Origin: Amphiscolops sp. MND2022
Taxonomy: Eukaryota
NCBI GenBank assembly: GCA_964187785.1
Contig: OZ076409.1
Coordinates: 75,828,001 to 75,892,000, forward strand
Reading direction: 5' to 3'
DNA length: 64,000 bases
In this document: positions 1 through 64,000 of the stretch, piece after piece
How the letters are laid out: every line of letters starts with the position of its first letter
How positions within the stretch are numbered: the first letter of the stretch is position 1
Notes under the pieces: generated by a model
The model's input: the letters and a program-made list of their open reading frames with translations, nothing else
Told to the model about the DNA's origin: nothing
The model's database searches: none
Position numbers and translations under genes: made by a program

Positions 1-455
1 CAGCATTCCCGGGCGAAAAGTTGTGGGACTTAGAAAAAATTCAAAAATTTTCGAAATTTTTTTTCCGTTTTCCGGCCCCTCCCCCGAGGGGAAAAGACCC
101 CCCAACCAGTAATTTGAGTGAATTCATGTGGAAAGGCCATGTTTAGACGAAAAAATTGCCGTTTAGAACGTCTTTCTATCTCAACCTGACATTGACTTAT
201 GAAGCTTTAAAGGTGATGTTTGGACGTGTGAAGCATGTAAAAAAAGGAATTTTTTTGATTTTATTTCATCAGAAAGTCATTGAATCACACGCTGTGAAGC
301 CCAGAGCGTGGTTTCTAATAGTTTGGTATCGTTTAAACGCATTTTGGTGTCTTTTTACTCTGTTTAAAAAACTTTTCTCCTGAAAATTAATAAATTTTGA
401 TTACTTTTCTTACTTTCCATTAATTTTTTTTCTTATATTTTTACTTGAAACAGTT

Positions 456-499
456 GAGTACATTCCATCTCCCTTCCCGGGGGAGATGAGAATGTACTC
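456..499 (+). other. Central 44 nt hairpin of the short units (representative copy)
   Basis: GAGTACATT-C-CATCTCCC-loop-GGGAGATG-AG-AATGTACTC. It recurs ~270-320 nt before the junction in the standard units and was not seen in the long elements or the two divergent units. Confidence 0.8.
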
Positions 500-699
500 G
501 CAAAAAGCCGCGAACTACGGCCCATACCTTCTCGAGATACGCAGTATAAAGATAACATAATGGTCCAGACATTTTAATGGAGTTGTATCTTGGTAATATG
601 TCTGGATTTGCAGAAAAATCAGCACGTGCCATTTTATACCAAGTTGCTCGCAACGACAATTAATTTAAATCAACGCCCCCCACAAAAATCAACGCCCCC

Positions 700-772
700 C
701 GTCCGTGGGCATGCCGAGGCATGCCCTTCGACGACATGCACCAAAATATGCCCCGAGCGCGTTAGCAGCTAG
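700..772 (+). other. 3' terminal hairpin and CTAG of a short unit (representative; recurs before every junction except 24396, with one arm deleted before 5866)
   Basis: CGTC-CGT-GGGCATGCC-GA-GGCATGCCC-TTC-GACG at 700-733; CTAG at 769-772. Confidence 0.8.
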
Positions 773-3700
773 GTGCCGGTGTCTTTTTACACAATGGGGG
801 AAGTTGCGCGGTTGGGGAGGGTCCCTGACGCGCTTCCGTGAGATCAGGTTTTTCAACTAGTGAAATCGACAAAGAAAATTGAGATCTCGTAAACTAGCCA
901 TACGATTTGGCTGAAATTTGGCACACGTACCCCCCTCGGCACGGTGAAGATGATTTCCTACTGACGTTTTTCCCGCTAAACATTTTTTGTTGACCAAAAT
1001 AACGGTTTTTGGGGTAAAATTTTCAACTTTTTTTAAATTTCATCTTATATCTCGCCACGGGTGCACGCTAGCGCTTCCAAACCTTGCTGACGAAAGTTTG
1101 CAAACTGTCTCAGGAATGCTGTGTGAAAATTTCAGCTCAATCGGACTTAAACTCGAGGAGATATAGCGTTTTTCTGGAGCGGGGGGGTTTCATTTTTCTA
1201 ACGGTCCAGCTTATCTTTGCCATTTTTTCGAAAATGCACTCGCCTAAAGGCCTCCCCTGGCCGGTTTTATTCCCAGCAAAACCATTTGGCCCTAAATACG
1301 GAGTTTCAGCGTTCCAGCATTCTCGGGCGAAAAGTTGTGGGACATAGAAAATTTCAAAAATTTTCAAAAATTTTTTTTTTCGTTATTTGGGCCCCCAAAG
1401 TGGGGGAAAAGACCCCCCAACCAGTAAATCAAGTGAATGCATGTGGAAAGGCCATGTTTAGACGAGAAAAATGCCGTTTAGAACGTCTTTTTATCTTGAC
1501 TCAACGTTGACTTATGACGTTTTGAAGGTGATGTTTGGAGGTGTAAAGCAAGTGAATAGTAAACGTTATGAGTATTTATCTGATCTGAAAGCCATTGAGA
1601 TGCAATATGATTGCTCAAAACGTAATTCATTGCAGTTTGGCAATCAATCAACACCCTTTGTTGTCGTTTGACATACTTTTTTGTTGTTAAAATAAAAAAT
1701 TTTGTGTATTTATTCATTTTTTTCTCATCAAATAACTTGGAACAGTTGAGTACATTCCATCCCCCCCTTCCGGGGGAGATGAGAATGTACTCGCAAAAAG
1801 CACCGAACTACGGCCCTTACCTTCCCGAGCTACGCAGTATAAGGATTACATATTGGTTCCGATATTTTCATAGAGTTATAACTTGGTAATCTGTCTGGAT
1901 ATGCCGAAAAATCAGCACGTGCCTTTTAATACCAAGTTGCTCACAACGACAATTATTTTATATCAACGCCCCCATATTTATCAACGCCCCCCGTCCGTGG
2001 GCATGCCGAGGCATGCCCTTCGACGACCCGCACCAAAATATGCGTTAGCGCGGTAGCCGCTAGGTGCCGGGATTTCTATTCGATAAAGTATGTGGCGCGT
2101 GTGGGTAGGGTCCCTGGCGCGCTCTTGTGTTTGGGGGTTTCCTACTTCTAAATCACGTTCAGATTTCCGGGATCTCGTAAACTAGCCATACGATTTGGCT
2201 GAAATTTGGCACACGTACCCCCCTCGGCACGGTGAAGATGATTCCCTACTGACGTTTTGCCCGCTAAACATTTTTTGTTGACCAAAATAACGGTTTTTGG
2301 GGTAAAATTTTGAACTTTTTTTAAATTTCATCTTATTTCTGGACAGGGGTTTACGCTAGCGCTTCAAAACCTTGCTGATGAAACCTTGCAAACTGTCTCA
2401 GGAATGCTGTGTGAAATTTTCAGCTCAATCGGACTTAAACTCAGGGAGATATAGCGTTTTTCCGGAGCGGGGGGGTTTCATTTTTCTAACGGTCCAGCTT
2501 ATCTTTGCCATTTTTTCGAAAATGTACTCACCTAAAGGCCTCCCCTGGCCGGTTTTATTCCCAGCAAAACCATTTGGCCCTAAATACGGAGTTTCAGCGT
2601 TCCAGCATTCCCGGGCGAAAAGTTGTGGGACTTAGAATTTTTCAAAAATTTTCAAAAATTTTTTTTTCCGTTATTTGGGCCCCCAAAGTGGGGGAAAGCA
2701 CCCCCTAACCAGTAAAGCAAGTGAATGCATGTGGAAAGCCCTTGTTTAGACAAGAAAAATGGCGTTTAGAATGTCTTTTTATCTTAACTTGACATTGACT
2801 TTTGTCGTTTTGAAGGTGACCGTTAGATACAGAAAATTGATATTTTGAGTATTTATCCCATCTGAAAGCCATTGAGATACAACATGTTTTGCTCAAAACG
2901 TGTTTCATTGCAGTTCCGCTGTCCATTGACACCCTTTGATGTCTTTTGACGTAATTTTTTTTTCTATAATAACAATTTTTTTGTGTATTTATTCATTTTT
3001 TTCTCATCAAATAACTTGAAACAGTTGAGTACATTCCATCTCCCTTCACGGGGGAGATGAGAATGTACTCGCTAAAGGTCAGGAACTACGGTCTTTATCT
3101 TCCACAACACAAAAGAGATTGCAAATTTTTTTCAGTTTGTTGCAGAAAACTTCTTTTTGCACTCTGTGACTCGACAAAGTGAACGTTTCTTACTTACTTT
3201 GAATCTCACCATACCACAACTCATCTCTAACGTCAACGCCCCTCACACACATCAACGCCCCCCGTCCGTGGGCATGCCGAGGCATGCCCTTCGACGACGT
3301 ATAGCAAAATATATTCGAACGCGGTAGCAGCTAGGTGCCGGGATTTCTATTCGTTCGAGTATGTGGCGCGTGTGGGTAGGGCCCCTGGCGCGCTCTTGTG
3401 TTTCGGGTTTTCCTACTCCTAAACCGCGTTCAGATTTTCGGGATCTCGTAAACTAGCCATACGATTTGGCTGAAATTTGGCACACGTACCCCCCTCGGCA
3501 CGGTGAAGATGATTCCCTACTGACGTTTTGCCCGCTAAACATTTTTTGTTGACCAAAATAACGGTTTTTGGTGGAAATTTTTTGATTTTTTTTAAATTTC
3601 ATCTTATATCTCGCCACGGGTTTACGCTAGCGCTTCAAAACCTTGCTGACGAAAGTTTGCAAACTGTCTCAGGAATGCGGTGTGAATTTTTCAGCTCAAT

Positions 3701-6700
3701 CGGACATAAACTCGGGGAGATATCGCGTTTTTCCGGAGCGGGGGGGTTTCATTTTTCTAACGGTCCAGCTTATCTTTGCCATTTTTTCGAAAATGCACTC
3801 GCCTAAAGGCCTCCCCTGGCCGGTTTTACTCCAAAAAAAACCATTTGGCCCTAAATACGGAGTTTCAGCGTTCCAGCATTCCCGGGCGAAAAGTTGTGGG
3901 ACTTAGAAAATTTCAAAAATTTTCAAAAAAATTTTTTTCCGTTATTTGGGCCCCCAAAGTGGGGGAAAGGACCCCCCAACCAGTAAAGCAAGTGAATGCA
4001 TGTGGAAAGCCCTTAGTTAGATGAGAAAAATGGCGTTTAGAACGTCTTTTTATCTTGGCTCAACGTTGTCTTATGACGTTTTGAAGGTGACCGTTAGATA
4101 CGGAAAATTGATGTTTTGAGTCTTTATCCCATCTGAAAGCCACTGAGATACAACATGTTTTGCTCAAAACGTATTTCATTGCAGTTTCGCTGTCCATTAA
4201 CACCCTTTGGTGTCTTTTGACGTATTTTTCTTTTCTATAATAACATTTTTTCTGTGTATTTATTCATTTGTTTTTCATCAAATAACTTGAAACAGTTGAG
4301 TACATTCCATCTCCCTTCCCGGGGGAGATGAGAATGTACTCGCTAAAGGCCGCGAACTACGGTCTATATCTTCCCCAACACAAAAGAGATTGAAAATTGT
4401 TTCATTTTGTGGAAAAAATTCTTCTTTTTGTACACTGTGACTCGACAAAGTGAACGTTTCTTACCTATTTTGAAACTTCCCTCACCAAAAACCATCTCTA
4501 ACGTCAGCGCCCCCCTACTTGCATCAACGCCCACCGTCCGTGGGCATGCCGAGGCATGCCCTTCGACGACGTATACCAAGATATACCTGGAGCGCGGTAG
4601 CCGCTAGGTGGCCGGGAATTTTTTTTCCACTCAATTCTTTGCCAACTGGGGGAGGGGCCCCTGGTGGCTGGTGTTCGGATTTACATACTACTGTATTCGG
4701 GGCTACATTTTAACGATCTCGAGATCTAACCATACGATTCGCCTGAAACTTTGCATGCAGGCCCAAAATGAGATTGTAAGAACAATGATATAAGCGTTTT
4801 TCCTGAATTTTTGCAAAAAGTTGGTCAAAAACGCAAAAAATGGGCCAAAATTGACCTCTTTTTCAACTTTTTTATTTTTGAGAGCCCATATCTCGGAACG
4901 AGGTGGCCGTAGCGGGCCGCATAAAGACTCCGTTTTTGCTGGGCACTTGATGAGGAGTGCGTGGACAAATTTTCGTCCAAATCGAAGGAAAATTGACTGA
5001 GTATTGAGTGATTTTTTGACGACCTTTTTTGCGAACCCCATTGTATCTCTGCCATTTTCCGCCAAAATTTTCAAAAATGCTTCTACAGGAGGCAATCCCT
5101 GCCCAATTTTCTGCAAAACAAAACCATTTGGCCCTAAATACGAGGTTTCAGCGTTCTAGCATTCCCCGGTGAAAAGTTATGGGACTTAGAAATTTGTCAG
5201 TGAAACGCAAAATTTGTAAAGTCAACTTCCGGTGCCCAAAAGTCACAAAACTTTCACACAACTAGTATTGTAAGTGAATGCATGTGGAAAGTACTGAAAT
5301 AGACGAGAAAAATGAGCTATAGAACGACTCTCTACCTTAACTTGACGTTGACTTATGATGTTTTGAATGTGAGCATCCTATCTGATTTTAATGTCAAAAA
5401 TGAGATTTTGTAAGTCATGTCTCATCAAAAACTCAACGGAATACGTTCAATCATCCCCATAGCTGTTCAATTGCCGTGGCTTAGCGCAGCAACGCCATTT
5501 AATGTCTTTGGACCCATTCTGAAAAATTTTGACACCGTCTTATTCGTCCGATATCACGAAGCAGTTGAGTACATTCCATCTCCCCCTTGAGGGGAGATGA
5601 GAATGTACTCGCTAAAGAGCTGGTACTATGGCCCATATCTGTTTTTAATTGACGCTTCCTATGAGGTTTCACACGGATACCTCTATTTGGTAACACATTT
5701 TCTTTTGCACCATGTTTATATATGCTAAACCACTTCATTAGCTTCTACTATCTATACTCACACATGACTAACGTCAACGCCACATACTCGCATCAACGCC
5801 CACCGTCCGTAGGCATGCCTTTCGACGACGTATACCTAGTATACGCGTTAGCGCGGTAGCCGCTAGGTGCCGGGATTTCTATTCGATAAAGTAAGTTGCG
5901 CGGTTGGGTAGGGCCCCGTGAGCGCGCCCGTGTCTGTGTTTTTTGAACCTGAATTTGCGGGTGCCAAAATAGACGATCTCCTAAACTATCCATACGATTT
6001 GGCTCAAATTTGGCATACGGGTTCCTGAGACAGATATAAGAACTAATTCCTACTGGCGTTTTGCCCGGAAAATTTTTTTTGTTGCGCAAACGTGAAATTT
6101 TTGACAAAAAAATGCGATTTTTTTTGAAAAAATTTTTTTGAGAGGCCATATCTTTTTTCAGGGAGCCCGGAGCGGGACGCGTTAAACTGATTATAAACTC
6201 TACGGTTCACGGGCTGAACGGGGAACCTATTTTTGTTGGAATCCGACTTGTAGATTTTGAGATATATTATCAAATTTGGGTGTTTTTTTTCCAATTTTTC
6301 GAAAAACCTGGTTTATCTCTGCCGTTTTTTGCCCAGATTTTTTTCTAGACCCTCTCCTAAAGGCCTCCCCTGGCCGGATTACGTCCCAGCAGAACCATTT
6401 GGCCCTAAATACGAAGTTTCAGCGTTCTAGCATTCTCGGGCGAAAAGTTGTGGGACTTAGAAAATTTTTTTTAAAACGCAAAATGTGTAAAGTCAACTTC
6501 AGGCCTCCCAAAGTCAAGGAACTTCCACACAACTAGGATTGCAAGTGAATGCATGTGGAAAGTACTCGAATAGACGAGAAAAATGAGCTATAGAACAACT
6601 CTGTAGCTTAACCTGACGTTGACTTATGACAATTTTAGTGTGAGCTTGCTATGTGAGAAAAAATTTCAAAAATTGAAAATCGAAGCTAAGTCTCATCCAA

Positions 6701-7145
6701 AACTCATCGGAATACGTTCAATCCATTCCAAAGCGGTTTACTTCCAGCTATAGACTGCAGCAACACTATTCAAGACCATTGTACCCCTTTATATTAGTTT
6801 TGACATTGTATTATTCATCCGAGAGCACAAAGCAGTTGAGTACATTCCATCTCCCTTTCGGGGGAGATGAGAATGTACTCGCTAAAGAACAGGTACTACA
6901 GCCAATTTTTGTATTTATGCGAAGCCATTCTATGCTATTGCACATAACAACTATGCTATTGACTTAATTTTGCCTACACTTTGCTATGACATATGCTAAA
7001 CGTTTGGTCCTTACAACAACATACACATGACTAACGTCAACACCACATACTGTTACCAACGCCCACCGTCCGTGGGCATGCCGAGGCATGCCCTTCGACG
7101 ACGTATGCCAAATACCTTCCAGCGACGCTCGCGCTCCCCGGCTAG

Positions 7146-8534
7146 GTGGTCGGGGCGGTCCCCAGAACGCACAAGGAGGCGCGGGGAGGGTCCTGCGCCG
7201 ACGTAGAATAATTTCATATAATACTAGTATCCTACATGGGTGTTTTAGAAGCGATTTTGGAAACTAACCGTAGGATTTGGATAATTTTTTGCATGCGGCC
7301 TTAACTCGAAATTCTAAGAACTTTTTCCTACTGTCATTTTCCCCTCAAATTGTTTTGTGTTGACTTATGGCCGAAAAACCGGAAATAACGTCCTTTTTAG
7401 ACGTTATATCCGAAGTGTCGTCATAACTTTTTTCCAGGGCATGCTAGCGTTCTTGTTCACTTTTACACTTAGTTGCAGCATCTCGAAATACAACTGGTGG
7501 AAAATTTTGGTTGCATTCGGATCACCCCCCACCGAGATAGAAGGGTTTTCCCCTCCAGTTTTACCCCCCAAATTTGCGAAAAAGCTAATTTTGAGCTTGA
7601 AGCCGAGGATTTAGCGTACCCGCACCCTCCTGATGTTTTGTTGTAAGTATTGGGGTGAATCTGACCACATGTGTGGTTTTCACCCCCAACCCCCCCTGGG
7701 ACCGGAAATGACATTTTTTTGTATTTTTCGGCAGAAATTAGCTTTTTTCATTAGTAGGCAGTCGTTTTAGGGACTCTTAGCAGGATATCGAAATTGAAAT
7801 ACAACCTGATCACAACCCAGAGACAACATGTTGGCCATTTGAAGGTTCAATCATGACCGGAAGTGGGGTCAACCCCCCTTTTTGTGACCGCGTTTTGACC
7901 TCGTGCACCAAAATGCCAACAACGTTAGCCCTAATGACGCATTCAAATCTGTACAAAGAAAGAATGTTAGACAACCGAAGTCCCGGAAGATCTTTAGCAT
8001 ATACCGGAAGTTACCCCCAATGACCGGAAGTTACCCAATGTGACCGGAAATGGTCCAAAAATTAATGTAAAGTTGAATTTTTCACTATTTCAAGACCACT
8101 TCATTGAACATTTTCATTCCCAAAACTAGCGTACTGGCTTGTTTTTTCTGAAATTATGGAAATTGATGAGCTCTATCACCCCCGATAGCCTTCGAAGTTG
8201 ACCTTGCGTCAACTTTGGAGGCTATCGATACTGAAAATGAACATTAAAGTACATTATTGCTCTCGGTTTTTTCCCGTTGTTTTTCCTCAAACATTCTTGA
8301 GACATATACATGGCCGTTAATTGAAATCAATATTTAGCCCATGTTATAGCTGGAGCAGCGAAGCGTTACACAGGCTAGTGTGGTTTTGAAATTACATTAT
8401 TTAAATTAACAAATGACCGTCTTAGTCAACTCCACACATTCATACCAACGCCCACCGTCTGTGGGCATGCTGAGGCATGCCCTTCGACGACGTATGACGA
8501 ATCCACTCCAACGACGCCCGCAGTCCTCAGCTAG
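7146..8534 (+). mobile_element. Divergent non-autonomous unit (1389 bp) with a largely unrelated interior
   Basis: Head GTGGTCGGG, the head hairpin and the terminal hairpin plus CTAG are retained. The standard central blocks are missing, and CCGGAAR repeats are present. Confidence 0.65.
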
Positions 8535-11500
8535 GTGGCCGGAAATTTTTTTTTTCATCAAAATCTTTGCCATTGGGGGAGGGGCCCCGGATGGCCAGTA
8601 GTACGGGATAGCTTCCTACCAAATCCAGATGGAAAAAACGTGATTTCGGAAACTAGCCGTCAGAATTTGCTCAAATTTTGCATACGGCTTCCTATGACAA
8701 TCCTAAGAACTAATCCCTACTAGCATTTTGCCCAAAAAACGCAAAAAGTTGGTCAAAATCTTAGTTTTTTGGTCGAAAAATGGCGTTTTTTCGAAAAAAT
8801 TTTTTTTCAGAGACAATTACTCGTAACTGGTTCACCCAGCGCAAAAACGCCTAGCTGATTTATTGTTGAGGACTTCATGAGGAGTGCGTATACAAATTTT
8901 CGTCCAAATCGGATAAAAGTTGATTGAGAAATAACTGAAAATTTGAGGCATTTTTTTGGAAATTTTTGAAAACCTAGTCTATCTCTGCCGTTTTTTGCCC
9001 AGATTTTTTTCCAGGTCCTCTCCTAAAGGCCTCCCCTGGCCGGTTTACTTCCCAGAAAAACCATTTGGCCCTAAATACGGAGTTTCAGCGTTCTAGCATT
9101 CCCGGGCGAAAAGATGTGGGACTTAGAAAAAATTCAAAATTTTTCAAAAATTTTTTTTTCGTTTTCCGGCCCCCCAATGAAGGGGAACGACCCCCCAACG
9201 AGGATTTTTGGTGAATTCACGTGGAAAGGCCTTGTTTTGTGGAGCAAATTGCCGTTTAGAGCGACTTTTTATCTTAACTTGACGTTGACCTCTGTCGTTT
9301 TGAATTTGATATTAGTATGTGTTGAGCATGTGAAAAGTTGATGATTTCAGTTGCTCTCTCGTGTTCAAGCCATTGAGATACAAGCGGTAGTGATCAAAAT
9401 GTGATTTATCGCAATTTGGTGGTGCTTTTGGTGTATTTTGATTCTTTTAAATAAAAAGTTGTTCTTTATATATTTGGTGTATTGATTCAAATGAACAAGA
9501 AACAGTTGAGTACATTTCATCTCCCCCCTTGTGGGGGAGATGAGGATGTACCCTCTAAATGACACGCACAATGGCCCAATTTTATTTTTATGCGACGTTT
9601 TCTAGGCTTTTGCGCAAGCCCACTAAAATTTAGACTGGTTTCCTTTTCTTTTACTCCAAAATTTTCCGTACTAACCACCTTACCCACCACCAGCTCAACG
9701 TAACATCTGTAACGTCAACGCCACACACTCTCACTAACGCCCACCGTCCGTGGGCATGCCGAGGCATGCCCTTCGACGACGTATGCCAAATAGCGCCACA
9801 GGGCGCCCAATTTTGTCTAGGTGCCCGGATTTCTATTCATTAAAGTATGTTGCGCGTGTGGGTAGGGCCCCGTGGCGCGCTCTTGTGTCCCTGTTCTAAA
9901 ATCTGTAATTTCCGGCAGCATTCTGAGCGATTTTCTAAACTATCCATACGATTCGGCTGAAATTTGGCACACGTACCCCCCTCGGCACGGTGAAGATGAT
10001 TTCCTACTGACGTTTTTCCCGCAAAATTTTTTTTGTTGTCCAAATTAACGGTTTTTGGGGTAAAATTTTGAATTTTTTTTAAATTTTATCTTATATCTCG
10101 CCACGGGTTTACGCTAGCGCTTCAAAACCCTGCTAAAGAAAGCTTGCAAACTGTCTCAGGAATGCTGTGTGAAATTTTCAGCTCAATCGGACTCAAACTC
10201 GGGGAGATATAGCGTTTTTCCGGAGCGGGGGGGTTTCATTTTTCTAACGGTCCAGCTTATCTTTGCCATTTTTTCGAAAATGCACTCGCCTAAAGGCCTC
10301 CCCTGGCCGGTTTTATTCCCAGCAAAACCATTTGGCCCTAAATACGGAGTTTCAGCGTTCCAGCATTCCCGGGCGAAAAGTTGTGCGACTTAGAAAAGTT
10401 CAAAAATTTTCAAAAAATTTTTTTTCCGTTTTCCGCCCTCCCCCCCTAGGGGAAAAGACCCCCCAACCAGTAATTTGAGTGAATTCATGTGGAAAGGCCA
10501 TGTTTAGAGGAGAAAAATGCCGTTTAGAACGTCTTTTTATCTTGGCTCAACGTTGACTTATGACGTTTTGAAGGTGATGTTTGGAGGTGTAAAGCACGTG
10601 AATAGTAAACGTTATGAGTATTTATCTGATCTGAAAGCCATTGAGATGAATATGGTTTGCTCAAAACGTAATTCATGACAGTTTGGCAATCAATCAACAC
10701 CCTTTGTTGTCGTTTGACATACTTTTTTGTTGTTATAATAAAAAATTTTGTGTATTTATTCATTTTTTTCTCATCAAATAACTTGAAACAGTTGAGTACA
10801 TTCCATCCCCCCCTTCCGGGGGAGATGAGAATGTACTCGCAAAAAGCACCGAACTACGGCCCTTACCTTCCCGAGCTACGCAGTATAAGGATTTTATATT
10901 GGTTCCGACATTTTCATAGAGTTAAATCTTGGTAATCTGTCTGGATATGCAGAAAAACCAGCACGTGCTTTTTTATACCAAGTTGCTTACAACGACAATT
11001 ATTTTATATTAACGCCCCCATATTTATCAACGCCCCCCGTCCGTGGGCATGCCGAGGCATGCCCTTCGACGACGTATACCCAGATATGTTCGAGCGCGTT
11101 AGCCTAGGTGCCCGGATTTCTATTCATTAAAGTATGTTGCGCGTGTGGGTAGGGCCCCGTGGCGCGCTCTTGTGTCCCTGTTCTCATAACTGCAATTTCC
11201 GGCAGCATTCTGAGCGATTTTCTAAACTATCCATACGATTCGGCTGAAATTTGGCATGTGAGTTCCTATGACAGTTCTAAGAAACATTTCCTACTGGCGT
11301 TTTGCCCGGAAAATTTTTTTTGTTGACTTATAACGGTTTTTTTGGCCAAAAAATGCAATTTTTTCAAAAATTTTTTTTTTCGGAGCCCATATCTTTTTTC
11401 AGGGTGCCCGGAGCGGGACGCGTTAAACTGATTATAAACTCTACGGTTCATGGGCTTTACGGAGAACCTAGGCTCGTTTCAATCGGACAAATAGTCTTGG

Positions 11501-12435
11501 AGATATAACGGCATTTTTTGGGAATTTTTTGGAAATTTTTCTAACGGTCCAGCTTATCTTTGCCATTTTTTCAAAAATGTACTCGCCTAAAGGCCTCCCC
11601 TGGCCGGTTTTAATCCCAGCAAAACCATTTGGCCCTAAATACGGAGTTTCAGCGTTCCAGCATTCCCGGGCGAAAAGTTGTGGGACTTAGAAAAATTTCA
11701 AAATTTTTCAAAAAAATTTTTTCCGTTTTCCGCCCTCCCCCCCCCCGAGGGGAAAAGACCCCCCAACCAGTAATTTGAGTGAATTCATGTGGAAAGGCCA
11801 TGTTTAGAGGAGAAAAATGCCGTTTAGATCGTCTTTTTATTTTAACCTGTCGTTGACTTATGTTGTTTTGAAGGTGACCGTTAGATGTGTGAAGCTTGTG
11901 AAAACGTTATTAATTGTGTCTATATTCCTTTCAAAAGTTATTGCGATACACGATGTACAACTCAGAACGTATTTATTCTAATTTCGCAGTTACAATACAA
12001 TTATATAGGTGAATTGGGTATCACTAGCGTAAGAGACGGTTTTACGGAGCGATTATGATCAAAGGCGATACGGTTCGTTGAAAAATATTATTGAAGAAAA
12101 CATTGGTTTTTTCGTAGGTTTTTGTCTAGAATTTTTAAATGTTTTTTCCGTTGGTTATAGGTGTAGGTTATAGGATAGGTTGTTTCAAAGGTCCTTCTTT
12201 GCTTTTCCTGTTCATAGCATAGATTGTTTTTGATGGCAGAAGTCGACGAAGACCAAGCATACGAGTTTTTCTTTTATTCTCGATTTTATTACATCTGCGC
12301 ATTGGTCGTACGGTCGATATTGAGCGTAAAATACGCTCTTCGAAACAATATGTGGCCATCGTCGATCAATTTCTACGTGTAAGTATCGAATTTGCCCATA
12401 TGGTAAAATATAAGAATAGAGGGAATGGGTTTTTC

Positions 12436-12540
12436 AAAATCCGGCTCATCAGAAGTTAGCTTGCGGCGTTATGCTGAAGGCCCTTCTGATGATGCTATGT
12501 CCCCCCTTTTTTAGTGGGTAACCTATGCCCAAATTTTTTT
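12436..12540 (+). ncRNA. Candidate structured RNA or regulatory core, copy A
   Basis: About 105 nt that read as identical in three places (12436, 12978, 55705) while the flanks differ. It contains the stem TCATCAGAAG/CTTCTGATGA with an inner TTAGC/GCTGA stem, then C6-T6 and GGGTAACCTATGCCC. Function is unknown. Confidence 0.4.
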
Positions 12541-12977
12541 CAAGCAAATTTTTCCAGCATTTTTGTTTTTTGAGAGTCTTAACCATAATAAGCAACTGAT
12601 ACATGTTTGTGAAATAATATTATTTTTTGAATTTGTTTTTTGTTGAAAGTTGTTTGTAGAATCTGAATTGTCTTTCCTTGTAAAAGTTATGGTATTATAT
12701 GAGTTTTTAACTGATGTTCTTGAGAATGAATTCGAGCAATAAAAGACTTGAAACCTCTTGTACTGTATGTTTGATGTATGTTTATTTTGTATTGAGAGTC
12801 AAGTAACAAAAGTCAAGTAGCGGAGACTATTACATCTGCGCATTGGTCGTACGGTCATTATTAATCATAAAATACGCTCATTGAGAAAATGCGTGATCAT
12901 CGTCGTTCAATTTCTACGTGTATTTATAATATCTACCTATATGTTACATTATAATAATTGGAGGTGATGGGTTTTAC

Positions 12978-13082
12978 AAAATCCGGCTCATCAGAAGTTA
13001 GCTTGCGGCGTTATGCTGAAGGCCCTTCTGATGATGCTATGTCCCCCCTTTTTTAGTGGGTAACCTATGCCCAAATTTTTTT
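12978..13082 (+). ncRNA. Candidate structured RNA or regulatory core, copy B
   Basis: Same sequence as 12436-12540. Confidence 0.4.
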
Positions 13083-13778
13083 CAAGCAAATTTTTCCAGC
13101 ATTTTTGTTTTTTGAGAGTCTTAACCATAATAAGCAACTGATACATGTTTGTGAAAGAATATTATTTTTTGAATTTGGTTTTTGTTGAAAGTTGTTAGTA
13201 TAATCAGACGTGTCTTTCATTGTAAAACCTTTGATATTATATGAGTTTGTACCTGATGTTCTTGAGATTGAATTCCACCAATAAAAGACTTGAAAACTCT
13301 TGTACTGTATGTTTGATGTATGTTTATTTTGTACTGAGAGTCAAGTAGCAAAAGTTGTTTCATCAGCACATCGGTTTCAAAGTGATGATCTGGTATCTGT
13401 TTTTACCACGAACGCGTGTATTCAATAATCTAACGTTTCTCATCGCTCCATAAGCAAAATGCTCTGACACTAATGTTTCTTCAAAATTCACGTAGGACGA
13501 ATTCGCACAATAAAGGAACTTAATATTATTAATTCTATTTTCGCCTTACAAACGGTGGCAGCGCAAATTTCGTTTACAAAGAACGTGTTTCACTAGTATC
13601 CATGTTACGCTCCGTACTTCCGATCTTTCAAGTTAAAAGCGTTGTGAAATGTTTTGGTTCCATGCGAAATGATACATGTTTCAAAATTCGAATTTATTTA
13701 ATTTTGCAATTCGTCGCTGGCCTAATATTCTAACTTGTTAATTTCATTGGAACAACTGAAACTTGCTGAATGTTAACG

Positions 13779-13802
13779 TCTTTGTTGTTTTCCAGGGTTA
13801 TG
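13779..13802 (+). promoter_or_regulatory. Candidate splice acceptor 4 nt upstream of the Rep-helicase ATG
   Basis: TCTTTGTTGTTTTCCAG|GGTT-ATG here and TTTCATATTTTCAG|GGAT-ATG at 56411-56431, with identical spacing in both elements. Confidence 0.6.
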
Positions 13803-16800
13803 GCTCCAAATAGACGTCGAGGACGTCCAAGAGGTAGCAATAATCGTAATTCCTGTGTTCAATGTAGAGTTTTTATATCACGTTCAGAAACTCTTTGCGG
13901 AGGTTGTGCACTTCAACAAGAGACACAGGAGATAGATGTCGCTTCGGATGTACCCGACAATGAATCAGCTCGCTCCTTACAACTAATTGTCCCTGTTATG
14001 TGTTCTTTATGTCAAGAAAATGAAGTTTCAGCAGATTCTCTTTGCCCTTTATGTTGTCCAATTACCTTGCCTAATATAACTTCTGCAGAGTGTCAAAAAT
14101 GCAGACGAATACCACCAACCGAACTCAATACAATTCGAATTCAGGAAATAAAACGAACAACTTTTGGATGTTTTGTTACTGGACGACCCGATGAAACTGT
14201 GAACATTTGTAATGAATGTGTTTTGTACTCGATACACAGTCAACGGCCAACATGGGCTGCAGCGTGGCCGAGTGTAATCCTTGATTTTCTCACAGGAAAG
14301 TATAACGGATCTGTAAACTGTAAACCGTTTCATAAAGTTTTACCAAGGAGCATTATGCAGCAATATCAACATCTTTTGCCGCAATCAACGTCTGGCAGTG
14401 AAGCAACTGTTTTCGATGATCTGACATCCAAATTAAATGACTTCAATGTATTGAGAGAAGGATTGTCGATTGAAGGAGTCAGAGAAGCACACAACAAGTA
14501 TTGCTTCCCAGAAGTAAGATGCCCATTTGGATGCACGGAGTTTGTAGGAGAAACTGGCCTGGTTCCTTTTCAGTATTTCTTGCAAAAGTTAGACACGCGG
14601 TTCAAATTTAACAGTATAAATTGGAAACACCAACTGAGATGTGTACGACCAGACTGGCTACTGCAATATATTCATAATGCCGACTTCATTATCAAGCCTC
14701 ATTTGTATTTTGACAGTGTTAAGGGCCTTTGTATTTCAACATGTCGATTTCACAATGGTGGTTCAAGCAAGCAGTATGTCCACCCTCCCGCGAATCCAAC
14801 TGGGAGACTTCCCTCGAAGTTTCCAGACCGCTTGGGCCCTGCAACTATTACTTACAACTGCTATAAACCGGCTAAACCAAACTTTTCGACGCACACATAT
14901 TCCATGGGTATAGCAAAAGGAAATTTTGGTGGTATCAGCTCAACTACAATTTCATGCAAGCGAAGGTGGGACGTCGCATTTGGTCCAGATGACGTTGCGA
15001 GAGAATCTTTGTGCAGTAATATGCGCAAAGATATAAAACCACATCTCCAAAAACTTGTTCAAAGACGTGAGTTGTCGCAAGAACTTTTCGATAGCATCAC
15101 CTCATGCAACACTGTCCTGAGTCCTCAAAGTATAACGAATTGCCTACAATACACTACATCTGTGTCCTTTCAACCGTCCTTGGCTGTCAAAGAAATACAA
15201 GAAAAAGGAGTCCAGATAGCATATTTCCCGTTATTCGCACACCCCTACGATGATTACGGCTGTCATCCATCAGATACAGCTATTAACAATACCCAACACC
15301 TGCATTTGTGGTGTTTTGTTATCATGTTTTCTTTGAGTTCCACCTTTCACCTCAAATTCAATCAATCTACGTCTAATGAAGAACCGCTTTTGAAAAAGTT
15401 GTTTTCATTAGTGCTGTGTTTCAAAAATAAAGTTGTTGACACAAAAAGAAAACAAGAGATAGATTCCTGTTTACAAAATTTGTCTGATGACATGAACATC
15501 GACTTCGTCCAAAAGTTGAGTTCCCTTCTAAACACCATTTCGTGTTGCAAAAACAATGACGTTAACGACAGACAGAATGTTGAAACTATTTTAATGTCGT
15601 CTAATAATGATGATATTGTCAGCTTTGTGAACAGCAATGAAAGAAGTAACCCTGATGTGTTTCTGCCAGATAGAGTAATCACACAAGATAGAGAGGCCAC
15701 ATATGAGCTCCGTTCTATCACTTTGTTGGAAGGAACCATTGCTAGAACGGTTGTCCGACACGGACATCATTTTGGTTGTTGGTGGATATATACAAGTAAT
15801 TCCAAAGTGCCAGTTAAAGTGGACGTAAACGACACAGCAACGATGGCAAAATTTCATTCAGCGTGGAACTCGTGTCATTATGAATTAATCGATTCTGAAA
15901 AAATACGTGAGTCTAAATATCAATATTTGGAACATCTTGGTGGACAAGGTAAATTCATTTGTGAAGACCACCAATGTCCACTAACAGTCGTCAATCGGAA
16001 GCTCTCAATCATGTGTAGTTTCATAGAACGTTGTCCTCGTAAAGCAGCATGGCTCTGTCCTGTGACTGATTGCAGATCCTCTGTTTGTCAGAAACACTTT
16101 AAAACAGAAATTCTCAGTGATGAGCGAATTTTCATTAGAGCTACTACCGCAGAAACAAACAGCCAAAGTTCAACAAGTAATATAACTTTGGAGTTGAATC
16201 AACCCGCTGATGATCATTCAGATGTATCGGATCCCGAATCGGAAACAGATGAATTCTCGTTTGTCAATTTTGCAACTGATTCCGGTCCAGTCAACGATGA
16301 TGATGGTTTGCATAATACCGATTCTGGAGATGCTCCTACAGTTTGTGATACATTCGATAAGAGTATACCTACCCACGTACTACTAAACTCTGACTGTCAT
16401 GTTCTACAAAGACACAGTCACAGGAATGAAAGAAGCAAAAACAATACAAGGTTCCTACAAAACATTGTTGCATCCTCGGTTGGTGAATCAGTGCCTTTAC
16501 TTTACCCAGACGCTGCACTTTTTCCAACTCACTTTTTTCACGAACAAAAAGACAGAACCATTACTGGCGCCCTTCCTGCCCCACTCTATAATCAAACGCA
16601 AAGCAAATTATTCAATTTCGCAGATATTGAGGAACACAAGAAAACCGCCCTGCTGAACCCTAATCTTCTACAATCGACAGACATCCGAAGTTTGCAAACA
16701 TCATTCGATGCAGTTTTCAACAAAAACCTTAGTTTTACTGACACCAGAATTGTTTTGAATCGCGGATTTCAAGAAGTGTCGGAGAAGAAGCAAAAATCGA

Positions 16801-19800
16801 TATCACCAGATAATACGAGACTTCAATTTGACAGTGCAGACTCCAGAGTTAGAGTAAATGAATTAGCTGCTCTTCTCTCGGAAGAACCTGCTACATTCTT
16901 CCTCACCTTGACGTGTAACCAGAAAGAACATTTTGGTGTAGCACCCCTGTTCGAAGCACTGGAAAGAAATTTCAATAGAAACAATAAAGAAGAATGGGAA
17001 AAGGCCGTGCAAGCAGAAATTGTTCTGTTCACACGAGCGTGGTATCGTTCAGCAAATGCAATTATGGAATACATTGAAAAATCTCCGGAGAAACCCTTGG
17101 GAACCGTCACGAAACTGTGGTATCGATTCGAATTCCAGTCTACCAAAGGAAATTTACCTCATATACATGCTGTCATTTGGACAAAAGAAAACCATGACGA
17201 ACTACAACACAAAGTGTCCTGCTCTGGCTCGTCGGCGTTATTTGAGTTGCACAAAATTGCCGCAGAAACAAATATGATACCAATAGAAGAAGTTTCTGAC
17301 ATTTGGCACTTATTGATGTCAGTACAGACACACTCCTGTGAAAAAGCCAACTACAGATGCCATAAAGTTATTAAAAACGATGGTTCTAGTCTTTGCAGGG
17401 TTCCTAGGTACCCTCATTCTAATAAGTACTCATGGCGAAAAGTTCCTTCATACCATTCGGACGAAGCACTGGAGAAACTTCATCACCTTGACCTGGCAGT
17501 ACCTTCTCGTAGTAGAGACCACACCTATGATGTTTGCTCGATACTTCAAGGCGGTAAATACGAGTACCCGGCTTCTTCGGATGAACACTTGTCACCATTC
17601 AATGTTCTTCTTTTTGTGCTGACAAAATCATCTCAAAATCTGCAACTTTGTGACGATTATCTGTCTGCCAGATATATTGCTAAATATGCAGCTGGCATTG
17701 AAGAACGAGCAGACGCTCGCGTGGATCCTGTTACATTCAGAGACATCAATGTTCATACGAAGGGAATCAGAAACATCAAACTTGCTGGAGTAAAACAACA
17801 AAATAAAGTTACAGACAAAAAGACTTTGGTTCAGATAATTCCCCTTGTGGAATCCATCTGGTGGTTATTGGGTTTCAATTATGTATACAGTTCGGTGAAA
17901 TTTATACATTTGTCAACCCATGAAAAAACTGAGAGATCCACAGTTTTGAAAAATAGACCTACAGCACAACCGTCTGCTTCATTACCGCTACATATAGTTA
18001 AAAATGCCACCTTGCCACCATTCCGACAATACACGCAATCACAGCTTTTATTATTCAGAGACTACCAATCAAGTGATTACGCCAGTTGCAAAATTTCAAT
18101 TTTTTGTGGTCGACCTCCTCCTCTGTTGTTCGTTGACAACCCACGTTTGTATTTCACATGGTTCGCACGATGTCACGTCAAGAAACCTGAGCTTAAAATT
18201 ACAACTGACGTGAACACTTCCTTTTGGATTGATTTGTTTGGTAATGCTGTATACTTGAGGAAGAATTATTTGAACGACTTCAATGAATATTTGCAAAGAG
18301 TAACATCTGAAGGTCATCCAAGTCTATACAAGTTCAACGCTGACACTTCAATGATTATGTTACAAAATGACAGAAGTGGGCTGAAAACAATAGATGACTC
18401 TTTAGTTCAAGTAGTAACATCGAACATCTTACCGTCCAATCCATTCAAATTCCTAGTACACTTCGTTCTATCGTATGGACACTTTGAAACTGAAACGGAA
18501 CTGTTCAACCAATCAAATTTCTTAGAAGTCCTCCAACATTCCAAACTTTTGCCCCAAAGAGATGCGTACAGTGATCAAGATGCCTACACATTGATTCGAA
18601 AGTATGTTTTATCCGAATTGAAATTTTTACCTGGCGCAAGTCGTTCCTTCGATCGTCATCTAATTGCAAGTTATGACCTCTTTACAAATCTTGTGCTGAG
18701 TAGAGATATTCAAAATTTCACACCGCCACTAGTTTTACATCGTGCTATATCGGAGGAAGAAGAGGTAAAGTACCAGTTGTTTAATTATGAAAAAAGAAAG
18801 AGATGTGTGCAAGGAAGTCTGTTGAATAATGCTCTGACGCCGCTGACATGTTATCAAGATCAGATTGTGAATGCAACACGACAGAATCCTTTCCAATACA
18901 CATGCAATTTCCCCCGAGCTGTAGGACAATCAGATGAGTCACTAGAATTTCAAAAAAGAGTTTTCAACAATTGTCTCATTAAGTTAGAAGAGTTCATTAA
19001 TGGAAGTCAAGGCTTTGTGAAACACCAATCCTTTTTAGGACGACCAGGAAGTGGAAAAACTCTCGTATGTACCATGCTCTTCATGCGAGCCATCGCCAAA
19101 GGACTCAATGGTTCAATCACATGCCTAAGTGGTGAACGCGCTCAACAACTTGGCGGTGAGCATGTTCACAAAATGTTCAAGTTTCGTGTCAATAGAAGTA
19201 AAGTACCCGAACACATGGCTAGCCAGAGTATCAATGCCCTTCTAAGAGACGTAACACGGTTCACCGATTTAGAACGTTTAGAAGTCCTCTTCATTGATGA
19301 AGTTGGGCAGTTGAACAGCGAACTACTTTGCGCAATGGAAATCGTACTGCAGCATGTGCGAGATAATAAACTGCCAATGGGTGGTGTGTTCACAATAATG
19401 AGTGGGGACCCCAAACAACTGAAGCCGCCTGATGGTTCTCTAGTTTGGTTGTCACCCAAATTACTCACTAACTATGACTTTCATTACTTCAGACATTACG
19501 TTCGAGCAATACCTGGTTTACTGCGTGAAGTTCTAACTCGACTTGACGAAACTGAAATTTCCGAGTCTGAAGCCACAGAAATAGCTGAAAGAATAACATC
19601 TGCATGTGTGATCAAGTCGTCCTGGAGCGACGAAACAGATACTTTTGCAATGCGCGTTTTCAGCACTCGAGCAGCTGAACAACAAGCTGTATTACTACAT
19701 TCCCAGAAAATTACCAATGATGTCAATTGCACTTGTGTCAAATTATCAGCTCAAGATGAAGAAAGTTCGACTGGTTCTTCCATTTGGCGTCAAGCATCTC

Positions 19801-20819
19801 CGCAAAATAGCAAATTCATAGATTACAACTCCATTACTCCCAATAGTGTTTTATTATATAAAGGTGCACTTTTGAGGTTTACCGCAAACATTGCGAATAT
19901 CCAAGCAAGACAAGGGCAACTATGTGTTACCCTAGAGACTCCAACTGAAATGACAAACACTTTAGACGTAATGATAGCACCTCCAGGCTGCAGAAAGGTA
20001 ACAACTTTCAATGAAATGCTCTTGGTCGCTTCCGGATGGCGGAGAGTCACTATTACTAAAACGTACACACCTGTTCTTACCAACAAAACTTGTTTTCTGA
20101 GACGTTTTACATTCCCCATAAAAAACTACGTCGCTTCTACCATTCACAAGTGCCTGGGTGACACTTTTCCAAAAATTGTAACAAAGATTTCACTCACAGA
20201 TCCCGATTATAAAATTTGGGAAAAGGAGCAGCTCTTGGTTCTTCTGAGTCGTGTCACTAAGTTAGACGAAATAACTTTCATTGGAAACAAAACAGATATA
20301 GAGACAACATTGTCGACAATAATCCAAAAAAAGAACTGCTGGACGGATTTCATTGATAACTTCTTATCAAAACTAACAACAGACAATCAATTACCTGGGA
20401 CATTGAATCTTCTCGCCAGCCACTTTTCACCTTGGAACATCATTTTGCCAGAAGATGAAGTCGGCTTTGTTTACTTGCTCATCAGTACAAAAATTGCAGG
20501 TGTATTTTTTATTGGCGAAACTGTTGGTCTGAGAAAATGTTTAAAAGCAATAAATAGTGGCTATGGTCCCGAGAAAACGCGACCCATCGAAAGAAGACCT
20601 TGGGGGTTGCTGGCCTTTGTGAGTGGCTTCACAACAGGAAATTTACTAACAAATGCAAGACAAAGAAAGTTTCTTGAAGCAACCTTGATTTATGAAACAT
20701 CCCTGCTCGGCCTCAATATTACAACAGAATCAATTTATCGTCTGTTTGAGAAAAGTGCCAAAAGCTTCGGAAAGATTAATCAACTACAGATGAGTGTAGT
20801 TCAATGTGGCCATGTATGA
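13800..20819 (+). CDS. Helitron-like Rep-helicase: Cys-rich zinc-binding N-terminus, HUH (Y2) Rep, PIF1-like SF1 helicase, C-terminal SLX1-like GIY-YIG domain
   Basis: Uninterrupted ORF (track 13770-20819). The ATG at 13800 is preferred because it follows a pyrimidine tract plus AG and aligns with the paralog's start. Rep motifs: FFLTLTCN, EFQSTKGNLPHIH (HUH), YIAKY. Helicase motifs: GRPGSGKT, FIDEVGQL, GDPKQLKPP, STIHKCLGDT, LLSRV. C-terminus: GFVYLLIS..FFIGET..NSGYG..TRP..RPW..V.GF. Confidence 0.9.
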   Translation: MAPNRRRGRPRGSNNRNSCVQCRVFISRSETLCGGCALQQETQEIDVASDVPDNESARSLQLIVPVMCSLCQENEVSADSLCPLCCPITLPNITSAECQKCRRIPPTELNTIRIQEIKRTTFGCFVTGRPDETVNICNECVLYSIHSQRPTWAAAWPSVILDFLTGKYNGSVNCKPFHKVLPRSIMQQYQHLLPQSTSGSEATVFDDLTSKLNDFNVLREGLSIEGVREAHNKYCFPEVRCPFGCTEFVGETGLVPFQYFLQKLDTRFKFNSINWKHQLRCVRPDWLLQYIHNADFIIKPHLYFDSVKGLCISTCRFHNGGSSKQYVHPPANPTGRLPSKFPDRLGPATITYNCYKPAKPNFSTHTYSMGIAKGNFGGISSTTISCKRRWDVAFGPDDVARESLCSNMRKDIKPHLQKLVQRRELSQELFDSITSCNTVLSPQSITNCLQYTTSVSFQPSLAVKEIQEKGVQIAYFPLFAHPYDDYGCHPSDTAINNTQHLHLWCFVIMFSLSSTFHLKFNQSTSNEEPLLKKLFSLVLCFKNKVVDTKRKQEIDSCLQNLSDDMNIDFVQKLSSLLNTISCCKNNDVNDRQNVETILMSSNNDDIVSFVNSNERSNPDVFLPDRVITQDREATYELRSITLLEGTIARTVVRHGHHFGCWWIYTSNSKVPVKVDVNDTATMAKFHSAWNSCHYELIDSEKIRESKYQYLEHLGGQGKFICEDHQCPLTVVNRKLSIMCSFIERCPRKAAWLCPVTDCRSSVCQKHFKTEILSDERIFIRATTAETNSQSSTSNITLELNQPADDHSDVSDPESETDEFSFVNFATDSGPVNDDDGLHNTDSGDAPTVCDTFDKSIPTHVLLNSDCHVLQRHSHRNERSKNNTRFLQNIVASSVGESVPLLYPDAALFPTHFFHEQKDRTITGALPAPLYNQTQSKLFNFADIEEHKKTALLNPNLLQSTDIRSLQTSFDAVFNKNLSFTDTRIVLNRGFQEVSEKKQKSISPDNTRLQFDSADSRVRVNELAALLSEEPATFFLTLTCNQKEHFGVAPLFEALERNFNRNNKEEWEKAVQAEIVLFTRAWYRSANAIMEYIEKSPEKPLGTVTKLWYRFEFQSTKGNLPHIHAVIWTKENHDELQHKVSCSGSSALFELHKIAAETNMIPIEEVSDIWHLLMSVQTHSCEKANYRCHKVIKNDGSSLCRVPRYPHSNKYSWRKVPSYHSDEALEKLHHLDLAVPSRSRDHTYDVCSILQGGKYEYPASSDEHLSPFNVLLFVLTKSSQNLQLCDDYLSARYIAKYAAGIEERADARVDPVTFRDINVHTKGIRNIKLAGVKQQNKVTDKKTLVQIIPLVESIWWLLGFNYVYSSVKFIHLSTHEKTERSTVLKNRPTAQPSASLPLHIVKNATLPPFRQYTQSQLLLFRDYQSSDYASCKISIFCGRPPPLLFVDNPRLYFTWFARCHVKKPELKITTDVNTSFWIDLFGNAVYLRKNYLNDFNEYLQRVTSEGHPSLYKFNADTSMIMLQNDRSGLKTIDDSLVQVVTSNILPSNPFKFLVHFVLSYGHFETETELFNQSNFLEVLQHSKLLPQRDAYSDQDAYTLIRKYVLSELKFLPGASRSFDRHLIASYDLFTNLVLSRDIQNFTPPLVLHRAISEEEEVKYQLFNYEKRKRCVQGSLLNNALTPLTCYQDQIVNATRQNPFQYTCNFPRAVGQSDESLEFQKRVFNNCLIKLEEFINGSQGFVKHQSFLGRPGSGKTLVCTMLFMRAIAKGLNGSITCLSGERAQQLGGEHVHKMFKFRVNRSKVPEHMASQSINALLRDVTRFTDLERLEVLFIDEVGQLNSELLCAMEIVLQHVRDNKLPMGGVFTIMSGDPKQLKPPDGSLVWLSPKLLTNYDFHYFRHYVRAIPGLLREVLTRLDETEISESEATEIAERITSACVIKSSWSDETDTFAMRVFSTRAAEQQAVLLHSQKITNDVNCTCVKLSAQDEESSTGSSIWRQASPQNSKFIDYNSITPNSVLLYKGALLRFTANIANIQARQGQLCVTLETPTEMTNTLDVMIAPPGCRKVTTFNEMLLVASGWRRVTITKTYTPVLTNKTCFLRRFTFPIKNYVASTIHKCLGDTFPKIVTKISLTDPDYKIWEKEQLLVLLSRVTKLDEITFIGNKTDIETTLSTIIQKKNCWTDFIDNFLSKLTTDNQLPGTLNLLASHFSPWNIILPEDEVGFVYLLISTKIAGVFFIGETVGLRKCLKAINSGYGPEKTRPIERRPWGLLAFVSGFTTGNLLTNARQRKFLEATLIYETSLLGLNITTESIYRLFEKSAKSFGKINQLQMSVVQCGHV

Positions 20820-20888
20820 GTGAATCTTTCCAACTTTATTAAAACACACTATGAACTAATGACTGTATACTATATGTTAAAGACTTAG

Positions 20889-20927
20889 GAGTTTGCCGGG
20901 ATTACGCAGTGATCCCAAGGCAAACTC
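20889..20927 (+). other. Conserved hairpin ~70 nt downstream of the Rep-helicase stop (element 1)
   Basis: GAGTTTGCC-GGGAT-TAC-GCA-GTG-ATCCC-AA-GGCAAACTC. A counterpart lies at 63482-63512. Confidence 0.7.
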
Positions 20928-21513
20928 TACTTGAAAATTTAAAATGTTAATTGTTGCATCATCATTATATAACGTTTGTTGAGCCTATCTTTGCTGTTGC
21001 CATTGTCATAATATTCTGCTTTGTAAATTATATTATTAACCTGTCAACCTTTGCAATGAATTGAAATACAAAAAAAAATGGAATTCCAAATTCATCAAAT
21101 CCGATTGGAATCCAAATAAAGAAAATGATCGAAATGAGAGAGTAAAATATTGCACTTCAAACTTTTTTCAACAATCCAACAAGAAAGCATGAGAGAGAAA
21201 GAACCTTTTGATAAAATACATGTCTAAATAAATGAAACTCTTTTTATCCATGGTTTTTCTCTTACACGTGTGTATATTTCTGGAAATTTAACGGGAAAAA
21301 ACAAAAAAAATAAGGTTGTGGACATTTATTTCATGACAAAAGTTTTTTGATTTAGAAAATGCGTGCATATTTTTGATTTATCCGTGCAGATGATACGTAT
21401 GACGAAAGATAATATGTTCGAGTTAAACATACAAGCATAACCTGATTCATCAGATAACAAACTAACCATTTTTTTCAATTTTTCAGATCTTCTGATCCAT
21501 CTAACTCTGCAAG

Positions 21514-22435
21514 ATGCCAATTATCAATAAAAACTTGTCCCTGGCGGAAGCAGCTGCGAGAACAACCGGAAAGTTGACAGCAATTGATTTAGATGACATC
21601 CAAGAAGGAGCTAACACTGATCGGCGATATTTACTGTGTACAATTTTGCATGCCAAAAAGTGTTCGAAAGCTGTAACATTTTTCAAGATGACACATGGTC
21701 AGAAAAACAAGCAAGAAACGACTTTCAACAGATTCGTTCTACTTGGAGTTCTCGGAAAAGACAAAGTAGTGGCTGTCTTCACGTACACTCAAGTGGAGAG
21801 TGTTGAATTGCTTAGATTTTGCAGCAATTTAACTCCTGGAAGTGCGTGCGCCATGATACGTCCAAAATTTGATCACAAGTTTATGGGTTCAGTCTCAACG
21901 ACCCCTATACTAAACACAGCTGAACCTCTGGTACCGCTGATAATGAAGACTTACCCCCCTGTCGCTTGCCCCCTCAACGTTTCAACCCCTGATTTTCTTC
22001 ATTTCAACATTGTAACTAAATCATTGGTGTTGTCAAACGTGGACGCTGTGTCTCTAGTTTGTAACGGCTTGTTCTGTGACGGCCAACCGAAAACCGAATG
22101 CCCCTGCTTGGAAGTCGACAATAGAAAGTCCAGCTGGGTTTTAACTGCAGACGTTGCTTGCCAAGAAATTTGTCACAGAGCGAAAATACGATCCAAAAAT
22201 TTGATAACACTCTTCGCACCAAAATGTAAATCAGCGGATCCCGACAAATCTGATTTCGATGTGCTCACACTGTCTGACTGCGTCGATAATTGTGTGACTA
22301 AAGTCAATTCTGCTAACGGATGGCTTCTTTTTGGGTGGATGAAACCTACAGAAACATCTTTGGAGGCGACTAACTATGACTTGGAAGTCCACATAGTCTC
22401 GATTCGACCCTTTGCAGAAAGCGACGTAGATGAAG
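21514..22435 (+). CDS. ORF2 exon 1: accessory protein of unknown function with a Cys cluster (CNGLFCDG..CPC); possibly an OB-fold/RPA-like ssDNA-binding protein
   Basis: 308-codon ORF (21514-22440) whose N-terminus MPIINKNLS recurs in element 2 as MPIINKDLS. A candidate donor G|GTTAGA at 22435/22436 lies just before the in-frame TAG. The product call is inference only. Confidence 0.75.
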
Positions 22436-22570
22436 GTTAGAAATATAAAAAATTTCCACTTTTACACTAACTGCCATGTTTGGACAAAAAATTTTTACAA
22501 TGAAATAATGCTGGCTAATACTTTATAAGCATAAATATATAACTTTCAAATTCAACTAAATTGTTTGCAG

Positions 22571-22710
22571 AAGCATACAAACTTCTCCAATACGTGTTGC
22601 CGCAGCAACCAACCCCGGAGTTAGCTGGAGTTAGCGACAATAATCAAAACGCTACAACATCATCAGATACTACATCAGCAAATGAATCCACTGGGACTGG
22701 CAGTGGTTGA
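22571..22710 (+). CDS. ORF2 predicted exon 2 (low-complexity S/T/N-rich tail)
   Basis: An AT-rich 135 nt intron (22436-22570) ends TTGTTTGCAG. A phase-1 join gives an open frame EAYKLLQYVLPQQPTPELAGVSDNNQNATTSSDTTSANESTGTGSG-stop (TGA ends at 22710). Confidence 0.6.
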
Positions 22711-23259
22711 AAACTTTACAATTAATCAACAAATGACAGAGCTGCATCAGTACATATGTTTGTCGTAGAGTTACTTATTCACTTCCAATCAAAAAATCAA
22801 CGTTTATTTGCTGATATCAAATTGAACTAAATATAAAAACTGATTGAAAATAAGTTTGCTGAAATGATAATGTTATGTTGATTTAGTACACTTGTCTTGC
22901 CAAAAGTCGTGTTAGTTGATGTTAATGGTCTCTTGCTTAATTTGTCTCATCGTATTATATAGACTGTGACATTATTTTGGTTTTTTTGAACGTCTTGCAA
23001 TTAATATTTCTGTTCATTTAACGTTTTTTCTAAGAATTTCTTCAATAATCAAAAATCCTCAATTTAGCATTGATTAGAAAAGGTTAGTGAGTCGAAAAAG
23101 TAAGCAGTTATTAGTTTTCGCAAGTGAATTTAAAAGCCTTCAGTAATCTTTTTGCGTATTATCATATCAATCTTTGAGACTTATCAAACTTTTTAAAAGT
23201 TAACCTGATAAGATTGTCTTTTTCTGAAACTGACTCACACATACCGACACGACGCCCAC

Positions 23260-23337
23260 CGTCCGTAGGCATGCCGAGGCATGCCTTTCGACGACGTATG
23301 CCAAACACCTTAAAACCGACGCGCACTCTTTCGCTAG
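23260..23337 (+). other. 3' terminal hairpin and CTAG end of element 1
   Basis: CGTC-CGT-AGGCATGCC-GA-GGCATGCCT-TTC-GACG followed by CTAG at 23334-23337. A GC-rich hairpin before CTRR is the established Helitron 3' signature, although the spacing here (~40 nt) is longer than usual. Confidence 0.75.
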
Positions 23338-24396
23338 GTGGTCGGGTGTTTTACCTTTACAGAGTAGTGCGAGGCCGGGTAGGGTCCCGTGACGAGCTTG
23401 AAGAATAGCCTGCTAAAAATATACATGTTGGGGGGGGGTCTACGGAGACGATCTCGAAAATGAACCGTTAGAATTTATTCAAACTTTGCATGCGGACATA
23501 GAATCAAAATGTAAGAACTTTTTCCTGCTGGCACTTTTCGCTCCATACCCTGTGACGGAAGTTATGAGCAAATGTATGTCGAAATCACCCATTTTTCGCA
23601 TCTTTTCAGTCGCTGCTCCTCAGCCATTGGAGCCAATAGGCCGAAACTTTTTGTGTGAGGTACAAATGAAGTGGGCTACAGGATGGCCAAAAATTTTTGG
23701 CCAGGTCCTAATACAACGGGAGATATGATAGAAAATATACACCAAAAAAGGTGATTTTTTGACACTTTTTATCATGACTTCCGAAGTGCCCAATGGAATA
23801 GGTAGTGCCTATGGATAAAAATGAATGGTTTTATGTTTAATCGAAAGAGGAAAAAATTTTGTTTTTTTTGGCCAAAAAAAAAGTTCTACAAAAGTTCTAC
23901 AAAAATTCGAAAAATTTAGAATTTTTCCAAAAAAAAGGTTTTTTCGTCTTTTTTGATGTTTTTTCACATTTTGAGGTCAAAAATGAGGTACCCGAGCACT
24001 TACGCTGACTTTTTAGGGGAATTTGACACATTAAATTTTTATTTTTGGTTAGTGATTACACTTTTAAAGTTTTAATCCCAAATTACTGCAATCTTTTCTC
24101 AGTTGTTGGAATTCTATGTTTTTTGTTAAATGACATGTAGAAAGATCGCCGATGTTCCGGGAGAACGCGAAGCGTTTCGGAGGAAGATTGGCGACAAACG
24201 ATAAAAGTCTGTGCAACTTATGTGCTTCCAATGAGGTGCTTGGTAGAATTATCAAGATGAAAAAATAACTTTTTTGAGGTAGTTTGTTGTGAAATGAAAA
24301 CGATTAAAGTTTACAATTTTAAGTTGCACCAACTTCAGTTTCAATCAAGTATTGTCTGAATAGGCCTTACTGGTAGTTGGTACCTGCCTCCACTGG
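23338..24396 (+). mobile_element. Divergent non-autonomous unit (1059 bp) ending in CTGG without the terminal hairpin
   Basis: Head GTGGTCGGG resembles the 7146 unit. The interior is unrelated to standard units. It ends CCACTGG and is joined directly to a standard head GTGCCGGGATTTC. Confidence 0.55.
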
Positions 24397-27300
24397 GTGC
24401 CGGGATTTCTATTCGATAAAGTATGTGGCGCGTGTGGGTAGGGTCCCTGGCGCGCTCTTGGGTATGGTGTTCACCAGCTAGGAAATAGGGGTCGATTTTT
24501 CGGGATCTCCTAAACTAGCCACACGATTTGGCTGAAATTTGGCACACGTACTCCCCTCGGCATGGTGAAGATGATTTCCTACTGACGTTTTTCCCGCAAA
24601 ATTTTTTTTGTTGTCCAAAATAACGGTTTTTGGGGTAAAATTTTGAATTTTTTTTAAATTTTATCTTATATCTCGCCACGGGTTTACGCTAGCGCTTCAA
24701 AACCCTGCTAAAGAAAGCTTGCAAACTGTCTCAGGATTGCTGTGTGAAATTTTCAGCTCAATCGGACTCAAACTCGGGGAGATATAGCGTTTTTCCGGAG
24801 CGGGGGGGTTTCATTTTTCTAACGGTCCAGCTTATCTTTGCCATTTTTTCGAAAATACACTCGCCTAAAGGCCTCCCCTGGCCGGTTTTATTCCCAGCAA
24901 AACCATTTGGCCCTAAATACGGAGTTTCAGCGTTCCAGCATTCCCGGGCGAAAAGTTGTGGGACTTAGAAAATTTCAAAAATTTTCAAAAATTTTTTTTT
25001 CCGTTATTTGGGCCCCCAAAGTGGGGGAAAAGACCCCCCAACTAGTAAAGCAAGTGAATGCATGTGCAAAGCCCTTGTTTAGAGGAGAAAAATGCCGTTT
25101 AGAACGTCTTTTTATCTTGGCTCAACGTTGACTTATGACGTTTTGAAGGTGATGTTTGGAGGTGTAAAGCACGTGAAAAGTAAACGTTATGAGTATTTAT
25201 CTGATCTGAAAGCCATTGAGATGCAACCTGTTTTGCTCAAAACGTAATTCATATCAGTTTGGTAGTCAATCAACACCCTTTGTTGTCGTTTGACATACTT
25301 TTTTGTTGTTATAATAAAAAATTTTGTGTATTTATTCATTTTTTTCTCATCAAATAACTTGAAACAGTTGAGTACATTCCATCCCCCCTTCACGGGGGAG
25401 ATGAGAATGTACTCGCAAAAAGCCCCGAACTACGGCCCTTACCTTCCCGAGCTACGCAGTATAAGGATTACATATTGGTTCCGACATTTTCATAGAGTTA
25501 AATCTTGGTAATCTGTCTGGATATGCAGAAAAACCAGCACGTGCTTTCTTATACCAAGTTGCTTACAACGACAATTATTTTATATCAACGCCCCCATATT
25601 TATCAACGCCCCCCGTCCGTGGGCATGCCGAGGCATGCCCTTCGACGACGTATACCAAGATATGTTCGAGCGCGTTAGCCTAGGTGCCGGGATTACTATT
25701 CGTTCGAGTATGTGGCGCGTGTGGGTAGGGCCCCTGGCGCGCTCTTTTATTTCGGGTACACCTACTCCAAATTCACGATGTGATTTCGACGATCTCGTAA
25801 ACTAGCCACACGATTTGGCTGAAATTTGGCACACGTACCCCCCTCGGCACGGTGAAGATGATTCCCTACTGACGTTTTGCCCGCTAAACATTTTTTGTTG
25901 ACCAAAATAACGGTTTTTGGGGGAAAATTTTGAACTTTTTTTAAATTTCGTCTTATATCTCGCCACGGGTTTACGCTAGCGCTTCAAAACCTTGCTAACG
26001 AAAGTTTGCAAACTGTCTCAGGAATGCGGTGTGAAAATTTCAGCCCAATCGGACTTAAACTCGAGGAGATATAGCGTTTTTCCGGAGCGGGGGGGTTTCA
26101 TTTTTCTAACGGTCCAGCTTATCTTTGCCATTTTTTCGAAAATGCACTCGCCTAAAGGCCTCCCCTGGCCGGTTTTATTCCCAGCAAAACCATTTGGCCC
26201 TAAATACGGAGTTTCAGCGTTCCAGCATTCCCGGGCGAAAAGTTGTGGGACTTAGAAAATTTCAAAAATTTTCAAAAAAATTTTTTCCGTTATTTGGGCC
26301 CCCAAAGTGGGGCAAAAGACCCCCCAACCAGTAAAGCAAGTGAATGCATGTGGAAAGCCCTTGTTTAGACGAGAAAAATGGCGTTTAGAACGTTTTTTTA
26401 TCGTAACTTGACATTGACTTTTGTCGTTTTGAAGGTGACCGTTAGATACGGAAAATTGATGTTTTGAGTGTTTATCCCATCTGAAAGCCATTGAGATACA
26501 ACATGTTTTGCTCAAAACGTGTTTCATTGGAGTTTCGCTGTCCATTAACACCCTTTGGTGTCTTTTGACGTAATTTTCGTTTCTATAATAACAATTTCTT
26601 TGTGTATTTATTCATTTTTTTCTCATCAAATAACTTGAAACAGTTGAGTACATTCCATCTCCCTTCCCGGGGGAGATGAGAATGTACTCGCTAAAGGTCA
26701 GGAACTACGGTCTATATCTTCCACAACACAAAAGAGATTGCAAATTGTTTCAGTTTGTCGCAGAAAACTTCTTTTTGCACTCTGTGACTCGACAAAGTGA
26801 ACGTTTCTTACTTACTTTGAATCTCACCATACCACAACTCATCTCTAACGTCAACGCCCCCCACACACATCAACGCCCCCCGTCCGTGGGCATGCCGAGG
26901 CATGCCCTTCGACGACGTATAGCAAAATATATTCGAACGCGGTAGCAGCTAGGTGCCGGGATTTTCTATTCGTTCGAGGAAGTGGCGCGTGTGGGTAGGG
27001 CCCCTGGCGCGCTCCTGTGTTTTCGGTTTTCCTACTCCAAATTCACACCCCAGTTATCTCCGATCTCGTAAACTAGCCATACGATTTGGCTGAAATTTGG
27101 CACACGTACCCCCCTCGGCACGGTGAAGATGATTCCCTACTGACGTTTTGCCCGCTAAACATTTTTTGTTGACCAAAATAACGGTTTTTGGTGGAAAATT
27201 TTTGATTTTTTTTAAATTTCATCTTATATCTCGCCACGGGTTTACGCTAGCGCTTCAAAACCTTGCTGACGAAAGTTTGCAAACTGTCTCAGGAAAACGG

Positions 27301-30300
27301 TGTGAAATTTTCAGCTCAATCGGACTCAAACTCGGGGAGATATAGCGTTTTTCCGGAGCGGGGGGGTTTCATTTTTCTAACGGTCCAGCTTATCTTTGCC
27401 ATTTTTTCGAAAATGCACTCGCCTAAAGGCCTCCCCTGGCCGGTTTTATTCCCAGCAAAACCATTTGGCCCTAAATACGGAGTTTCAGCGTTCCAGCATT
27501 CCCGGGCGAAAAGTTGTGGGACTTAGAAAAGTTCAAAAATTTTCAAAAAAATTTTTTCCGTTATTTAGGCCCCCAAAGTGGGGGAAAAGACCCCCCAACC
27601 AGTAAAGCAAGTGAATGCATGTGCAAAGCCCTTGTTTAGAGGAGAAAAATGCCGTTTAGAACGTCTTTTTATCTTGGCTCAACGTTGACTTATGACGTTT
27701 TGAAGGTGATGATTGGAGGTGTAAAGCACGTGAATAGTAAACGTTATGAGTATACATCTGATCTGAAAGCCATTGAGATGCAATATGGTTTGCTCAAAAC
27801 GTAATTCATGGCAGTTTGGCAATCAATCAACACCCTTTGTTGTCGTTTGACATACTTTTTTGTTGTTATAATAAAAAATTTTGTGTATTTATTCATTTTT
27901 TTCACATCAAATAACTTGAAACAGTTGAGTACATTCCATCCCCCCCTTCCGGGGGAGATGAGAATGTACTCGCAAAAAGCACCGAACTACGGCCCTTACC
28001 TTCCCGAGCTACGCAGTATAAGGATTACATATTGGTTCCGACATTTTCATAGAGTTAAATCTTGGTAATCTGTCTGGATATGCAGAAAAACCAGCACGTG
28101 CTTTTTTATACCAAGTTGCTTACAACGACAATTATTTTATATCAACGCCCCCATATTTATCAACGCCCCCCGTCCGTGGGCATGCCGAGGCATGCCCTTC
28201 GACGACGTATACCAAAATATGTTCGAGCGCGTTAGCCTAGGTGCCGGGATTTCTATTCGATAAAGTATGTGGCGCGCCTTGGGTAGGGTCCCTTGCGCGC
28301 TCTTGGGTATGGTGTTCACCAGCTAGGAAACAGGGGTCGATTTTTCGGGATCTCCTAAACTAGCCACACGATTTGGCTGAAATTTGGCACACGTACCCCC
28401 CTCGGCACGGTGAAGATGATTTCCTACTAACGTTTTTCCCGCAAAATTTTTTTTGTTGTCCAAAATAACGGTTTTTGGGGGAAAATTTTGAACTTTTTTT
28501 AAATTTCATCTCATATCTCGCCACGGGTTTACGCTAGCGCTTCGAAACCCTGCTAAAGAAAGCTTGCAAACTGTCTCAGGAATGCTGTGCGAAAATTTCA
28601 GTTCAATCGGACTTAAACTCGGGGAGATATAGCGTTTTTCCGGAGCGGGGGGGTTTCATTTTTCTAACGGTCCAGCTTATCTTTGCCATTTTTTCGAAAA
28701 TGCACTCGCCTAAAGGCCTCCCCTGGCCGGTTTTATTCCCAGCAAAACCATTTGGCCCTAAATACGGAGTTTCAGCGTTCCAGCATTCCCGGGCGAAAAG
28801 TTGTGGGACTTAGAAAATTTCAAAAATTTTCATAAAATTTTTTTCCGTTATTTGGGCCCCCAAAGTGGGGGAAAAGACCCCCCAACCAGTAAAGCAAGTG
28901 AATGCATGTGCAAAGCCCTTGTTTAGAGGAGAAAAATGCCGTTTAGAACGTCTTTTTATCTTGGCTCAACGTTGACTTATGACGTTTTGAAGGTGATGTT
29001 TGGAGGTGTAAAGCACGTGAATAGTAAACGTTATGAGTATTTATCTGATCTGAAAGCCATTGAGATGCAATATGGTTTGCTCAAAACGTAATTCATGGCA
29101 GTTTGGCAATCAATCGACACCCTTTGTTGTCGTTTGACATACTTTTTTGTTGTTATAATAAAAAATTTTGTGTATTTATTCATTTTTTTCTCATCAAATA
29201 ACTTGAAACAGTTGAGTACATTCCATCCCCCCTTCCGGGGGAGATGAGAATGTACTCGCAAAAAGCACCGAACTACGGCCCTTACCTTCCCGAGCTACGC
29301 AGTATAAGGATTACATATTGGTTCCGACATTTTCATAGAGTTATATCTTGGTAATCTGTCTGGATATGCAGAAAAACCAGCACGTGCCTTTTAATACCAA
29401 GTTGCTTACAACGACAATTATTTTTTATCAACGCCCCCATATTTATCAACGCCCCCCGTCCGTGGGCATGCCGAGGCATGCCCTTCGACGACGTATACCA
29501 AGATATGTTCGAGCGCGGTAGCAGCTAGGTGCCCGGATTTCTATTCATTAAAGTATGTTGCGCGTGTGGGTAGGGCCCCGTGGCGCGCTCTTGTGTCCCT
29601 GTTCTCATAACTGCAATTTCCGGCAGCATTCTGAGCGATTTTCTAAACTATCCATACGATTCGGCTGAAATTTGGCATGTGAGTTCCTATGACAGTTCTA
29701 AGAAACATTTCCTACTGGCGTTTTGCCCGGAAAATTTTTTTTGTTGACTTATAACGGTTTTTTTGGCCAAAAAATGCAATTTTTTCAAAAAAAATTTTTT
29801 TCGGAGCCCATATCTTTTTTCAGGGTGCCCGGAGCGGGACGCGTTAAACTGATTATAAACTCTACGGTTCATGGGCTTTACGGAGAACCTAGGCTCGTTT
29901 CGATCGGACAAATAGTCTTTGAGATATAACGGCATTTTTTGGGAATTTTTTGGAAATTTTTCTAACGGTCCAGCTTATCTTTGCCATTTTTTCGAAAATG
30001 TACTCGCCTAAAGGCCTCCCCTGGCCGGTTTTAATCCCAGCAAAACCATTTGGCCCTAAATACGGAGTTTCAGCGTTCCAGCATTCCCGGGCGAAAAGTT
30101 GTGGGACTTAGAAAAATTTCAAAATTTTTCAAAAAAATTTTTTCCGTTTTCCGCCCTCCCCCCCGAGGGGAAAAGACCCCCCAACCAGTAATTTGAGTGA
30201 ATTCATGTGGAAAGGGCATGTTTAGAGGAGAAAAATCCCGTTTAAATCGTCTTTTTATTTTATTCTGTCGTTGACTTATGTTGTTTTGAAGTTGATGTTT

Positions 30301-33300
30301 GGATGTGTGAAGCATGTGAAAAGGTAATTTATTGTGTCTTTAGCTCTTCTAAAAGTCATTGAGATACACGGTGTGTGACTCAGAACGTGTTTAATTCTAA
30401 TTTAGCAATGCATCAACACTTTTTTGTGTCTTTTGACTCTGTTTTAAAAAATTTTTCCGACTAAAATCAAAAATTATTTATAATTATTCACATTTTTTTT
30501 CTGATCTCATGACTCGAAACAGTTGAGTACATTCCATCTCCCTTCACGGGGGAGATGAGAATGTACTCTTTAGAGACCAGGTACTACAGTACATACCTTC
30601 CCCGAGCAACGCCCCATAAAAATTGCGTTTTGATCCAGATATTTTGACATAATTTTATCTTTGTAATTTGACTGGAAATGAAGAAAATGCCGCACGTGCT
30701 CTTTTATATCAAGTATCTTAACAACGCCATCTCTTTCACGTCAACGCCCCATAGTTCACATCAACGCCCACCGTCTGTGGGCATGCCGAGGCATGCCCTT
30801 CGACGACGTATACCAAGATATACTCCCGAGCGCGGTAGCCGCTAGGTGCCGGGATTTCCATTCGATAAGGAATTCTGCGCGTGTGGGTAGGGCCCCTGGC
30901 GCGCTCCTGTGTTTTCGGTTTTCCTACTCCTAAATAGGCCCCCTGAATTCCGGGATCTCCTAAACTATCCATACGATTTGGCTGAAATTTGGCACACAGC
31001 CCCCTTGGAACATTGTAAGAACAAATCCCTACTGACGTTTTGCCCGCTAAACATTTTTTGTTGGTCAAAAATGCAATTTTCCGACAAAATTTTTGACTTT
31101 TTTTCACGTTTTAGTCTATATCTCGTCCCAGGGTTACGCTAGCGGCCCAAAACCTCAGTCGGAAAAGTTTGCAAACTTTCTCAGGAATACGGTGTGAAAT
31201 TTTCAGGTCAATCGGACTTAAACTCAGCGACTTAGAGCGTTTTTTAGGGGCATTTTTTGACATTTTTTGCGTTTGCCGATTTATCTCTGCCGTTTTTTGC
31301 CCAGATTTTTTTTGAGACACTCTCCTAAAGACCTCCCCTGGCCGGTTTACCTCCCAGCAAAACCATTTGGCCCTAAATACGAAGTTTCAGCGTTCTAGCA
31401 TTCCTGGGCGAAAAGTTGTGGGACTTAGAAAATTTTTTTGGGTACGCAAAATGTGTAAAGTCAACTTCAGGCCTCCCAAAGTCAAGGAACTTCCACACAA
31501 CTAGTATTGCAAGTGAATGCATGTGGAAATTACTCGGATGGACGAGAAAAATGAGCTATAGAACGACTCTGTAGCTTAACCTGACGTTGACTTATGACAT
31601 TTTGAATGTGAGCTTGCTATGTGAGAAAAGATGCAAAACATGAAAATGGAAGCAAAGTCTCGTTGAAAACCCATCTGAACACGTTTAATCCATCCCAGAG
31701 AGCTTTATTCACAGTTGTCTAGTGCAGCAACACCATTCAAGGTCATTTGACTCATTTTTACAAGTCTTGAAATTGTTTTATCCATCCGAGAACACGAAAC
31801 AGTTGAGTACATTCCATCTCCCTTTCGGGGGAGATGAGAATGTACTCGCTAAAGTCTAGGCACCATAGCCCATATTTATTTTTTTGCGGCGCTTTTTATG
31901 CTAGTGCGCACACGTATTAACCTTTTAACTGATTTTACTTTTGTCAGTACTTTTACTTTGACTTGACATATACTGAACATTTTGTCCTTCTATCATACAC
32001 ATGACTAACGTCAACGCCCCATCCTTGCATCAACGCCCACCGTCCGTGGGCATGCCGAGGCATGCCCTTCGACGACGTATGCCAAAGATATTCCCGAGCG
32101 CGTTAGCCTAGGTGGCCGTGTCTTTTCGACGTGCTTTTGCATTGAGGAGTGGGTAGGGCCCCGCGACGACCTAGAAGAATTGGATGCTCACCGAAACGTG
32201 CAGAATTCTACGAGATCTCATAGTTTGAGCCATACGATTTTTCTGAAATTTGGCATGTGGCCTGGAATTGGTGAGTAGGTAAAACGTGTAGAAGGTGATT
32301 TTTCCCAAATTCCACTGTGAGACGAGATATGGGCAAATAACGGTCCCAAAAATGGCAAAAATGCACTTTTTTCAACTTTGTCAGCCAATATCTCATTTCC
32401 AGGTGCCCGGAGCGGGACGCGTTAAGCTGATTATAAACTCTAGGGTGTTGAGGCTGTACGGGGAAGTCAGGCCCGTTCCGATCGGACTTGTAGTCTTGGA
32501 GAAATAACGGTATTTTTGGGGAACCTTTTCTAACGGTCCAGCTTATCTTTGCCATTTTTTCGAAAATGTACTCGCCTAAAGGCCTCCCCCTGGCCGAATT
32601 TACTCCCAGCAAAACCATTTGGCCCTAAATACGGAGTTTCAGCGTTCCAGCATTCCCGGGCGAAAAGTTGTGGGACTTGGAAAATTTTCAAAAATTTTCA
32701 AAAAATTTTTTTTTTCGTTTTCCGGGCCCCCAATGAAGGGGAAACGACCCCCCAACCCTTATTTTGAGTGAATGCATGTGGAAAGGTCATGGTTAGAGGA
32801 GAAAAATACCGTTTAGATTGTCTTTCTATTTTAACTTGACATTGACTTATGACGTTTTGAATGTGATGTTAGGATGTGTGAGGCATGTGAAAAGTTGATG
32901 TTTTGAGTCTTTATCTCATATGAAAGCAATTGAGATGCACGCTGTCCTGCTCAAAACGTCTTTCGTTGTAGTTTTCCAGTGCACCAGAACCCTTTGGTGT
33001 CATTTGAACATACTTTTCTTCGGTTTATTAACATTTATAATGTGTTTATTCCAATTTTTATTATCTTATAGCTCAAAACAGTTGAGTACATTTCATCTCC
33101 CTTTCGGGGGAGATGAGAATGTACTCGCTAAAGACCTAGCGCCATGACCAAACTTTGAAGCGCACGTTTTGTATCTTCTTACAGACTTGTTTTTGTATTT
33201 TTTCGGATTTTTCTAAAAAATAATAATATACTTGAAATACATTACTTGACTTTACTACTACATTCCACCTCCAACGTCAACGCCCCCCTGCTTGCATCAA

Positions 33301-36300
33301 CGCCCACCGTCCGTGGGCATGCCGAGGCATGCCCTTCGACGACGTATGCCAAATGCCCAGTGCCACGCAGTCATTATCGCTAGGTGGCCGTGTCTTTTCG
33401 ACGTGCTTTTGCATCGAGGAGTGGGTAGGGCCCCGCGACGACCTAGAAGAATTGGATGCTCACCGAAACGTGCAGAATTCTACGAGATCTCATAGTTTGA
33501 GCCATACGATTTTTCTGAAATTTGGCATGTGGCCTGGAATTGGTGAGTAGGTAAAACGTGTAGGAGGTGATTTTTCCCAAATTCCACTGTGAGACGAGAT
33601 ATGGGCAAATAACGGTCCCAAAAATGGCAAAAATGCACTTTTTTCAACTTTGTCAGCCCATATCTCGTTCCCAGGTGCCCGGAGCGGGACGCGTTAAGCT
33701 GATTATAAACTCTAGGGTGTTGAGGCTGTACGGGGAAGTCAGGCCCGTTCCGATCGGACTTGTAGTCTTGGAGAAATAACGGTATTTTTGGGGAACCTTT
33801 TCTAACGGTCCAGCTTATCTTTGCCATTTTTTCGAAAATGTACTCGCCTAAAGGCCTCCCCCTGGCCGAATTTACTCCCAGCAAAACCATTTGGCCCTAA
33901 ATACGGAGTTTCAGCGTTCCAGCATTCCCGGGCGAAAAGTTGTGGGACTTGGAAAATTTTCAAAAATTTTCAAAAAAATTTTTTTTCGTATTCCGGGCCC
34001 CCAATGAAGGGGAAACGACCCCCCAACCAGTATTTTGAGTGAATTCATGTGGAAAGCCCTTGTTTTGACGAGAAAAATACCGTTTAGAACATCTTTTTAT
34101 CTTGACTCAACGTTGACTTATGACGTTTTGAATGTGATGTAAGGATGTAGGAGGCATGTGATAAGTTGATGTTTTGAGTCTTTATCTCATATGAAAGCGG
34201 TTGAGATGCAAGCTGTCCTGCTCAAAACGTCTTTCGTTGTAACTTTCCAGTGCACCAATACCCTTTGGTGTCATATAAACATACTTTTTGTCGATATATT
34301 AACAATTTTAATGTATTTATTCCAATTTTTATTATCTTATAACTCAAAACAGTTGAGTACATTTCATCTCCCTTTCGGGGGAGATGAGAATGTACTCGCT
34401 AAAGACCTAGCGCCATGACCAAAAATTTGAAACTCACGTTTTTTATCTTCTTACAGACTTGTTTTTGTATTTTTTCGGAATTTTTTAAAAATTAATATAC
34501 TTGAAATACATTACTTGACTTTACTACTACAACCCACCTCCAACGACAACGCCCCCCTGCTTGCATCAACGCCCACCGTCCGTGGGCATGCCGAGGCATG
34601 CCCTTCGACGACGTATGCCAAATGCCCAGTGCCACGCAGTCATTATCGCTAGGTGCCGGGATTTTCTATTCGACAAGTTTGCGCGCCTTGGGGAGGGTCC
34701 CTTTGCGCGCTTTAAGATCCAGGTGTTTCCAACTCCTAAACGGGCATGTGATTTCGACGATCTCCTAAACTAGCCATACGATTTGGCTGAAATTTGGCAC
34801 ACGTACCCCCCTCGGCACGGTGAAGATGATTCCCTACTGACGTTTTTCCCGCTAAACATTTTTTGTTGACCAAAATAACGGTTTTTGGGGTAAAATTTTG
34901 AACTTTTTTTAAATTTCATCTTATATCTCGCCACGGGTACACGCTAGCGCTTCCAAACCTTGCTGACGAAAGTTTGCAAACTGTCTCAGGAATGCTGTGT
35001 GAAATTTTCAGCTCAATCGGACTTAAACTCGAGGAGATATAGCGTTTTCCCGGAGCGGGGGGGTTTCAATTTTCTAACGGTCCAGCTTATCTTTGCCATT
35101 TTTTCGAAAATGCACTCGCCTAAAGGCCTCCCCTGGCCGGTTTTATTCCCAACAAAACCATTTGGCCCTAAATACGGAGTTTCAGCGTTCCAGCATTCCC
35201 GGGCGAAAAGTTGTGGGACTTAGAAAAGTTCAAAAATTTTCAAAAAAAATTTTTTCCGTTATTTGGGCCCTCAAAGTGGGGGAAAAGACCCCCCAACCAG
35301 TAAAGCAAGTGAATGCATGTGGAAAGCCCTTGTTTAGACGAGAAAAATGCCGTCTAGAACGTCTTTTTATCTTAACTTGACATTGACTTTTGTCGTTTTG
35401 AAGGTGACCGTTAGATACGGAAAATTGATGTTTTGAGTATTTATCCCATCTGAAAGCCATTGAGATACAACATGTTTTGCTCAAAACGTGTTTCATTGCA
35501 GTTTCGCTGTCCATTATCACCCTTTGGTGTCTTTTCACGTAATTTTCGTTTCTATAATAACAATTTTTTTGTGTATTTATTCATTTTATTCTCATCAAAT
35601 AACTTGAAACAGTTGAGTACATTCCATCTCCCTTCCCGGGGGAGATGAGAATGTACTCGCTAAAGGTCAGGAACTACGGTCTATATCTTCCACAACACAA
35701 ATGGGATTGCAAATGGTTTCAGTTTGTCGCAGAAAACTTCTTTTTGCCCTCTGTGACTCGACAAAATGAACGTTTCTTACTTACTTTGAAACTCAGCATA
35801 CCACAACTCATCTCTAACGTCAGCGCCCCCCTACTTGCATCAACGCCCACCGTCCGTGGGCATGCCGAGGCATGCCCTTCGACGACGTATACCAAGATAT
35901 ACCTGGAGCGCGGTAGCCGCTAGGTGCCGGGATTTCTATTCGTTCAAGTATGTGGCGCGTGTGGGTAGGGCCCCTGGCGCGCTCTTTTATTTCGGGTACA
36001 CCTACTCCAAATTCACGTTGTGATTTCGACGATCTCGTAAACTAGCCACACGATTTGGCTGAAATTTGGCACACGTACCCCCCTCGGCACGGTGAAGATG
36101 ATTCCCTACTGACGTTTTGCTCGCTAAACATTTTTTGTTGACCAAAATAACGGTTTTTGGGGTAAAATTTTCAACTTTTTTTAAATTTCATCTTATATCT
36201 CGCCACGGGTTCACGCTAGCGCTTCCAAACCTTGCTGACGAAAGTTTGCAAACTGTCTCAGGAATGCTGTGTGAAATTTTTAGCTCAATCGGACTTAAAC

Positions 36301-39300
36301 TCGGGGAGATATAGCGTTTTTCCGGAGCGGGGGGGTTTCATTTTTCTAACGGTCCAGCTTATCTTTGCCATTTTTTCGAAAATGCACTCGCCTAAAGGCC
36401 TCCCCTGGCCGGTTTTATTCCCAGCAAAACCATTTGGCCCTAAATACGGAGTTTCAGCGTTCCAGCATTCCCGGGCGAAAAGTTGTGGGACTTAGAAAAT
36501 TTCAAAAATTTTCAAAAAATTTTTTTTCCGTTATTTGGGCCCCCAAAGTGGGGGAAAAGACCCCCCAACCAGTAAAGCAAGTGAATGCATGTGAAAAGCC
36601 CTTGTTTAGACGAGAAAAATGGCGTTTAGAACGTTTTTTTATCGTAACTTCACATTGACTTTTGTCGTTTTGAAGGTGACCGTTAGATACGGAAAATTGA
36701 TGTTTTGAGTGTTTATCCCATCTGAAAGCCATTGAGATATAACATGTTTTGCTCAAAACGTGTTTCATTGCAGTTTCGCTGTCCAATACCACCCTTTGGT
36801 GTCTTTTGACGTAATTTTCTTTTCTATAATAACAATTTCTTTGTGTATTTATTCATTTTTTTCTCATCAAATAACTTGAAACAGTTGAGTACATTCCATC
36901 TCCCTTCCCGGGGGAGATGAGAATGTACTCACTAAAGGTCAGGAACTACGGTCTATATCTTCCACAACACAAAAGGGATTGCAAATGGTTTCAGTTTGTC
37001 GCAGAAAACTTCTTTTTGCCCTCTGTGACTCGACAAAATGAACGTTTCTTACTTACTTTGAAACTCAGCATACCACAACTCATCTCTAACGTCAGCGCCC
37101 CCCTACTTGCATCAACGCCCACCGTCCGTGGGCATGCCGAGGCATGCCCTTCGACGACGTATACCAAGATATACCTGGAGCGCGGTAGCCGCTAGGTGGC
37201 CGTGTCTTTTCGACGTGCTTTTGCATTGAGGAGTGGGTAGGGCCCCGCGACGACCTAGAAGAATTGGATGCTCACCGAAACGTGCAGAATTCTACGAGAT
37301 CTCATAGTTTGAGCCATACGATTTTGCTGAAATTTGGCATGTGGCCTGGAATTGGTGAGTAGGTAAAACGTGTAGGAGGTGATTTTTCCCAAATTCCACT
37401 GTGAGACGAGATATGGGCAAATAACGGTCCCAAAAATGGCAAAAATGCACTTTTTTCAACTTTGTCAGCCCATATCTCGTTCCCAGGTGCCCGGAGCGGG
37501 ACGCGTTAAGCTGATTATAAACTCTAGGGTGTTGAGGCTGTACGGGGAAGTCAGGCCCGTTCCGATCGGACTTGTAGTCTTGGAGAAATAACGGTATTTT
37601 TGGGGAACCTTTTCTAACGGTCCAGCTTATCTTTGCCATTTTTTCGAAAATGTACTCGCCTAAAGGCCTCCCCCTGGCCGAATTTACTCCCAGCAAAACC
37701 ATTTGGCCCTAAATACGGAGTTTCAGCGTTCCAGCATTCCCGGGCGAAAAGTTGTGGGACTTGGAAAAATTCAAAAATTTTCAAAAAAATTTTTTTTTCG
37801 TTTTCCGGGTCCCCAATGAAGGGGAAACGACCCCCCAACCAGTATTTTGAGTGAATTCATGTGGAAAGCCCTTGTTTTGACGAGAAAAATACCGTTTAGA
37901 ACATCTTTTTATCTTGACTCAACGTTGACTTATGACGTTTTGAATGTGATGTAAGGATGTAGGAGGCATGTGATAAGTTGATGTTTTGAGTCTTTATCTC
38001 ATATGAAAGCGGTTGAGATGCAAGCTGTCCTGCTCAAAACGTCTTTCGTTGTAATTTTCCAGTGCACCAATACCCTTTGGTGTCATATAAACATACTTTT
38101 TGTCGATATATTAACAATTTTAATGTATTTATTCCAATTTTTATTATCTTATAACTCAAAACAGTTGAGTACATTTCATCTCCCTTTCGGGGGAGATGAG
38201 AATGTACTCGCTAAAGACCTAGCGCCATGACCAAAAGTTTGAAACCCACGTTTTTTATCTTCTTACAGACTTGTTTTTGTATTTTTTCGGAATTTTTTAA
38301 AAATTAATATACTTGAAATACATTACTTGACTTTACTACTACAACCCACCTCCAACGACAACGCCCCCCTGCTTGCATCAACGCCCACCGTCCGTGGGCA
38401 TGCCGAGGCATGCCCTTCGACGACGTATGCCAAATGCCCAGTGCCACGCAGTCATTATCGCTAGGTGCCGGGATTTCTATTCGATAAAGTATGTGGCGCG
38501 TGTGGGTAGGGTCCCTGGCGCGCTCTTGGGTATGGTGTTCACCAGCTAGGAAATAGGGGTCGATTTTTCGGGATCTCCTAAACTAGCCACACGATTTGGC
38601 TGAAATTTGGCACACGTACTCCCCTCGGCATGGTGAAGATGATTCCCTACTAGCGTTTTGCTCGCAAAATTTTTTTTGTTGTCCAAAATAACGGTTTTTG
38701 GGGGAAAATTTTGAACTTTTTTTAAATTTCATCTTATATCTCGCCACGGGTTCACGCTAGCGCTTCGAAACCCTGCTAAAGAAAGCTTGCAAACTGTCTC
38801 AGGAATGCGGTGTGAAATTTTCAGCTCAATCGGACTTAAACTCAGGGAGATATAGCGTTTTTCCGGAGCGGGGGGGTTTCATTTTTCTAACGGTCCAGCT
38901 TATCTTTGCCATTTTTTCGAAAATGCACTCGCCTAAAGGCCTCCCCTGGCCGGTTTTATCCCCAGCAAAACCATTTGGCCCTAAATACGGAGTTTCAGCG
39001 TTCCAGCATTTCCGGGCGAAAAGTTGTGGGACTTAGAAAATTTCAAAAATTTTCAAAAAATTTTTTTCCGTTATTTGGGCCCCCAAAGTGGGGGAAAAGA
39101 CCCCCCAACCAGTAAAGCAAGTGAATGCATGTGCAAAGCCCTTGTTTGGAGGAGAAAAATGCCGTTTAGAACGTCTTTTTATCTTGGCTCAACGTTGACT
39201 TATGACGTTTTGAAGGTGATGTTTGGATGTGTAAAGCACGTGAATAGTAAACGTTATGAGTATTTATCTGATCTGAAAGCCATTGAGATGCAATATGGTT

Positions 39301-42300
39301 TGCTCAAAACGTAATTCATGGCAGTTTGGCAATCAATCAACACCCTTTGTTGTCGTTTGACATACTTTTTTGTTGTTATAATAAAAAATTTTGTGTATTT
39401 ATTCATTTTTTTCTCATCAAATAACTTGATACAGTTGAGTACATTCCATCCCCCCTTCCGGGGGAGATGAGAATGTACTCGCAAAAAGCACCGAACTACG
39501 GCCCTTACCTTCCCGAGCTACGCAGTATAAGGATTACATATTGGTTCCGACATTTTCATAGAGTTAAATCTTGGTAATCTGTCTGGATATGCAGAAAAAT
39601 CAGCACGTGCCTTTTAATACCAAGTTGCTTACAACGACAATTAATTTATATCAACGCCCCCATATTTATCAATGCCCCCCGTCCGTGGGCATGCCGAGGC
39701 ATGCCCTTCGACGACCCGCACCAAAATATACGTCGAGCGCGGTAGCAGCTAGGTGGCCGTGTCTTTTCGACGTGCTTTTGCATCGAGGAGTGGGTAGGGC
39801 CCCGCGACGACCTAGAAGAATTGGATGCTCACCGAAACGTGCAGAATTCTACGAGATCTCATAGTTTGAGCCATACGATTTTTCTGAAATTTGGCATGTG
39901 GCCTGGAATTGGTGAGTAGGTAAAACGTGTAGAAGGTAATTTTTCCCAAATTCCACTGTGAGAGGAGATATGGGCAAATAACGGACCCAAAAATGGCAAA
40001 AATGCACATTTTTCAACTTTGTCAGCCAATATCTCTTTTCCAGGTGCCCGTAGCGTTCCGCACGTGAACATCAATATTGCTCAGCGCTGTTGGAGGAGTG
40101 CGTGGACAAATTTTGGTTTAAATCGGACTTAAACTTGACGAGAAATTAACGGTTTTTTGGGCGTTTCCGGGGTAAATTTTTTAACGGTCCAGCTTATCTT
40201 TGCCATTTTTTCGAAAATGTACATGCCTAAAGGCCTCCCCCTGGCCGAATTTACTCCCAGCAAACCCATTTGGCCCTAAATACGGAGTTTCAGCGTTCCA
40301 GCATTCCGGGGCGGAAAGTTGTGGGACTTGGAAAAATTTCAAAATTTTTTCAAAAATTTTTTTTCCCGTTTTCCGGGCCCCCAATGAAGGGGAACGACCC
40401 CCCAACCAGTATTTTGAGTGAATTCATGTGGAACGCCCATGTTTGGAGGAGAAAAATGCCGTTTAGCACATCTTTTTATCTTAACTTGACATTGACTTAT
40501 GACGTTTTGAATGTGATGTTAGGATATATGAAGCATGTTAAAAGTTGAAGTTTAGAGTCTTTATCTCATCGGAAAACCATTGAGATACAAGCAGTTTTGC
40601 TAAAAACGATTTTCATTGTAGGTTAGCAGAGTATTAGTACACTTTGATGTCATTTGAGTATTTTTTTCTTCTATATAATAACTGTTTTTATGTATTTATT
40701 CCAATTTATCTCATCTTTTAACATCAAGCAGTTGAGTACATTTCATCTCCCTTTCTGGGGAGATGAGAATGTACTCGCTAAAAACCTAATGCTATGGCGC
40801 CAATGTTTGGATGGGAAGTTTTCTATGCTTTGAAAAAAGTTATTTTTAATTACTTGATTTTTTAAAACAATAATTAACATGAAGTACATTACTTGCTCCT
40901 ACTACTACCACCATACATCTCTAACGTCAACGCCCCCTGCTTGCATCAACGCCCCATCGTCCGTGGGCATGCCGAGGCATGCCCTTCGACGACGTATGCC
41001 AAATGCCCAGTGCCACGCAGTCTTTCCCCGCTAGGTGGCCGTGTCTTTTCGACGTGCTTTTGCATCGAGGAGTGGGTAGGGCCCCGCGACGACCTAGAAG
41101 AATTGGATGCTCACCGAAACGTGCAGAATTCTACGAGATCTCATAGTTTGAGCCATACGATTTTTCTGAAATTTGGCATGTGGCCTGGAATTGGTGAGTA
41201 GGTAAAACGTGTAGGAGGTAATTTTTCCCAAATTCCATTGTGAGAGGAGATATGGGCAAATAACGGACCCAAAAATGGGGAAAATGCACTTTTTTCAAGT
41301 TTGTCAGCCAATATCTCATTTCCAGGTGCCCGTAGCGTTCCGCACGTGGACATTAATATTGCTCAGCGCTGTTAGAAGAGTGCGTGGACAAATTTTGGTT
41401 CAAATCGGACTGAAACTTGGCGAGAAATTAACGGTTTTTTGGGCGTTTCCGGGGTAAATTTTTTAACGGTCCAGCTTATCTTTGCCATTTTTTCGAAAAT
41501 GTACTTGCCTAAAGGCCTCCCCCTGGCCGAATTTCCTCCCAGCAAACCCATTTGGCCCTAAATACGGAGTTTCAGCGTTCCAGCATTTCCGGGCGAAAAG
41601 TTGTGGGACTTAGAAAAATTTCAAAATTTTTCAAAAAATTTTTTTTCCGTTTTCCGCCCCCCCAGAGGGGAAAAGACCCCCCAACCAGTATTTTGAGGGA
41701 TTGCATGTCGAAAGCCCTTGTTTTGACGAGAAAAATACCGTTTAGAACATCTTTTTATTTTAACTTGACGTTGACTAATGACGTTTTGAATGTGATGTTT
41801 GGACGTGTGAGGCATGTGAAAAGTTGATGTTTTGAGTCTTTATCTCATGTGAAAGCGATTGAGATGCAAGCTGTACTGCTCAAAACGTCTTTCGTTGTAG
41901 TTTTCCAGTGCCGCAATAACCTTTGATGTCATTTGAATATACTTTTCTTCGATATATTAACAATTTTATTGTATTTATTCCAATTTTTGTTATCTTATAA
42001 CTCAAAACAGTTGAGTACATTTCATCTCCCTTTCGGGGGAGATGAGAATGTACTCGCTAAAAACCTAGTGCTATTGCGCCGCAATGATTGCAAAAGTTGT
42101 TTTTACTGCTGTTCCACAAGCATTTTTAAACTGACTTTTTTAAAACTATTAATTAACTTAAAGTACATTACTTGAACTTACTACTAATACCACCTATCTC
42201 TAACGTCAACGCCCCCCTGCTTGCATCAACGCCCACCGTCCGTGGGCATGCCGAGGCATGCCCTTCGACGACGTATGCCAAATGCCCAGTGCCACGCAGT

Positions 42301-45300
42301 CTTTTCCCGCTAGGTGGCCGTGTCTTTTCGACGTGCTTTTGCATTGAGGAGTGGGTAGGGCCCCGCGACGACCTAGAAGAATTGGATGCTCACCGAAACG
42401 TGCAGAATTCTACGAGATCTCATAGTTTGAGCCATACGATTTTTCTGAAATTTGGCATGTGGCCTGGAATTGGTGAGTAGGTAAAACGTGTAGAAAGTAA
42501 TTTTTCCCAAATTCCACTGTGAGAGGAGATATGGGCAAATAACGGACCCAAAAATGGCAAAAATGCACATTTTTCAACTTTGTCAGCCAATATCTCTTTT
42601 CCAGGTGCCCGTAGCGTTCCGCACGTGGACATCAATATTGCTCAGCGCTGTTGGAGGAGTGCGTGGACAAATTTTGGTTTAAATCGGACTTGAACTTGAC
42701 GAGAAATTAACGGTTTTTTGGGCGTTTCCGGGGTAAATTTTTTAACGGTCCAGCTTATCTTTGCCATTTTTTCGAAAATGTACATGCCTAAAGGCCTCCC
42801 CCTGGCCGAATTTACTCCCAGCAAACCCATTTGGCCCTAAATACGGAGTTTCAGCGTTCCAGCATTCCGGGGCGGAAAGTTGTGGGACTTGGAAAAATTT
42901 CAAATTTTTTTCAAAATTTTTTTTTCCCGTTTTCCGGGCCCCCAATGAAGGGGAACGACCCCCCAACCAGTATTTTGAGTGAATTCATGTGGAACGCCCA
43001 TGTTTGGAGGAGAAAAATGCCGTTTAGAACATCTTTTTATCTTAACTTGACATTGACTTATGACGTTTTGAATGTGATGTTAGGATATATGAAGCATGTT
43101 AAAAGTTGAAGTTTTGAGTCTTTATCTCATCGGAAAACCATTGAGATACAAGCAGTTTTGCTAAAAACGATTTTCATTGTAGGTTAGCAGAGTATTAGTA
43201 CACTTTGATGTCATTTGAGTATTTTTTTCTTCTATATAATAACTGTTTTTTTGTATTTATTCCAATTTATCTCATCTTTTAACATCAAGCAGTTGAGTAC
43301 ATTTCATCTCCCTTTCGGGGGAGATGAGAGTGTACTCGCTAAAAACCTAATGCTATGGCGCCAATGTTTGGATGGGAAGTTTTCTATGCTTTGGAAAAAG
43401 TTATTTTTAATTACTTGATTTTTTAAAACAATAATTAACATGAAGTACATTACTTGCTCCTACTACTACCACCATACATCTCTAACGTCAACGCCCCCTG
43501 CTTGCATCAACGCCCCATCGTCCGTGGGCATGCCGAGGCATGCCCTTCGACGACGTATGCCAAATGCCCAGTGCCACGCAGTCTTTCCCCGCTAGGTGGC
43601 CGTGTCTTTTCGACGTGCTTTTGCATCGAGGAGTGGGTAGGGCCCCGCGACGACCTAGAAGAATTGGATGCTCACCGAAACGTGCAGAATTCTACGAGAT
43701 CTCATAGTTTGAGCCATACGATTTTGCTGAAATTTGGCATGTGGCCTGGAATTGGTGAGTAGGTAAAACGTGTAGGAGGTGATTTTTCCCAAATTCCACT
43801 GTGAGACGAGATATGGGCAAATAACGGTCCCAAAAATGGCAAAAATGCACTTTTTTCAACTTTGTCAGCCCATATCTCGTTCCCAGGTGCCCGGAGCGGG
43901 ACGCGTTAAGCTGATTATAAACTCTAGGGTGTTGAGGCTGTACGGGGAAGTCAGGCCCGTTCCGATCGGACTTGTAGTCTTGGAGAAATAACGGTATTTT
44001 TGGGGAACCTTTTCTAACGGTCCAGCTTATCTTTGCCATTTTTTCGAAAATGTACTCGCCTAAAGGCCTCCCCCTGGCCGAATTTACTCCCAGCAAAACC
44101 ATTTGGCCCTAAATACGGAGTTTCAGCGTTCCAGCATTCCCGGGCGAAAAGTTGTGGGACTTGGAAAATTTTCAAAAATTTTCAAAATTTTTTTTTTCGT
44201 TTTCCGGGCCCCCAATGAAGGGGAAACGACCCCCAACCAGTATTTTGAGTGAATTCATGTGGAAAGCCCTTGTTTTGACGAGAAAAATACCGTTTAGAAC
44301 ATCTTTTTATCTTGACTCAACGTTGACTTATGACGTTTTGAATGTGATGTAAGGATGTAGGAGGCATGTGATAAGTTGATGTTTTGAGTCTTTATCACAT
44401 ATGAAAGCGGTTGAGATGCAAGCTGTCCTGCTCAAAACGTCTTTCGTTGTAATTTTCCAGTGCACCAATACCCTTTGGTGTCATATAAACATACTTTTCG
44501 TCGATATATTAACAATTTTAATGTATTTATTCCCATTTTTATTATCTTATAACTCAAAACAGTTGAGTACATTTCATCTCCCTTTCGGGGGAGATGAGAA
44601 TGTACTCGCTAAAGACCTAGCGCCATGACCAAAAGTTTGAAACCCACGTTTTTTATCTTCTTACAGACTTGTTTTTGTATTTTTTCGGAATTTTTTAAAA
44701 ATTAATATACTTGAAATACATTACTTGACTTTACTACTACAACCCACCTCCAACGACAACGCCCCCCTGCTTGCATCAACGCCCACCGTCCGTGGGCATG
44801 CCGAGGCATGCCCTTCGACGACGTATGCCAAATGCCCAGTGCCACGCAGTCATTTTCGCTAGGTGGCCGTGTCTTTTCGACGTGCTTTTGCATTGAGGAG
44901 TGGGTAGGGCCCCGCGACGACCTAGAAGAATTGGATGCTCACCGAAACGTGCAGAATTCTACGAGATCTCATAGTTTGAGCCATACGATTTTTCTGAAAT
45001 TTGGCATGTGGCCTGGAATTGGTGAGTAGGTAAAACGTGTAGGAGGTAATTTTTCCCAAATTCCATTGTGAGAGGAGATATGGGCAAATAACGGACCCAA
45101 AAATGGGGAAAATGCACTTTTTTCAAGTTTGTCAGCCAATATCTCATTTCCAGGTGCCCGTAGCGTTCCGCACGTGGACGTCAATATTGCTCAGCGCTGT
45201 TAGAAGAGTGCGTGGACAAATTTTGGTTCAAATCGGACTGAAACTTGGCGAGAAATTAACGGTTTTTTGGGCGTTTCCGGGGTAAATTTTTTAACGGTCC

Positions 45301-48300
45301 AGCTTATCTTTGCCATTTTTTCGAAAATGTACATGCCTAAAGGCCTCCCCCTGGCCGAATTTACTCCCAGCAAACCCATTTGGCCCTAAATACGGAGTTT
45401 CAGCTGTCCAGCATTTCCGGGCGAAAAGTTGTGGGACTTTGAAAAATTTCAAAATTTTTCAAAAATTTTTTTTCCGTTTTCCGGGCCCCCCAATGAAGGG
45501 GAACGACCCCCAACCAGTATTTTGAGTAAATTCATGTGGAACGCCCATGTTTGGAGGAGAAAAATGCCGTTTGGAACATCTTTTTATCTTAACTTGACAT
45601 TGACTTATGACGTTTTGAATGTGATGTTAGGATATATGAAGCATGTTAAAAGTTGAAGTTTTGAGTCTTTATCTCATCGGAAAACCATTGAGATACAAGC
45701 AGATTTGCTAAAAACGATTTTCATTGTAGGTTAGCAGAGTATTAGTACACTTTGATGTCATTTGAGTAATTTTTTCTTCTATATAATAACTGTTTTTATG
45801 TATTTATTCCAATTTATCTCATCTTTTAACATCAAGCAGTTGAGTACATTTCATCTCCCTTTCGGGGGAGATGAGAATGTACTCGCTAAAAACCTAATGC
45901 TATGGCGCCAATTTTTGGATGGGAAGTTTTCTATGCTTTGAAAAAAGTTATTTTTAATTACTGGATTTTTTAAAACAATAATTAACATCAAGTACATTAC
46001 TTGCTCCTACTACTACCACCATACATCTCTAACGTCAACGCCCCCTGCTTGCATCAACGCCCCATCGTCCGTGGGCATGCCGAGGCATGCCCTTCGACGA
46101 CGTATGCCAAATGCCCAGTGCCACGCAGTCTTTCCCCGCTAGGTGGCCGTGTCTTTTCGACGTGCTTTTGCATTGAGGAGTGGGTAGGGCCCCGCGACGA
46201 CCTAGAAGAATTGGATGCTCACCGAAACGTGCAGAATTCTACGAGATCTCATAGTTTGAGCCATACGATTTTTCTGAAATTTGGCATGTGGCCTGGAATT
46301 GGTGAGTAGGTAAAACGTGTAGGAGGTGATTTTTCCCAAATTCCACTGTGAGACGAGATATGGGCAAATAACGGACCCAAAAATGGCAAAAATGCACTTT
46401 TTTCAACTTTGTCAGCCAATATCTCATTTCCAGGTGCCCGGAGCGGGACGCGTTAAGCTGATTATAAACTCTAGGGTGTTGAGGCTGTACGGGGAAGTCA
46501 GGCCCGTTCCGATCGGACTTGTAGTCTTGGAGAAATAACGGTATTTTTGGGGAACCTTTTCTAACGGTCCAGCTTATCTTTGCCATTTTTTCGAAAATGT
46601 ACTCGCCTAAAGGCCTCCCCCTGGCCGAATTTACTCCCAGCAAAACCATTTGGCCCTAAATACGGAGTTTCAGCGTTCCAGCATTCCCGGGCGAAAAGTT
46701 GTGGGACTTGGAAAATTTTCAAAAATTTTCAAAAAATTTTTTTTTCGTTTTCCGGGCCCCCAATGAAGGGGAAACGACCCCCCAACCAGTATTTTGAGTG
46801 AATTCATGTGGAAAGCCCTTGTTTTGACGAGAAAAGTACCGTTTAGAACATCTTTTTATCTTGACTCAACGTTGACTTATGACGTTTTGAATGTGATGTA
46901 AGGATGTAGGAGGCATGTGATAAGTTGATTTTTTGAGTCTTTATCTCATATGAAAGCGGTTGAGATGCAAGCTGTCCTGCTCAAAACGTCTTTCGTTGTA
47001 ATTTTCCAGTGCACCAATACCCTTTGGTGTCATATAAACATACTTTTCGTCGATATATTAACAATTTTAATGTATTTATTCCAATTTTTATTATCTTCTA
47101 ACTCAAAACAGTTGAGTACATTTCATCTCCCTTTCGGGGGAGATGAGAATGTACTCGCTAAAGACCTAGCGCCATGACCAAAAGTTTGAAACCCTTGTTT
47201 TTTATCTTCTTACAGACTTGTTTTTGTATTTTTCCGGAATTTTTTAAAAATTAATATACTTGAAATACATTACTTGACTTTACTACTACAATCCACCTCC
47301 AACGTCAACGCCCCCTTGCTTGCATCAACGCCCACCGTCCGTAGGCATGCCGAGGCATGCCTTTCGACGACGTATGCCAAATACCCAATGCCACACAGTC
47401 TTTCCCCGCTAGGTGCCGGGATTTCTATTCATTAAAGTATGTTGCGCGTGTGGGTAGGGCCCCTGGCGCGCTCTTGTGTCCCTGTTTTAAAATCTGCAAT
47501 TTCCGGCTGCTTTCGGAGCGATTTTCTAAACTATCCATACGATTCGGCTGAAATTTGGCATGTGAGTTCCTATGACAGTTCTAAGAAACATTTCCTACTG
47601 GCGTTTTGCCCGGAAAATTTTTTTTGTTGACTTATAACGGTTTTTTTGGCCAAAAAATGCAATTTTTTCAAAAATTTTTTTTTCGGAGCCCATATCTTTT
47701 TTCAGGGTGCCCGGAGCGGGACGCGTTAAACTGATTATAAACTCTACGGTTCATGGGCTTTACGGAGAACCTAGGCTCGTTTCGATCGGACAAATAGTCT
47801 TGGAGATATAACGGCATTTTTTGGGAATTTTTTGGAAATTTTTGTAACGGTCCAGCTTATCTTTGCCATTTTTTCGAAAATGTACTCGCCTAAAGGCCTC
47901 CCCTGGCCGGTTTTATTCCCAGCAAAACCATTTGGCCCTAAATACGGAGTTTCAGCGTTCCAGCATTCCCGGGCGAAAAGTTGTGGGACTTAGAAAAATT
48001 TCAAAATTTTTCAAATTTTTTTTTTCCGTTTTCCGCCCTCCCCCCCGAGGGGAAAAGACCCCCCAACCAGTAATTTGAGTGAATTCATGTGGAAAGGCCA
48101 TGTTTAGAGAAGAAAAATGCCGTTTAGATCGTCTTTTTATTTTAACCTGTCGTTGACTTATGTTGTTTTGAAGGTGATGTTTGGATGTGTGTGAAGCATG
48201 TGAAAAGGTAATTTATTGTGTCTTTAGCTCTTCTAAAAGTCATTGAGATACACGGTGTGTGACTCAGAACGTGTTTAATTCTAATTTAGCAATGCATCAA

Positions 48301-51300
48301 CACTTTTTTGTGTCTTTTGACTCTGTTAAAAAAACTTTTTTCCTCATAAATTGAAAAAATTTTAACAATTTTTCATTTTTTTTCTGATCTAATGACTCGA
48401 AACAGTTGAGTACATTCCATCTCCCTTCCCGGGGGAGATGAGAATGTACTCTCTAAAGACCAGCTACTACAGTACTTACTTTCCCCGAGCAACGCCCCAT
48501 AAAAATTGCGTTTTGATCATTCTATTTTGACATAAATCTATCTTTGTAATTTGACTGGAAATGAAGAAAATGCCGCACGTGCTCTTTTATATCAAGTATC
48601 TTAACAACGCCATCTCTTTTACGTCAACGCCCCATAGTTCACATCAACGCTCACCGTCCGTGGGCATGCCGAGGCATGCCCTTCGACGACGTATACCAAG
48701 ATATACTCCCGAGCGCGGTAGCCGCTAGGTGCCGGGATTTTCTATTCGACAAGTTTGCGCGCCTTGGGGAGGGTCCCTTTGCGCGCTTTAAGATCCAGGT
48801 GTTTCCAACTCCTAAACGGGCATGTGATTTCGACGATCTCCTAAACTAGCCATACGATTTGGCTGAAATTTGGCACACGTACCCCCCTTGGCACGGTGAA
48901 GATGATTCCCTACTGACGTTTTTCCCGCTAAACATTTTTTGTTGACCAAAATAACGGTTTTTGGGGTAAATTTTTCAACTTTTTTTAAATTTCATCTTAT
49001 ATCTCGCCACGGGTACACGCTAGCGCTTCGAAACCTTGCTGACGAAAGCTTGCAAACTGTCTCAGGAATGCGGTGTGAAATTTTCAGCTCAATCAGACTT
49101 GAACTCAGGGAGATATAGCGTTTTTCCGGAGCGGGGGGGTTTCATTTTTCTAACGGTCCAGCTTATCTTTGCCATTTTTTCGAAAATGCACTCGCCTAAA
49201 GGCCTCCCCTGGCCGGTTTTATTCCCAACAAAACCATTTGGCCCTAAATACGGAGTTTCAGCGTTCCAGCATTCCCGGGCGAAAAGTTGTGGGACTTAGA
49301 AAAGTTCAAAAATTTTCAAAAAAAATTTTTTCCGTTATTTGGGCCCTCAAAGTGGGGGAAAAAGACCCCCCAACCAGTAAAGCAAGTGAATGCATGTGGA
49401 AAGCCCTTGTTTAGACGAGAAAAATGGCGTTTAGAACGTCTTTTTATCTTGGCTCAACGTTGTCTTATGACGTTTTGAAGGTGACCGTTAGATACGGAAA
49501 ATTGATGTTTTGAGTCTTTATCCCATCTGAAAGCCACTGAGATACAACATGTTTTGCTCAAAACGTATTTCATTGCAGTTTCGCTGTCCATTAACACCCT
49601 TTGGTGTCTTTTGACGTGTTTTTCTTTTCTATAATAACATTTTTTCTGTGTTTTTATTCATTTGTTTTTCATCAAATAACTTGAAACAGTTGAGTACATT
49701 CCATCTCCCTTCCCGGGGGAGATGAGAATGTACTCGCTAAAGGCCGCGAACTACGGTCTATATCTTCCCCAACACAAAAGAGATTGAAAATTGTTTCATT
49801 TTGTGGAAAAAATTCTTCTTTTTGTACACTGTGACTCGACAAAGTGAACGTTTCTTACCTATTTTGAAACTTCCCTCACCAAAAACCATCTCTAACGTCA
49901 GCGCCCCCCTACTTGCATCAACGCTCACCGTCCGTGGGCATGCCGAGGCATGCCCTTCGACGACGTATACCAAGATATACCTGGAGCGCGGTAGCCGCTA
50001 GGTGCCGGGATTTCCATTCGATAAGGAATTCTGCGCGTGTGGGGAGGGCCCCTGGCGCGCTCCTGTGTTTTGGGTTTTCCTACTCCAAATTCACACCCCA
50101 GTTATCTCGGATCTCGAAAACTAGCCACACGATTTGGCTGAAATTTGGCACACGTACCCCCCTCGGCACGGTGAAGATGATTTCCTACTGACGTTTTTCC
50201 CGCTAAACATTTTTTGTTGACCAAAATAACGGTTTTTGGGGTAAAATTTTCAACTTTTTTTAAATTTTATCTTATATCTCGCCACGGGTACACGCTAGCG
50301 CTTCCAAACCTTTCTGACGAAAGTTTGCAAACTGTCTCAGGAATGCTGTGTGAAATTTTCAGCTCAATCGGACTTAAACTCGAGGAGATATAGCGTTTTT
50401 CCGGAGCGGGGGGGTTTCATTTTTCTAACGGTCCAGCTTATCTTTGCCATTTTTTCGAAAATGCACTCGCCTAAAGGCCTCCCCTGGCCGGTTTTATTCC
50501 CAGCAAAACCATTTGGCCCTAAATACGGAGTTTCAGCGTTCCAGCATTCCCGGGCGAAAAGTTGTGGGACTTAGAAAATTTCAAAAATTTTCAAAAATTT
50601 TTTTTCCGTTATTTGGGCCCCCAAAGTGGGGGAAAAGACCCCCCAACCAGTAAAGCAAGTGAATGCATGTGCAAAGCCCTTGTTTAGAGGAGAAAAATGC
50701 CGTTTAGAACGTCTTTTTATCTTGGCTCAACGTTGACTTATGACGTTTTGAAGGTGATGTTTGGAGGTGTAAATCACGTGAATAGTAAACGTTATGAGTA
50801 TTTATCTGATCTGAAAGCCATTGAGATGCAATATGGTTTGCTCAAAACGTAATTCATGGCAGTTTGGCAATCAATCAACACCCTTTGTTGTCGTTTGACA
50901 TACTTTTTTGTTGTTATAATAAAAATTTTGTGTATTTGTTCATTTTTTTCTCATCAAATAACTTGAAACAGTTGAGTACATTCCATCCCCCCTTCCGGGG
51001 GAGATGAGAATGTACTCGCAAAAAGCAGCGAATTACGGCCCTTACCTTCCCGAGCTACGCAGTATAAGGATTACATATTGGTTCCGACATTTTCATAGAG
51101 TTAAATCTTGGTAATCTGTCTGGATATGCAGAAAAATCAGCACGTGCCTTTTAATACCAAGTTGCTCACAACGACAATTATTTTATATCAACGCCCCCAT
51201 ATTTATCAACGCCCCCCGTCCGTGGGCATGCCGAGGCATGCCCTTCGACGACGTATACCAAGATATACATCGAGCGCGTTAGCCTAGGTGCCGGGATTTC

Positions 51301-53844
51301 TATTCGTTCGAGTATGTGGCGCGTGTGGGTAGGGCCCCTGGCGCGCTCTTGTGTTTGGGGGTTTCCTACTTCTAAATCACGTTCAGATTTCCGGGATCTC
51401 GTAAACTATCCATACGATTTGGCTGAAATTTGGCACACGTACCCCCCTCGGCACGGTGAAGATGATTTCCTACTGACGTTTTTCCCGCTAAACATTTTTT
51501 GTTGACCAAAATAACGGTTTTTGGTGGAAAATTTTTGATTTTTTTTAAATTTTATCTTATATCTCGCCACGGGTCCACGCTAGCGCTTCCAAACCTCGCT
51601 GACGAAACCTCGCAAACTGTCTCAGGAATGCTGTGTGAAATTTTCAGCTCAATCGGACTTAAACTCGGGGAGATATAGCGTTTTTCCGGAGCGGGGGGGT
51701 TTCATTTTTCTAACGGTCCAGCTTATCTTTGCCATTTTTTCGAAAATGCACTCGCCTAAAGGCCTCCCCTGGCCGGTTTTACTCCCAAAAAAACCATTTG
51801 GCCCTAAATACGGAGTTTCAGCGTTCTAGCATTCCGGGGCGAAAAGTTGTGGTACTTAGTAAATTTCAAAAATTTTCAAAAATTTTTTTTTCGTTATTTG
51901 GGCCCCCAAAGTGGGGGAAAAGACCCCCCAACCAGTAATTTGAGTGAATTCATGTGGAAAGGCCATGTTTAGCGGCGAAAAATGCTTTTTAGATCGTCTT
52001 TTTATTTTAACCTGTTGTTGACTTATGTTGTTTTGAAGGTGATGTTTGGATGTGTGAAGCATGTGAAAAGGTAATTTTTTGTGTCTTTATCTCTTCTAAA
52101 AGCCATTGAGATGCAATCTGTTTTGCTCAAAACGTAATTCAATGCAATTTGGCAGTCAATGAACACAATTTGGTGTCTTTTGTTATATTTTTCTGTTGAT
52201 ATAATAAAAAATTTTGTGTCTTTATTAATTTTTTTTAAATAAAATAACTTGAAACAGTTGAGTACATTCCATCCCCCCCTTCCGGGGGAGATGGAAATGT
52301 ACTCGCTAAAAGCCGCGAACAAGAGCCCATACCTTCCTGCGCTACGCAGTATAAAGATTGCATGTTGGTTCCGACTTTTTGGTAGTGTTATATCTTGGTA
52401 ATTTGACTGAATATGGAGAAAAATCAGCAAGTGCTCTTTTATAGCAAATTGCTGACAACGACAATTTTTTTATATCAACGCCCCCATATTTATCAACGCC
52501 CCCCGTCCGTGGGCATGCCGAGGCATGCCCTTCGACGACGTATACCAAGATATACTCCCGAGCGCGGTAGCCGCTAGGTGCCGGGATTTCCATTCGATAA
52601 GGAATTCTGCGCGTGTGGGTAGGGCCCCTGGCGCGCTCCTGTGTTTTGGGTTTTCCTACTCTAAATTCACACATCAGTTATCTCGGATCTCGAAAACTAG
52701 CCACACGATTTGGCTGAAATTTGGCACACAGCTCCGTTGGAACATTGTAAGAACAAATCCCTACTGACGTTTTGCCCGCTAAACATTTTTTGTTGGTCAA
52801 AAATGCGATTTTCCGACAAAATTTTTGACTTTTTTTTCTTTTTCAACTCATATCTCGCCACAGGGTCACGCTAGCGCTTTGCAACCTATGATCCTTTTTT
52901 GTAGGGCATTGCATGTAGAACACGTATGCCAAATTTGGTGGCGATCGGACTTGAACTCGAGGAGATATAATGATTTTTTAGGTGCATTTTTTGACATTTT
53001 TTGCATTTGCTGATTTATCTTTGCCGTTTTTTGCCCAGATTTTTTTTGAGACACTCTCCTAAAGACCTCCCCTGGCCGGTTTACCTCCCAGCAAAACCAT
53101 TTGGCCCTAAATACGAAGTTTCAGCGTTCTAGCATTCCCGGGCGAAAAGTTGTGGGACTTAGAATAATTTTTTGGAAACGCAAAATGTGTAAAGTGAACT
53201 TCAGGCCTCCCAAAGTCAAGAAACTTCCACACAACTAGGATTGCAAGTGGATGCATGTGGAAAGTACTGGGATAGACGAGAAAAATGAGCTATAGAACGA
53301 CTCTGTAGCTTAACCTGACGTTGACTTATGATGTTTTGAGTGTGTGCTTGCTAAGGGGTCCGAAATTGAAAATTTTTAAAGAAAATTAATATCGTTAAAA
53401 ATTCATCGGAATGCCTGCAATATACAGTAGAGCGTGTTCAATTGTAGCTGACTAATGCATCAACGCTGTTCAAGGTCTTTTAACTCAGTTTAAAAATTTT
53501 TTACTTTGTATTATCCATCCGAGAGATCGAAACAGTTGAGTACATTCCATCTCCCTCCCGGGGGAGATGAGAATGTACTCGCTAAAGAACATGTACTACA
53601 GCCAATTTTTGTTTTTATGCGAGGTCATTCTATGCTATTGCACACGAACACTTTAGTTTTGACAAACATATGTGTTTACATGCTGAATCTTACCTTACCT
53701 TTACTTTACGTTTTTGTACATACTACTACAACAACTCACCCCTAACGTCAACGTCCCATACTTTAAATCAACGCCCACCGTCCGTGGGCATGCCGAGGCA
53801 TGCCCTTCGACGACGTATGCCCTCTCAAAGGCGGTAGCCGCTAG
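23338..53844 (+). repeat. Head-to-tail array of 24 non-autonomous Helitron-like units
   Basis: Junction CTRG ends at 24396 (CTGG), 25683, 26952, 28240, 29528, 30845, 32111, 33383, 34652, 35923, 37195, 38464, 39752, 41034, 42313, 43595, 44862, 46142, 47412, 48728, 50001, 51287, 52577 and 53844. Unit lengths are 1266-1317 bp except the first (1059 bp). The conserved blocks match the left array. Confidence 0.9.
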
Positions 53845-55704
53845 GTGCCGGGATTTCTATTCGTTCAAGGATGTTGCGCGTGTGGGTAGGGCCCCTGGCG
53901 CGCTCTTTTATTTCGGGTACACCTACTCCAAATTCACGATGTGATTTCGACGATCTCGTAAACTAGCCACACGATTTGGCTGAAATTTGGCACACAGCTC
54001 CGTTGGAACATTGTAAGAACAAATCCCTACTGACGTTTTGCCCGCTAAACATTTTTTGTTGGTCAAAAATGCGATTTTCCGACAAAATTTTTGACTTTTT
54101 TTTCTTTTTCAACTCATATCTCGCCACAGGGTTACGCTAGCGCTTTGCAACCTATGATCCTTTTTTGTAGGGCAATGCATGTAGAACACGTATGCCAAAT
54201 TTGGTGGCGATCGGACTTAAACTCAGGGAGATATAACGATTTTTTAGGTGCATTTTTTGACATTTTTTGCTTTTGCTGATTTATCTTTGCCGTTTTTTGC
54301 CCAGATTTTTTTTGAGACACTCTCCTAAAGACCTCCCCTGGCCGGTTTACCTCCCAGCAAAACCATTTGGCCCTAAATACGAAGTTTCAGCGTTCTAGCA
54401 TTCCCGGGCGAAAAGTTGTGGGACTTAGAATAATTTTTTGGAAACGCAAAATGTGTAAAGTCAACTTCAGGCCTCCCAAAGTCAGGGAACTTCCACACAA
54501 CTAGGATTGCAAGTGGATGCATGTGGAAAGTACTGGGATAGACGAGAAAAATGAGCTATAGAACGACTCTGTAGCTTAACTTGACGTTGACTTATGACAA
54601 TTTTAGTGTGAGCTTGCTAAGGGGTCCGAAAGTCAAAAATTGAAAATTGAGTTATTCCAAAGCAAATACTCCTTTATATAGGCTAACTAGGTATCAGTAA
54701 CGTGAAACACGGTTGTATGGAGCGATTATTATCATAGGCGATACGGTTCGTTCAAAAAAATGTCCAAAAATTTTTTCTCTTTTTTCGTAGGTTTTTTGTC
54801 TAGGATTTTTTTCTTTGGTTTTTTCCTTAGGTTATAGGTGTAGGTTATAGATTAGGCTTTTTCTAAGGTCCTGTTTTGCTTTCCCTGTTCACTGCATAGT
54901 TTGTTTTTAGTGGCAGAAGAAGACGACGACGACCAAGCATACGAGTTTTTCTTTTTTTTTCCTTGGGTTTTCTTCGGGTTAATGGCTATCCCGAAACCAG
55001 GTGCTCCTGCTCGAGGGCTTCTCGGGCGCTGGTTTCGTGTATGGGGCTTTCCCCCCCCAGTAGGTAACCTCTGCCCAAATTTTCAAACGTCCCTCGTAAT
55101 TCGCATTTTGCCGGTGTCTTTTTTTTACGGGCGTTTCGTCGAAAAAGATAGAATTTTTCTCGGAACCGGCAAAATCGGAAAATCAATCACAAAATAAACG
55201 ACGTCGAGAAATCAATCAGACTTAACGGCGTCCAGTTGCTACAAAGAAGAAGTACAGATTAACCATGCTTCAGTTTCAGGTGCCAATCAATCAAGCTCAA
55301 GATGTCTTTTTTTGTAACTTATTAAATAGTCCATAAAATTATGGAAATTAGGAAAATTTTCAAAGGTTGGTTTTTTTTTTGAAATTTAATGCAATTTATT
55401 AACATATGTGCCAAAGCTTTTGAAAGCATTAGGAGAAATCAATATAAAGTAAACCAATATGCAGTTTAACTGTTCTAACTTCCTTCAGTTTTAGTTCACA
55501 GATGAAGATTCGCCGTAGCGATACGTAACGTTTTTTATCTAAATCGAATTTGCGGAGACTCAATCTGCCTATCGTTCGCACGGTCGTTATTGAGCATAAA
55601 TTACGCTCATTGAAAAAGTGCGTGATCAGCGTCGTTCAATTTTTACGTGTAATTATCATAGGTGCCCATATGTTAAATTGTAAGAATAGAGGTAATGGGT
55701 TTTC

Positions 55705-55809
55705 AAAATCCGGCTCATCAGAAGTTAGCTTGCGGCGTTATGCTGAAGGCCCTTCTGATGATGCTATGTCCCCCCTTTTTTAGTGGGTAACCTATGCCCA
55801 AATTTTTTT
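55705..55809 (+). ncRNA. Candidate structured RNA or regulatory core, element 2 copy
   Basis: Same sequence as 12436-12540, although the two elements' proteins are clearly diverged. Confidence 0.4.
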
Positions 55810-56428
55810 CCAGCAATTTTTCCCAGCATTTTTGTTTTTTGTGAGTCTTAACCAAAATAATTTCTGATACATATTTTTGATTAAATATTACTTCTTAAAG
55901 TAGTTTTTCATTGAATGGTTTTAATACAATCAGAATTGTTTTTCCTTGTAAAGTTTTTTTGTAATATGAGTTTGTAACTGATGTACATGAGAATGAATTC
56001 CACCAATAAAAGACTCGAAACCTCTTGTACTGTATGTTTGATGTATGTTTATTTTATACTGAGAGTCAAGTAGGACATTACGTCTCTCGATCAAATCATA
56101 GATTTTCTTCGCTCTTTTATTTCGTTAATTGCTATTTTCCAAGTGGAACCGCTTCACACATTTGATTTTGCAAAGAAACATTGAACAAAGGTATTGTTTT
56201 AGCATATTTAGAATCAAAATTGAATTTTTCACGTTTGAAAGATTATAAGATTTACAAGTTCTCTGATTTTATCCATCGTCTAAAACTTGATTGACTCGAT
56301 TTTGGTAATTGTTCCAGTGGCGCTTCAACTATTAATTCGATTTCATTAGCCAATTCGGTTGATCCGTATCAAATTTTAGTCCCAATGAGATACTGAAATG
56401 TTCAATTTCGTTTCATATTTTCAGGGAT

Positions 56429-59400
56429 ATGCCTCCAAGGAGAAATCGGAGTGTTAGAAACAAGTGCTCCCGGTGCCGTGTGTTTATCCCTCAGTCTTCG
56501 ACTTTGTGTGCCAGTTGTGCATCTTCCTCCGCCGAGGTAACTCATGACAACGAAGACAGCAGCAGTGTTTCTATACCCAACGAAGACAACCCTCGGAACA
56601 TAGTTTACCCTCCTCGTTGTACATTATGTGGATTACATGAACAGTCACAAGGCCAACTTTGTTGTTTTTGCTGTCCTGTTACTTTACCCGTTTGTACAGA
56701 TGCAGAATGTCAAAAGTGCCGAAGAATTACCTGTTCATCACTGAATTCAATTTCTATGGCAGATGTAAAGCAGACCGCGTTTGGTTGCCGATTACCGGGA
56801 GAAACATCTGATTTTGCAAGACTGTGCAACGAGTGTACTCATTACGCAACACATGGCTTCCGATCGCCATGGAGGAATATTTGGCCATGCGTCGTTTTAG
56901 ATTTCCTCAGTGGTGAATATAATGGAATTGCTGATGGAAAACCATTCCATAAAGTGTTGCCTACTTCTATTTTGGAACAATATCAACATCTGTTGCAGTT
57001 TAACACTGATGAAAAAGAGACTGTTTTTGCTGACCTGACACACAAACTGCTGGAATTCAAAAGTTTAAAACAAAACCTCAACATTGAAGGAGTGCAGAAA
57101 GCCCATAACAAGTACAGTTTTCCAGAAGTTCGCTGTCCTTTTGGTTGTACTGAGTTCGTTGGCGACACGGGATTAATACCCTTGCAATACTTTCTTCTGA
57201 CGTTAGACAAAAACTTTGCTTTTAACGGAATGAAGTGGAAAAGGCGATTACGTTGTGTTCGACCAGATTGGTTGACCCCATACAATCACAATGATGCCTT
57301 CAACGTAAGACCACACATTGTTGTCGACGAGAAACAAGGACTGTGTCTTGCAACCTGTAAATTCCACAACGGGGGATCGCACCAGTTTTTCGTCCATCCA
57401 CCTACAAATCCCACTGGCAGATTACCCTCGAAAAATGCAGATCGTCTTGGTCCAGCTACAGTTAGTTATAACTGCTACAAACCAAGCAAGCCCAATTTTT
57501 CCACTCACACCTTTTCAATGGGTGTGGCTAAGGGTAATTTCTCCGGAATTAGTTCGACCACAATTGCCTGTAAGCGAAGGTGGGATATCGCATTTGGTGA
57601 AGATGACGTCGTAAGAGAGTCTCTTTGTTCAAACAAACGACAGGATATAAAACCGCTGTTACAAAAACTTGTGCACAAAGGAGAGTTATCACAGAATCTC
57701 TTTGATAGCATTACATCAATTGAAGGTTTGCCTGACGATCAAACAATTCTGGAATGTTTGAAGACTGCTACATCCGTCCCTTTGGAGTTAGCTCTTGCAT
57801 TAAAGAAAATTCAAGAAGAAGGATTAAATGTAAACTATTTTCCGGTATTCTCCCATCCTTTCACAAAATACGGATGTGATCCACCTGACACAGTTGTAAA
57901 CCAGTCAATGCCGAAATATTTATGGATTTATGCTGTAATGTTTGCTTTGAGTTGCAACTTCCATTTGTCTCTTTTGAAATTCATTTCAACAGATAGTGCC
58001 TTCAAAAATGTGTTCCATTTTATGCTGATTAATGATGGTAGACTGGCTGATAAAAAGAAACGAGAACTTGCAGAGTTCCTTCAACGTTATTCACAAGATC
58101 CTAGTTATGACATGGTTGACAGTTTGGAACAATTGCTAACAAACATATCTTTCGTCAAACACTTCAATGTAACTGACAGAGAAAGTGTTGAATCAAATTT
58201 GAAATCTCTGACCGATGACAAAATTGTAACTTTCATTACCAATGCAAGGAGAAGAGACGATGGTTACTTGCCGGATAGAGTGGTAACTACGAATGGGTCA
58301 ACATCATACGAACTACGATCAATTGCTGTCACTGAGGGCGGTAACGTAAAAACACTCGTTAGACATGGTAATGAATATAATTGTTGGTGGATATACTCTA
58401 CAGCTCATGAGACTCCATCAAAAATGGGTCTTGAAGATCTGGTGGAGATGAACAAATTTCATTCTAGTTGGTTGTCCTGCCATTACGAGATCATTGGTTC
58501 AGTTGACATGCAGAGAGAAAAATACCAGTACTTGGAATATTTAGGAGGCCAAGGACGATTCATTTGTGACGATCATCATGTCCCTCTTACAGTAGCCAGA
58601 AAAAATACTCCGACTCTTTGTTCGTTCAGTACCAGCTGTCAGCGAAAACCCGCTTGGAATTGCCCGTCGGAGAACTGCTTGTCGTCAGTCTGCCGTACTC
58701 ATTTCGCACAACACCAGCTTAGCAATGAACGTTTCTTTGTCAAATGCCCCACTTCAAATTGTGACGTTGTTCCTCCACATTCTGCTGAATGTTGTGATGA
58801 TGATGTAGTTGTTTCTGAACCCGAATCAGACTACGATGAATTTTCTTTTACAAATTTCACAACCGACACTGGTCATGTTGAAAATATGACAAATTGTTGT
58901 GCTACTGATTCTGGAGACATGCCGTCAGTCGTTGACAGTGTTGACACATCAATTCCTGCCCATATTTTGCTAAACACTGATTGTCATGTACTAGAAAGGA
59001 AGAACTACAGAATTGACCGTTCCAAAACAAGTTCTCGATTTTTACAAAACATTGTCGCAAGATCATCTGGTAACTCCATCCCTCTCATTTACCCTGACGC
59101 AGCACTCTTCCCTACACATTATTATCATGAACAGACGGACAATACTATTACTGGCGCTGTTCCGGCTCCTCTCTTTTGTGATAAACAGAGCAAACACTTT
59201 CTCTTTGCAAGCATTGAGGATCATAAGCGATCAGCTGTTCTGAACCCAAATCTTTTGCAATCAACCGACGTTAGAAGTATTCAGACATCTTTCGACACCG
59301 TGCTGAATAAACGTCTCACTTTTTCCGATACACGTTTGGTTCTCAATCGAGGATTCCAAGAAGTGACTGTGAAGACTTCCAAATCAATAACTCCAACTAA

Positions 59401-62400
59401 TCCAAAACTTCAATTTGATCATGCTGATTCTAGAGTACGCGTAAATGAATTGGCCGCATTGTTGTCTAAAGAACCTGCTACATTTTTTCTGACACTCACT
59501 TGTAACCAGAAATATCACTTTGGGGTAGCACCAATTTTTGAAGCTATTGAAAATCGATTCAACAGAAATAATAAACGAGAGTACGAGAGAGCAGTTCAAG
59601 CTGAGATGGTGCTACTAACAAGAGCTTGGTATAGATCAGCTGAAGCTTTAATGGAATGGATCGAAAAATCTCCCGACCAACCACTTGGAACTGTCACCAA
59701 AATTTGGTATCGCTATGAGTTCCAGTCTACCAAAGGGAACTTACCGCACATTCATTGCGTCATATGGACAAAAGAAAGCAAAGCTGAATTACAACACAAG
59801 GTTTCATGCTCTGGATCATCAGCTTTATTCGAATTGAAAAAAATAGCAGCTGAAACAAATGTAATTAATAGTGATCAAGTTTTCGATTTGTGGACTCAAC
59901 TGATGACAATCCAAACTCACTCCTGCGAAAAGGCAAACTATCGCTGTCACAAAATTGTCAAAGACGACGGGTCAACAATATGCAGAGTTCCCCGTTACCC
60001 GCATTCAAACCGATATTCCTGGAGAAAAGTCCCATCAAGCCATTCGGAAGAAGCATTGCAAGTTCTTCATTACCTTGACTTGGCCACACCCTCGAAGTCT
60101 CATGACGATACCTTCGAAGTTTCAGAGAGTCTTCAAGGAGGCAAATTCGAATACCCAGTTTCAAGTGACGAGCACCTTTCCCCTTTTAACCCACTTGTTT
60201 TCATCATTACGATGTCTTCGCAAAACCTTCAATTGTGTGACGAATACTTATCTGCAAGGTATATTGCAAAATATGCAGCAGGGATCGAAGAACGAGCTGA
60301 TGCACGTGTTGATCCGGTTTCCTTCAATGAAATTAGAATTCACACTAAAGGAATTAATAATTCGAAAATTTCCAGTTGCCGTATCAAAGAAAAAAGTACA
60401 GATAGAAAAACAATTGTTCAGATAATTCCTCTCGTTGAAACTGTTTGGTGGTTATTGAGTTTCAAATATGTTCACAGTTCTGTTTCCTTCGTTCATTTAT
60501 CGACTCTTGAAAAGTCAGAACGAACGTCTTTCATCACACCCAGAAAAAATACAAACCCAACCCAGCCGTTACCTTTACATGTTACAAAAAGTTTCACTTT
60601 ACCACTGTCGCGCCAATTCACCCAATCACAGTTGTTGGTTTTAAAAGATTCTATGACAAGTGAGCATTCTAACTGCAAAATGACAGTTTTTAGCGGTAGG
60701 CCACCAGCGCTTTTGTGTGTTGATAACCCTCAACTGTATTTCACTTGGTTCAACAGACTTAATATTCGGCATCCCCAGGATACATTGAATCATGATGTTA
60801 ACAATTCAAAATGGATAGACCTTTTCGGACGTGCTGTACACTTGAGACGTTGCTATCTTGATGACTTTTCCACTTATGTCAACAATCTCAGAAGAGAGGG
60901 ACATATCAACTTGTACCGATTCGATGAAGATACATCGATTTTGTTTCTACAAAACGACTGTTTGGGATTGAAAACAATAGACGATTTTCCAGTTCAAGTT
61001 GTGACATCAAACATTGTGCCAAATAATCGTCGAAAATTTTTGGTGCACTTTGTTCTATCTAACGGGAAGTTTGAGACAGAACCAGATCTATTCAATCATC
61101 CTAGCATGATGGAGGTTTTCATCAACTGCAAGTTACTGCCATCAAAAAGTTCTTATACACAACAAGATGCCTGTGATTTAGTGAAATTTTACGTTTTGTC
61201 GGAACTCAAATACCTTCCTGGAGCAAGCAGATCGTTCGATCGTCATTTGTTATGTTGTTACGACTTGATGACCAATCTTGTTCTTCATAACCAGATTCAT
61301 TCCGAAGCTTTGCCCTCAACTCTTCATTCAGAAATAACCGAAAACGCTGAAATTGATTACATCCTCCACAGTAACGAAAAACGAGAGCGAAGTGTTCAAG
61401 GTTGCCTCTTAAATCCAGCTTTGATGCCATTGCAACCACACAAAGATTCTTTCGTCGCAGCCACCCGCAGTAACCCGTTTGTGTACAGTTTTCCGTTTCC
61501 TCGAGCTCCCGGACAGTCGGACGAATCAAACACTTTTCAACAACGTGTGTTCAACGGGTGCATTCAGAAATTGACTAACTTTATTGAAACAAAAGACGGT
61601 TTCGTAAAACATCAATTGTTTTTGGGGCGTCCGGGAAGCGGCAAAACACTCATCTGCACAATGATATATCTGGAAGCTGTGGCGAAAGGTCTCAATTGTG
61701 CAGTAACTTGTCTAAGTGGAGAGCGAGCCCAACAACTCGGTGGCGAACATGTCCACAAACTATTCAAGTTCAGAGTAAACAAAATACAGAATCCCGAAAT
61801 AATGGCTTCCCAGAGTTTGAAAAGTCTTCTCAAGGATGTCACAAGGTTCACTGAGCTGGAACGCCTTGACGTACTTTTTATTGATGAAGTGGGCCAGCTG
61901 AATTCTGAATTGATGATAGCTATGGAAATTGTTCTACAATCTGTACGAGAAAACAAACTGCCAATGGGAGGAATCTTCACAATCCTAACAGGAGATCCGA
62001 AGCAATTGCGCCCTCCACAAGGATCATTGACATGGTTGTCACCGAAGATGCTGACAAATTTTGATTTCCACTACTTTAAACACTATGTTCGAGCAAAGCC
62101 TGGATTGTTGCGACAGATACTGACTAAATTAGATGAACTTGATATCAGCCCAATCGAAGCATCAAATATTGCAAAGGAAATTGTAGCCAATTGTAATATC
62201 CATTCAACTTGGGACAATGTTGGTGACAACTTTGACATGCGTGTTTTCAGCACACGAGCCGCTGAAAAACAGGCTGTTACACATCATTTTGAAAAAATTC
62301 TGGCTGACCAAAGTTGTGTAAATGTTGTGTTAACTGCTAATGATGAAGTGAGTTCTACTGGTGCATCAATTTGGCGTCCGGCAGGTGACATTGAACAAAA

Positions 62401-63412
62401 AATCATCGATTCCACATCCATCACTCCCCGACAACTGCTCTTGTATAAGAAAGCGCTTCTCAGATTTACAGCCAACCTCCCCAACATTCAGGCTAGGCAA
62501 GGCCAATTGTGCCTAATTTTGGAAATACCAACCGAAACAGCATCTTCTCTGGACGTTTGGATTGCACCACCAGGTTGCCGGACCGTCACAAATTTCGACG
62601 AAAATAACCTCATTACATCTGGTTGGCGCAAAGTCTCTATTTCAAAAGTGTTTACACCTATAATGACTAACAACAACAAATTCCTAAGGAGATACTCTTT
62701 CCCTCTCAAGAACTATGTGGCATCCACTATTCACAAATGCATTGGTGACACGTTCCCAAAGATTGTTACCAAAGTTTCACTTACGGACAAACATTACAAA
62801 ATTTGGGAAAAAGAGCAACTTCTTGTGTTGTTGAGTAGAGTCAGTAAGCTCGACGACATAACGTTCGTAGGTGAAGAACACGAAATAGAATTAACTTTAA
62901 CTGCTGCCATTCAGCAAAAGTCCTGCTGGGGAACTTTCATCAATAACCTTCTGGAAAAATTGGCCTGTACTCCCTCTGACCTGACGCCGCCAACACTCAA
63001 CCTCCTTTCTTCAAATATTGTACCTTGGAACATTGTCTTACCCGAAGACAATGTAGGCTTTGTGTATCTTCTGGTAAGCACGAAGATTCCGAATGTTTAT
63101 TTCATTGGAGAGGCTCTGGAAATTCGGCGAGAATTGAAAGTTATCAACTCTGGAAATGGCGCATCCGAAACACGCCCAATCGAACGAAGGCCATGGGCAA
63201 TCTTAGCATTTGCAACAGGTTTCAACACCGAAGATTCTTCCAGCAACAATACGCAAAGAAAATCGCTTGTATCGAAGATGAGAACGCAATTTACTTCCCT
63301 TGGATTAAACTTCACCACCGTGGAATTGTTTGAAACGTTCAAAGAATCAACGAGAACATATGCTGACGAACGTGATCTAAATTTGAGAGTTATCCAGTGT
63401 GGCAGTGTTTAG
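56429..63412 (+). CDS. Helitron-like Rep-helicase, diverged paralog (2327 aa) with the same domain order
   Basis: Uninterrupted ORF, colinear with the 13800-20819 protein. Motifs FFLTLTCN, EFQSTKGNLPHIH, YIAKY, GRPGSGKT, FIDEVGQL, GDPKQLRPP, STIHKCIGDT and GFVYLLVS..YFIGE..RPW are all present. Confidence 0.9.
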   Translation: MPPRRNRSVRNKCSRCRVFIPQSSTLCASCASSSAEVTHDNEDSSSVSIPNEDNPRNIVYPPRCTLCGLHEQSQGQLCCFCCPVTLPVCTDAECQKCRRITCSSLNSISMADVKQTAFGCRLPGETSDFARLCNECTHYATHGFRSPWRNIWPCVVLDFLSGEYNGIADGKPFHKVLPTSILEQYQHLLQFNTDEKETVFADLTHKLLEFKSLKQNLNIEGVQKAHNKYSFPEVRCPFGCTEFVGDTGLIPLQYFLLTLDKNFAFNGMKWKRRLRCVRPDWLTPYNHNDAFNVRPHIVVDEKQGLCLATCKFHNGGSHQFFVHPPTNPTGRLPSKNADRLGPATVSYNCYKPSKPNFSTHTFSMGVAKGNFSGISSTTIACKRRWDIAFGEDDVVRESLCSNKRQDIKPLLQKLVHKGELSQNLFDSITSIEGLPDDQTILECLKTATSVPLELALALKKIQEEGLNVNYFPVFSHPFTKYGCDPPDTVVNQSMPKYLWIYAVMFALSCNFHLSLLKFISTDSAFKNVFHFMLINDGRLADKKKRELAEFLQRYSQDPSYDMVDSLEQLLTNISFVKHFNVTDRESVESNLKSLTDDKIVTFITNARRRDDGYLPDRVVTTNGSTSYELRSIAVTEGGNVKTLVRHGNEYNCWWIYSTAHETPSKMGLEDLVEMNKFHSSWLSCHYEIIGSVDMQREKYQYLEYLGGQGRFICDDHHVPLTVARKNTPTLCSFSTSCQRKPAWNCPSENCLSSVCRTHFAQHQLSNERFFVKCPTSNCDVVPPHSAECCDDDVVVSEPESDYDEFSFTNFTTDTGHVENMTNCCATDSGDMPSVVDSVDTSIPAHILLNTDCHVLERKNYRIDRSKTSSRFLQNIVARSSGNSIPLIYPDAALFPTHYYHEQTDNTITGAVPAPLFCDKQSKHFLFASIEDHKRSAVLNPNLLQSTDVRSIQTSFDTVLNKRLTFSDTRLVLNRGFQEVTVKTSKSITPTNPKLQFDHADSRVRVNELAALLSKEPATFFLTLTCNQKYHFGVAPIFEAIENRFNRNNKREYERAVQAEMVLLTRAWYRSAEALMEWIEKSPDQPLGTVTKIWYRYEFQSTKGNLPHIHCVIWTKESKAELQHKVSCSGSSALFELKKIAAETNVINSDQVFDLWTQLMTIQTHSCEKANYRCHKIVKDDGSTICRVPRYPHSNRYSWRKVPSSHSEEALQVLHYLDLATPSKSHDDTFEVSESLQGGKFEYPVSSDEHLSPFNPLVFIITMSSQNLQLCDEYLSARYIAKYAAGIEERADARVDPVSFNEIRIHTKGINNSKISSCRIKEKSTDRKTIVQIIPLVETVWWLLSFKYVHSSVSFVHLSTLEKSERTSFITPRKNTNPTQPLPLHVTKSFTLPLSRQFTQSQLLVLKDSMTSEHSNCKMTVFSGRPPALLCVDNPQLYFTWFNRLNIRHPQDTLNHDVNNSKWIDLFGRAVHLRRCYLDDFSTYVNNLRREGHINLYRFDEDTSILFLQNDCLGLKTIDDFPVQVVTSNIVPNNRRKFLVHFVLSNGKFETEPDLFNHPSMMEVFINCKLLPSKSSYTQQDACDLVKFYVLSELKYLPGASRSFDRHLLCCYDLMTNLVLHNQIHSEALPSTLHSEITENAEIDYILHSNEKRERSVQGCLLNPALMPLQPHKDSFVAATRSNPFVYSFPFPRAPGQSDESNTFQQRVFNGCIQKLTNFIETKDGFVKHQLFLGRPGSGKTLICTMIYLEAVAKGLNCAVTCLSGERAQQLGGEHVHKLFKFRVNKIQNPEIMASQSLKSLLKDVTRFTELERLDVLFIDEVGQLNSELMIAMEIVLQSVRENKLPMGGIFTILTGDPKQLRPPQGSLTWLSPKMLTNFDFHYFKHYVRAKPGLLRQILTKLDELDISPIEASNIAKEIVANCNIHSTWDNVGDNFDMRVFSTRAAEKQAVTHHFEKILADQSCVNVVLTANDEVSSTGASIWRPAGDIEQKIIDSTSITPRQLLLYKKALLRFTANLPNIQARQGQLCLILEIPTETASSLDVWIAPPGCRTVTNFDENNLITSGWRKVSISKVFTPIMTNNNKFLRRYSFPLKNYVASTIHKCIGDTFPKIVTKVSLTDKHYKIWEKEQLLVLLSRVSKLDDITFVGEEHEIELTLTAAIQQKSCWGTFINNLLEKLACTPSDLTPPTLNLLSSNIVPWNIVLPEDNVGFVYLLVSTKIPNVYFIGEALEIRRELKVINSGNGASETRPIERRPWAILAFATGFNTEDSSSNNTQRKSLVSKMRTQFTSLGLNFTTVELFETFKESTRTYADERDLNLRVIQCGSV

Positions 63413-63481
63413 TTCATTTGGGTTTACAAATATTACACTGTAGAAGTCTCTGAGAATGGACGATAGATGAAGCATGTGAGG

Positions 63482-63512
63482 TTGCCCCGGCCACGCAGTG
63501 AGCCGAGGGCAA
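63482..63512 (+). other. Conserved hairpin ~70 nt downstream of the Rep-helicase stop (element 2)
   Basis: TTGCCC-CGGC-CAC-GCA-GTG-A-GCCG-A-GGGCAA. It has the same ACGCAGTG apex with different but still paired stems. Confidence 0.7.
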
Positions 63513-63972
63513 GCTTTATTCAAACTATAGATGAACATCCTTTTTTGTTGAAAAGTTCTTTGATTATACTTTGCCTTTGCTCATTTTTTCAACGTTCCTT
63601 TGTAAATATATACTGATAAAATTGTCACCCGTTGATAATATTACCAGTTGACACTGAAGTTGACACCAGTCAAGAAAAAAAATAATTATCTGACTGGAAC
63701 AAAAAAAGACAAAAAAAACAAGATGGCAAGATTGTTGAAACAGTTCAATTCTTCAACTTCGATAATCTTTTCCTTAACATATTTTTACCATCACGTGGAG
63801 GGAAATAGAAAAACATTTCTACAGTTAATTAGTTCGAAAGAGAAAAATTAGACAGTATTTAGACGCAGTAGTGATGTTGTACATCGAAAGAAATGAAAAT
63901 GTGTCGAGAAACATAACTTTATTGTGTTTTTAGATAGCTTTGTCTTCAATCGAGACTGAAACAAGATTCAAA

Positions 63973-64000
63973 ATGCCCATCATTAATAAAGATTTGTCGG
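63973..64000 (+). CDS. ORF2 homolog of element 2, 5' fragment cut by the window end
   Basis: ATGCCCATCATTAATAAAGATTTGTCG encodes MPIINKDLS, versus MPIINKNLS at 21514. It occupies the same position downstream of the Rep-helicase gene. Confidence 0.75.

Follow-up and report, generated by a model that had tools for sequence, protein, structure and literature searches.

Rolling-circle elements of the RepHel type in Amphiscolops sp. MND2022 probably integrate as circles at already existing tail-head junctions, and their clade appears to prefer the seam between its own resident copies, with the outcome that thousands of intact elements from many families form head-to-tail stacks. This reading, put forward in a preliminary description of the locus, is supported by sequence statistics from one assembly at one time point, sequence alone being used; the circles and the enzymatic specificity we infer. 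The window analysed, a 64-kb stretch of the 1.07-Gb genome, is a segment of a single head-to-tail array of GTG…CTRG elements (G000:C1) of at least 287 kb, which extends at least from 75,718,816 to 76,005,437 and whose final tail is followed by host TT.

The Array and Its Junctions

The pattern CTRG-GTG matches 35 times on the forward strand of the window and twice on the reverse strand. One forward match (20154) lies in an open reading frame and both reverse matches lack terminal motifs. With these three spurious matches removed there are 34 true junctions, all on the forward strand, as originally described. They are of CTAG or CTGG type (CTRG-GTG), with the cut after positions 772, 2063, 3334, 4607, 5866, 7145, 8534, 9820, 11107, 23337, 24396, 25683, 26952, 28240, 29528, 30845, 32111, 33383, 34652, 35923, 37195, 38464, 39752, 41034, 42313, 43595, 44862, 46142, 47412, 48728, 50001, 51287, 52577, and 53844. 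The claim that neither spacer DNA nor a duplication lies at the junctions holds throughout the window, and the report of one tail joined to three different heads is exact, since tail CAGTCATTATCGCTAG ends at 33383, 34652, and 38464, each time before the head that had been given. The elements end in CTAG or CTGG at 34/34 window junctions, in agreement with the CTRR of HLE1; CTTG or CTCG 3' ends occur in a few families outside the window. All heads begin with GTG and not with the 5' TC of HLE1, and a pattern search for the head without its first G gave no match. The same junction is used by families with unrelated bodies of 1.04, 2.0, 4.9, and 14.7 kb. This sharing had been overlooked before, as had the extent of the array past the window, the C-terminal GIY-YIG region, and the second conserved gene described below. 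A host RNA gene array was ruled out, the window having no Rfam or tRNA match.

As previously counted, the window holds 32 complete short units and two diverged Rep-helicase elements. Thirty-one of the short units measure 1259-1389 bp and one 1059 bp, with pairwise identities of 53-99%. On the forward strand, a short non-autonomous unit of which the window includes the 3' part (1..772) is followed by eight short non-coding units of 1259-1389 bp (773..11107), which belong to at least six subfamilies and have a mutual identity of 58-92%. Behind the first autonomous element comes the 1059-bp unit (23338..24396), a member of another family with the tail end CCTCCACTGG, which is only 53-56% identical to the other units, yet has the head motif and the junction in common with them. 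Twenty-three short non-coding units of 1266-1317 bp then occupy 24397..53844, their subfamilies being mixed and the order shuffled. No cargo genes were found in the short units here. The main tail class has a palindrome hairpin 45-70 nt upstream of the 3' end, compared with 10-12 nt in HLE1. In the example at 23266..23337 (forward strand), the palindrome GGCATGCC-gagg/GGCATGCC forms the hairpin and is followed by the motif TTCGACGAC, a variable 25-50 nt, and the terminal CTAG. Tails of the CCACTGG type have no such hairpin, and fold z-scores of seven end segments ranged from -1.8 to +1.6. The units are internally mosaic, so ordinary recombination also occurs.

Autonomous Elements and Their Proteins

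Both autonomous elements are on the forward strand, element 1 (12,230 bp) at 11108..23337 and element 2 (12,052 bp) from 53845 to about 65896, ~1.9 kb beyond the window end. The first ~880 bp of element 1 are 95-96% identical to the short units at 29529 and 47413, and the shared tail lies within its last ~85 bp; element 2 matches the short unit at 52578 with 94.6% identity over its first 800 bp. An origin of the long elements by insertion of 11 kb into a short unit was ruled out: they have only 0.7-0.9 kb at the start and 85-180 bp at the end in common with short units, and no remainder of a short unit is present.

The RepHel frames, 13770..20819 in element 1 (2349 codons, stop to stop) and 56363..63412 in element 2 (2349 codons), are on the forward strand, uninterrupted, and 60% identical to each other. 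Helitron_like_N and PIF1 score above the Pfam cut-offs in both elements. Frame 1 contains a Cys-rich N-terminus, an HUH motif (~17160-17168), two catalytic-type tyrosines (~17673 and ~17685), a Pif1 Walker A motif (~19038), and a C-terminal SLX1-like GIY-YIG region (~20460-20670, forward strand) with key residues replaced. HUH and both tyrosines are invariant in 32 aligned homologues, and the protein is built like those of the RepHel superfamily, with a two-tyrosine HUH Rep and a Pif1 helicase in one chain. The GIY-YIG region is intact in many relatives, but both window copies have Arg and His of its second motif replaced and are thus unlikely to cut; a role of this region as the targeting nuclease is disfavoured for the same reason.

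A second gene, ORF2, is kept downstream of RepHel throughout the clade. In element 1 it encodes 308 aa with two OB folds and a Cys cluster (21514..22440, forward strand); in element 2 its start is at 63934..64000 of the same strand, in a 338-codon frame that continues beyond the window. ORF2 is a putative single-stranded DNA-binding protein resembling RPA70, Teb1, and LEF-3. A Pfam search of ORF2 returned no match, and its single-sequence fold had a pLDDT of 34. Against Helraiser, the family profile matched in the helicase only, more weakly than to cellular Pif1. The protein clade comprises 199 clusters at 50% identity (E up to 1e-30), and the viral contigs searched contained no relative.

Units Move Singly and Whole

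In 95 units of one array, distances in adjacent 50-nt windows within units correlate at 0.56-0.93. Heads correlate with their own tails at a rho of 0.76 across 1.25 kb, while a tail and the head that abuts it reach 0.22. The second array (58 units) gave similar figures, namely, 0.39-0.91 within units, 0.76 for head and own tail, and 0.25 for tail and abutting head. Linkage reaches its minimum at zero distance across the junction and not 60-100 nt upstream, where a conserved block lies, and in 170 junctions the per-base association is with the upstream body before the core and with the downstream body after it. Breakpoints spread through the unit, named in the preliminary description as a sign of ordinary unequal crossing-over, were not observed, as the family signal switches at the 7-base core.

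Neighbours are no more alike than in shuffled order (12 same-family neighbours against 9.8 expected, p=0.25), which contradicts growth by concatemers, as had been argued. Where a unit has a twin of at least 97% identity, the next neighbours match too in only 5/58 cases; some dimers may have been copied together. Another array on the opposite strand, 37 Mb away, has full-length twins of at least 98% identity in the window's array for 36 of its 84 units, and the neighbours of these twins match in only 4/36 and 3/36. In 240 units we counted 1547 internal CTNG^DT sites (578 on the same strand, of which 140 are CTRG^DT, and 969 on the opposite strand). A single unit of the 240 was cut internally and none was inverted. 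These comparisons indicate that units move singly and whole. The residual correlation across junctions (0.22-0.25) and a visible clustering of related head types mean that unit order is not fully random. A logistic test of head versus tail recognition favoured the tail in array A and the head in array B.

Genome-Wide Occurrence and Founder Sites

For the one tail class counted genome-wide, CTRG-GTG follows the tail motif in 4216 of 4325 copies (97.5%, any GTG after the tail being scored as a head); the copies are not mostly dispersed, an outcome that would have spoken against the original proposal. Reversed control patterns gave 0 matches genome-wide against 4325 and 4216, so that these counts are not due to chance. 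One head class has CTRG upstream 863 times and a non-C base at -4 only three times, one of these being a real head. In a set of 23 heads, 21 are preceded by the tail of one family or another, one lies within another head, and one apparently follows host DNA. Even RepHel elements with only 33-51% Rep identity adjoin the same junction in five of six regions examined; the sixth had no junction within 20 kb. Intact autonomous elements are concentrated in a few megabase regions, small arrays are also found at isolated loci, and off-junction insertions do occur (L081, L155, L032, and a 314-bp unit).

The rare solitary copies lie after a host CTNG and before DT, without duplication. Nine of them are preceded by CTAG (four), CTCG (two), CTTG, CCAG, and GTCC; in 5/9 the four host bases upstream are not those of the tail, and the flanks are unrepeated. 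After the tails at 30 loci the host bases are AT (21), TT (8), and TA (1), with, additionally, GT-H at 22. The head motif was absent upstream of 7/20 host-followed tails. Founders thus sit between CTNG and DT, not between A and T as in HLE1, and neither the 5' T nor the T^T target of HLE2 was found. Asymmetric inverted repeats of the HLE2 type were not detected either, the score of a tail being 4.58 with its own first 30 nt and 4.62 with other heads (p=0.68, 130 end pairs). We do not claim that tail-head base pairing chooses the target: the 85-nt own-end score is slightly raised (6.12 versus 5.80 when shuffled), but relatedness and CGCG motifs confound it, and the effect is absent in the first 30 nt.

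Comparison with Known Systems

Apart from the 3' CTRR, the termini are those of neither HLE1 nor HLE2. The array elements resemble HLE1/Helraiser in the Y2 HUH Rep-Pif1 fusion, 3' CTRR, subterminal palindrome, lack of duplication, non-autonomous partners, and optional RPA-like gene (PMC4778049, PMC11417382), and circles in which CTAG is joined precisely to the 5' end are known from Helraiser (PMC4778049, PMC11417382). They differ in having 5' GTG and CTNG^DT in place of 5' TC and A^T, a palindrome 45-70 nt from the end that is missing in some families, and a 2350-aa protein with an SLX1-like C-terminus. Helraiser does not cluster near its donors, whereas arrays hold ~97% of the counted tail class here. 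With HLE2 (Helitron2/Helentron) they share RepHel and a GIY-YIG domain, reported in one Sphagnum HLE2 family (PMC11417382), but not the 8-15 bp asymmetric inverted repeats, 5' T, T^T target, or AP endonuclease. Replitrons have a Y1 Rep without helicase and short terminal direct repeats (PMC10288648), unlike the Y2 Rep with helicase found here.

TrwC and AAV Rep had been proposed as analogies; IS91 fits better, its end tetranucleotide being its target. In the portion of PMC13181058 available, the IS91 targets (CTTG, GTTC, GTCC, and CTCG) resemble its own terminal cleavage site and circles have joined ends. The array elements likewise combine an HUH Y2 Rep with oriented insertion, without duplication, beside a tetranucleotide like their own terminal site. 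IS91, however, is bacterial, ~2 kb long, and without helicase, as opposed to a 2349-aa RepHel in a eukaryote, and that portion of the source does not describe mixed families stacked at the element's junction. Helitron-derived tandem arrays have been described before, and for TE dimers an insertion-site preference has been proposed (Xiong 2016 and McGurk and Barbash 2018, as cited in the review PMC12628747; for Hydractinia, PMC11934779). As far as the accessible parts of PMC12628747 and PMC11934779 describe them, such arrays are truncated or decayed, of a single family, and often have many 5' ends and one 3' end, unlike the complete units, many families, and single movement seen here.

Array layout alone is paralleled elsewhere. 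In the arrays of the Drosophila telomeric elements HeT-A, TART, and TAHRE, which are retrotransposons at chromosome ends, autonomous members are mixed with non-autonomous ones and all have the same orientation. In integron cassette arrays, circles are integrated singly at a recreated site by a bacterial tyrosine recombinase. The chemistry of both differs from that of the RepHel elements.

Proposed Mechanism and Alternatives

Modelled on Helraiser and IS91, RepHel would nick after CTRG at the head, the helicase and the OB protein would peel off one strand, and a stop after the tail CTRG would allow closure of a single-unit circle with a tail-head junction. For integration, our own proposal is that the enzyme would be drawn to a resident terminus, most likely to the conserved head motif since this is the sole feature common to all families. 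It would nick the adjacent CTRG^GT, and the new unit would enter between two older units, oriented as they are. As the element's end matches the target tetranucleotide, every insertion recreates the target at both ends. Short units would be mobilised in trans by autonomous elements with the common first 0.7-0.9 kb and tail, and the arrays would be a self-made safe harbour.

An assembly artefact, with repeat units placed in arbitrary order, is scarcely credible: some units are indeed 99.8-100% identical, but most neighbours are 55-90% identical and not confusable, mis-joins would be expected within shared sequence and not at unit ends, and an independent metagenome contig (L130) ends in tail-CTAG-GTG-head. 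We regard as very improbable an ordinary Helitron-derived satellite, in which unequal crossing-over and gene conversion have multiplied rolling-circle concatemers and disturbed their order. It is largely refuted by neighbours that are not alike, by linkage that is lowest at the junction and not at the conserved block where homologous exchange would be easiest, and by unrelated bodies of 1-15 kb joined to the base, even though mosaic units are present and both plants and Hydractinia have tandem arrays of Helitrons (PMC12628747, PMC11934779).

Recognition of CTNG^DT only, with homing to a chromatin domain and loss or selection of dispersed copies concentrating the arrays, would account for founder sites that have nothing but the loose tetranucleotide, for the clustering of intact autonomous elements in a few megabase regions, and for CTAG^GT being the best consensus match. 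It is strongly disfavoured by the 1547 internal sites, cut once and without an inverted unit, against ~240 junctions. Moreover, ~6 million such sites are expected genome-wide (at an assumed GC of 0.37) and small arrays arise at isolated loci as well, so that we consider this explanation quite improbable. A further model, unlikely though less so, holds that arrays were seeded by transposition and then shuffled in place by Rep-catalysed, relaxase-like site-specific recombination or conversion between genomic junctions, without free circles. Under this model, too, a sharp breakpoint would be expected at the core and arrays would exchange units, and the TrwC relaxase does recombine two nick sites. 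Recombination in place should however shift or delete blocks of several units, while twins nearly always have unrelated neighbours on both sides, and solitary whole copies indicate mobilisation of single units.

Implications

Helitrons are usually viewed as dispersing into AT or TT sites, with tandem arrays ascribed to concatemers. The statistics point instead to units that insert individually at a site recreated each time. In a search of freely accessible papers, we met with no account of Helitron arrays in which mixed families target a junction, nor, for eukaryotic DNA transposons, of near-exclusive insertion at their own copy-copy seam. Insertion of circles at resident junctions would offer a clean natural system for studying two open questions, target choice by HUH transposases and the conversion of transposons into large tandem domains, and would link eukaryotic Helitron-like elements to the target logic of IS91. 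If junction-specific in vitro, the reaction would provide a self-renewing landing pad for the ordered stacking of large DNA.

More tentatively, and with slightly less than even confidence, we suggest that the rolling-circle elements of eukaryotes may include a third, widespread clade (RepHel-GIY-YIG with an OB protein) that operates cooperatively, much as integrons do. Its families, numbering dozens and with Reps only a third identical, would share one junction code by which any circle docks in any junction, yielding megabase domains of intact, still mobile cassettes. If true, eukaryotes would naturally possess a site-specific integrase for 1-15 kb DNA that is driven by a helicase, leaves no duplication, and can be used repeatedly. 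Given the breadth of the protein clade (199 clusters), such behaviour may be common, with collapsed assemblies concealing it.

Organization of the array and of its target sites

The pattern CTRG-GTG, in which the tail of one Helitron-like unit meets the head of the next, matched the window 35 times on the + strand and 2 times on the - strand. One + strand match lies within a coding frame and both - strand matches are without terminal motifs; once these are discounted, 34 true junctions remain in a single direction, the number given in the preliminary description. These bound 32 complete short units (53-99% mutual identity) and two long elements (element 1 at 11108-23337, element 2 from 53845), as had also been claimed, and the three tail-head joins quoted there are all exact in the sequence. 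No RNA families or tRNA were found in the window. The window occupies 75,828,001-75,892,000 of C1 (contig OZ076409.1). The flanking stretches examined carry the array unbroken from at least 75,718,816 to 76,005,437, and at its right end (76,005,437) a final tail is followed by host DNA. Unit sizes in this array are 1.04, 1.3, 2.0, 2.2, 4.9, 12 and 14.7 kb. The block of 4.9-kb units (C1:75,747,292-75,809,592) is without frames of >=200 aa and is interspersed with 1.04-kb units that have the same ends. The 14.7-kb autonomous-type element (C1:75,977,099-75,991,814) has a split RepHel (Rep-helicase) frame, and its head shares 99% identity with the most abundant short subfamily.

Element 1 has a ~527-bp tandem duplication in its 5' non-coding part (window 12293-13348), of which element 2 has a single matching copy. 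At unit position ~1050-1100, most short units (e.g. unit 773-2063) have a GC hairpin flanked by GAGTACATT...AATGTACTC, an inverted repeat that is long and conserved; the autonomous elements lack this repeat in their first 1.3 kb, and it is possibly a cis signal of non-autonomous units.

Copies were mapped across the 1.07 Gb source genome to compare those in arrays with those dispersed. One tail motif has 4325 genomic copies, of which 4216 are followed by CTRG-GTG within the next 20-50 nt, and one head class is preceded by CTRG 863 times and has non-C at -4 three times (a real head in 1 of the 3); these counts are limited to a single tail class and a single head class, and in rare cases the GTG that follows may belong to the host. 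Reversed-pattern controls for the tail motif and tail-junction searches gave 0 matches. Of six fetched regions with divergent autonomous elements (Rep 33-51% identical), five have the element abutting the shared junction, and the sixth has no junction within 20 kb.

Host-flanked tails at 30 loci (32 matches) continue with AT (21), TT (8) or TA (1), and a further 22 continue with GT and a non-G base. Twenty host-flanked tails traced upstream led to 9 solitary copies, 4 array members and 7 cases without head motif. The solitary copies are preceded by CTAG (four), CTCG (two), CTTG, CCAG and GTCC; array starts and one additional solitary copy are preceded by CTAG or CTTG. The host bases on both sides thus define the element as GTG...CTRG and the founder site as CTNG^DT, where insertion leaves no duplication, judging from the flanks of filled sites. 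Two solitary copies (L029, L043) occupy the identical CTAG^AT position within a tRNA-like repeat, by eye probably a SINE. In four small arrays (L020, L033, L041, L077) the head family of the last member is that of five solitary copies, a hint, from a small sample chosen by tail pattern, that the founder stands last in the array.

Movement of single units

For the first array, which contains the window, 95 units with lengths of 1240-1400 bp were aligned, and 21 of other lengths were set aside; the distance matrix of one 50-nt window correlates with that of the adjacent one at 0.56-0.93. A unit's own head and tail, 1.25 kb apart, correlate at 0.76, versus 0.22 for a tail and the abutting head. 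A second array of 84 units (C1 38.03-38.17 Mb, opposite strand) gave 0.39-0.91, 0.76 and 0.25, respectively, with 58 of the 84. A per-base scan of 170 junctions tracks the upstream body up to -5 and the downstream body from +4, the 7 core bases being invariant in part through the way junctions were chosen. The drop in linkage falls at the core in both arrays, so that breakpoints lie at the junction and are not scattered through the units. An ordinary satellite is therefore highly improbable, since unequal crossing-over predicts linkage that declines with distance, whereas here it is lowest across the junction.

The preliminary description had argued that a single concatemer would give identical neighbours. 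There were 12 same-family neighbours, where shuffled orders gave 9.8 (p=0.25). For units with a twin of >=97%, the units that follow also match in 5 of 58 cases, and those that precede in 9 of 57. Full-length twins of >=98% were found in the first array, 37 Mb away, for 36 of the 84 second-array units, and their neighbours match in 4 and 3 cases. That is the opposite of the concatemer expectation, and growth of the array as a concatemer is contradicted; at the level of sequence, the units appear to move singly. Their order is not fully random: related head types cluster, and the cross-junction correlation is above zero.

We consider it likely that elements form single-unit circles that integrate at a resident terminus, which would steer them, and that short units are mobilised in trans by autonomous partners, with which they share the tail and, at the head, 0.7-0.9 kb. 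We lean to the head motif as the recognised side, because this is what all families have in common. For Helraiser, the available text of PMC4778049 describes circles with precisely joined ends, a required 5' end and no local hopping. Recombination of units in place by Rep, instead of through circles, is unlikely. Targeting of the tetranucleotide followed by selection is quite improbable: across 240 units, 578 internal CTNG^DT sites lie on the same strand and 969 on the opposite one, yet with these 1547 sites one unit is cut internally and no unit is inverted, so that recognition of the tetranucleotide by itself is not enough to account for the arrays. A few off-junction insertions were found elsewhere. 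At L081, two lie inside another unit, 13 bases apart, at CTTG^GT and after CTGG. Those at L155 and L032, 33 and ~65 bases within another element's head, suggest near misses beside a junction. An assembly artefact is scarcely credible; the junction recurs on one metagenome contig (L130) that was assembled independently and has the order RepHel end, ORF2 (the second gene) and terminal tail-CTAG|GTG-head. Its RepHel is at most 46% identical to those fetched and has an intact GIY-YIG motif. The array phenomenon is real and well supported by sequence statistics from two arrays. The sequence itself shows the ends, the founder target, the confinement to arrays, the shuffling of single units and the junction shared across families.

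RepHel and ORF2 proteins

Both long elements have an intact 2349-codon + strand frame (60% identity between them) in which Helitron_like_N and PIF1 exceed the Pfam cut-offs. An alignment of 32 homologues shows no variation at the HUH histidines, two tyrosines or the Walker A motif. The family profile hits Pif1 helicases and, more weakly and in the helicase part alone, Helraiser; its C-terminal part hits SLX1 nucleases. Pfam GIY-YIG is present in many relatives; the Arg and His of this motif are substituted in both window copies, which makes their nuclease activity doubtful. With 199 clusters at 50% identity (E up to 1e-30), the clade is a broad one, and relatives P0027, P0032, P0034, P0035 and P0055 have additional protease domains (PF02902, PF02338). 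Among the 122 of 480 candidates scored, a genome search with the Rep region gave at least 126 matches of 33-100% identity, many within open frames >2200 aa, with concentrations on C1 (70-76.5 Mb), C2 (102-104 Mb) and C3 (2.4-3.9 Mb). About 6 Mb of C1 (70.5-76.5 Mb) hold many arrays and intact RepHel genes, almost all on one strand, and are possibly centromeric or heterochromatic.

ORF2 lies downstream of RepHel in every fully fetched long element and on the metagenome contig. Its structure was predicted from a 15-row alignment (pLDDT 89.6, a confident model), and the model most resembles ssDNA-binding proteins with OB folds: LEF-3, RPA and CST by Foldseek (E ~2e-5, low TM-scores of 0.2-0.3) and Teb1, MCM10 and RPA70 by VIA-align (Z 9.0-8.0, rmsd 3-4, ~110 residues). 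The Atlas result is consistent with such a protein.

Comparison with known systems

TrwC, integrons and telomeric retrotransposons are comparison systems for these arrays. By terminal criteria, the elements differ from canonical Helitrons (HLE1), whose 5' TC and A^T they lack, and from Helitron2/Helentron (HLE2), whose inverted repeats, 5' T and T^T they lack, as defined in the accessible parts of PMC11417382 and PMC3627910. Known Helitron arrays, in the sections available of PMC12628747 and PMC11934779, are truncated, single-family concatemers; isolated tandem cases are described in Fusarium (PMC5148889, in part). Replitrons have a different protein, going by the available portion of PMC10288648, and the accessible text of PMC8788227 and bioRxiv 10.64898/2026.09.17.752431 describes no matching system. 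We found no published account of mixed-family, junction-targeted Helitron arrays, and subscription papers, Repbase Reports or supplements could hold one. According to the part of PMC13181058 available, IS91 inserts beside CTTG, GTTC, GTCC or CTCG and its own end is a similar tetranucleotide; likewise, the founder tetranucleotides here resemble the elements' own CTRG end, without duplication. The RepHel clade found here might be among HELIANO's unclassified clusters, and its elements would act like a Helitron with the target logic of IS91.

What the first reader, a model, noticed from the sequence alone, without database searches (positions are those of the whole stretch)
20455..20700. Rep-helicase ends in an SLX1-like GIY-YIG domain that looks catalytically degenerate
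Seen: GFVYLLISTK..FFIGET..LRKCLKAINSGYG..TRP..RPWGLLAFVSGF in element 1, and GFVYLLVSTK..YFIGEA..IRRELKVINSGNG..TRP..RPWAILAFATGF in element 2 (~63050-63290). Established: this layout follows the SLX1/UPF0213-type pattern VYLL..YIG.T..RRL.QHN.G..T..RPW. The C-terminal nuclease described for Helentron-type elements is an AP endonuclease, not GIY-YIG. In both copies YIG reads FIG and QHN reads AIN or VIN; the later Glu appears only in element 1. Inference: a distinct lineage in which the domain may bind branched or hairpin DNA, possibly the junction, without cutting.
Basis: partly seen in the sequence, partly recalled or inferred. Interest (0 to 1): 0.72.

Follow-up and report, generated by a model that had tools for sequence, protein, structure and literature searches.

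The report
Helitron-like transposons with a dead nuclease
Two intact rolling-circle jumping genes of a large, barely described group carry a worn-out copy of a DNA-cutting domain that works in most of their relatives, and they sit in a chain of shorter partner elements joined end to end at one exact sequence.

Summary
Observation confirmed. Two 2,349-codon frames (60% identical) encode HUH-Rep, Pif1 helicase and a C-terminal SLX1-like GIY-YIG domain. They are very likely dead nucleases.

This is not the lineage's norm. Of the 150 best hits, 146 carry the domain and 116 of those keep Tyr-Tyr-Arg-His; 115 of the 116 also keep the Glu. Death is derived and recurrent, yet the fold stays conserved in multi-copy subfamilies.

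The elements run GTG...hairpin...CTAG and carry a second conserved ORF. They sit head-to-tail with 32 shorter partners at 34 junctions, where subtype linkage drops to chance, which points to insertion into the family's own junctions. A distant relative with an intact site ends at the same junction.

Best reading: Rep does the targeting; the nuclease is an accessory that processes the branched insertion intermediate and is dispensable in cis. Binding without cutting is untested. The lineage fails defining tests for HLE1 and HLE2. In print I found only one passing GIY-YIG mention, in a Sphagnum HLE2 family.

The parts
11108..23337 (+). Autonomous element 1 (12,230 bp), from GTGCCC to CTAG
   Evidence: Junctions at both ends; first 881 bp 95.7% identical to a short unit, last ~60-75 bp of the hairpin region 89-98% identical to unit ends
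13800..20819 (+). RepHel-GIY-YIG ORF of element 1 (frame open from 13770; likely ATG at 13800)
16830..17729 (+). HUH Rep domain: motif 1 at 16896, motif 2 (EFQ + 7 residues + HIH) from 17124, two-tyrosine YIAKY at 17673
18990..20294 (+). Pif1-like SF1B helicase, Walker A at 19038, motifs I-VI present
20448..20816 (+). SLX1-like GIY-YIG domain of element 1; Tyr14 and Glu79 kept, Tyr26>Phe, Arg36>Cys, His40>Ile
21514..22440 (+). ORF2, 308 aa, conserved part of the element; possibly an OB-fold ssDNA-binding protein (lead only)
   Evidence: 27% identical (E=2e-29) to the ORF at the same position in L001; 8 homologues; Atlas features 0.90-0.92 to POT1/CDC24/MEIOB OB families with low recognition score; no Pfam or PDB match
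23267..23337 (+). 3' end of element 1: subterminal hairpin with an A-T outer pair (G-C in most units), then CTAG
1..11107 (+). Head-to-tail array of short non-coding partner elements, left part
23338..53844 (+). Head-to-tail array of short non-coding partner elements (1,059-1,317 bp), mixed subtypes, between the two autonomous elements
53845..64000 (+). Autonomous element 2, cut by the window end
   Evidence: Junction at 53845; first 797 bp 94.6% identical to the unit before it
56429..63412 (+). RepHel-GIY-YIG ORF of element 2 (frame open from 56363), 60% identical to element 1
63041..63409 (+). SLX1-like GIY-YIG domain of element 2; Tyr14 kept, Tyr26>Phe, Arg36>Glu, His40>Ile, Glu79>Val
63973..64000 (+). 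Start of ORF2 of element 2 (begins MPIINK like ORF2 of element 1)

Best explanation
These are two autonomous rolling-circle transposons of a Helitron-like lineage marked by a C-terminal SLX1-like GIY-YIG domain, lying in an array of their non-autonomous partners. SHOWN: domain order; ends (5' GTG, 3' hairpin then CTAG); precise head-to-tail junctions at which neighbours are unlinked; loss of the catalytic set in both window copies, its retention in most relatives, and its repeated loss as a block with the fold kept. INFERRED from Helraiser: Rep nicks at the junction, Pif1 peels one strand, the hairpin ends synthesis at CTAG, and a circle with a CTAG|GTG junction forms. INFERRED here: because array junctions look the same as the circle junction, Rep transfers the strand into an existing junction, so the family targets itself and builds mixed arrays. 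In intact members the GIY-YIG is an accessory structure-selective nickase that processes the flap or loop left by single-strand insertion, in the position the AP endonuclease holds in Helentrons. In the window copies it no longer cuts and is kept as a folded module (structural, perhaps with residual DNA contact); the cutting step is skipped, done by host nucleases, or supplied in trans by intact relatives.
For: Catalytic roles of Tyr14, Tyr26, Arg36, His40, Glu79 in CgSlx1 and inactivity of E79Q (PMC4407285 supplement passages). Window residues. Block behaviour: 115 of 116 Tyr-Tyr-Arg-His proteins keep Glu, only 4 of 30 degenerate ones do; Arg loss needs 14 parsimony steps among 153 rows on a helicase-only FastTree, against a shuffled mean of 30.8, so losses are many and clade-forming. 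Dead tails spread: the element 2 subfamily has 13 members, and all 11 listed members that reach the tail share the dead site. Its last 120 residues are 94% identical on average, like the Rep and helicase windows (93-98%) and above the variable regions (80-88%). Between the two window elements dN is 0.28 in the GIY core with synonymous sites saturated. Junction: 33 CTAG|GTG and 1 CTGG|GTG, all on +. Subtype correlation across the junction is 0.09 (permutation p=0.09, i.e. no linkage) against 0.32-0.89 at boundaries 18 or more columns away. Adjacent units are at least 92% identical in only 3 of 30 pairs, so the array is not a simple concatemer. L001, a distant relative with an intact site and an unrelated 3' flank, ends CGCTAG directly before a unit-type 5' end. 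Helraiser hairpin, CTAG and circle junctions: PMC4778049 passages.
Against: No biochemical or expression data. No empty site or array edge was available, so the exact cut position within CTAG|GTG and self-targeting are deduced from internal junctions only; the junction pattern was defined after viewing the sequence. Only one relative's 3' end was seen (L001); L002 does not reach its end. The window tails keep Tyr14, a basic surface and (element 1) Glu79. High tail identity within subfamilies could partly come from exchange of 3' segments: the N-terminal windows are the most divergent. Whether the two window copies lost activity once or twice is unresolved (p-AU 0.052). Some degenerate hits are fragments and may be decaying pseudogenes. 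The role given to the intact nuclease is an analogy to SLX1.
Confidence: 0.58

Rival explanations
1. The dead domain has been repurposed as a binding module for branched DNA, the subterminal hairpin or the junction, and this binding is why it is conserved.
For: Tail under constraint; net charge +7 and +3 and basic residues at the CgSlx1 Arg35 and Arg38 positions in both window copies; an Arg four residues before the Glu position is kept in 90% of 21 strongly degenerate tails against 54% of 116 intact ones.
Against: Strongly degenerate relatives lose net positive charge (-1.8 vs +2.7, p=3e-9) and 71% delete the Gly loop after the His-Asn motif; most of what stays is the hydrophobic core. The same junction occurs beside an element with an intact site.
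Confidence: 0.22
2. The array is a satellite (host-derived, or an old rolling-circle concatemer) homogenised and shuffled by recombination at a conserved motif; insertion is not junction-targeted.
For: Helitron-derived tandem arrays from aberrant rolling-circle replication are known (PMC12001565 and PMC12628747 passages). Long higher-order duplications exist in the array (e.g. 39651-44865 vs 42206-47415 at 94.6%). Units carry a palindrome that the autonomous element lacks.
Against: Linkage breaks at the junction itself although a longer, more conserved block 39-90 bp upstream would be the better crossover site. Three different 3' ends (hairpin type, the CTGG unit at 24396, L001) all abut a GTG start. 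The arrays described in those passages hold 2-7 monomers or truncated copies with many 5' ends and one 3' end.
Confidence: 0.15
3. The tail is a neutral relic in decaying or parasitic elements.
For: The C-terminal helices are poorly conserved between the two copies (32% identity, dN 0.72); several degenerate database hits are fragments.
Against: Both ORFs are stop-free over 2,349 codons with Rep and helicase motifs intact; GIY core is 66% identical at saturated synonymous sites; clades of 4-7 degenerate clusters, each under 50% identical to the others, exist.
Confidence: 0.1
4. The window tails still cut by an altered chemistry.
For: Tyr14 is kept in both, Glu79 in element 1; Tyr26 and His40 vary among natural GIY-YIG enzymes.
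Against: Arg36 is Cys or Glu; element 2 also lacks the metal ligand whose E79Q change abolishes CgSlx1 activity.
Confidence: 0.05

Closest known systems
Helentrons (HLE2 subgroup b; PMC4067079, PMC11417382)
   Same: One ORF with HUH Rep, Pif1 helicase and an extra endonuclease at the C-terminus; Arg just before Rep motif 2; OTU domain in some relatives (P0139 above cut-off); separate ORF that may bind ssDNA.
   Different: The endonuclease is GIY-YIG, not AP endonuclease; no terminal inverted repeat over 7 nt; ends GTG/CTAG rather than T-rich; motif 2 has 7 or 9 residues between ExQ and HUH rather than 5; DUF6570 not detected.
Canonical Helitrons (HLE1; Helraiser, PDB 7LCC)
   Same: 3' CTRR end preceded by a hairpin; two-tyrosine Rep plus Pif1; non-autonomous partners sharing both ends; second ORF downstream.
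   Different: 5' GTG not TC; hairpin 39-52 nt from the end rather than about 11; flanked by other family members rather than A|T; Rep not detected against Helraiser at E<=10; the profile matches Helraiser (67 bits) no better than bacterial Pif1 (81 bits).
HelenSM92, an HLE2 family of Sphagnum magellanicum carrying a GIY-YIG domain (PMC11417382)
   Same: Only published Helitron-like element with GIY-YIG found in my searches.
   Different: Described with terminal inverted repeats and TT sites; the text does not say whether the domain is fused, SLX1-like or active (the figure is an image I could not see). Relationship untested.
SLX1 / UPF0213 GIY-YIG nucleases (4XLG, 7CQ2, 6SEH, 7WME, 1YWL)
   Same: Best sequence matches of the tail and among its best structural matches; same active-site layout in intact relatives.
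   Different: No RING domain follows; fused to a transposase; active site lost in the window copies.
proto-Helentron (Phytophthora) and the Paramecium Helitron clade (PMC13085455)
   Same: proto-Helentron has a 3' CTAG with an HLE2-type protein; Paramecium elements are a third clade with oriented, repeat-targeted insertion.
   Different: Neither is reported with GIY-YIG in the passages seen; proto-Helentron starts TT and inserts at A|T; Paramecium elements target telomeric repeats and have 9-10 kb ORFs.

Membership tests
GIY-YIG superfamily, SLX1-like | Sequence profile match | tested here: met
   Family profile vs SLX1 E=6.4e-13; relative's tail E=1.5e-10; window tails alone weak
GIY-YIG superfamily, SLX1-like | Fold | tested here: met
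   Model topology; Z 6.3-6.8 to 7WME, 6SEH, 7CQ2 over 103-106 residues, moderate and tied with one unrelated chain
Active GIY-YIG nuclease | Tyr14, Tyr26, Arg36, His40, Glu79 | tested here: not met
   Element 1 keeps 2 of 5, element 2 keeps 1 of 5; 115 of 143 relatives with all five columns filled keep 5 of 5
Active GIY-YIG nuclease | DNA cleavage | not testable with these tools
   needs an assay
SLX1 orthologue | C-terminal RING domain | tested here: not met
   Both proteins end about 45 residues after the Glu helix, with no Cys cluster
Helitron-like elements (superfamily) | HUH two-tyrosine Rep upstream of Pif1 helicase in one ORF | tested here: met
HLE1 (canonical Helitron) | 3' CTRR preceded by a hairpin | tested here: met
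   33 CTAG ends with the hairpin (one half-deleted), 1 CTGG end without it; hairpin lies 39-52 nt upstream
HLE1 (canonical Helitron) | 5' TC terminus | tested here: not met
   GTG follows all 34 junctions
HLE1 (canonical Helitron) | Insertion between A and T | tested here: inconclusive
   All 34 flanks are other family members; no array edge or empty site in the window
HLE1 and HLE2 | Rep motif 2 consensus ExQxRG(S/L)(P/L)HxH (PMC4067079 passage) | tested here: not met
   Spacer of 7 in 60, 9 in 13, no match in 3, and 5 in 0 of 76 long proteins
HLE2 / Helentron | C-terminal AP endonuclease | tested here: not met
   No Exo_endo_phos hit in the window proteins or 28 relatives scanned
HLE2 / Helitron2 | [quoted passage not shown] | tested here: not met
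   Longest exact inverted match between first 60 and last 100 nt is 5-7 nt in 33 of 33 units; mismatched repeats were not searched
HLE2 / Helentron | Arg just before Rep motif 2 | tested here: met
   WYR in both window proteins
HLE2 | DUF6570 marker domain | tested here: inconclusive
   Not listed in Pfam scans, but all Helitron models score weakly on this lineage
HLE1, HLE2, Paramecium clade, HelenSM92 | Placement in a RepHel tree with reference elements | not testable with these tools
   No reference HLE1, HLE2, Paramecium or Sphagnum proteins were available as session sequences

The most novel reading that the evidence does not exclude
A separate major branch of eukaryotic rolling-circle transposons that captured an SLX1-type nuclease independently of the Helentron AP endonuclease, inserts site-specifically into its own head-to-tail junctions and so builds satellite-like arrays from whole mixed elements, and repeatedly spawns nuclease-dead subfamilies that spread by borrowing the cutting step from intact relatives in the same genome.
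Probability: 0.35. Interest if true: 0.82.

Novelty: new variant of a known kind. Interest (0 to 1): 0.63.

Why it matters
The role of the extra endonuclease in Helentrons is, from my own knowledge, unresolved. This lineage gives an independent second capture with natural live and dead versions in near-identical protein backgrounds (for example P0005 intact against the window copies, 58-61% identical overall), which makes the question directly testable. The window also supplies what protein hits alone do not: both ends, non-autonomous partners and a candidate target site. A HUH transposase that inserts at a fixed junction of its own family would be a new route to satellite DNA and a possible site-specific insertion tool. 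Weak Pfam scores and non-canonical ends suggest that current Helitron annotators would miss these elements (inference).

Tried and rejected
No whole genome is held for this window, so array edges, solo copies and copy number could not be examined. Sequencing runs: none was listed, so no read or expression test. No tRNA or Rfam gene in the window (two sub-threshold snoRNA hits in 9800-13800), so the idea that the array is an RNA-gene cluster targeted by the nuclease was dropped. Viral contig scans, the junction-hairpin motif in viral contigs and phage records gave no relative. Prokaryotic genomes were not scanned (one search gave no usable pattern). The single metagenome scan gave only 2 loci from 67 pattern matches, one reaching its 3' end. 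The structure model's helicase half is unreliable (mean pLDDT 54.6, 6-sequence alignment); only the tail was used. ORF2 fold is unconfirmed: no Pfam or PDB sequence match and no model. The junction regions as a whole do not fold better than shuffles (z -0.26 and -0.90); the case for the hairpin rests on conservation and an A-T for G-C outer-pair swap in 2 full hairpins and 1 half-deleted one. Convergent His>Ile in two window subclades was considered; monophyly of the four fully dead proteins is not rejected. An apparent alternative register for the Glu in the profile-profile alignment was set aside because the multiple-alignment column holds Glu in 115 of 116 intact proteins. Literature searches for a prior description (arrays: 60, 121; proto-Helentron: 88) found only the HelenSM92 mention; subscription journals and Repbase are not covered, and the HELIANO figure and table images could hide members.
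Full report
1. Observation. The window holds two long + strand frames, 13770-20819 and 56363-63412, each 2,349 codons without a stop and 60% identical. Pfam finds Helitron_like_N and PIF1 above cut-off but weakly, 30-35 bits. Rep motifs 1-3 and helicase motifs I-VI are present. The quoted GIY-YIG-like motifs are at the stated places. Alone they barely score (Pfam E=0.017 for element 2, none for element 1; PDB E=0.48 to an SLX1 homologue).

2. The domain is SLX1-like GIY-YIG. A search with the C-terminal 250 residues gave 10 relatives besides the window's own protein; 6 of the 10 pass the Pfam GIY-YIG cut-off. One relative's tail hits SLX1 structures first (E=1.5e-10). A 42-sequence profile hits five SLX1-family chains and two UPF0213 proteins. 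The AlphaFold model of the element 1 C-terminus is poor overall (mean pLDDT 54.6), but the tail is mostly 68-89 with GIY-YIG topology and aligns to SLX1-family chains at Z 6.3-6.8, tied with a mitoribosomal protein; Foldseek gave E=3.5e-3 and 9.2e-3 for two of them. The structure evidence is moderate; the sequence evidence is strong.

3. The window copies are very likely dead. PMC4407285 (passages and supplement passages) assigns catalysis to Tyr14, Tyr26, Arg36, His40 and Glu79, with E79Q inactive.

4. Most of the lineage is intact. Among 42 aligned proteins, 41 reach the tail and 31 keep Tyr-Tyr-Arg-His (the two window copies are in the count). A profile of helicase end plus tail found 365 clusters (50% identity level) at E<=1e-30; I saw only the best 150. 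Of these, 146 have the tail and 116 keep the four residues; the ranking favours proteins with a tail, so 146 of 150 is not an unbiased frequency. The site behaves as a block: Glu is kept in 115 of 116 intact and 4 of 30 degenerate proteins. Arg loss takes 14 parsimony steps on a rough helicase-only tree of 153 rows (3 short rows dropped), against 30.8 for shuffled labels. In the window's own 9-protein clade there is a gradient: one intact, four lacking the Arg, four lacking Tyr26, Arg and His. One or two losses cannot be told apart. Hosts are mostly unnamed: one member is a Styela clava protein, and the nearest Atlas cluster is eukaryotic, with diatoms commonest among 5 known.

5. Dead does not mean decaying. 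The element 2 subfamily has 13 members and another dead subfamily 7; all listed members that reach the tail share the dead site. Their last 120 residues are 94% and 98% identical on average, like the enzyme cores. Between the window elements the GIY core has dN 0.28 with synonymous sites saturated; the last helices are looser, dN 0.72. Against a binding role: 21 strongly degenerate tails keep the hydrophobic core but average net charge -1.8 against +2.7. For it: the window tails are +7 and +3.

6. Surroundings. The rest of the window is a same-strand array. It resolves into 34 junctions, 33 CTAG|GTG and one CTGG|GTG (pattern chosen after inspection; 33 of the 35 CTAGGT in the window are junctions). 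Between them lie 32 short units of 1,059-1,389 bp, 40-99% identical (median 66%), and element 1 (11108-23337); element 2 starts at 53845. A hairpin lies 39-52 nt before each CTAG, with an A-T for G-C outer-pair swap at the end of element 1 and one other full copy. The autonomous elements share about 800-880 bp of 5' sequence with particular units at 95%, so the units are read as non-autonomous partners. Subtype linkage falls to 0.09 at the junction (permutation p=0.09) against 0.32-0.89 elsewhere. Metagenome locus L001 encodes a distant relative with an intact site and an ORF2 homologue, and ends CGCTAG directly before a unit-type 5' end although its 3' flank is unrelated. ORF2 (21514-22440) is conserved; an OB fold is only a lead.

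7. Mechanism. Shown: anatomy, ends, junction independence, site loss and retention. Inferred from Helraiser (PMC4778049 passages): hairpin-terminated strand peeling and circles with a head-to-tail junction. Inferred here: Rep treats chromosomal junctions like the circle junction and inserts there; the intact GIY-YIG trims the flap or loop left by single-strand transfer; dead subfamilies do without it or borrow it. Overall confidence 0.58; rivals are listed separately.

8. Comparison. It works like a Helitron and is a member of the Helitron-like superfamily. It fails defining tests for HLE1 (5' TC, motif 2) and HLE2 (AP endonuclease, inverted repeats, motif 2): the motif 2 spacer is 7 or 9 in 73 of 76 long proteins and never 5 (consensus from PMC4067079 passage). 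The Rep does not detect Helraiser, and the profile scores Helraiser below bacterial Pif1. A tree with reference elements could not be built.

9. Literature. Searches found one relevant report: a GIY-YIG domain in HLE2 family HelenSM92 of Sphagnum (PMC11417382; passages, sections 22-23 and supplement legend seen; figure not visible). PMC6431247, PMC3627910, PMC12910113 and 10.64898/2026.09.17.752431 mention GIY-YIG only in other contexts (passages; the preprint's supplements were closed). PMC13085455 describes a third, telomere-targeted clade with no GIY-YIG mention (listing and passages). Known Helitron arrays are short or truncated concatemers (PMC12001565, PMC12628747 passages). Repbase and subscription journals were not searchable. 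Earlier notes of this scan report the same fusion in other genomes (8 of 9 shown); they are unchecked AI notes and not independent support.

10. Verdict. Real; new variant of a known kind; interest 0.63. The dead nuclease is a derived state of these subfamilies. The more valuable content is the lineage itself, its ends, and the sign of junction-targeted insertion.

Noticed in passing
window, e.g. 25370-25413; 31 matches between 456 and 53581: A 43-46 bp near-perfect palindrome (z -6.1) lies about 300 bp before the 3' end of most short units and is absent from the autonomous element and from the part of element 2 in the window. Function unexplained.
   Followed up: partly
window 12287-13355 and 55552-56073: A 540-bp non-coding segment is duplicated in element 1 (90%) and single in element 2 (86%); with 12001-12281 vs 54674-54961 (80%) it is far more similar between the elements than their saturated synonymous sites, which suggests recent exchange of 5' segments.
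   Followed up: partly
window 23338-24396: An odd 1,059-bp unit ends in CTGG without the usual hairpin; its last bases resemble the 3' end of L001.
   Followed up: partly
window ~13795, ~21488, ~56425, ~63936: A pyrimidine tract plus AG (splice-acceptor-like) lies shortly before the likely ATG of both ORFs in both elements; a 5' UTR intron or trans-splicing site is possible.
   Followed up: no
window 13800-16350 and 56429-58900: The N-terminal third of RepHel has several Cys/His clusters conserved across the family but no Pfam match.
   Followed up: no
window 39651-47415: Higher-order duplication inside the array (two-unit period, 94.6% over 5.2 kb), showing secondary amplification after assembly.
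   Followed up: partly
proteins P0139, P0017, P0198: Some relatives add an N-terminal OTU protease, or a Ulp1 peptidase after the GIY-YIG domain.
   Followed up: no
L002 3735-4208: An open frame downstream of RepHel that was not compared with ORF2; this subfamily may carry a different second gene.
   Followed up: no
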